Positions 1-30,618 are shown, counted from the first letter of the stretch. The stretch is 30,618 nucleotides of DNA from an uncultured Methanosarcinales archaeon (GCA_964432255.1 CAYSMN010000003.1:1-30618), one strand, 5' to 3'. Program-made: numbers and translations. The notes: generated by a model not told the origin, from the sequence alone.

Positions 1-157
1 TCTTCATAATCAGAGGGCTCTCCACTGTTTCTTTCCCATAAACCACCCCCCAAAACCCACAAAGAACTGGAGAGCCTTTCTTTTTCCTCAAAATCCATCA
101 GATTTTGATGGACCGAAAACCGCGGGTTTTCGATTTCCTACTAAAATAAACACGGAT

Positions 158-163
158 GGAGGT
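158..163 (+). promoter_or_regulatory. Shine-Dalgarno site of ftsZ2
   Basis: GGAGGT 8 nt upstream of the ATG at 172. Confidence 0.75.
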
Positions 164-171
164 AGAAAAAC

Positions 172-1239
172 ATGGATTTCCTCGTGAAGAGTGCATTGGC
201 AAACGAGCAGCCTAAACAAGAAAACTACGACTTTGGTCAGGCTAATATCAAAGTCATTGGAGTCGGTGGAGCTGGCAATAACATGGTCAGCTGGTTGTAT
301 AAGAAAGGAATAAAGGGTGCTGAGATTATAGTGGTGAACACTGACAAGCAGCACGTTGATATTTCTGAAGGTGACAAGAAGTTCATGATTGGAAAAGACC
401 TTACGAGAGGTCTTGGCTGTGGCGGTTTCCCGCAAAAAGGCGCAGAAGCAGCACAGGAATCTCTCATGCAAATCAAGGAATCCTTGCGCGGTTCAGACAT
501 GGTTTTTGTCTGCGCTGGTATGGGCGGAGGCACTGGTACTGGTGCAGCTCCTGTTGTCGCAAGTGTTGCGAAAGAGATGGGTGCCATTGTTATCGGCACC
601 GTGACTATGCCGTTCAACATTGAGCGTGCTCGTATTGACAAGGCAGAGTTTGGCCTGCAACAGTTAAGACAAGTATCCGACACTGTTGTAGTTATCGACA
701 ACAACCGCCTCGTGCAGATTGCAGGAAACCTGCCGGTTCAGCAGGCTTTTGCTGTCGCAAACGAGCTTGTCTCGACGATGATTAAGGGAATTGTTGAAAC
801 GATTGCCGTTCCAAGCTTAGTCAACCTTGACTATGCAGACGTTAAGGCTATTATGACGCAGGGCGGTGTTGCCGCTATCGGCGTTGGCAGCTCTGACACG
901 AATAACAGAGTTGATGAAGCTGTCAAGGGCGCTTTGGCAAACCCGTTGCTGGACATCAGCTACAAGGGAGCGACCGGCGCACTCATCCACGTCTGGGGCG
1001 GTCCTGACATGACGCTTGAAGAGATTAACAGAGTTGGTGAGCTTGTCACAGAGAGTATGGACGAGGACGCGAACGTCATCTGGGGTGCCCGTGTTTCAGA
1101 GGAAATGAAGGGCAAGTTGATGGTCATGACCATTATCACTGGTGTTTCATCACCGTGGATTTTGGGCAAGTCCGATCCTAGAAGGGCAAGTCCGCAGTCT
1201 CAACGTCTCAATGATGAATTAGGCATTGAGATGCTTTAA
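172..1239 (+). CDS. ftsZ: Cell division GTPase FtsZ, archaeal FtsZ2 type
   Basis: GVGGAGNN, tubulin signature GGGTGTG, T7 loop NLDYAD, NTDKQH and PFNIERAR, which I recall as FtsZ2 rather than FtsZ1 features; C-terminal peptide DELGIEML. Confidence 0.97.
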   Translation: MDFLVKSALANEQPKQENYDFGQANIKVIGVGGAGNNMVSWLYKKGIKGAEIIVVNTDKQHVDISEGDKKFMIGKDLTRGLGCGGFPQKGAEAAQESLMQIKESLRGSDMVFVCAGMGGGTGTGAAPVVASVAKEMGAIVIGTVTMPFNIERARIDKAEFGLQQLRQVSDTVVVIDNNRLVQIAGNLPVQQAFAVANELVSTMIKGIVETIAVPSLVNLDYADVKAIMTQGGVAAIGVGSSDTNNRVDEAVKGALANPLLDISYKGATGALIHVWGGPDMTLEEINRVGELVTESMDEDANVIWGARVSEEMKGKLMVMTIITGVSSPWILGKSDPRRASPQSQRLNDELGIEML

Positions 1240-1242
1240 TTA

Positions 1243-1250
1243 TTTTTTTT
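1243..1250 (+). terminator. Possible oligo-T terminator after ftsZ2
   Basis: T8 run 3 nt after the stop codon. Archaeal terminators are U-tracts, but the next ATG is only 4 nt further on, so read-through is plausible. Confidence 0.4.
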
Positions 1251-1254
1251 ACTT

Positions 1255-1719
1255 ATGGAATTGTCTGATACAGTCAAAGGAGAATTTGAAAGGCGCGAAG
1301 GCCTGAAAGGCCAGTGGTCTTTGGCAGTGCTTAGGCTAAGATATGTTTCTGATGCCCAAGGATTTCTGAAAGGTTTGCGTGAGCATGTGAAGAAGTATGA
1401 TGGCCACGTGCCGCAGGATGTCGTGGTTGAGGGCGAGCTGCCGGACGAATATTTTATCTTCATGCGTGGTCCAGAGGCTGATTGTTGGGATACGTTGTGC
1501 AGATATTTGGGCAATGGCGGATTTCCGCAAGCGTTGCCGAAAGACATTGTTCTTGGCGCTCGTCTGGGCATCGGGCAGTATGCGCCCGGCACGTCACAGG
1601 AGCAATTGATTGAGCAGGGTCGCACCAGGCAATTCATTTATGAAATTGGAGAGCTGCCGATGGAAAGAGCAGCTCCGGTTCGTTCTATTGTCGCAGATGC
1701 ATTTTCTAAAATAGGGTGA
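1255..1719 (+). CDS. Small protein resembling a degenerate GGDEF/nucleotidyl-cyclase domain
   Basis: SLAVLRL (beta1-like), ELPDEYFIFM (at the GGDEF-turn position) and ARLGIGQYAPGTSQEQLIEQG (like SIGVAxY..G.S.E.LL..AD) occur in the correct order and spacing. Confidence 0.6.
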   Translation: MELSDTVKGEFERREGLKGQWSLAVLRLRYVSDAQGFLKGLREHVKKYDGHVPQDVVVEGELPDEYFIFMRGPEADCWDTLCRYLGNGGFPQALPKDIVLGARLGIGQYAPGTSQEQLIEQGRTRQFIYEIGELPMERAAPVRSIVADAFSKIG

Positions 1720-1723
1720 AAAC

Positions 1724-2173
1724 ATGCTTAATTTGTTGTATGCTTTACGGTTACGTACCCCTCCCCAAAAAGAGGAAGCGAGAGCTCCCAGAGATAAGGG
1801 ATTTATTATTGATATTTATGACAGGCTTGAAAGAAATGAGCCTTTTTCTCTCGTGCACATTGTGGTTGATAAAGGCAGCGTGGAGGATATCCATAAATTG
1901 ACAGGCGGAAGAATGACTGGCCCTAGAGGTATTTGTGTTGTCGTGCCGGTTGGGCATGAGTATGAAGTTCATCAATCTCTGGACAAATTAACCGAGGCTC
2001 ATTTCGAGTCGCAGCTTCGTGTCGGTTCTGCGGCGACGTATGTTGGTCGTGATGGCATTACTCCTGGCAAATTATTGGTCGCAGCGCAGAATAATTATAA
2101 GACGATTAAGTATGCAGGGAAGCAGCCGGCTACGCAGCGAAACATGGCGCCTCCTTTGGCTGCTTCAGCGTAA
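1724..2173 (+). CDS. Second degenerate GGDEF-like small protein
   Basis: RNEPFSLVHIVVD (like R..plsll.iDiD) and RVGSAATYVGRDGITPGKLLVAAQNNYKTIKYAGK (like SiGvA.yp.dg.t.eeLl..Ad.alY.AK..Gr); the signature turn is replaced by TGPRG. Starts 4 nt after the upstream stop. Confidence 0.6.
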   Translation: MLNLLYALRLRTPPQKEEARAPRDKGFIIDIYDRLERNEPFSLVHIVVDKGSVEDIHKLTGGRMTGPRGICVVVPVGHEYEVHQSLDKLTEAHFESQLRVGSAATYVGRDGITPGKLLVAAQNNYKTIKYAGKQPATQRNMAPPLAASA

Positions 2174-2205
2174 GCTTTTTCTAGAGGTTGTTTGTTTGAG
2201 CGGAT

Positions 2206-2427
2206 ATGAGAGTGCAGGTTGATTATCGTCTCGTGATTTTGCTCTTGTTAGCAATCGCTTTCTGGTTCAGTGCAATGCAGATGAGAGTTGGCGTGGTCAG
2301 CGCGCCTGAACCGATTGTCATAGAAGACAATTTTATCGACTTTGATTATGAACAGGTGTTTAATCTTCCTGCTGAAGAAGGGTGTTTAGAGGAATCTTCT
2401 CTTCCTTCCCGGTCGCCAGTTCTCTGA
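2206..2427 (+). CDS. Small single-TM hypothetical protein with acidic tail
   Basis: 73 aa with a hydrophobic stretch (LVILLLLAIAFWFSAM) followed by a D/E-rich segment; the 3' end overlaps the hisS 3' end by 68 nt. Confidence 0.45.
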   Translation: MRVQVDYRLVILLLLAIAFWFSAMQMRVGVVSAPEPIVIEDNFIDFDYEQVFNLPAEEGCLEESSLPSRSPVL

Positions 2428-3637
2428 CCGTTACTTTGTTTTCTTTGATGTCTTTCTCGCCTACGATAATGATCTTTTTGGCGCCCAGTGTATTTGCGTA
2501 CTCGAATTGTTTCACCAATTTTCTGCGCATTAAATCAATGTCAACAGTGTATTTTTCCCGCATTTTCTTGGCAATTTCAAGTGCTTTTGGTATCATGTCT
2601 TCGTTGACGGGCGCGACGTAATAGTCAGGCCCAATCTCTGCTTTTGGCAGTTTTCCTTTTTCCTCGAGTAACAAGCGCAATGTTTCCATGCCGATTGCGA
2701 ATCCTGTTGCTGGCGTTGGTTCTCCGCCTAATAATTGGACGAGCTCGTCGTATCTTCCGCCGCCTGCCAGCGCGCGGTATTTTCCTTGTTTGTCAAATGC
2801 TTCGTACACATTGCCGGTGTAGTATGCCAGTCCGCGGGCAATAGAGAGATTTATTGTGATGTATTTTTTGTCAACAAACTGTAAAACGTTCTCAAGCTCA
2901 TTGAGTCCTTCTGTTGCGAGCGCGTTTGGCTTGAGTTCTTTTCTTATTGTTGCGAGAATGCTTGGGCTTCCTTGGCATTTGGTGATTTTTTTGATAACTT
3001 CTATTTTTTGGAGGTCAAGGCCTAATTTCTTTAGCTCTTGCGCGAACTCTATTTCTCCTATTTTGTTTGATTTGTCGACGATACGTACAATGTCAGGAAG
3101 TTTCTCTTGAGAAGTCACTTCCAATAACAATCCTTCAAGCAATTTTCTGTTGTTTATCCTAATCGTGAAGTCTTTTTCTGTCAAGCCAAGGCTTTCAAGG
3201 CATGCAATTATCAAATTAATGCACAAAGCATCTGCTTCCGGCTTGTCTGTGCCGAATAATTCCGCAGAAAGTTGTGTGAACTCTCTCATTCTGCCTGCCT
3301 GTGGTGCTTCGTACCTCCACATTTTGTTTACAGAGAACCATTTGACCGGCTTTTGCAGTTCTTTTTGCTTCGCAATGAACATTCTCGTCATAGGTACTGT
3401 TAAGTCAAACCTTAATCCGAGTTCTTCACTGCCTTTTTTCTCAAACACAAAGATTTGTTGTTTGACTTCCTCGCCGCTTTTGGCAGTCAATAATTTCAGA
3501 GTGTCGATTGCAGGCATATCTACGCGCTGGAAGCCGAATTTGCGTGCCTGTTCTGCCAGTTTTGCGTATATCGCTTCGCGTATTGCCTGCTCTGCCGGAT
3601 AAAAATCATCTGCCCCTTTTATGCGTTGGAACTGCAT
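2360..3637 (-). CDS. hisS: Histidine--tRNA ligase
   Basis: KGADDF, LRFDLTVP, motif 2 WRYEAPQAGRMREFTQ, RGLAYYTG, GGGRYD, motif 3 GFAIGMETL, and a C-terminal anticodon-binding domain. Confidence 0.97.
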   Translation of the reverse strand: MQFQRIKGADDFYPAEQAIREAIYAKLAEQARKFGFQRVDMPAIDTLKLLTAKSGEEVKQQIFVFEKKGSEELGLRFDLTVPMTRMFIAKQKELQKPVKWFSVNKMWRYEAPQAGRMREFTQLSAELFGTDKPEADALCINLIIACLESLGLTEKDFTIRINNRKLLEGLLLEVTSQEKLPDIVRIVDKSNKIGEIEFAQELKKLGLDLQKIEVIKKITKCQGSPSILATIRKELKPNALATEGLNELENVLQFVDKKYITINLSIARGLAYYTGNVYEAFDKQGKYRALAGGGRYDELVQLLGGEPTPATGFAIGMETLRLLLEEKGKLPKAEIGPDYYVAPVNEDMIPKALEIAKKMREKYTVDIDLMRRKLVKQFEYANTLGAKKIIIVGEKDIKENKVTVRELATGKEEKIPLNTLLQQED

Positions 3638-3661
3638 AGTCTTTTGTTTGGTCGTTATTTG

Positions 3662-3669
3662 TTTATAAA
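3662..3669 (-). promoter_or_regulatory. TATA box of hisS (leaderless spacing)
   Basis: TTTATAAA about 24 nt upstream of the hisS ATG at 3637. Confidence 0.65.
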
Positions 3670-3791
3670 GATAACTAGAAGAATCTCGGTTATTGGTGAA
3701 CTAAACCAGCTCGTTTCATGAAAGAAAAAGTGCATAGTGCAGAATATAAATCTTTCTGTGAAAGTGAAAGTAAGACAAACCGTTCATCATC

Positions 3792-3799
3792 TTTATAAA
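3792..3799 (+). promoter_or_regulatory. TATA box of the membrane protein gene
   Basis: TTTATAAA 22 nt upstream of the ATG at 3822, which supports that start over the TTG at 3810. Confidence 0.65.
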
Positions 3800-3821
3800 C
3801 GCCTATATCTTGAAACAGCGT

Positions 3822-4631
3822 ATGCCTAAGAAAAAGAAGGTTAAGAAAGCCGCAGTAAAAGTGCGGAGTAAAAAGAAAGAGGCTCTGCAGGAACAAACTA
3901 TTCAGCCTATTGCTACTCGTGAGCTTCCTCCTCAGCCTGAAGTTAAGGAAGTCACGCAGCCTGAAGTAAAGGAAGCGGTTGTGGAGGCTGAGGCAGAATC
4001 AGCAGAAACTCCTGCAATGGAAGAGCCTGAGCACAAGGAATCGCATAAGCAAGTGATTATCGGTGAATCAATTGAGTTTGGCTGGAAAGCGGTGAAGTCT
4101 CATCTCGGATTCTTTATTGGCATTTTCCTGCTTTTTGGCGCGCTTTCGTTTATGGTGTATGGTGCGGAGGCTTTCGGCACTCGGATAGTGCTCGGTCTTC
4201 TTGTCACAGGAATAAGTTTGGGTTTCATTAAAATCGCAGTTGATATGGCTGATAAAAAGGCTCCTGAGTTTAAGGAGTTGTTCTCTTGTTTTTCGCTGTT
4301 GTTGAAATACGTTGTGGCAAGTGCTTTGTACGCGGTCGTCGTGGCCGTTGGTCTTGTGCTGTTCGTCATTCCTGGTATTATCTGGGCGGTTCAATTTGGC
4401 TTTTATCCGTATGTTATCGTTAAGGAAAGGCTTGGGCCTTTGTCTGCTTTGAGGAAGAGTTCAGAATTGACCGCGGGAGTTAAAGGAAGGCTTATCATGT
4501 TCGCTCTTTGTTTGCTCGGCATCAATTTGCTTGGAGTTGTTGCTCTTGGCCTTGGAGTTATCATAACTGTTCCTTTGAGTTTGATTGCTGCAGCTCATGT
4601 CTTCCATCAGCTTGAGAAACAGCATATTTAA
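3822..4631 (+). CDS. Integral membrane protein (DUF975-like) with a long charged N-terminal tail
   Basis: K-rich then E/P-rich N-terminus, followed by a multi-TM domain with IGESIEFGWK, FKELFS, LFVIPGII, LGPLSALRKSSELTAG and GLGVIITVP. Confidence 0.75.
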   Translation: MPKKKKVKKAAVKVRSKKKEALQEQTIQPIATRELPPQPEVKEVTQPEVKEAVVEAEAESAETPAMEEPEHKESHKQVIIGESIEFGWKAVKSHLGFFIGIFLLFGALSFMVYGAEAFGTRIVLGLLVTGISLGFIKIAVDMADKKAPEFKELFSCFSLLLKYVVASALYAVVVAVGLVLFVIPGIIWAVQFGFYPYVIVKERLGPLSALRKSSELTAGVKGRLIMFALCLLGINLLGVVALGLGVIITVPLSLIAAAHVFHQLEKQHI

Positions 4632-4685
4632 TCGCAATAATCTTTATTAAGTGCAGATTGATTTTGCAGAATGAGGTGGCGTGAT

Positions 4686-5042
4686 ATGAAAGAATTTGGA
4701 CCTTTTGCATTGAGGATTGGTGTCGGTGGCATCTTTTTGACGACCGGCATTATGAAAATTTTGAACCCGTCGGCTGTTGTGGGAATGCTTGAGAGCATGG
4801 GCTTTCCAGGTCCTGCTTTTTGGACTTGGGTGCTGATACTTGCGGAATTGCTCTGTGGCGCCGCAGTTTTGACAGGTTTTAAGATTAAGTGGACTGCTTT
4901 GCCTTTGGCAATAGTAATGCTCGTAGCCATTGCTGTGAACTTTGACAATGCGATGATAGTGTTAAATAACCTGGTAATCCTCTCAGGCCTTGTCTCTCTC
5001 TGGCTGTCTGGTCCTGGCGCTTGGGCGTTGGATAAGAAATAA
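4686..5042 (+). CDS. DoxX family membrane protein
   Basis: LRIGVGGIFLTTGIMKI, AELLCGAAVLTG and C-terminal GPGAWALD. The SD GAGGTG at 4673-4678 favours the ATG at 4686 over 4671. Confidence 0.88.
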   Translation: MKEFGPFALRIGVGGIFLTTGIMKILNPSAVVGMLESMGFPGPAFWTWVLILAELLCGAAVLTGFKIKWTALPLAIVMLVAIAVNFDNAMIVLNNLVILSGLVSLWLSGPGAWALDKK

Positions 5043-5044
5043 TT

Positions 5045-5104
5045 CTTTTCTCTGAGCGAAGCGAAGGGAAAAGTGCTCGTTGACGAGCGAAAGCGAGTCA
5101 GCGA
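5045..5104 (+). repeat. Two tandem REP-like hairpins with GA-GC-GAA(A)-GC-GA apices
   Basis: CTTTTCTCT-GAGCGAAGCGA-AGGGAAAAG (5045-5073) and TCGTTGAC-GAGCGAAAGCGA-GTCAGCGA (5077-5104). Confidence 0.7.
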
Positions 5105-5106
5105 CA

Positions 5107-5119
5107 TTTTTTCTTTTTT
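5107..5119 (+). terminator. U-tract terminator after the DoxX gene and hairpins
   Basis: TTTTTTCTTTTTT directly after the second hairpin. Confidence 0.55.
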
Positions 5120-5128
5120 GAAGTAACA

Positions 5129-5136
5129 TTTATATA
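5129..5136 (+). promoter_or_regulatory. TATA box of the MBL/DUF1385/small membrane protein operon
   Basis: TTTATATA 22 nt before the ATG at 5159, with purine-rich GAAGTAA upstream. Confidence 0.65.
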
Positions 5137-5158
5137 CGATGCACGCGCCACTTCGCCC

Positions 5159-5788
5159 ATGCGTTTGACATGGTTTGGCCATTCTTCTGTCAAGATTGAA
5201 GCAGATAATCAAATTATATATATCGACCCATATGCTGGTCCTGATAATTGGTATACGCCTGGAAACATCGTTCTTATTTCGCGGTTTCATTTCGACCATT
5301 GCAGCGTTGAGAAAGTAAGAAGGGCGTCGCATGACCACACGCACATTTTGGGCACTGCCGAGGTTGCGCGCGAGATTTTTCCATCAAGCGTTTTGCGCGT
5401 TATGGAGAGCAGAATGTTTGATGGAGTGGAAATTGTTGGCATGCCTGTAGCTAATCCTCATGTTGAGTTTAGGCGTCATACTGAGGAGGGTGACGCGCTG
5501 GGTTTTGTGATTCACGCCGAGAACAAGCTGGTTTACTTTATGGCAGACTCTGATTTTCTGCCGCAAACAATTGATATGAAGCCTGATGTTTTGTTGATAG
5601 CAGTTGGCGGAACATATACTGCTGCGCCTAAGGAGGCTGCGAAGATTGCTGGAACAATCGCGCCAAAGCTTGCTATTCCGATTCATTGGGGCGGTGTTGT
5701 TGGCACGAGGGATGATGCTGAATTGTTCAGCGAGCTGGCGCATGTTCCTGTTAAAATTCTCCAGCCGGGCGAGAGTGTGATGGTATGA
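5159..5788 (+). CDS. Metallo-beta-lactamase-fold protein (UPF0173-like) with a variant metal motif
   Basis: TWFGHSSVKI, IYIDPY, RFHFDH (HxHxDH with the first His replaced by Arg), YFMADSD, AVGGTYT and IPIHWG. Confidence 0.85.
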   Translation: MRLTWFGHSSVKIEADNQIIYIDPYAGPDNWYTPGNIVLISRFHFDHCSVEKVRRASHDHTHILGTAEVAREIFPSSVLRVMESRMFDGVEIVGMPVANPHVEFRRHTEEGDALGFVIHAENKLVYFMADSDFLPQTIDMKPDVLLIAVGGTYTAAPKEAAKIAGTIAPKLAIPIHWGGVVGTRDDAELFSELAHVPVKILQPGESVMV

Positions 5789-6612
5789 AGCCATTGGGCG
5801 GTCAGGCGTTGATGGAGGGCGTGATGATTAAGGCGCCGGATAATGTTTCCATGGCTGCGAGAAAGCCGAACGGAAAAATAGTCACAAAGCGTGAGCGTCA
5901 TATTTCTTTGTCTCAAAAGAGTAAATTGCTAGGTCTGCCGTTCATTCGGGGAGTTATTCAATTGTTTGAGATGATGGTTATCGGCGTCAAGGCTTTGGTA
6001 TGGAGTGCTAACCAGCAGGGCGAGGAGGAAGAGCTTGGCGCGAAGGAATGGTTTTTTGTGTTCTTTTTCGCAATTGCATTGACAATTGGTTTATTCGTTC
6101 TTCTTCCGTATTATGCTGCTAAGTTCTTTTTTGAGCCGCACACCATTCGCTTTGGCCTTGTTGACGGTCTTATCAGGTTGCTGGTCTTTTTGTTGTATTT
6201 GTTCGCGATTGGTTTCATGTCTGATGTCAGAAGAATGTTCCAGTATCATGGCGCCGAGCACATGGCAGTGCATTGCTATGAGCATAAGCTCGCTTTGAAA
6301 GTGCAGAACGTAAAGAAATTTCCTCCGGAGCATCCTAGGTGTGGAACGAGTCTGCTGTTGTTTGTCGTCGCTGTTAGCATAGTTTTATTCTCGTTGATTC
6401 GCACGCCGCATTGGTATTATAATGTGCCCGCGAGAATTTTCCTGATCCCGGTTATAGCTGGAATTTCGTACGAGATGCTCAAGTTCAGCGCGAAATACAA
6501 ATGGCTGAAGTGGCTGTCGTATCCTGGAATTTGGACGCAGAAGCTCACTACAAGAAAGCCAAGCGCAAAACAGATTGAAGTCGCGATTGCGGCTGTAAAC
6601 AAGGCAAAATGA
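5785..6612 (+). CDS. DUF1385 (YqhQ-like) membrane protein
   Basis: GGQALMEGVM, MFQYHGAEH, HPRCGTS and QKLTTRKP; ATGA overlap with the upstream stop. Confidence 0.88.
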   Translation: MKPLGGQALMEGVMIKAPDNVSMAARKPNGKIVTKRERHISLSQKSKLLGLPFIRGVIQLFEMMVIGVKALVWSANQQGEEEELGAKEWFFVFFFAIALTIGLFVLLPYYAAKFFFEPHTIRFGLVDGLIRLLVFLLYLFAIGFMSDVRRMFQYHGAEHMAVHCYEHKLALKVQNVKKFPPEHPRCGTSLLLFVVAVSIVLFSLIRTPHWYYNVPARIFLIPVIAGISYEMLKFSAKYKWLKWLSYPGIWTQKLTTRKPSAKQIEVAIAAVNKAK

Positions 6613-6767
6613 ATCTGAAAAAAGTTTTAGGGCTGGTTGGCGTTATTCTGTGCGTTCTATTGTTGGTTTTGGTGGGCATTCAGGCCATTACTTGGCGCTT
6701 GTTCTGGATTGTTCTCATTATTCTGGCAGGTTTTGCGTATTTTGTGATTCCAAAGATGGAAGATTAA
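6609..6767 (+). CDS. 52-aa two-TM small membrane protein (not in the ORF track)
   Basis: Translated by hand as MNLKKVLGLVGVILCVLLLVLVGIQAITWRLFWIVLIILAGFAYFVIPKMED; ATGA coupling to the DUF1385 stop. Confidence 0.75.
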   Translation: MNLKKVLGLVGVILCVLLLVLVGIQAITWRLFWIVLIILAGFAYFVIPKMED

Positions 6768-6825
6768 ACCCGCGCAGAAAAAGAGGAGTCATGCGCGGGA
6801 TTTTTCTAAGGGTTCTGAGGTGATT

Positions 6826-6942
6826 ATGAACCGGAGGCGTTTTGCCCCCGGCTGCCGCGGGGAATTCTGTGCGGCGGTGATTATATTATCTATTATGGTA
6901 AAAATTGTTATTAAACATGCTTTCAAGAGAATTCAAAAATAA
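6826..6942 (+). CDS. Possible 38-aa small ORF
   Basis: GAGGTGA SD-like sequence immediately before the ATG at 6826; MNRRRFAPGCRGEFCAAVIILSIMVKIVIKHAFKRIQK. It may instead be a non-coding structured region. Confidence 0.25.
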   Translation: MNRRRFAPGCRGEFCAAVIILSIMVKIVIKHAFKRIQK

Positions 6943-6995
6943 GCAGAATGATGCTTGATAATGCTTGAAGAAGCTTTTTTCTGCCTTCTTTTTCT

Positions 6996-7700
6996 TTACA
7001 ATCCGAGTTTTCGTGCCAAATCCTGTGCTTCTGCCAGTTGTTCAGGCGTTCCGATGTCCATAATGTGGCTGCATATTTCGTATTCAAACTCGATTCCTTT
7101 GTCGATGAGCATTTGTATTGCCTCTGGAAGCCAGTATTCTCCTTTTGGCCCTTGTTTTACTTCTTTGCACGCTTTGAAAATTTCGTGGGGTAGTATGTAA
7201 ACGCTTAAATTTGCAAGGTTTGTCGGTGGCTGTTCTGGTTTTTCTATTATGCGCAATACTTTTTTTCCTTCCGTGACGAGTATTCCGTATCTTCTGCCGT
7301 CCTCTACTTCGGTGCAGGTGAATACTCCTGGCGAAGTGTGCTTCAAGAGTCTTTTGAGCAAGTGTGTTTCGAAGAGCGAATCACAAGCGATAACCAGAAA
7401 TCGTTTGTCGGTTATGTAATGCTCTGCGCGCGCAATCGCGTCTGCTGAGCCCTTTAATTCCGGCTGTTCAACATAAGTTATTTTGAGTCCGAACTTCGAG
7501 CCGTTTCCAAAATATTTAGTGATTTGTTCCTTGAGATAGTTGACGATGATGACGACTTCGGTAACTCCGACTGTTTTTACTTGTTCTAGTATTATTTGCA
7601 GCATCGGCTTGCTATTGATTGGGAGCATTGCCTTAGGAATGGTGTCTGTAAGTGGCTGTAGTCTTGTTCCTCTTCCTGCCGCTAGTATGATTGCTTGCAT
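6996..7700 (-). CDS. Sugar-1-phosphate nucleotidyltransferase (RmlA/GlmU-N-like, no hexapeptide tail)
   Basis: ILAAGRGTRLQPLTDTIPKAM, EQPELKGSADA, YGIL, IIEKP and DIGTPE. Sugar specificity cannot be determined. Confidence 0.92.
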   Translation of the reverse strand: MQAIILAAGRGTRLQPLTDTIPKAMLPINSKPMLQIILEQVKTVGVTEVVIIVNYLKEQITKYFGNGSKFGLKITYVEQPELKGSADAIARAEHYITDKRFLVIACDSLFETHLLKRLLKHTSPGVFTCTEVEDGRRYGILVTEGKKVLRIIEKPEQPPTNLANLSVYILPHEIFKACKEVKQGPKGEYWLPEAIQMLIDKGIEFEYEICSHIMDIGTPEQLAEAQDLARKLGL

Positions 7701-7722
7701 GCAGTATTGGAAAACAGCTGTG

Positions 7723-7732
7723 TTTTATAAAA
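7723..7732 (-). promoter_or_regulatory. TATA box of the nucleotidyltransferase gene
   Basis: TTTTATAAAA 22 nt upstream of the minus-strand ATG at 7700. Confidence 0.6.
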
Positions 7733-7753
7733 GTTTAGAAGCTTATTAGATAC

Positions 7754-7841
7754 TATAGTGTGCGTAAAGTTTTTAAATGCCATTTATAATAAGGTAGCAC
7801 AGTGGGAAATATAGTGATTTGTATTTGAAAAGGGGAGACAA
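7754..7841 (+). promoter_or_regulatory. Promoter and leader of giant surface protein 1
   Basis: TATAGTGTGCG at 7754, AAAG-TTTTTAAAT (BRE/TATA-like) ending at 7778, and SD-like AGGGGAG at 7831-7837 before the GTG start. Confidence 0.55.
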
Positions 7842-10800
7842 GTGAATACCAAGAAACTGTTAGGTGTATTCATTCTAATAGCGGTAGTCATTGGTTTCTC
7901 TTTGGGGGTTGCAGGCCAGCAGACCGATGAAAGTCCTGGGTTTTTCTCTTCGTTGTGGTCGTGGGTTGTTGGTTTCTTCAAATCTTTTGCAGGCATTTCT
8001 GGTGCTGCTCAAGTAAGTCCTCAGTCCGTGTGTGGTAATGGTGTTTGGGAGCCTGGCGAGATTTGTGACCAGTCAGGTTCTCCTAGCGGTTGCAGCCCGG
8101 GGCTGTTTTGCAATAATTGTTATACGTGCACGACATGTGGCAATGGCGTTGTTGATGTCGGTGAAGTGTGTGATGGCTCTGCAAGTCCGGCTGGTTGTCC
8201 GCTTGGTGAGACGTGTTATTATAACTGTGATGCATGCGGAGCTGCGACTCCAACACCAACGCCTACTCCTACTCCAACTTCTACATCCATAGCAACTCCT
8301 ACTCCAACGCCGACTCCTACGCCTACTCCGACTGCCAGTCCTACCCCAACGCCTACTCCTACTCCGACTCCTACTCCGACGCCTACTCCTACTCCAACGC
8401 CGACTCCTACTCCGACTCCCACGCCTCCTGGTGCTACGCCAGAGCCTACTCCTACCCCAACGCCAACTCCTACTCTGAGGCCTACGCCAACTTCAACGAC
8501 GACTACCGGCGATAGTACTCCGCGTTGCTGCTGTTGGTGTCCTAATCTTCCTCCGGGCAGTGTCACCCCGCAAATTATCCCAGTAGACCAGTGCGGTGGT
8601 TATCCTGGTGCAATTGGTGGCAATTTCTGTGCAGGCGGGCCCGGGATATGTGATGAGAGCAAATGTAAGGAACAGCCTACTTATGTGACGCCTGCACCCA
8701 CTCCCACACCAACTCCTACGCCAACTCCTACGCCTCGGACTGATTGTTGTGCATGCGTACAGGATTGCGAGAACGAGAAAACAACTGGAATGCCTATTGC
8801 TGCTTTGCAGATGGCCAATCCAGATGTTAACGTCGTGCCTGGTGCAAGAGAATTCTTTTGGACAATTGATTGTCCTAATGTGTGTAATAATTTGGCATTT
8901 AATGACTGTCCTCTTGGTTTTGAAGCGCGCTGTATCAGCCAGAGTGACCCTGATATAGATGACTGGTGCGATACTAAGATATGTGGCGATAAAAAAGTTG
9001 ATTGTTTGAATTCTGACTGCCAGTGTGAGGAGTGTGATGAGGGCGGTTGGGGCGTGATTGATGTAGACGACAATGGTAACGATGTTTACTGCAATCCGCA
9101 GTGTAAGAAAGTTAAATGCGCGGATATTCCGTGTGATGAGGCCGAGTGTGAGAACATGGCCCAGGCATCTGGTGCTGGGGCAGGCACTGGCTCGGGTTTC
9201 CCAAGTTCCTTCTTTACCAGTAGTTTTGGGAATAATTGGTATTGCGGCAACACTTGGCATGCTGATGACCACTGTGTGACAGAACCAGACCTTCTTCTTG
9301 GCGAAGTAGCGGATGCAGCTTTTAATTTTGGTCATTGTATTCCTCGTGAGTGGGAGGACAGTTCAGGAGCTCCAGACCAGCCGCCTGCTGAACCTGATAA
9401 GTATTGTCCTGATTGTGGTTTGGAGCCTGTGCCGTGTGTTGAATTTATTACAAATTTTGCTGGTTCCTGCTGTAATTCTGAGGATGCTTTCCTTGGCGAG
9501 CTTATTCCTGAGCCTGCGTTCCAGCCAGGGCTTCAATATTCTGGTCCTGCCGGTGCTGCGGTGTACAATCCATTCTTTACGCCTGAGCAGGTGCAGAATC
9601 CTGATTTCCAGACTCAGCCGATGTCTGCCAATCCTTTCTTCAGTGTGAACAATGTTCAAAACCCGTCTTTTGTCGGCATTCAGAACATTCAAAATCCGTA
9701 CTTTAGCGGTGTTCCTCAGCCGTTGGTCGGTCCTGAAGCGTCGTGCGAGCCGAGTATGCTTCGTGATTTGATGCGTTTGACAACTCTTTCAACTATGGGC
9801 GGTGGCTTTGGTGGAACAGATTTTGATTCTATTAACGCCGATTTCCCCGGCGTGATGGGATTGTTCCAGTCATTGTGCTGTCCGAAGGATGAGTGTGGTA
9901 ATGATGAGCTTGATGATGGTGAGGAATGTGATCCTCCGAACTCCGCCTGTTCTGGGGGCAGGGTGTGTTCAGTTGACTGCATGTGCACGCGTCCAACGTG
10001 TGGTGATGGTGTTCTTGATCCTGGGGAGCGCTGTGATCCTGGAAGGCTTGTTGCGTATGATGAGCCTGTGCCTCCTCTTGGCGCTGCTGAACTGCTGGTA
10101 GGCTCTGCCGACACGAGAACAATTGGCAGCTCGGATTCTGGGTATATACAGTCTGGTTATGGTGTTATTCCAGGCACTGGGTGGCAGGAGCCTCCTCCTG
10201 GTTATAACGTGCAGGGCACAGTGTATCAGTCCGGAGTTACTGGAGCAAGTGCGTATCAGTCTCAGCCTCCTCCTGGATACGTTGCAGCTCCTGGTTATAA
10301 TTATCAGTCAGGTCTTCCAGGCTTTACTGTTTCTGGAACTCCTGGTTACGAATCTGGCTTTGGATTTGGCTACACGCCTGGCACCAGTTCAAGTTACATT
10401 TTCGGTACTGGTTACCAGCAGCCGAATGTTGTTGGGTATGGGCCGATGTATTCAACAGTCTCTTCTGCTCAGAAAGCATTGGTAAAGCCTATGATTCTTG
10501 GGTTTACTGAAGCGTTTACGTATCCGTTCAATACGTTGAGTGATGCGACTGTTGCAGCAAGAGAAGGCGCTCCATACTTGTGCGACGATGAGTGTGATTG
10601 GGTTATTTGCGGTGATGGATCTGTTGAGGGTGATGAGTGTTGCGATCCTCCGAATGGTCAGACGTGTTTTGAGGGTTGTACGTGTTTGCCAAAGTGTGGT
10701 GATGACAATCTTGATCCTGGCGAGGAGTGTGAGCGTCCTGGTGATTTGTGCATGACTGTTCTTGGAGCTAATGGGATATGTAACAGGAATTGCCAGTGCA

Positions 10801-13800
10801 AGAAGCCAGGCTGTGGTGATAGTATTGTTGACCCTGAAGGCATTGACGGTATTTTTGGAACTGCTGATGATGAAAACTGCGATCCTCCTGGCCAGGTGAA
10901 GAATGCTCAAATCTGTTCAGATGAATGTAAATGGACTACGTGGACTTGCGGCGATGGTCTGGCAGAACCTGATGGGCAGGATGGTGTTGAAGGAACTTAT
11001 GATGATGAAGAATGCGGCGAGCCTGGTTTGTCTTGTGAGGAAGGCTTGTCGTGCGTGAGGTGCAGGTGTGTACTTCCGTTCTGTGGTGATGGAGTGCAGC
11101 AGAGCAATGAGGAGTGCGAGCCTCCGGGTGTTGGCGATTGTAATTACGATTGCACAAAGTCTAAATGTCCTGATGGCAAGGTTGGTCCTAATGAGGACTG
11201 CGAGCCGAGAGGCGCTTGTGATCCTGAGTGTGGCTCTGACTGCAAATATAATTGTGGTAATGGCAGGCTGGATTGTGGTGAATCATGTGATGAGTCTGTT
11301 TCAGGCATGGAATCAACCTGCCAGTATTGTCAGCCGTTGTGGCCTCCGGTCTGTGGAAATGGAAAGAAAGAGAAGGGCGAGCAGTGCGAGCCTCCTGGTA
11401 CTACAAATTGCGATGAATATTGTCAGGTGAAATTGTGCGATCTGGACAACGGTGAATGCTGCGCGAATCCATGTTTGCCTCAATGTGGTGATACTGGGTG
11501 CGGCTGTGATGAACCGTGCTGTGGCGAGCAGTGTTGCGGCGAATGTCCTCCGCCTGTTCCTCCGCCTCAGCTTCCGGTTATTGATGCAAAGGTTGTATGC
11601 ACTTCAGAATGTGCGAGCGCTGAATATGGGGATGATAATTCATTGACTGTTCAGCAGGAGCGTGCCTTGAGAAAGGCCACAGATAAGGACGTCATTTCAG
11701 TTGTTGCCGTTGATAGTTGTTGTGCTGGTGACTCTTTGAGGTTTACTCAGAGCGTTCCGAATAATTATGCGAACGTTGAGGCGTTTGCCCTCAGCGGTGA
11801 TGATGTGATGAGTTTGGACCGCACGATTGGGCAGGGAGTAGTTTGCGGCGGATTTACAACCGACCAGATAATCGATAATCCTGGTTGCGTTCAGTGCATC
11901 CAGCGTCCTGAAGGATTGGTCAGCTGGTGGCCTGCTGATAAGCATACGAATGACATTCAAGGCAATAACCCTGGTACACTCGTGCTTGGTACAAATGGTA
12001 ATGTGAATCCTGATGCGGCGTTTGCTGATGGAATGGTGCTGGAAGCTTTCAATCTTGACGGGCTTGATGATTTTGTCAGGATGGGTGATGTTCTTGATCC
12101 AGGGTTGTCCAGCTTTACGATAGATGCGTGGTTTAAGCTGAGCGAGGAGCCTTCTGAGTTCGCTATTCTTCAGAAGGGTTCTTATGGTATTTTTGGCGAT
12201 GCAAAGAATATCTGGTTCGGTGTAAGCGATGGTGTTCATCAGGTTTTCGCAACCGCGTTGCTGCCCTCCTTGTACGAATTCCACCACGTTACTGGAGTGC
12301 TTGACAGGGACAAGAGTGTTATTAAATTGTACATCGACGGAGCTTTAGCAGACTATCAGGATTATGGCGCTCTTGGAATAGATTTGGGCAGTATAGAGAA
12401 TGATAACTCATTCTCAATCGGTGCAGTTGACTCGCGAGAGCCGTCTAAATTCTTCCATGGCTTGATTGACGAGGTCGAATTCTTCTACAGGCCGGTTGGT
12501 CTTGGTGAAGTGAAATCTATTGTTGGCGCGTGGCATGCGGGCAAGTGTAAGTCTTGCGTGCTGCCGCCTTATGATTTGGTCAGCTGGTGGACCGGCGACA
12601 GGCATACGAGAGATGTTATGGACTCAAATCACGGGCTCTTGGTGCTCGGAACTCAGGGCAACACATTTGTAGTGAACGCGTATGCTGACGGATTGGTCGA
12701 TAAAGCGTTCAAGCTTGATGGAATTGATGACTTTGTGCTGGTTAATGACAGGAATAATCTTGATATCATCCGCGAGCTTACAATTGACATGTGGTTGAAT
12801 CAGGATGGACCAAGTAATCGTTATGTAATTTCCAAACTGCCTGGTGATTCACAGGGTAATTATGGCTTGCAGGTCTTGGAAGATGGCAAGTTAAGATTTG
12901 TTACGTTTGATACAGAGCCGCGTTTTGTTGACAGTGCTTCTGGTGTTCAGCCGAAAAAGTGGAATCATGTTGCAGTCACGATTGATGCGCAGGCGAAGGA
13001 AGTCAGGTTCTATATTGATGGAAAATTGGATGCAGTCAGGAACTGGCCGTATCCATTGCCTGCAAATAATGCGCCTTTGACTATCGGTGCTGGCGAGAAA
13101 GGAGCGCCGGGCAACTTTAACGGATTGATTGACGAAGTCGAAATATTTGACCGTGCTTTGAAAGAAGAGGAAATCTTGGCAATTGTCAGTGCTGACAAGC
13201 ATGGCAAGTGTAAGCCGTATTGCGAGGAGAAAGTGCATGATTATTATGTTGACGAGTTGGAAATGCATTTGGTGCAGGAATCTGTCACGAGCAGTGTTTC
13301 TTCAGAGCTGCCTCATTTTGAGATTGCTACTTCATTTGGCCAGCCGATTGAGATCGAAATGCATAACCTTGCTGGTGTTGTTGGTGTAACGGTTAAGCAT
13401 CCTTCTGGTCCATTGCGTGTTGATAATTCTGAAATGCGCGCAGAGAGCGGGTTTATGTTAGAGCTTGACAACTACTCACCTCCCGCTTCTCTTGGCGTGA
13501 AGGTTCCTGTTCCTGTTGATGATTTAACAGCAAGTTTGTACGTGATGCTTGGGGACACCTGGGTGAATGTTGACGCATCCAGAGTTGGCAATAAGCTGGT
13601 TGCCAAGCTGATGCCTAGTGATATTGACAAGTACTTTGTGAAGCAGGGCAACAAGTTGGTGGCATTGTTTGCAGTTTTGTCTGTTGTTGGTGCAGAAAAC
13701 ATGGCCGATAAGTTTGTTAAGTTATATGATGGCGGAGCTCAGACTGCAGTAGTATTTGTGCATGGTCTGACTACTAACCAAGTCAGCTTGAGAAAATTTG

Positions 13801-14972
13801 TTTTCGAGTATGAGCGTATGAAGGACTCGTCGAGAGTGTATGGGTTCTTCTATTCGCCGACCAAAACTCTTGAAGAATTGGCAAAGGAGTTTGCAGAACT
13901 GGCATCTTCCCGTTTGCTGGAAGACGGCATTTCTGAAGTGTACATTGTGCCGTATTCGTTTGGAGGTATTGTGGCGCAGGAAGCGTTGAAATACTCAAAG
14001 GATAATGGTTTGGCGCTTTACTCATTGACTAACAAGGTTGTGTACATCGGCACTCCGTTTGGCGGCGTGCAGATTATTGACGTGTGGAAGGATTTCTTGT
14101 CTTATATCGTGAATACGCCTGTTGCCTCAGGAAGATTGAACATTGACAAGAGCATTCTTGAAGTGCTGGCTAAAGGAAGGCAGCTGCCAGAGCCGAGTGA
14201 TAATGCTGAGCACGGCTTGGTTATTGGCACGCGGGGCTATCCGTTTACCAGCAAGTTCTTCGATAAGCCTAATGATGGTGTTGTTGACGTTGCTCGCGCT
14301 CGGCCTACATGGTTTGAGGAAAGGGCAGTTTGCGATCCGAATGTGTTGAAAGTGCATTTGACGCATGACCAGCTGCCGGGCGCTTATCCTGTTCGTGATT
14401 TCGTGTACAAGCTGACAAACAGCGAAAAAGCAGCCCAAAATCCGGATGAGGCAATTCTTGGCTACAGCCAGAGTGTTGATGTGAAGCAAGGAAGTTGCCA
14501 TCCTGGCGATAAGATCGTGATTGTTGGAGAATTGATTCCGGAAGAAGCACGGCCTCATGCGTGCTCGTGCGGAGATGGCGTGTGCGGTATTGGTGAGGAC
14601 TTCAGGAGTTGTCCGGTTGACTGCGCCAGTGTATGGCAGAAGTTTAATGTGTGCTTGTACATTCCGTGGACAACTGATTTCCTGTTGCTGGCCTTATTGA
14701 TAATTTCTGTTGTCTATATTTATCGCAAGGAGAGGACTCACGATCGTGGAAAAGGATTCATTGTCCTGTTTGTAATCTTGGCTATTGTTTCTGTGGCTGT
14801 TGCCGCTCACTATTTCAATTGCCGTTATGTGTTGCCGTTGTCAATTTTGCTTCTGCTGATTAATGTTTTGTTGATGATTGTAGCATTGGTTCACTTCAGA
14901 AAGCCTAAGGGGGCCAAGCCGATTGAGCATTCTTTGAAGAGGCTTGAGGAACTCTTCCATAAAGTTAAATAA
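7842..14972 (+). CDS. Giant membrane-anchored surface protein (2376 aa)
   Basis: Uninterrupted ORF: signal peptide; about 12 CG[DN]G..E.CD modules (Myxococcus Cys-rich/DUF4215-like); Pro-Thr tracts; two LamG-like domains (about 11895-12548 and 12552-13212); an alpha/beta-hydrolase domain (VFVHG, PYSFGG, NDGVV, LTH); a CGDGVC..E....CPVDC module; three C-terminal TM helices and a basic tail. Confidence 0.93.
8247..8506 (+). repeat. (Thr-Pro)n coding tandem repeat, mucin-like stalk
   Basis: Degenerate ACN-CCN hexamer repeat encoding about 85 aa of TPTPTP; a shorter second tract lies at about 8688-8738. Confidence 0.95.
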
Positions 14973-14975
14973 AAA

Positions 14976-15317
14976 TTACTGCGTTATAATCGCGACGCCG
15001 CCGATTATAAGAATGATGCCGAGCCATTTTATGGCAGGGAATTTTTCTCCAAGGAAAGATATCGAGAACAGCGTGACCCAGATGTAGCTGGTCGCGATGA
15101 TAGGATAGGCTATTGACAGGTTGCTGAATTTTAGGGCAATTATGAAGAGGATGGTTGAGGTTGCGTATAATGCGATTCCTACAATAAGTTTCCAATTGAA
15201 TAGCCACGAGGTGATATCGGCGCTGATGTCTTTTGAGCCGAGTTTGAAAAAGAGCTGGCCAAAACCGCCAAGGAGTGCGCAGAAGAGCACGAGTCCGATG
15301 AGTGCAAGTTTTTGCAT
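14976..15317 (-). CDS. SMR/EamA-like (ArnE/ArnF-type) small 4-TM transporter, candidate lipid-linked sugar flippase
   Basis: GQLFFKLG, ALKFSNLSIAYPIIATSYIW and FLGEK. A TATA box about 23 nt upstream supports the MQK start at 15317. Confidence 0.8.
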   Translation of the reverse strand: MQKLALIGLVLFCALLGGFGQLFFKLGSKDISADITSWLFNWKLIVGIALYATSTILFIIALKFSNLSIAYPIIATSYIWVTLFSISFLGEKFPAIKWLGIILIIGGVAIITQ

Positions 15318-15340
15318 GGTGCTGTTGCCGCGCGCATAGT

Positions 15341-15372
15341 ATATAAAAGTTGCTCTCCATAACATTTAAATA
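15341..15372. promoter_or_regulatory. Back-to-back TATA boxes for the SMR gene (-) and the Pmt fusion gene (+)
   Basis: Minus-strand TTTTATAT at 15341-15348 and plus-strand TTTAAATA at 15365-15372, each about 23 nt from its ATG. Confidence 0.6.
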
Positions 15373-15395
15373 AGTCGCTGACCGGCGCATTTGAA

Positions 15396-17798
15396 ATGGA
15401 AAAATTGGGGGCTGTTGGTAGATATAAGTGGCTGGTGTTTTTTGCCGTACTTGCACTCATCATCCGGTTGATAGCAGCGCCATTTGGCACTCTTGAGAAA
15501 CCGGATATGAATAACTTTCAGGCGTGGAGCGCTCAGTTGTCTGAAAAAGGTCTGCACGGCTTTTACGATGAGGGCTGGTCGGATGCGTGGCCGGGATACC
15601 TGTACGTTCTCTGGTTTCTTGGGCCTGTGAAGCATTTTTTTGTTTCATTTCCTGCAGTGTTGTTCAAACTGCCTGCAATTGTGGCGGATATTGTTGCCGG
15701 CATTCTTGTTTTTGCTGCCGTATCGAGATTTAACAAAAAGGCAGCTCTGCCTTCTGCTGTTTTTTATTTGCTGAATCCTGCGGTCATCGCTAATTCGGCA
15801 TTGTGGGGGCAGATTGATGGAATTGCTGCAATGTTCATTCTTGCAGTGCTGTTTTTTGCCTCAGAATGGCCAATTGTTTCAGCAGCCCTGCTGGGGGTGG
15901 GTGTTCTCTTTAAATGGTACGTTTTGCTCATCCTTCCATGCGCCGTGCTTATCTGGCTTCGGGATGCAGGCTGGAGGAAAATGCTCGCGTGCGTAGTGGT
16001 GACTGCTGCTGTCATTGTTGGGGGGTTTGTGCCTTTTGCCGCGAAGCCGGTTTTTTCATTCCTGCTTGAGCGCGCTGGAACAACGCTTCAGCAATACCAG
16101 TTTACCAGTGCGAACGCGTTTAATCTGTGGGCGTTGTGGGGCATGTGGAAGCCTGATGCAGGATGGCCGGTGGTGGCGGGTGTTCTGCTGGCGGTTGTTT
16201 TAATGGCGGCGGTATTAATTGGGTTATGGAAGCTCGATTCAGAGCCCGCGCGTTTCCTTGCAGCCGCGCTGTTGCTTTTTGGGTCATTTTTAGTCCTGAC
16301 ACGGATGCACGAGCATAATCTGTTGCCCGTGTTGGCGCCGTTGTTGGTTGCAGCCGCAGGGCTTCCTGGGCTGTGGATATCCTACGGTTTGGTTTCTGCA
16401 ACTTATTTGGCAAACATTCGGTTTGCATTTGTGTGGATTACGCAGGAGTTTCGGCTGATTTTTCCTTCTTGGGTTATTGGCTTGTTTTCAGTGGTGAATA
16501 TTGTCGTTTTTTGTTCTGCCGTGTGCGCGTTGTTTGGGAAGAAAAGAATTTGGCCCCAGTTCGCAGGGCTTAAGTCAAAAATGTCAGCTGCCGTTCCTGT
16601 TGACAGCTCGTTTGTTGCCAAGCGGTGGCGTCTCTTGCTCGTCGTGCTGCTGGTGTTTGCCTTGGTGGCGCGGTTGTATGGGTTGTCGTATCCGAATGAA
16701 CTTTATTTTGACGAAGTGTACCATGCTTTTACGGCACGTGAGCTGTACCGGGGGAATACCGCGGCGTGGTCGTGGGAAAGCACCCCGCCAAAAGGGTTTG
16801 CATATGCGTGGGATCATCCGCCTCTGCCAAAATTGATTATGGCAGCAAGCATGAGGGTGTTTGGCGAGGGGCCGATTGGCTGGCGTCTTCCTGGTGCTTT
16901 GCTGGGTGTTGGTTCCGCTCTGCTTTTATTTTTGGTGGGAGTGAAACTCTTCAAAAGCAGGACAGTTGCACTGCTGGGCACTGCATTTTTCGTGCTTGAT
17001 GGTCTGCCGTTGGTTTTGTCCCGAATCGGCATGAATGACGTGTATTTCATGTTTTTCGCACTTGGCGCGATATATTTCTTGCTTTCAGAACGATATTTCC
17101 TTTCTGCTTTATTCCTTGGTCTCGCGGGAGCGTCAAAATGGACTGCTGTCTGGCTTGTGCCTGTGCTGGTCGCGTTGTGGCTCATCTTTTGGAAGCGTCC
17201 AACAATTAATCTTGCATGGTTTTTGGTGGTTCCTCCCGCAGTGTACTTGTTGTCGTATGCTCCGTTCTTTCTGGCAGGCTACACGGCTGCCCAGTTTGTT
17301 GAGTTGCAAAGGCAGATGTTTTGGTATCACACCCATCTGAATGCAACGCACCCGTTCAGTTCGCCATGGTGGTCGTGGCCGTTGATGCTGAAGCCGGTCT
17401 GGTTGTTCACGCAGTCCAGCGGCAATCTTGTTTCGAACATTTATGCGCAGGGGAATCCGGTGATTTTTTGGGTTGGATTTGCGTGTGTGCTGGTTGCAGT
17501 TCTTTTTGGCATCGTGACAAGGCGCAGGGAGGTGTGGGCAGCGCTCGCTGCTTATGTTGGATTTTTTGTCCCTTGGTCGTTGTCTCCTCGGATAATGTTC
17601 ATATATCATTATCTGCCCAGCGTGCCGTTTTTGTGTTTGCTTCTTGCATATATGGTGTCCTGTTCGCGGAGGCGTAAGCTGTTATCGCTGGTTTTGTTAA
17701 GCGCCGCACTGTTGTTGTTTTTGTATCTCTATCCGCGCTGGGTTGGAATTCCAATGCCGGCTGCGTCAGCTGGCTGGTATGCGTGGCTTCCATCATGA
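15396..17798 (+). CDS. Two-domain GT-C fusion: GT87/PIG-M-like N-half plus GT39 protein O-mannosyltransferase (Pmt)-like C-half
   Basis: N-half: DMNNFQAW, PGYLYVLW, KLPAIVADI, NPAVIANSALWGQID, TRMHEH. C-half: YFDEVYH, HPPLPK, GWRLPGAL, SRIGMND, ASKW, HPFSSPWWSWP, GNPVIFW, FIYHYLP. Confidence 0.88.
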   Translation: MEKLGAVGRYKWLVFFAVLALIIRLIAAPFGTLEKPDMNNFQAWSAQLSEKGLHGFYDEGWSDAWPGYLYVLWFLGPVKHFFVSFPAVLFKLPAIVADIVAGILVFAAVSRFNKKAALPSAVFYLLNPAVIANSALWGQIDGIAAMFILAVLFFASEWPIVSAALLGVGVLFKWYVLLILPCAVLIWLRDAGWRKMLACVVVTAAVIVGGFVPFAAKPVFSFLLERAGTTLQQYQFTSANAFNLWALWGMWKPDAGWPVVAGVLLAVVLMAAVLIGLWKLDSEPARFLAAALLLFGSFLVLTRMHEHNLLPVLAPLLVAAAGLPGLWISYGLVSATYLANIRFAFVWITQEFRLIFPSWVIGLFSVVNIVVFCSAVCALFGKKRIWPQFAGLKSKMSAAVPVDSSFVAKRWRLLLVVLLVFALVARLYGLSYPNELYFDEVYHAFTARELYRGNTAAWSWESTPPKGFAYAWDHPPLPKLIMAASMRVFGEGPIGWRLPGALLGVGSALLLFLVGVKLFKSRTVALLGTAFFVLDGLPLVLSRIGMNDVYFMFFALGAIYFLLSERYFLSALFLGLAGASKWTAVWLVPVLVALWLIFWKRPTINLAWFLVVPPAVYLLSYAPFFLAGYTAAQFVELQRQMFWYHTHLNATHPFSSPWWSWPLMLKPVWLFTQSSGNLVSNIYAQGNPVIFWVGFACVLVAVLFGIVTRRREVWAALAAYVGFFVPWSLSPRIMFIYHYLPSVPFLCLLLAYMVSCSRRRKLLSLVLLSAALLLFLYLYPRWVGIPMPAASAGWYAWLPS

Positions 17799-17867
17799 GG
17801 ATGGTTTTTATATGAATGTGGATTTTGATGTTAAGGGAATAGTAAAATTTGGGGTGACAGGGTAAAA

Positions 17868-18608
17868 ATGTTGGCACGGGGTATTCAGGCAGCGGTGAGT
17901 GCAGTATTTGGCAATTACGTGTTTACAATGCGCACGGGCTTGGCAAAAGGTCTGAAACGACGGGTTGGCTTTGGTTTTAAGCCGCGGGGAGGGCTTACGA
18001 AGGAGGAGCAGTTTCTGGCTGAATTAGACTTGGCGGGGAAAACTGTTTTTGATGTTGGCGGGTATGTCGGCATATACGCGCTTTTTTTCGCACGCGCCGT
18101 GGGCGGGACTGGAAAAGTGGTGTCATTTGAGCCAAATCCTGTGAATGTCCGTGAGCTCCGCTTTAACCTGAAACTGAATAACTTTGAGAATGTCTGTGTT
18201 ATAGAGCGTGCGCTGGGAAAAGAAAAGTGCAGCTTAGAACTGGTCTCGGATCCGGTGCAGCCTGCTTTGTCGACACTCGATGCGTCAATGAAAAATAAGT
18301 TGCTGCGAAGAGGAACTGTCAGCACGCGCGTGGATGTCGATGCACTCGATGCATTGATGTCAAAAGATAAACTGCCTGTGCCTGATTTTATAAAGATGGA
18401 TGTTGAGGGGTACGAACTGGAAGTGTTGCGTGGTATGGAAAAGACGGTTGATAACTTTAAACCTCAATTGTTCATTGAGATTCACGGTGAACTGTCGGAC
18501 GAACTGTTCTCTTTTTTGAAGAGCAAAAATTACAGAATGTATCATATTGAGTCAGGGCGGAATGCGTCACCGGGCGTGCTGGGAGGCCATGTGTATTGCC
18601 ATGTATGA
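17868..18608 (+). CDS. FkbM family SAM-dependent methyltransferase
   Basis: VFDVGGYVGIY, VVSFEPNP, DFIKMDVEGYELEVLRGM and LFIEIH. Confidence 0.92.
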   Translation: MLARGIQAAVSAVFGNYVFTMRTGLAKGLKRRVGFGFKPRGGLTKEEQFLAELDLAGKTVFDVGGYVGIYALFFARAVGGTGKVVSFEPNPVNVRELRFNLKLNNFENVCVIERALGKEKCSLELVSDPVQPALSTLDASMKNKLLRRGTVSTRVDVDALDALMSKDKLPVPDFIKMDVEGYELEVLRGMEKTVDNFKPQLFIEIHGELSDELFSFLKSKNYRMYHIESGRNASPGVLGGHVYCHV

Positions 18609-18646
18609 AGATACAAATGTCATCATTCTGACGCGGATGAAGTAAT

Positions 18647-20215
18647 ATGCGCAGCCCCCGCAGAAATTTGCAAAAGAATTATGTGGTAATCGTGTTGCTC
18701 GCAGTCATTGTGCTGCTCGGTGCGGGTCTTAGAATGAATCGACTGGCAGAGGTGCCCGCTGGATTTTTCGCGGATGAGGCGTCGGTGGGGCTTAATGCGT
18801 ACACGATTCTTTCACAGGGCCATGACCAGCATGGAGTCCGGTATCCTGTTTTTTTCAAGGCATTTGGGGAATATAAGAACCCGCTCGCGATTTATTGGGC
18901 TGTTCCATTTATAGCATTGTTTGGTTTGAACGAGTTTGCCGTGCGCCTGTCTGCCGCCGTATTGGGCGTGTTTGGTATTGTGGCTATTTTCTTTCTTGTG
19001 CGCCGTCTGTTTAAGATGCACCCAATGCATGACTGTTTGGCATTGCTTGCCGCTTTGTTTCTTGCGATATCTCCTTGGCATGTGCATCTCAGCAGGATTG
19101 GATGGGATTCTCAAGTTGGCTTCGTGCTCCTGACAGTGTTGGCGGTTTTTGTCTTTTTAAAAGCATTAGAGAAGCCGAAGCTTTTGCCAGTGAGCATGGC
19201 ATTGTTTGCGCTTAGTATGTACAGTTATTTTCCAGCGCGCGCGTTTATTCCCTTGTTGGGTCTTGGTTTGTTCATTTTTAACATCAAATTTTTCCGGAGG
19301 CATTGGGTTTCATCGGTAGTCAGTTTTGTCGTTCTCGTGATTCTGCTTTTGCCGCTTGCACTGCACGTATTTAGTCCTGAAGGCATGGCTAGATGGAGTG
19401 AAGTGAGTATCTTTATGCATCCTCCAGAGGGTGAAACAATTGCGCATCATGTGGTTTATAATTATGCAAGTCATTTCTCGTTAAGTTTTCTGTTTTTGGA
19501 GGGAGATACCAATTATTTCAAGCGTCATTCGTTGCCTGATAATGGTGTACTGTATCCTATACAACTGCCGCTTATTATTCTTGGAGTCTTTTGGTTGTGG
19601 CAGAGAAAATACAGAGACGTGCTCACTTTATTGGTTCTGTGGCTTGCTTTATACCCGGTTGGGAGCATGTTTACCGTGGCAAAAACGGCGCAAGCCACAC
19701 GGTCGGTCATTGGCGTGGTGCTTTTTCAAGTGCTTTCTGCGGTTGGTTTATTCTCGTTGTTTGTGCATGTATCAAAGCTTAGGCGTGTGCGGCGCAGGTT
19801 ATCAGTACTTGTCATCATTGGAGTTCTGATAATATCGGTGAGTTTGTTTTCAAGGGCGTATTTTGTCGATTACCCGAGAAAATTTTATGGGTATGAGGGC
19901 TGGCAGTTCGGCCCGAAAGAGGTCGTTGAATATTTTCTGTCTGTTGATGACCAATATGATGAGTTGTTCATGACTTCGGATGGGTTTAATGGTGCCGAGA
20001 TCTTCATTCCATTTTACTCTCAGAATTATGAAAAAGGCTGCAGTAACTGCGTTATTGGCGGACTGGACAAAGTAGCAGACGGGAAAAGACAGCTTTTTGC
20101 TGTTCATCCGCATGAAGTAGAAAGCGCAGGGTACACCGGTCGTTTCGAAGTCAAAAAAACGATCGTGTACCCGGATGGTACAACTGCCTTCGTGATTGGT
20201 GAAGTGCGCCAATAG
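18647..20215 (+). CDS. ArnT/PMT_2-like GT-C glycosyltransferase
   Basis: GFFADEASVGLNAY, FGEYK, LFGLNEFAVRL, AISPWHVHLSR and YSYFPAR; multi-TM with a soluble C-terminal domain. Confidence 0.85.
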   Translation: MRSPRRNLQKNYVVIVLLAVIVLLGAGLRMNRLAEVPAGFFADEASVGLNAYTILSQGHDQHGVRYPVFFKAFGEYKNPLAIYWAVPFIALFGLNEFAVRLSAAVLGVFGIVAIFFLVRRLFKMHPMHDCLALLAALFLAISPWHVHLSRIGWDSQVGFVLLTVLAVFVFLKALEKPKLLPVSMALFALSMYSYFPARAFIPLLGLGLFIFNIKFFRRHWVSSVVSFVVLVILLLPLALHVFSPEGMARWSEVSIFMHPPEGETIAHHVVYNYASHFSLSFLFLEGDTNYFKRHSLPDNGVLYPIQLPLIILGVFWLWQRKYRDVLTLLVLWLALYPVGSMFTVAKTAQATRSVIGVVLFQVLSAVGLFSLFVHVSKLRRVRRRLSVLVIIGVLIISVSLFSRAYFVDYPRKFYGYEGWQFGPKEVVEYFLSVDDQYDELFMTSDGFNGAEIFIPFYSQNYEKGCSNCVIGGLDKVADGKRQLFAVHPHEVESAGYTGRFEVKKTIVYPDGTTAFVIGEVRQ

Positions 20216-20289
20216 CTTTATGCAGTGTTTTGGCGATTGAAAAGGTTTAAAAGTCGTTATGTGTATATGTTGAATTAGAGGGTTGCAAA

Positions 20290-22140
20290 ATGTGGGGATT
20301 AGTATTTATGATAATTGCAAGTTATGTTGGCATTCTTGCTGCTAGTATCCTCACCGGATTGACGTTGCTCGAGCGTGGTTTGCTCGGCGTGTTGTCAGGC
20401 TTTCTAATCGCGATGTGGAGCACATTTCTTATTTTTTTGGTTACAAAGAATCTGGTCCTGTCTTTTTGGGTTGCCTTTTTAGTGTGCGGGGCACTCAGTG
20501 TCATTTTTACTTATGTCAATGGTGTGACAATGCCGGCAATAAAGCGTGTTTGCAGGGCAATAGTTAACAGCGCGCGTAATAGCAAGCCTCTTTGGGTATT
20601 CTTCATTATTATTGGTTTATCTTTCACCTGGTTGTTTTCAAGCTATTTAATTCAGCCGCGTGCAGACGGCTGGTATGCCGGAATTAACAGTTGGGGCGAT
20701 ATGCCGTTGCATCTGTCGTTGATTAATCATTTCAGGGTGGGTGCCGGCACACTGGAGTATCCAATATTCAACGGAGAGCGGTTAACATACCCATTTCTTG
20801 CTGACTTTCTCGCTGCCGCGCTTTCTGGTCCTGGAATGGTTGACCTGCGTTTGACATTGGTCGGCATAGGAAGCATGTTGGCTTTCATGCTCGTATTGGC
20901 GATATACGCTTTTGCCATGCGCGCTGTGAACCGGAAGTCTGTTGCTATATTGACGATTATTCTCTTCTTTATTGGCAGCGGTGTTGGGTTTGCGTATTAC
21001 GTAAAGGATTCTCTTGAAAACAACAGTTTCGAAGTGACAAAGGATTATGCGCATAAGGGCGATATCAATTTGAACTGGGGTAGCGTGATTCTGGATTACA
21101 TGCTTCCGCAGCGTACGTTCATGACGGGATTTCCCATCGGTGTTATGATTATTGTTCTGTTTTTGGCCTATCTTGGCGCGGGTAGATCAGCGCAGCGCAG
21201 CAGGTATTTATTGTATGGTGGAGTGATGGCCGGAATGTTGGGAATGGTTCATACGCACACGTTGTTATCCGTCGGGGTAGTGGGCGGCATTTTGGCGTTG
21301 CTCTTTTTTTCATGGCGCTGGTTGTGGTTTTTCATTCCATCAGGCATACTTGCGCTTCCGCAAGTTTTATGGATTAGGTCACGTGTAGTTGAGAGTTTTA
21401 TTCGGGTGCATTATGGCTGGACCAGCCAGGCAGCCTCGCTTGGACAGCTTGTCGTATTTTGGCTTCGCAACACGTGGCTTGTTCTCATTTTAGGTATTAT
21501 TGGCACGTTTTTTGTAGAGAAAAAATTGCGAAAATTGGCCGTGCCATTTTGGGCGCTGTTTGTTCTTGGCAACGTGATGATTTTCCAGCCATGGGATTTT
21601 GACAACATGAAATTTATGTTGTTTTGGTGGCTTTACATGGCACTGCTCGGAAGCGTGTTTCTGGTACATTTGGAAAAAAAAGGAGTTTTTGGAAAAGTTG
21701 CATTCACGGGACTGCTGGCGCTTGCTATTCTCTCAGGCGTGCTGGCATTGTATTTGGGCGCGACTGCACGTTTCCATATGTTCTCTCCGGAAGAACTGGA
21801 GCTCGGAAAATGGATTGCTGACAACACGCCGCGTGATGCGATTTTCATGACATCCGATCACCATAATAATCTGGTGCCTTCCATTGGTGGGAGACGCATC
21901 CTGATGGGTTTTGGCGGCTGGTTATGGAGCCACGGCATTAAGACGGGCAGCCGTGGAGATGACATTAAGCGAATGTTTACGGGCGATCCTGAGACCAAAG
22001 AGCTGCTGAATAAGTATGGTGTTGATTACGCGGTTATTGGTCCAGCTGAGAGGAATGATAAAAAGGCGAATGAATCTTTCTATCAGAAAGAGTTCAAGCA
22101 AGTGCACGAGACCGAGAAGTATAAAGTTTTTGAAGTATAA
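20290..22140 (+). CDS. Putative GT-C membrane protein with an STT3/AglB-like C-terminal soluble domain
   Basis: Loop motif SWGDMPLH...YPFLADF, many TM helices, then WIADNTPRDA...GRRILMG...LLNKYGVDY. No WWDYG motif. Confidence 0.65.
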   Translation: MWGLVFMIIASYVGILAASILTGLTLLERGLLGVLSGFLIAMWSTFLIFLVTKNLVLSFWVAFLVCGALSVIFTYVNGVTMPAIKRVCRAIVNSARNSKPLWVFFIIIGLSFTWLFSSYLIQPRADGWYAGINSWGDMPLHLSLINHFRVGAGTLEYPIFNGERLTYPFLADFLAAALSGPGMVDLRLTLVGIGSMLAFMLVLAIYAFAMRAVNRKSVAILTIILFFIGSGVGFAYYVKDSLENNSFEVTKDYAHKGDINLNWGSVILDYMLPQRTFMTGFPIGVMIIVLFLAYLGAGRSAQRSRYLLYGGVMAGMLGMVHTHTLLSVGVVGGILALLFFSWRWLWFFIPSGILALPQVLWIRSRVVESFIRVHYGWTSQAASLGQLVVFWLRNTWLVLILGIIGTFFVEKKLRKLAVPFWALFVLGNVMIFQPWDFDNMKFMLFWWLYMALLGSVFLVHLEKKGVFGKVAFTGLLALAILSGVLALYLGATARFHMFSPEELELGKWIADNTPRDAIFMTSDHHNNLVPSIGGRRILMGFGGWLWSHGIKTGSRGDDIKRMFTGDPETKELLNKYGVDYAVIGPAERNDKKANESFYQKEFKQVHETEKYKVFEV

Positions 22141-23473
22141 CTGCCCCTGCCAGAGCTGCGAGCTGGATGCCGAATTGTCGGAAAAGATAACCTGGTAGCT
22201 GTCCGCTGAGCAACGGTCTCAATTGTCCAATCAGTCCGTGGACTTCCATATTGCAGTACATTGTCCCCATGAGAGCGCCCGTTATGTTTATTGCAACAGA
22301 GGCAATGCCTACAAGGATTATGCCCGCGAGCAGGTATTCGGATTCTGGTGTGTGCTTTTTTTGGTAGCGTGCAAAGAAGCCAGCAAGTCCTATAATTATG
22401 AAAGGCATTGACGGTAGAAGATAACGTGGTCCATATTGGCAGCCGCCATTCGTTTGGAATAGCGCGAGATAAGGAACTAAAAGGACAAAGCTCAAAGGCA
22501 GCAGGTATTTTTCAATTCTGTGCGTGCGTGGAAGGAGGGCAAAGCCTAAAAGTGCGATTATGAATATGGGAGAGTAGAAGATTATTGCTGTTGTGGGTGA
22601 TAAAACATAAAAGTCGATTTTTTCAATAATGTTTTTCATATCGATGTGCGGCATGGAGTCTGTCCATTTATTGCCAATTGTTATCGGGAAAGCAAGCGGA
22701 TGGTTGAATACTGCATAGTTGAAAGCAAATGTTGGAAGTAGGCCAATTATGAAGCAAATTCCGTAAATGGCGATGTGCTTCCATCGTTTGTGGAGAACGA
22801 CATACGAGCTGTTAATTGCCATATTTACAAGTTGTTGGGCAGACATGAACAGCGCAAGTCCGGACAAAAAGCCGCTGATTCCTATTGAGAATTGTGAAGT
22901 TTTTGTCGAGTGGTATGTGCGGTAGAGGAGGTAGAACGCGAGTAATGATATGAATGTGCCGTGCACCTCGTGGTGTGTGACGCCCGCGTAGGGCAATGCA
23001 ATCGTTCCAAATCCATAGAAGAGCGCAATTATCATTGACGAGATGGTGTTTTTTGTTATATCTTGCGCGATGAGTAATACGAGTGTCATCATGACGGCCG
23101 TCATCAGGGCTGAGGTGAGCAGGGTTACAAGTCCTGCTGTTAGAAAGTAATCGCCTTTGTAAGTGATTCCGAATGCACGAAGGAAGGAGTACACAGCCGC
23201 ACCTATGAAAAATTGCCCCGGCTGTTTTGCAGGGTATACGTGGCTCTCAAACTCGACAGTATCCCCGACGTTTTTGAACTCAGCTGTGTCTGATCCATCG
23301 ACATAATAATGGTGGCGTTCCACAAGTGCTTCAATCCCTGCCTGCTGTAGGTTAAATGCGCGCGTATCGTTAGTGTTGATGAATGATGCAAGTATGCCGA
23401 ATGCTAAAATGAAAAAGACGAGTGCAAAAGGAAGCTTTTGTAAAATTGTTGCAGGTTTGAAATGCATATTCAA
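22094..23473 (-). CDS. Putative GT-C-like polytopic membrane protein
   Basis: First-loop ND motif, YPAKQPG, about 10 TM helices and late motif GGCQYGPRYLLP; similar to 25134..26594. Confidence 0.65.
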   Translation of the reverse strand: MNMHFKPATILQKLPFALVFFILAFGILASFINTNDTRAFNLQQAGIEALVERHHYYVDGSDTAEFKNVGDTVEFESHVYPAKQPGQFFIGAAVYSFLRAFGITYKGDYFLTAGLVTLLTSALMTAVMMTLVLLIAQDITKNTISSMIIALFYGFGTIALPYAGVTHHEVHGTFISLLAFYLLYRTYHSTKTSQFSIGISGFLSGLALFMSAQQLVNMAINSSYVVLHKRWKHIAIYGICFIIGLLPTFAFNYAVFNHPLAFPITIGNKWTDSMPHIDMKNIIEKIDFYVLSPTTAIIFYSPIFIIALLGFALLPRTHRIEKYLLPLSFVLLVPYLALFQTNGGCQYGPRYLLPSMPFIIIGLAGFFARYQKKHTPESEYLLAGIILVGIASVAINITGALMGTMYCNMEVHGLIGQLRPLLSGQLPGYLFRQFGIQLAALAGAVILQKLYTSRSRALA

Positions 23474-23477
23474 TGAA

Positions 23478-25058
23478 TCACCCAGTAGTATTACTATTTT
23501 GTGTCAATGGCTGAATGTCAAAAATAATATATCCTGCGACATGGTCTATGGGCGTAAGTTTTCTAAGCCAGGCGCGGCAGGTACGCTCGCCCATATCACC
23601 GAGCTCTATTAGTTCGTTAGCTCGGATTGCAACGCGCCCCGGAAGGTATTCGCAGCCCGCCCCCTTTCTGACTGGCACGGGGTTTTTTTCTATATATTTT
23701 GCGATTTCTTTTTCTCCCAATCCCCAGTCTATGTTTGAATCAGCTAGATATTTCCATCCGTATTTTGGTCCTCCTGTAATTTCGTTGAAATATGATAAGT
23801 AATAGGGAGAAATAAATGCTGCTGATATGACGTACCACAGAAGAAATGCTCCGAGCAAAAAGCGTGTTTTGCTGTTTTTAAACAACTCAATGGTCGAACC
23901 CGCCATTACTAAAAGGAATGGATATGTTGGCAGCACGTGGCGTAATCCAATGTTCAATCTGTTGAAGTATGAGAATACAACGAAAAGTATGATGACTGGA
24001 ACGATGATGAAAAGTATGTCCATGCTTCTTTTTTTATAGAGGCAATAAAATGAAAGCAAAATTAGACCGAGCAACGGAATGGGCGTTTTTATGGCAACTG
24101 CAACAAAAAAGTAATACCACCAGCCGACGCCAGAGTCGGAATACTGTCCTAACAAATACACCGGTCCATCGAGGTGTCTCTGGCCGTGTACTTTGGCGTA
24201 ATCAAACCCCAATAGATATGCGGATGGCACGATACTTGGAAGAAATGGCATTTTTTCTGCAAGACTGCTGAGTAAGTCAGATTTAAACGTGTGCGATCCT
24301 ATTGGTGTGAACGTTCCTTTGAATAAGTACGCCGCATTCACGACAAGAATCGCAATGATAAATATCATCACAAGCAGGCAGGCATATCGGGTTTTCTGTT
24401 TTTTCCTAGTGAAGTAATAAATGCCGAAAATTAAAAAAATTGGAACGAGCAAGGCGGCAGTGAATTTTGCTATGAGCGCAAATCCCAGAACAAGTCCTGA
24501 TACGCATGCGCTTTGAATGGTATCATTGTTTACAAATTTCCAAAAAAAGTAGGTGGATATGAAAATCATGCACGCAGCCGGAATGTCAGTGGATACAACT
24601 CCTGAATGCGCGATGATATTGGGTTCGAATGCATACAAAAAGAGCGCAAGCAAGCCTGCCGTAATGCCAAAAAGCTGCTTTGCCCACAGAAAGACGAAGA
24701 TGCCTAAGATGATTCCAAATAAGAGCGTGATGAGCCGCGCCTGGTTTAAGAGCGAACTATAGTGTGGTTCGTAGAAGTTATCAGATAAGGAATTCGGGAC
24801 GGGAAAATCATGGCGCAGGAATGGCAATGCGTTAAGCACGTGCAAAGGTGGATGTTCTCGGCTGACATCAAGACTGAGGTAGTATTCTCCTGTTCTAAGG
24901 TACTTGTACGCTACATTGATATGCCCCAGTTCATCGTAATTGTTTGCTGAAGCTGTGTAAATTTCATACACGGCTTGCGATGAATATATTATGAGCAAAA
25001 GCAGAATAATTTTTTTATTGTGCGCGATCAGCAATTCTAAAAAACGGTTTTGGCGCAT
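23478..25058 (-). CDS. ArnT-like lipid-carrier-dependent GT-C glycosyltransferase
   Basis: YDELGH, EHPPL, FEPNIIAHSGVVSTD, AKFT, IKTPIP, NIGLRHVLP and YLSYFNE..GG...LADSNIDWG. Confidence 0.85.
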   Translation of the reverse strand: MRQNRFLELLIAHNKKIILLLLIIYSSQAVYEIYTASANNYDELGHINVAYKYLRTGEYYLSLDVSREHPPLHVLNALPFLRHDFPVPNSLSDNFYEPHYSSLLNQARLITLLFGIILGIFVFLWAKQLFGITAGLLALFLYAFEPNIIAHSGVVSTDIPAACMIFISTYFFWKFVNNDTIQSACVSGLVLGFALIAKFTAALLVPIFLIFGIYYFTRKKQKTRYACLLVMIFIIAILVVNAAYLFKGTFTPIGSHTFKSDLLSSLAEKMPFLPSIVPSAYLLGFDYAKVHGQRHLDGPVYLLGQYSDSGVGWWYYFFVAVAIKTPIPLLGLILLSFYCLYKKRSMDILFIIVPVIILFVVFSYFNRLNIGLRHVLPTYPFLLVMAGSTIELFKNSKTRFLLGAFLLWYVISAAFISPYYLSYFNEITGGPKYGWKYLADSNIDWGLGEKEIAKYIEKNPVPVRKGAGCEYLPGRVAIRANELIELGDMGERTCRAWLRKLTPIDHVAGYIIFDIQPLTQNSNTTG

Positions 25059-25081
25059 TCAGGCAAGTGTGGCTATTGCAT

Positions 25082-25111
25082 TTATTAAATTATTGTCAAA
25101 ATATTTATAAA
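25082..25111. promoter_or_regulatory. Back-to-back TATA boxes for two divergent GT-C genes
   Basis: Minus-strand TTTAATAA at 25082-25089 (ATG at 25058) and plus-strand TTTATAAA at 25104-25111 (ATG at 25134). Confidence 0.6.
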
Positions 25112-25133
25112 GGGATATAAACTTTTTTCGGCA

Positions 25134-26594
25134 ATGGAAAAAAAGAGGCCGGATGTTTTCTCGGTTAGTGATTATGTCGCCTTGTTTTGCGCGGTTGTTC
25201 TTATTGTCGGTCTGATCCTGGGCATTTATGGAAAAGTACAATATTGGGTGACTGCTGCCGTCTTTCTTTTCTTCCTCTGCGTGTGGATTATATGGGGATT
25301 TTTCATGCAAAATACTAAGGACGCCTTAGTTACGTTTGTAATTTTCTCAATAGTATTTTTAACGCTGAGTTTTTCCGTGACTGAAAAAGGCATCCGCGTT
25401 GAGAATGACCGTTCTCGTATGGGTACTATTGGAAGTATATTCGTTCATAACACTTTTGCAGAAACACAATACAATATCGGCTCAGATAAGATGATTATCA
25501 ATGGCACATCTTATTCATCAAAGCCCCCGATGCTTTCATTTCTTGGAGCAGGTGTGTTAGGCGTAATGGCTAAAGTCAGGGATTATTATGGAAAGCCAAC
25601 TGACCCCAACGGGACGTATGAATATTATTGGTTGGTTCTTTTTCTGATAGCGCTTCCATCCGCATTAGCCGCAGTAGTGTTTTACAAGCTATTGAAATAC
25701 GCCGAAATTCATGAATTTTACCGTTATGTGTTGGTTTTTGCATTTATTTTCGGAACGCTGATGTTCAGTTTTAGTTCAGTTCTTAATAATCATACAGTCG
25801 CTGCAGCTTGCGTGCTTGCAGGTTTCTATTTTTTCTTTTGTGCGCGTTTTGACCAATCATGGAGATCCGCTGTGGCGAGTGGCTTTTTCTTTTCTCTCGC
25901 AACTACCATTGAGCCGCAAAGCGGTGTCTGGTTTGTCCTGTTTCCTGGATTGTTTCTCATTAGGCGCAAGTACAAATTGTGCCTGCTGTATGCTTTAGGC
26001 GCATTGCTGCCTTTAATCTTTCATTTCCCTCTTCAGTATCAGATAACGGGCAATATGCTGCCGGCGCAATTCCAGAGCAATGAAGTACTCATCTGGGAGG
26101 GCTCGCCATGGCCTGAGGTCTTCGTCCGTATTAGCAAATATACATGGTGGGAGAAAGTATGGGATACAACATTTGGTGCATGGGGTCTGTTCACTTACAC
26201 TCCTATATTTTTATTTTCTTTTTGGGGTCTGTTTGCTGAGCTAAAGCGACGAAAAAACAAATTCTGGTGGGAGGCATTAGTCACGTTGCTTGGGATAGTG
26301 TTCTTTATTTTCTATTATTATTCGCATTTAGTAAAGGATTATGGAGGTCCCGGATGGGGTTTCCGCTGGTATATTCATTTTATTCCATTGTTGTTCTTCT
26401 TTACTGCGAATTTATTTGTTGGAAGGGATCGTTTGACATGGGGCAATGCAATCTTTTTGGTCGTGTTCTTGTTAATCGTGGCATATTCTGTGTATGTGGC
26501 GCATCTGGGAACAATTTATGCGTGGGAATTCGGTAATCGCCCCGTCCCTGCATATTTGGACTTTAGATGGGAAGCACAATATTACAGTAAATAG
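25134..26594 (+). CDS. Putative GT-C-like polytopic membrane protein
   Basis: ENDRSR, YSSKPPM, LNNH, FTYTPIF and GGPGWGFRWY; similar to 22094..23473. Confidence 0.65.
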   Translation: MEKKRPDVFSVSDYVALFCAVVLIVGLILGIYGKVQYWVTAAVFLFFLCVWIIWGFFMQNTKDALVTFVIFSIVFLTLSFSVTEKGIRVENDRSRMGTIGSIFVHNTFAETQYNIGSDKMIINGTSYSSKPPMLSFLGAGVLGVMAKVRDYYGKPTDPNGTYEYYWLVLFLIALPSALAAVVFYKLLKYAEIHEFYRYVLVFAFIFGTLMFSFSSVLNNHTVAAACVLAGFYFFFCARFDQSWRSAVASGFFFSLATTIEPQSGVWFVLFPGLFLIRRKYKLCLLYALGALLPLIFHFPLQYQITGNMLPAQFQSNEVLIWEGSPWPEVFVRISKYTWWEKVWDTTFGAWGLFTYTPIFLFSFWGLFAELKRRKNKFWWEALVTLLGIVFFIFYYYSHLVKDYGGPGWGFRWYIHFIPLLFFFTANLFVGRDRLTWGNAIFLVVFLLIVAYSVYVAHLGTIYAWEFGNRPVPAYLDFRWEAQYYSK

Positions 26595-26598
26595 AATT

Positions 26599-27735
26599 TT
26601 ATTTTATTTCCTGGATGATTTTTTCACAAAGGTGTTCCCATGACAGTTCCTTTTTCATGAGCGCGATGTTGTCTTTGAAGCGGTCTGGTGCTCCATCGCG
26701 GTAGAACGCTATAATTGCGCGTGCAATCTGTTCGCCATTGCGGGGCTTGACCAGATAGCCTGTCTTGTTGTTCTTTACAATGTCACCGAGACCGCCGACA
26801 TCAGTGGCAATGACGGGCTTGTCAAATGCATAGGCGATGTTAATCACGCCGGATTGCGATGCGGAAACGTATGGAGTGACAACGAGGTCTGCTGCTGAGA
26901 AATAAAAGGGGACATCTTCATTCGGGACGTAGTGATCAATTATCTTGACGTGATTCTTAATTCCCAGTTGTTCAATTTTATTCATATATTTTTGTTTTTT
27001 TTCAAAAAATTCGCCTACGATATAAAGGGTTACTGGTATTTTTTTAAGAACTGCTGGAAGCGCATCGAGCAGATAATCAAGGCCTTTGTAGGGTCTTACG
27101 AACCCGAAGAACAGCACTGCTTTATCCGTGATGTTTAATCTTTTCCTGGCAGCGGTTTTGCTGATTTTTTTGTAAAAAAGGTCATAAATGGGGTGGAAGA
27201 GTTTTTTGACAGACGCCTGGGGAACAATGTGTTTGACGCGCTGGTAGTCGTCTTGTGAGTGGACAACAAATAGGTCAATTTCATTGAAAATCAGCTTGAT
27301 AAGTAGGGGATCGAAAACAGTTTTTTCGTGCGGCAGGACTTCATGGCATATGGCAACAATCCTGCAGGGGTGTTTTTTTCGCAGCATTCTGAATAATGTA
27401 TAGAATGGTATTGAGAAATACGACATATGCCAGTGGAAAATGAGAACATCTGGCTTAAATTGTGCAATTGTTTTGGCCGTTTTTGCCCAGCTGAAGGGGT
27501 TGAGCGTGTCGAATATAAACTCTGCATGTCCGCGGAAGAAGTTTTTGCTGCGGACATCTTTTTGTGTTTTTCCTGGATAGAGCCAGTCCGGAAATGCGCG
27601 TGAATACGAGATGATTTGGGTCTGCGCTTTCTGTGCGAGGTGGTTGCACAATTCAGTGTTGTAATGAGAGATGCCTCCTTTGAATGGGCAGACCGGACCA
27701 AGGACAGTTATTCGTAGTTTCTTTTTACCAGGCAT
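26599..27735 (-). CDS. GT4 family (GT-B) glycosyltransferase
   Basis: GPVCPFKGGISHY, CHEVLPHE, LFFGFVRPYKGL, SQSGV and PVIATDVGGL. The start MPGKK at 27735 is chosen over the longer ORF-track start. Confidence 0.92.
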   Translation of the reverse strand: MPGKKKLRITVLGPVCPFKGGISHYNTELCNHLAQKAQTQIISYSRAFPDWLYPGKTQKDVRSKNFFRGHAEFIFDTLNPFSWAKTAKTIAQFKPDVLIFHWHMSYFSIPFYTLFRMLRKKHPCRIVAICHEVLPHEKTVFDPLLIKLIFNEIDLFVVHSQDDYQRVKHIVPQASVKKLFHPIYDLFYKKISKTAARKRLNITDKAVLFFGFVRPYKGLDYLLDALPAVLKKIPVTLYIVGEFFEKKQKYMNKIEQLGIKNHVKIIDHYVPNEDVPFYFSAADLVVTPYVSASQSGVINIAYAFDKPVIATDVGGLGDIVKNNKTGYLVKPRNGEQIARAIIAFYRDGAPDRFKDNIALMKKELSWEHLCEKIIQEIK

Positions 27736-27839
27736 TAAAATACCCCTTTGACTCTTCATAGTCTCAAAAAGGTTTCTTTTTAAAAAGTTAACGGCAGTTG
27801 TAGGAAAGCTTTTAATAGTGTGCAATTTATTTTTTTTGT

Positions 27840-28769
27840 ATGCTTTTAGTCACGGGGGGAACAGGTTTTATTGGCAGGCATCTTATTAAAAGGCTCGTTG
27901 ATGATGGTCATAAAATTATCTGCTTTGTTGATCCGGATGATAAGCGTGATAGATCTTTCCTTAATAAGCTCAAGGTTGATATCATCTATTGTGATATTAC
28001 GCGCAAAGCGAACGTGGTGAAGGGGTTTGATAAGTGCAAAGATGTTCAGGCAGTGATTCATCTTGCCGCTATCATAAAGCCAAGTCCCGGGCGCGATGAC
28101 AATGAGTTTATCGAGGTTAATGTTGACGGCACACGTTTTCTTGCAGAGGAATGTGAGAAGCGCGGAATTAAGCGTTTTGTCTTTTATAGCACGGATTTCG
28201 TTTTGTATGGATATCCGACTGTATATGGCGAAAGCAAAGCGAAAGCCGAGGAGATTTTGAGGAAGAGCTCGCTGGAGTATACAATCCTGCGCCCAACGCC
28301 AGTCTACGGTCCTGGAGATGATAAGAATTTTAATACGTTGTTTGAATTGGTGCGCAAGTTTCCGGTGCTCCCTTCAGTAAGGTGCGTTATGCAGCCGGTT
28401 AATGTCAGGGATGTTGTTGAGGCGACTGTTGCAGTGTTGAATAATGATAAGACGTACCGCAAGGAATACAATCTGGCCGGTGGTTCGGCAGTTTCTTTTG
28501 CACAGATTCTTCGGATTCTTGCCAGCGAAATGGGAAAGAGGCGTTTGATTGTTCCGGTTCCGGGAAAACTGATGCAGGCCACTGTGCGGTTGTATGAGCG
28601 TGTCGTGCCTCGTCCGGTTGTGCGTGATTATCAGATCAGCAAATGGCTGCTCAACAAGGAATTGTCTATCGAGGATAACAGAAACGATTTTGGGTATGCG
28701 CCTGTATCGTTTGAAGAGGGCATGCGTGAGACCATGCGGGTTATTGGAGTTTCTAAGCGTCAGGCATAA
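27840..28769 (+). CDS. NAD-dependent epimerase/dehydratase (extended SDR)
   Basis: VTGGTGFIG, IHLAA, NVDGT, YGESK, LRPTPVYGPGD and QPVNVRDV; TATA TTTTAATA at 27810-27817. Confidence 0.9.
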   Translation: MLLVTGGTGFIGRHLIKRLVDDGHKIICFVDPDDKRDRSFLNKLKVDIIYCDITRKANVVKGFDKCKDVQAVIHLAAIIKPSPGRDDNEFIEVNVDGTRFLAEECEKRGIKRFVFYSTDFVLYGYPTVYGESKAKAEEILRKSSLEYTILRPTPVYGPGDDKNFNTLFELVRKFPVLPSVRCVMQPVNVRDVVEATVAVLNNDKTYRKEYNLAGGSAVSFAQILRILASEMGKRRLIVPVPGKLMQATVRLYERVVPRPVVRDYQISKWLLNKELSIEDNRNDFGYAPVSFEEGMRETMRVIGVSKRQA

Positions 28770-28801
28770 ACTTTAAATGTTGTTGCATAAAACTTACACG
28801 T

Positions 28802-29530
28802 ATGGGGGCGCATAGTGTTGAAATTGTCATTCCAGTGTTGAATGAAGAGGAAGTTCTTGAAGATAATATTGTGCGGTTGCATGTTTTTTTGGCGAAAAAT
28901 TGCCCGATTCCCTGGCAAATAACTATTTTTAGCAATGGCTCGACTGATGGCACGGTGGCAATTGGAACACAATTAAGCAGGCGTTTTTCACGGGTGAATT
29001 TTAAGCACATTCCCGAAAAGGGCAAAGCAAAAACATACAAGCTCGCGTGGCCGTCAAGCAGGGCATCAATTGTTGGTTTTATGGATGCTGATTTGTCAAC
29101 CGAACTCGATGCGATTCCAAAATGTCTGGGCAGCATAATTCATGGCAAAGCGGATATTGTGATTGGCGACCGACATGCGTCAGCTGCGCTTATCGAGCGT
29201 TCATTGAAGCGGGAGATTTTATCTCGCGGGTACAATTTTCTGATTAAATCCCTGTTTCCAAAGACAAGAGTTCGCGATGCGCATTGCGGCTTTAAGTTTC
29301 TTAGAAAGTCGGTTGCGTGCTTGCTCCTGCCGCATATCAGGGATGACTGCTGGTTTTTTGATACTGAATTGTTGATGCTGGCAGAGCAGACCGGACACCG
29401 GATTGAGCAGGTTCCGGTCATGTGGGTTGAGCGAAAGGCGAGCAAGGTCAAGATAACGCGCGTTGTGACTGATTACTTTTTCAACCTGTTAAAGCTCCGC
29501 ATGCGATTGTGGCGTTTGCAGTACTTCTAA
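28802..29530 (+). CDS. GT2 polyprenol/dolichol-phosphate hexose synthase (DPM1/ALG5-like)
   Basis: IVIPVLNEE, NGSTDGT, FMDADLST, DAHCGFK, FFDTELL and VPVMWVE..ASKV; TATA TTTAAAT at 28772-28778. Confidence 0.88.
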   Translation: MGAHSVEIVIPVLNEEEVLEDNIVRLHVFLAKNCPIPWQITIFSNGSTDGTVAIGTQLSRRFSRVNFKHIPEKGKAKTYKLAWPSSRASIVGFMDADLSTELDAIPKCLGSIIHGKADIVIGDRHASAALIERSLKREILSRGYNFLIKSLFPKTRVRDAHCGFKFLRKSVACLLLPHIRDDCWFFDTELLMLAEQTGHRIEQVPVMWVERKASKVKITRVVTDYFFNLLKLRMRLWRLQYF

Positions 29531-29566
29531 GGCAGTTATCACGTTTCAATAGGTACGTAATATTTT

Positions 29567-29645
29567 TATAGTGCGCTTTTAAATAGATAGCGTTGCGTAG
29601 GAGACGCGCTTTAGTGGCGCTATCCCACAAAAAGGGGAAACAAGG
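29567..29645 (+). promoter_or_regulatory. Promoter and structured leader of giant surface protein 2
   Basis: TATAGTGCGC, TTTTAAAT at 29577-29584, stem GATAGCG/CGCTATC, and SD-like AAGGGGA before the GTG at 29646. Confidence 0.55.
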
Positions 29646-30618
29646 GTGAACAGTAAAGTTTGGTTTGTGGGAGTCCTGTTTTTATTAGTTTTTAGTACGC
29701 CCGTTATTGCTGGCGATGCTGATTCTGAAGGCTTTTTGGCATCAATTTGGCATGGCATCCAGAATTTCTTTGGTGGTTTTGGTATTACCGGTGCGCAGAC
29801 AATTGGAACAAATGGTATTTCTGTGCAGGCAACGTGTGGTAATGGTGTTTGGGAGCCTGGTGAGATTTGTGATGAGTCTGCTTCGCCTAATGGTTGTGAT
29901 GCGGGCAAGGTTTGTGATGTTTGTTATTATTGTAGAATTCCATGTGATCCTGCTAATGGTAATGCGGAGTGTCCTCCGGGTGAAACTTGTAAGGAATACG
30001 AGCCTGGTGAGTGGTCTTGTGGGGGTCCTATAGCTACTCCTACTCCGACTCCTACGGCTGCTGCGACTCCAACTCCTACTGCTACTCCTGAGCCAACTCC
30101 TACTCCGACTCCTACAGCCACTCCTACTCCTACTGCTACTCCTGAGCCAACTCCGACTCCTACTCCGACTGCGACGCCAACGCCTACTCCGACGCCAACT
30201 CCTACGCCTACTCCAACGCCAACTCCTACTCCGACAGCAACTCCTACGCCTACTCCGACTCCTACAGCCACACCAACTCCTACTCCTACTGCAACGCCGA
30301 CTCCTACTCCGACAGCAACTCCTACGCCTACTCCAACTCCAACCGCGACTCCTACTCCAACGCCAACTCCTACTCCTTCTCCGACTCCGACTGCTACGCC
30401 TACTCCAACTCCTACTCCTACTCCTTCTCCGACTCCGACTGCGACGCCAACACCAACTCCTACGCCAACTCCTACTGCTACTCCTACGCCTACCCCGACT
30501 CCTACTCCGACTCCAACACCAACTCCTACGCCAACTCCTACTGCTACTCCTACGCCTACCCCGACTCCAACCGCGACTCCTACTCCAACGCCAACTCCTA
30601 CTCCTTCTCCGACTCCGA
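29646..30618 (+). CDS. Paralogous Cys-rich/Pro-Thr surface protein, 3'-truncated by the window edge (not in the ORF track)
   Basis: Translated by hand from GTG: [84 protein letters not shown]...[14 protein letters not shown]..., with no stop before the end. The N-terminus aligns with the 7842 protein. Confidence 0.92.
30036..30618 (+). repeat. Long (Thr-Pro/Ala)n coding repeat
   Basis: About 190 codons or more of TP/TA units, including exact internal duplications of 56 nt (30447 and 30513) and 55 nt (30336 and 30564). Confidence 0.95.

Follow-up and report, generated by a model that had tools for sequence, protein, structure and literature searches.

A candidate gene island for O-glycosylation of giant Thr-Pro-stalk surface proteins in a small archaeon

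The window analysed here is one entire archaeal contig of 30,618 bp, in which 14 closely packed genes span positions 6996-30618 (Table 1). In our best reading, this island is an outer-face, lipid-linked glycosylation system whose main task is most likely the O-glycosylation of the Thr-rich stalks on the two surface proteins that bracket it; we give this reading a probability of about 0.6. The island is a good candidate for the protein O-glycosylation machinery of archaea. An adhesin O-glycosylation system had been proposed in a first-pass annotation of this DNA, and gene linkage and a GT39-type module keep that proposal in first place, whereas the sugar on the Thr-Pro (PT) tracts themselves is suggested by linkage and by precedent within the enzyme family. 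Gene adjacency is no proof of a substrate relationship.

Table 1. Features of the island, with window coordinates
Feature	Position	Strand	Evidence
Sugar-1-phosphate nucleotidyltransferase, AglF/GlmU-N/RmlA-like	6996..7700	-	Pfam NTP_transferase E 2e-43
Giant surface protein, 2376 aa, proposed acceptor	7842..14972	+	Translation; Laminin_G_3 E 5e-46; 132 Cys
Main Thr-Pro stalk of giant, aa 129-227, 41 Thr, 36 Pro	8226..8522	+	Tract statistics
Second Thr/Pro tract of giant, aa 277-304	8670-8753	+	Tract statistics
EamA/DMT protein, 129 aa, ArnE/ArnF-like, candidate lipid-P-sugar flippase	14976..15365	-	EamA E 1e-9
Fusion N-terminal module, ALG6/ALG3/GPI-MT-I/PimE-like GT-C, candidate glycan extender	15396..16544	+	Fold
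Fusion C-terminal module, GT39/Pmt-type predicted protein O-glycosyltransferase	16605..17798	+	Pfam, motif, fold
FDEV catalytic-loop motif, first extracytoplasmic loop, aa 438-441	16707-16718	+	Aligns with C. thermophilum Pmt4 FDEV
FkbM-family methyltransferase	17868..18608	+	Methyltransf_21 E 1e-26
GT-C glycosyltransferase, PMT_2 family	18647..20215	+	PMT_2 E 1e-12, above threshold; 12 hydrophobic segments
GT-C, DPY19/STT3-like fold, C-terminal soluble domain, 616 aa	20290..22140	+	AF2 pLDDT 76.8
GT-C candidate, LA_3751/3752-like	22094..23473	-	NF047440 E 2e-18, under cut-off; polytopic
GT-C glycosyltransferase, PMT_2/GT22-like	23478..25058	-	PMT_2 E 7e-14, above threshold; Glyco_transf_22 E 9e-6
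GT-C candidate, LA_3751/3752-like	25134..26594	+	NF047440 E 8e-23, under cut-off; polytopic
GT4 (GT-B) cytoplasmic glycosyltransferase	26599..27825	-	Glyco_trans_1_4 E 4e-28; Glycos_transf_1 E 9e-27
SDR NDP-sugar epimerase/dehydratase-type enzyme	27840..28769	+	Pfam Epimerase E 7e-32
GT2, candidate polyprenol/dolichol-phosphate sugar synthase	28802..29530	+	Glycos_transf_2 E 1e-17, above threshold
Second Thr-Pro-stalk protein, paralogue of giant's N-terminus	29646..30618	+	Translation; ends at contig end

Pfam and NCBIfam searches recover in place all the genes that the annotation had listed. Intergenic gaps across the island range from -47 to 141 bp, no island GT-C has a paralogue elsewhere in the 1.02-Mb genome (tblastn at 1e-4), and Thr/Pro-rich tracts of the stalk type occur in seven ORFs genome-wide, the two strongest being those of the island. 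The clustering is therefore not due to chance. The genome is 96% complete, and its small size, the introns in many of its tRNAs, and the NCBI label Candidatus Woesearchaeota on a giant orthologue from the same genus agree with the earlier view of a DPANN-type host. The source is a tiny archaeon from sediment (Woesearchaeota).

The two paralogous surface proteins said to bracket the island are both real, and they share 40-46% identity in their N-terminal signal and Cys modules. In the giant, a signal/anchor is followed by a Cys module, the Thr-Pro stalk, Cys-rich repeats and two LamG domains, and the protein further includes an alpha/beta-hydrolase-like region and C-terminal TM helices. The second protein is cut by the contig end within a PT tract of at least 200 aa (91 Thr in 200; 30015-30614), and its continuation was not found in the assembly. 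Orthologues of the giant share 55-68% identity over the C-terminus in the related archaea G010, G005, G008 and G012, and 64% in L105. A Thr-rich tract follows the Cys module in every orthologue with a visible N-terminus, and takes the form of poly-T in G010, TPTS in G012 and TPTATA in L008. N-X-S/T sequons are depleted in this family (observed/expected 1/12.3, 0/15.1, 1/11.3, 0/10.0 and 6/13.0). No STT3 domain protein was matched in the window or its own assembly; AglB is encoded at another site in the genomes of 37 of 41 relatives and is probably present but unassembled here. Its occurrence in 13 of 14 congeners, together with the depletion of sequons, would fit a giant that is kept free of N-glycans.

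Two GT-C modules, recognized by fold, are fused in an 800-aa protein (15396-17798; AF2 pLDDT 90.6), and the C-terminal one is of true GT39 type in its sequence, its motif and its fold, as the "Pmt-like domain" of the first-pass annotation had implied. Residues 417-800 match Pfam PMT with 38.1 bits (cut-off 22.7) and PMT_4TMC with 75.1 bits (cut-off 32.4), the latter found only once in the genome, and PMTs were the sole matches in a PDB sequence search with this module. Among 56 aligned homologues, E440 of the FDEV motif never varies and D439 is retained in at least 90%. The module superimposes on the fungal Pmt4, Pmt2 and Pmt1 with Z scores of 32-35 (rmsd 2.6-2.9 Å over ~380 residues, 19-22% identity), whereas AglB, ArnT and ALG12 from other GT-C families score lower (Z ~25-26), and the best seven Foldseek matches are all PMTs. 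There is no Pfam match to the MIR domain of eukaryotic PMTs, and the model has only a short beta-hairpin at residues 669-683. To our knowledge bacterial Pmts also lack MIR, and because of this shared absence the module appears to be of the prokaryotic type. Against the NCBIfam actinobacterial Pmt equivalog NF058602 it scores 80.9 bits (cut-off 800), as expected of a family member that is no equivalog. The N-terminal module (residues 8-383) resembles ALG6 (VIA Z 29.0), ALG3 (27.3), GPI-MT-I (26.1) and PimE (20.9) in fold, and its Pfam scores are under threshold (GT87 20.7 vs 25, E 4e-4; ALG3 17.7 vs 23.6).

Seven GT-C domains in six genes had been counted, which holds for the two modules of the fusion and for the genes starting at 18647, 20290 and 23478; the products of 22094-23473 and 25134-26594 are probable GT-Cs. 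A language-model feature search gives PMT/PMT_2-like neighbours for the former and PMT-like neighbours for the latter, which also has homologues in the GT-C clusters of G012 and G015. The gene at 23478-25058 has an orthologue, 53% identical, that adjoins Pmt in L105. For the 616-aa protein the best Foldseek match is DPY19 (2.7e-8), followed by STT3/AglB/PglB, ArnT and AftA, a likeness limited to the general DPY19/STT3-like GT-C fold (TM ~0.45). In 20 bacterial loci a gene for a ~630-aa homologue immediately precedes the fusion Pmt, and in G008 such a gene adjoins it, which marks the 616-aa GT-C as the conserved partner of the fusion.

Other genes have candidate functions in a lipid-linked pathway. 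The nucleotidyltransferase scores 214 bits against NCBIfam Arch_glmU and 180 bits against AglF, both under cut-off, and occupies an equivalent site in G010, G005, G012 and L008 (63-89% identity). Because it belongs to the UDP/dTDP-hexose type of activating enzymes, a sugar other than mannose is possible. Orthologues of the SDR epimerase (68-69% identity) lie within the islands of G010 and L105. The best PDB relative of the GT2 is P. furiosus Dol-P-Man synthase (5mlz, 4.7e-11), followed by ArnC, and the protein is far under the cut-offs of the NCBIfam equivalogs AglJ, PpgS, ArnC, PgfS and DPH transferase. The 129-aa EamA-type protein has four hydrophobic segments by hydropathy and resembles ArnE (41.3 bits, E 1.4e-10, cut-off 92) and ArnF (35.9 bits, E 8e-9, cut-off 99). 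One or two copies of such a gene adjoin the giant in G008, G010, G005, G012 and G015, and they are paired in the last four. The FkbM enzyme probably methylates a sugar.

Homology suggests how these products might act together. The nucleotidyltransferase and the epimerase would form an NDP-hexose in the cytoplasm, the DPMS/ArnC-like GT2 would load the sugar onto dolichol phosphate, and the ArnE/F-like protein may aid the flip of the lipid-P-sugar to the outer face. There, the GT39/Pmt module would place the initial sugar on Thr hydroxyls of the PT tracts during unfolded export of the giant, and the fused ALG3/ALG6/PimE-like module and five other GT-Cs could extend or diversify the glycan from lipid-P-sugars. 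GT4 and FkbM may contribute sugar addition or methylation. The predicted outcome is a stiff, protease-resistant, mucin-like stalk that presents the LamG/Cys-rich/hydrolase head of an adhesin-like protein.

Each of the four archaeal Pmt genes that we found (the window's own and those of G010, G008/L008 and L105) is separated by at most 1.6 kb from the 3' end of a Thr-stalk gene orthologous to the giant and shares its island with a GT2 and an epimerase gene, so that the clustering recurs in related genomes. The GT2 orthologues of these four islands are 57-86% identical, and others occur in GT-C clusters of G012, G015 and G039. Pmt is present in 3 of 15 genomes of the genus and in 2 of 150 genomes sampled elsewhere in the phylum. 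The congener G012 has no PMT_4TMC match, and has a TPTS stalk, the nucleotidyltransferase, two flippase-like genes and other GT-Cs, with at least 14 PMT_2 genes on the contig of its giant; in G005 the giant occurs without Pmt, but the contig ends inside the gene. The pattern in G012 (and G005) suggests that Pmt is dispensable for the stalk or is replaced by other GT-Cs. G015, which belongs to another genus, encodes an 8471-aa poly-Thr giant adjoining a PMT_2 gene, two flippase-like genes, two GT2 genes and further GT-Cs. Generic PMT_2 GT-Cs are found in 40 of 41 related genomes, and most of the island's GT-Cs could therefore serve other glycoconjugates.

The same fusion is present in 79 Patescibacteria loci, where 145 Thr/Pro/Ser-rich ORFs lie in 624 kb downstream and one in 663 kb upstream. 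A Thr/Pro-rich surface-protein gene is found within 5 kb downstream in 64 of 67 Woesebacteria/Microgenomates loci, which are syntenic relatives and not independent observations. The expected co-occurrence of Pmt with PT-tract proteins is thus borne out in two domains of life (4/4 archaeal cases and the bacterial loci just given). The Woesebacteria/Microgenomates proteins belong to the same family as the archaeal fusion (36-50% full-length identity, the same two modules) and are likewise accompanied by the ~630-aa partner gene and by genes for PT-rich surface proteins. Apart from the host domain, the loci differ in that GT2, flippase-like, nucleotidyltransferase and epimerase genes are absent within 10 kb, and in that the downstream neighbours are wall-anchored fn3/Big_13/SdrD_B proteins of 150-470 aa with LPXTG-like ends, whereas the archaeal giant is membrane-anchored.

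This linkage bears on another explanation, in which the island makes or decorates a non-protein glycoconjugate (a lipoglycan, a polysaccharide, an N-glycan or its lipid carrier), much like the GT-C arrays of mycobacteria, and the giants adjoin merely because surface genes gather in one variable region. Six mutually unrelated GT-Cs with GT4 and FkbM do look like polysaccharide or lipoglycan loci, the GT-C set beside the giant varies among congeners in the manner of O-antigen-type loci, almost every genome of the order encodes PMT_2 enzymes whether or not it has Pmt, and an LCP wall-polymer ligase adjoins the bacterial fusion. We nonetheless regard this explanation as unlikely, because the functionally known GT39 relatives (solved structures and literature found) are all protein O-glycosyltransferases, Thr/Pro-tract genes accompany the fusion in two domains, at a downstream-to-upstream ratio of 145:1 in bacteria, and the profile matches of the island (6996-30618) include no polymerase, Wzx/Wzy or ABC-exporter gene.

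In a phylogenetic tree, the archaeal Pmt sequences form a monophyletic clade nested among bacterial ones. This nesting and the rarity of Pmt in the phylum (2/150) point to bacteria of the Woesebacteria/Microgenomates as the probable source of the fusion and of its 616-aa partner. An older archaeal island comprising giant, GT2, flippase and GT-C genes may have taken them in, probably once. The self-contained archaeal system that had been suggested is thus archaeal only in part. The Pmt fusion could even be a recently transferred gene that does little or nothing in its new host, for example one whose product is unable to use dolichol-linked donors. Its bacterial affinity and patchy spread, the long branches of the archaeal sequences and the unusual composition of the window's copy are in keeping with this notion, which is nevertheless highly improbable: reading frames are intact in four diverged archaeal lineages (50-60% identity), the FDEV motif is kept in the window's copy and in the 56-sequence alignment, the site beside giant, GT2 and epimerase is conserved, and the island recurs nearly unchanged in at least six sediment metagenome runs from two studies. 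The only possible sign of transcription is four tiny contigs, which come from a nominally metatranscriptomic run that is itself flagged as probably DNA.

Known systems offer partial parallels to the proposed stalk glycosylation. PimE (GT87) extends the glycan in actinobacterial protein O-mannosylation, and the Ppm1 (GT2)-Pmt (GT39, e.g. M. tuberculosis Rv1002c)-PimE system resembles the route proposed for the island in its GT2-made polyprenol-P-sugar donor, in a GT39 enzyme that carries a DE loop and modifies exported Thr/Pro-rich segments on the outer side of the membrane, and in a second GT-C of the PimE/ALG3 class for extension. Unlike that system, the island has an archaeal host and presumably a dolichol carrier, its two GT-Cs are fused in one 800-aa protein, its activating enzyme is of the UDP/dTDP-hexose type and not the GDP-Man type, and its Pmt is no orthologue (81 bits vs 800 in NCBIfam). 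Moreover, a single island unites these genes with the presumed substrate and five more GT-Cs.

In C. bescii, a GT39 gene (Cbes_1864) lies near celA and other substrate genes with alternating Thr-Pro linkers, and its deletion abolishes linker glycosylation and exposes the linkers to cleavage (PMC6151902). That enzyme acts singly, in a Firmicute, on secreted cellulases, and no fused extender, flippase or GT2 is reported for its locus (PMC6151902), unlike the island. Both actinobacterial Pmts and the C. bescii enzyme modify many secreted proteins (PMC11727336, PMC6151902), which raises the prospect that the archaeal Pmt likewise provides a general O-glycosylation service in which the giants are just two substrates. 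In its favour are a short Ser-Pro linker in a subtilase encoded on contig C39 and Thr/Ser-rich tails in a few other ORFs. This prospect seems quite unlikely, given that suitable tracts are very rare outside the island (the seven ORFs above, with the two island proteins dominant) and that Pmt tracks the giant locus in all four archaeal cases.

Dedicated stalk modification has a counterpart in the S. mutans cluster cnm-pgfS(GT2)-pgfM1(PMT_2)-pgfE(UDP-sugar 4-epimerase)-pgfM2(GT-C), where the four genes downstream of the adhesin gene, for a GT2, a PMT_2-type GT-C, an epimerase and a second GT-C, are all needed to modify the adhesin (PMC5856776). The window's GT2 has a weak match to the PgfS model (E 4.6e-5). 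The Pgf GT-Cs are PMT_2 enzymes and not GT39 proteins with PMT_4TMC, the adhesin is a bacterial LPXTG protein, and the island is much larger and has a flippase-like gene in addition. In GtrA/GtrB/GtrC and ArnC/ArnE-ArnF/ArnT, as proposed for the island, a GT2 loads polyprenol phosphate, a small 4-TM protein flips the product and a GT-C transfers the sugar outside. These systems modify O-antigen, lipid A or wall polymers, whereas the GT-C encoded beside the island's flippase-like gene is a predicted Pmt-type protein transferase. Streptococcal and staphylococcal serine-rich-repeat protein (SRRP) loci pair the gene for an adhesin that bears a long hydroxy-amino-acid repeat with genes for dedicated glycosyltransferases. 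There, GT-B enzymes draw on NDP-sugars to modify the SRRP in the cytoplasm and an accessory Sec system exports it; genes of this type are absent from the island. The layout that had been likened to streptococcal SRRP loci is therefore shared as far as an adhesin with dedicated glycosyltransferases, but the SRRP route is cytoplasmic, and S. mutans Pgf (PMC5856776) and the C. bescii GT39 (PMC6151902) are closer parallels.

Between position 6996 and the contig end lie 14 genes with intergenic gaps of -47 to 141 bp, preceded on the 5' side by the housekeeping genes ftsZ and hisS, an MBL-fold gene and a DUF1385 gene. Pfam and NCBIfam profile matches uphold all gene assignments of the first-pass annotation. 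Models of GlmU-N, AglF and RmlA give similar scores for the nucleotidyltransferase, and the match of the SDR epimerase is unspecific, so these activating enzymes point to no particular sugar. Recent duplication of the island's GT-C genes was considered and rejected, as there is no pairwise BLAST similarity among them.

Genes of the island, and a further gene found next to the giant in related genomes
Feature	Position	Remark
NTP_transferase (sugar nucleotidyltransferase)	island	
Giant exported protein	7842-14972	2376 aa
EamA/ArnE-F-like protein	island	129 aa, four TM segments
Double GT-C (fusion Pmt)	island, 15396-17798	800 aa
FkbM methyltransferase	island	
PMT_2 GT-Cs	island	n=2
616-aa protein	20290-22140	no Pfam match
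LA_3751/3752-like polytopic proteins	island	n=2
GT4	island	
SDR epimerase	island	
GT2	island	best solved relatives Pyrococcus Dol-P-Man synthase and ArnC
Second exported protein	contig end	5' part only
~345-aa gene	L008 8534-9580; g12 17353-18393; g05 13291-14322	

The 800-aa protein joins two GT-C modules. In its AlphaFold model, which was built on 56 homologues (pLDDT 90.6), the region 404-800 aligns structurally with fungal Pmt4, Pmt2 and Pmt1 (Z scores of 32-35, rmsd of 2.6-2.9 A), whereas AglB and ArnT reach a Z score of only ~26. Pfam PMT and PMT_4TMC are both above threshold, the FDEV motif of loop 1 is conserved, and the sequence matches in the PDB are exclusively PMTs. The fold, Pfam, PDB matches and motif thus identify the C-terminal half as a GT39-type module. 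It lacks a MIR domain, and the protein is not an equivalog of the actinobacterial Pmt, since it scores 81 bits against that model, whose cut-off is 800. Superposition of the model matches residues 8-383 to ALG6, ALG3, GPI-MT-I and PimE (Z 21-29). The model of the 616-aa protein has a GT-C fold and a C-terminal soluble domain (pLDDT 76.8). A PDB sequence search returned no match for this protein; only the fold search is informative, and its best likenesses are DPY19 and STT3/AglB/PglB (TM ~0.45).

In the proposed pathway, the nucleotidyltransferase and epimerase would provide an NDP-hexose, the GT2 would form Dol-P-hexose, and the 4-TM protein would flip it. The Pmt module would then glycosylate stalk Thr residues during export of the giant, the fused module and other GT-Cs would extend the glycan, and the GT4 and FkbM proteins would add or methylate sugars. 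The basis for this scheme consists of family memberships, folds, motifs, synteny and distribution, from which we infer every catalytic step, the acceptor and the sugar. The earlier proposal of an O-glycosylation island is confirmed as an observation and partly supported as an interpretation. We place the probability of dedicated O-glycosylation of the neighbouring Thr-Pro stalks at roughly 0.6; the wider reading, an extracytoplasmic island for lipid-linked glycosylation, is very probably correct. If the acceptor were not a protein, the island would instead represent a non-protein glycoconjugate pathway, and we consider this main rival unlikely.

Both exported proteins begin with a signal and a Cys module that are 40-46% identical between them, followed by a Thr-Pro tract (99 aa with 41 Thr in the giant; at least 200 aa with 91 Thr in the second protein). 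Elsewhere in the genome such tracts are nearly absent, being almost confined to these two proteins. A Pmt with a general rather than a dedicated service is a related alternative that overlaps with the preferred reading of a dedicated system, and it appears distinctly improbable. The one other ORF at a contig end that carries a PT or SP tract, on contig C39, was considered as the continuation of the second protein; it encodes a subtilase whose Ser-Pro linker is short, and it is not a paralogue. A tblastn search revealed no further paralogue. In the region 29850-30420, contigs of two sediment runs differ from the window: they diverge at 29850/29882 and within the PT repeat, and 29898-30115 is skipped in one of them. 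These differences suggest either population variants or further paralogues of the second gene, or repeat-driven misassembly.

N-X-S/T sequons are strongly depleted in the giant family. The giant of the window has 1 where 12.3 are expected, and the observed and expected counts in its orthologues are 0 and 15.1 (G010:C10), 6 and 13.0 (G012:C6), 0 and 10.0 (G005:C13) and 1 and 11.3 (L008). Another large exported protein (1702 aa, contig C21) is enriched, with 21 observed and 11.1 expected. As judged from these sequences, the depletion fits a protein family kept free of N-glycans, whose glycosylation, if any, would be concentrated on the Thr stalk. AglB/STT3 was not found in the 96%-complete assembly itself. 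However, 37 of 41 relatives, 13 of 14 congeners among them, encode this protein (~1000 aa), so the missing STT3 is probably unassembled and its absence most likely an assembly gap. The idea that these archaea have no AglB and hence rely on O-glycosylation was rejected on these grounds.

The island recurs in related genomes, as the first reading had proposed should be checked. PMT_4TMC occurs once in the organism's own genome and in 2 of 40 relatives, both of them congeners. In one congener, G010, hisS ... DUF1385 are followed by the nucleotidyltransferase, a giant of 2472 aa with a poly-Thr stalk, a pair of small 4-TM genes, a stand-alone Pmt, the epimerase and the GT2. The other, G008, and L008, a 394-kb contig from a near relative, both carry the nucleotidyltransferase, a giant with a TPTATA stalk, a 4-TM gene, the fusion Pmt and a 642-aa partner, then PMT_2, GT2, epimerase, another PMT_2 and a methyltransferase. 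A metagenome contig, L105, contains the C-terminus of a giant (64% identity), a GT-C, the fusion Pmt, PMT_2, epimerase and GT2 (86% identity). In all four archaeal Pmt genes found, the distance to the 3' end of the giant is at most 1.6 kb. The Pmt module of G010 (G010:C10:7574-8857) is 427 aa long and lacks the N-terminal extender, and its closest relative, in L105, is a fusion; the N-terminal half of the G010 gene has apparently been lost.

In two congeners that lack Pmt, G012 and G005, this chromosomal site is likewise occupied by the nucleotidyltransferase gene, two 4-TM genes and the giant gene; G012 combines a TPTS stalk with a run of other GT-Cs, and the G005 contig ends inside the giant. 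In G015, which belongs to another genus, the 10 kb after an 8471-aa ORF with poly-Thr tracts (G015:C5:36446-61861) contain PMT_2, two small 4-TM genes, two GT2s and LA_3751-like GT-Cs. These three genomes therefore indicate that the design of a giant Thr-stalked protein with GT2, flippase-like and variable GT-C genes is older and more widespread than Pmt. The G012 contig that encodes the TPTS-stalk giant also holds at least 14 PMT_2 GT-C genes in a row (G012:C6:13000-62000), an unusually large array for a 1.3-Mb genome. The ~345-aa gene, which has no Pfam match, lies directly 3' of the giant in G008-like, G012 and G005 genomes and is missing from the window.

More than 650 homologues share the length and architecture of the fusion, and those that are named are from Patescibacteria. 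A scan of species-representative genomes yielded 210 relatives, the best 80 of which are almost all from Woesebacteria, Microgenomates or Patescibacteria and include one archaeal locus, that of G008. Among 150 genomes of the archaeal phylum, PMT_4TMC is found only in G008 and on one contig (G058), which gives no gene context as it is 3.7 kb long. A maximum-likelihood tree of the Pmt half groups the four archaeal sequences in a single clade with support of 100/100. Its sister (99/87) is a small Microgenomates group, and under a midpoint root (the tree has no outgroup root) the archaeal clade lies inside bacterial diversity. The simplest reading of these sequence relationships is that Pmt was transferred once, from a bacterium to an archaeon. 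The nearest full-length relatives (L026 and L027, 49-50% identity) were considered as possible archaeal loci, and are bacterial as judged by their flanking RmuC, UvrD, FemAB and LCP genes. Titles of such bulk-submitted metagenome-assembled records (L025-L104) often read "uncultured Gammaproteobacteria bacterium", and that of G008 reads "Methanosarcinales archaeon"; the genes they carry are those of Microgenomates or Woesearchaeota, making the titles unreliable for taxonomy. That some titles are placeholders is evident from one such record, whose flanks contain Microgenomates-like FemAB, LCP and UvrD genes.

Homologues of the 616-aa protein, ~630 aa in length, are encoded directly upstream of the fusion and on the same strand in 20 Woesebacteria loci. 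A DPY19/STT3-like GT-C and the fusion Pmt are thus a conserved, uncharacterised gene pair in Woesebacteria, and the archaeal 616-aa gene was probably transferred together with the fusion or shares its origin.

The Pmt family also co-occurs with PT-tract proteins in bacteria, an association that the first-pass annotation had singled out for checking across DPANN. When ORFs of 79 bacterial loci were scored for Thr/Ser/Pro/Ala-rich windows, 145 such ORFs were detected in 624 kb downstream of the fusion, versus 1 in 663 kb upstream. Of 67 loci whose downstream sequence is long enough, 64 have at least one within 5 kb, usually starting inside the first 1 kb. The loci are syntenic relatives, so these numbers reflect a conserved neighbourhood and not 64 independent events. 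Neighbours that were sampled are surface proteins with fn3, Big_13, SdrD_B or CarboxypepD_reg domains, one with an LPXTG-like end. A second and independent association is seen in the archaea, where the Thr-stalk protein paired with this enzyme is an unrelated one. Lying next to each other does not by itself make a surface protein the substrate of the enzyme.

O-glycans on archaeal Thr clusters have been known for decades, and a 2021 paper still termed the pathway "elusive" (PMC8241124); in later literature we found no identification of archaeal O-glycosylation enzymes. PMT-like genes have been noted in Methanobrevibacter as a bioinformatic observation (PMC10939349). Two bacterial systems are experimental precedents that support the model: a GT39 gene of C. 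bescii lies near celA and is needed for glycosylation of the Thr-Pro linkers of CelA (PMC6151902), and in S. mutans the cnm-pgf operon encodes an adhesin together with a GT2, an epimerase and two GT-Cs (PMC5856776). The island offers a concrete, complete and clonable candidate in which donor synthesis, flippase, Pmt-type initiator, extenders and presumed acceptor are on one 24-kb stretch. It comes from an uncultivated organism, and its enzymology follows known GT39 logic; what is new is that it occurs in an archaeal host and with a fused extender, in an island that is self-sufficient, includes a giant presumed substrate and has a probable cross-domain origin. Being confined to a single genus and probably bacterial in origin, Pmt would not explain haloarchaeal O-glycosylation.

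The substrate-linked glycosylation module is common to CPR bacteria and DPANN archaea, the two groups of ultra-small episymbionts, which presumably make contact with their hosts through surface proteins. We tentatively suggest, as a reading that is less likely right than wrong, that this is the first identifiable enzyme set for archaeal protein O-glycosylation, in which a Pmt-type transferase fused to its own extender moved between co-resident ultra-small Woesebacteria and Woesearchaeota. It would have been inserted into an older archaeal design, a giant N-sequon-free Thr-stalked protein with its own hypervariable GT2/flippase/GT-C island, resembling a protein-borne O-antigen locus and perhaps serving host attachment or virus evasion.

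The source assembly comprises 1.02 Mb in 151 contigs, with an estimated completeness of 96%, and the window is one entire contig (C3). Many tRNA genes of the assembly contain introns, and NCBI labels one same-genus orthologue of the giant as Candidatus Woesearchaeota; the host is therefore a DPANN-type archaeon, as had been surmised. Sequence near-identical to the window is present in metagenomes of sediment or freshwater sediment (at least six runs, two studies), with a word share of 0.96-0.97 for the island in runs X1-X6. As a possible sign of expression, four island contigs of 150-230 bp occur in one run labelled "metatranscriptomic", which is flagged as probably DNA. The FtsZ encoded in the window (172-1239) has a 78%-identical copy on contig C29 and a 49%-identical copy on C14. 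A Cys-rich-repeat match to the giant lies 1.7 kb downstream of the C29 ftsZ, and this region could be a paralogous locus or strain contamination (estimated at 2.8%).
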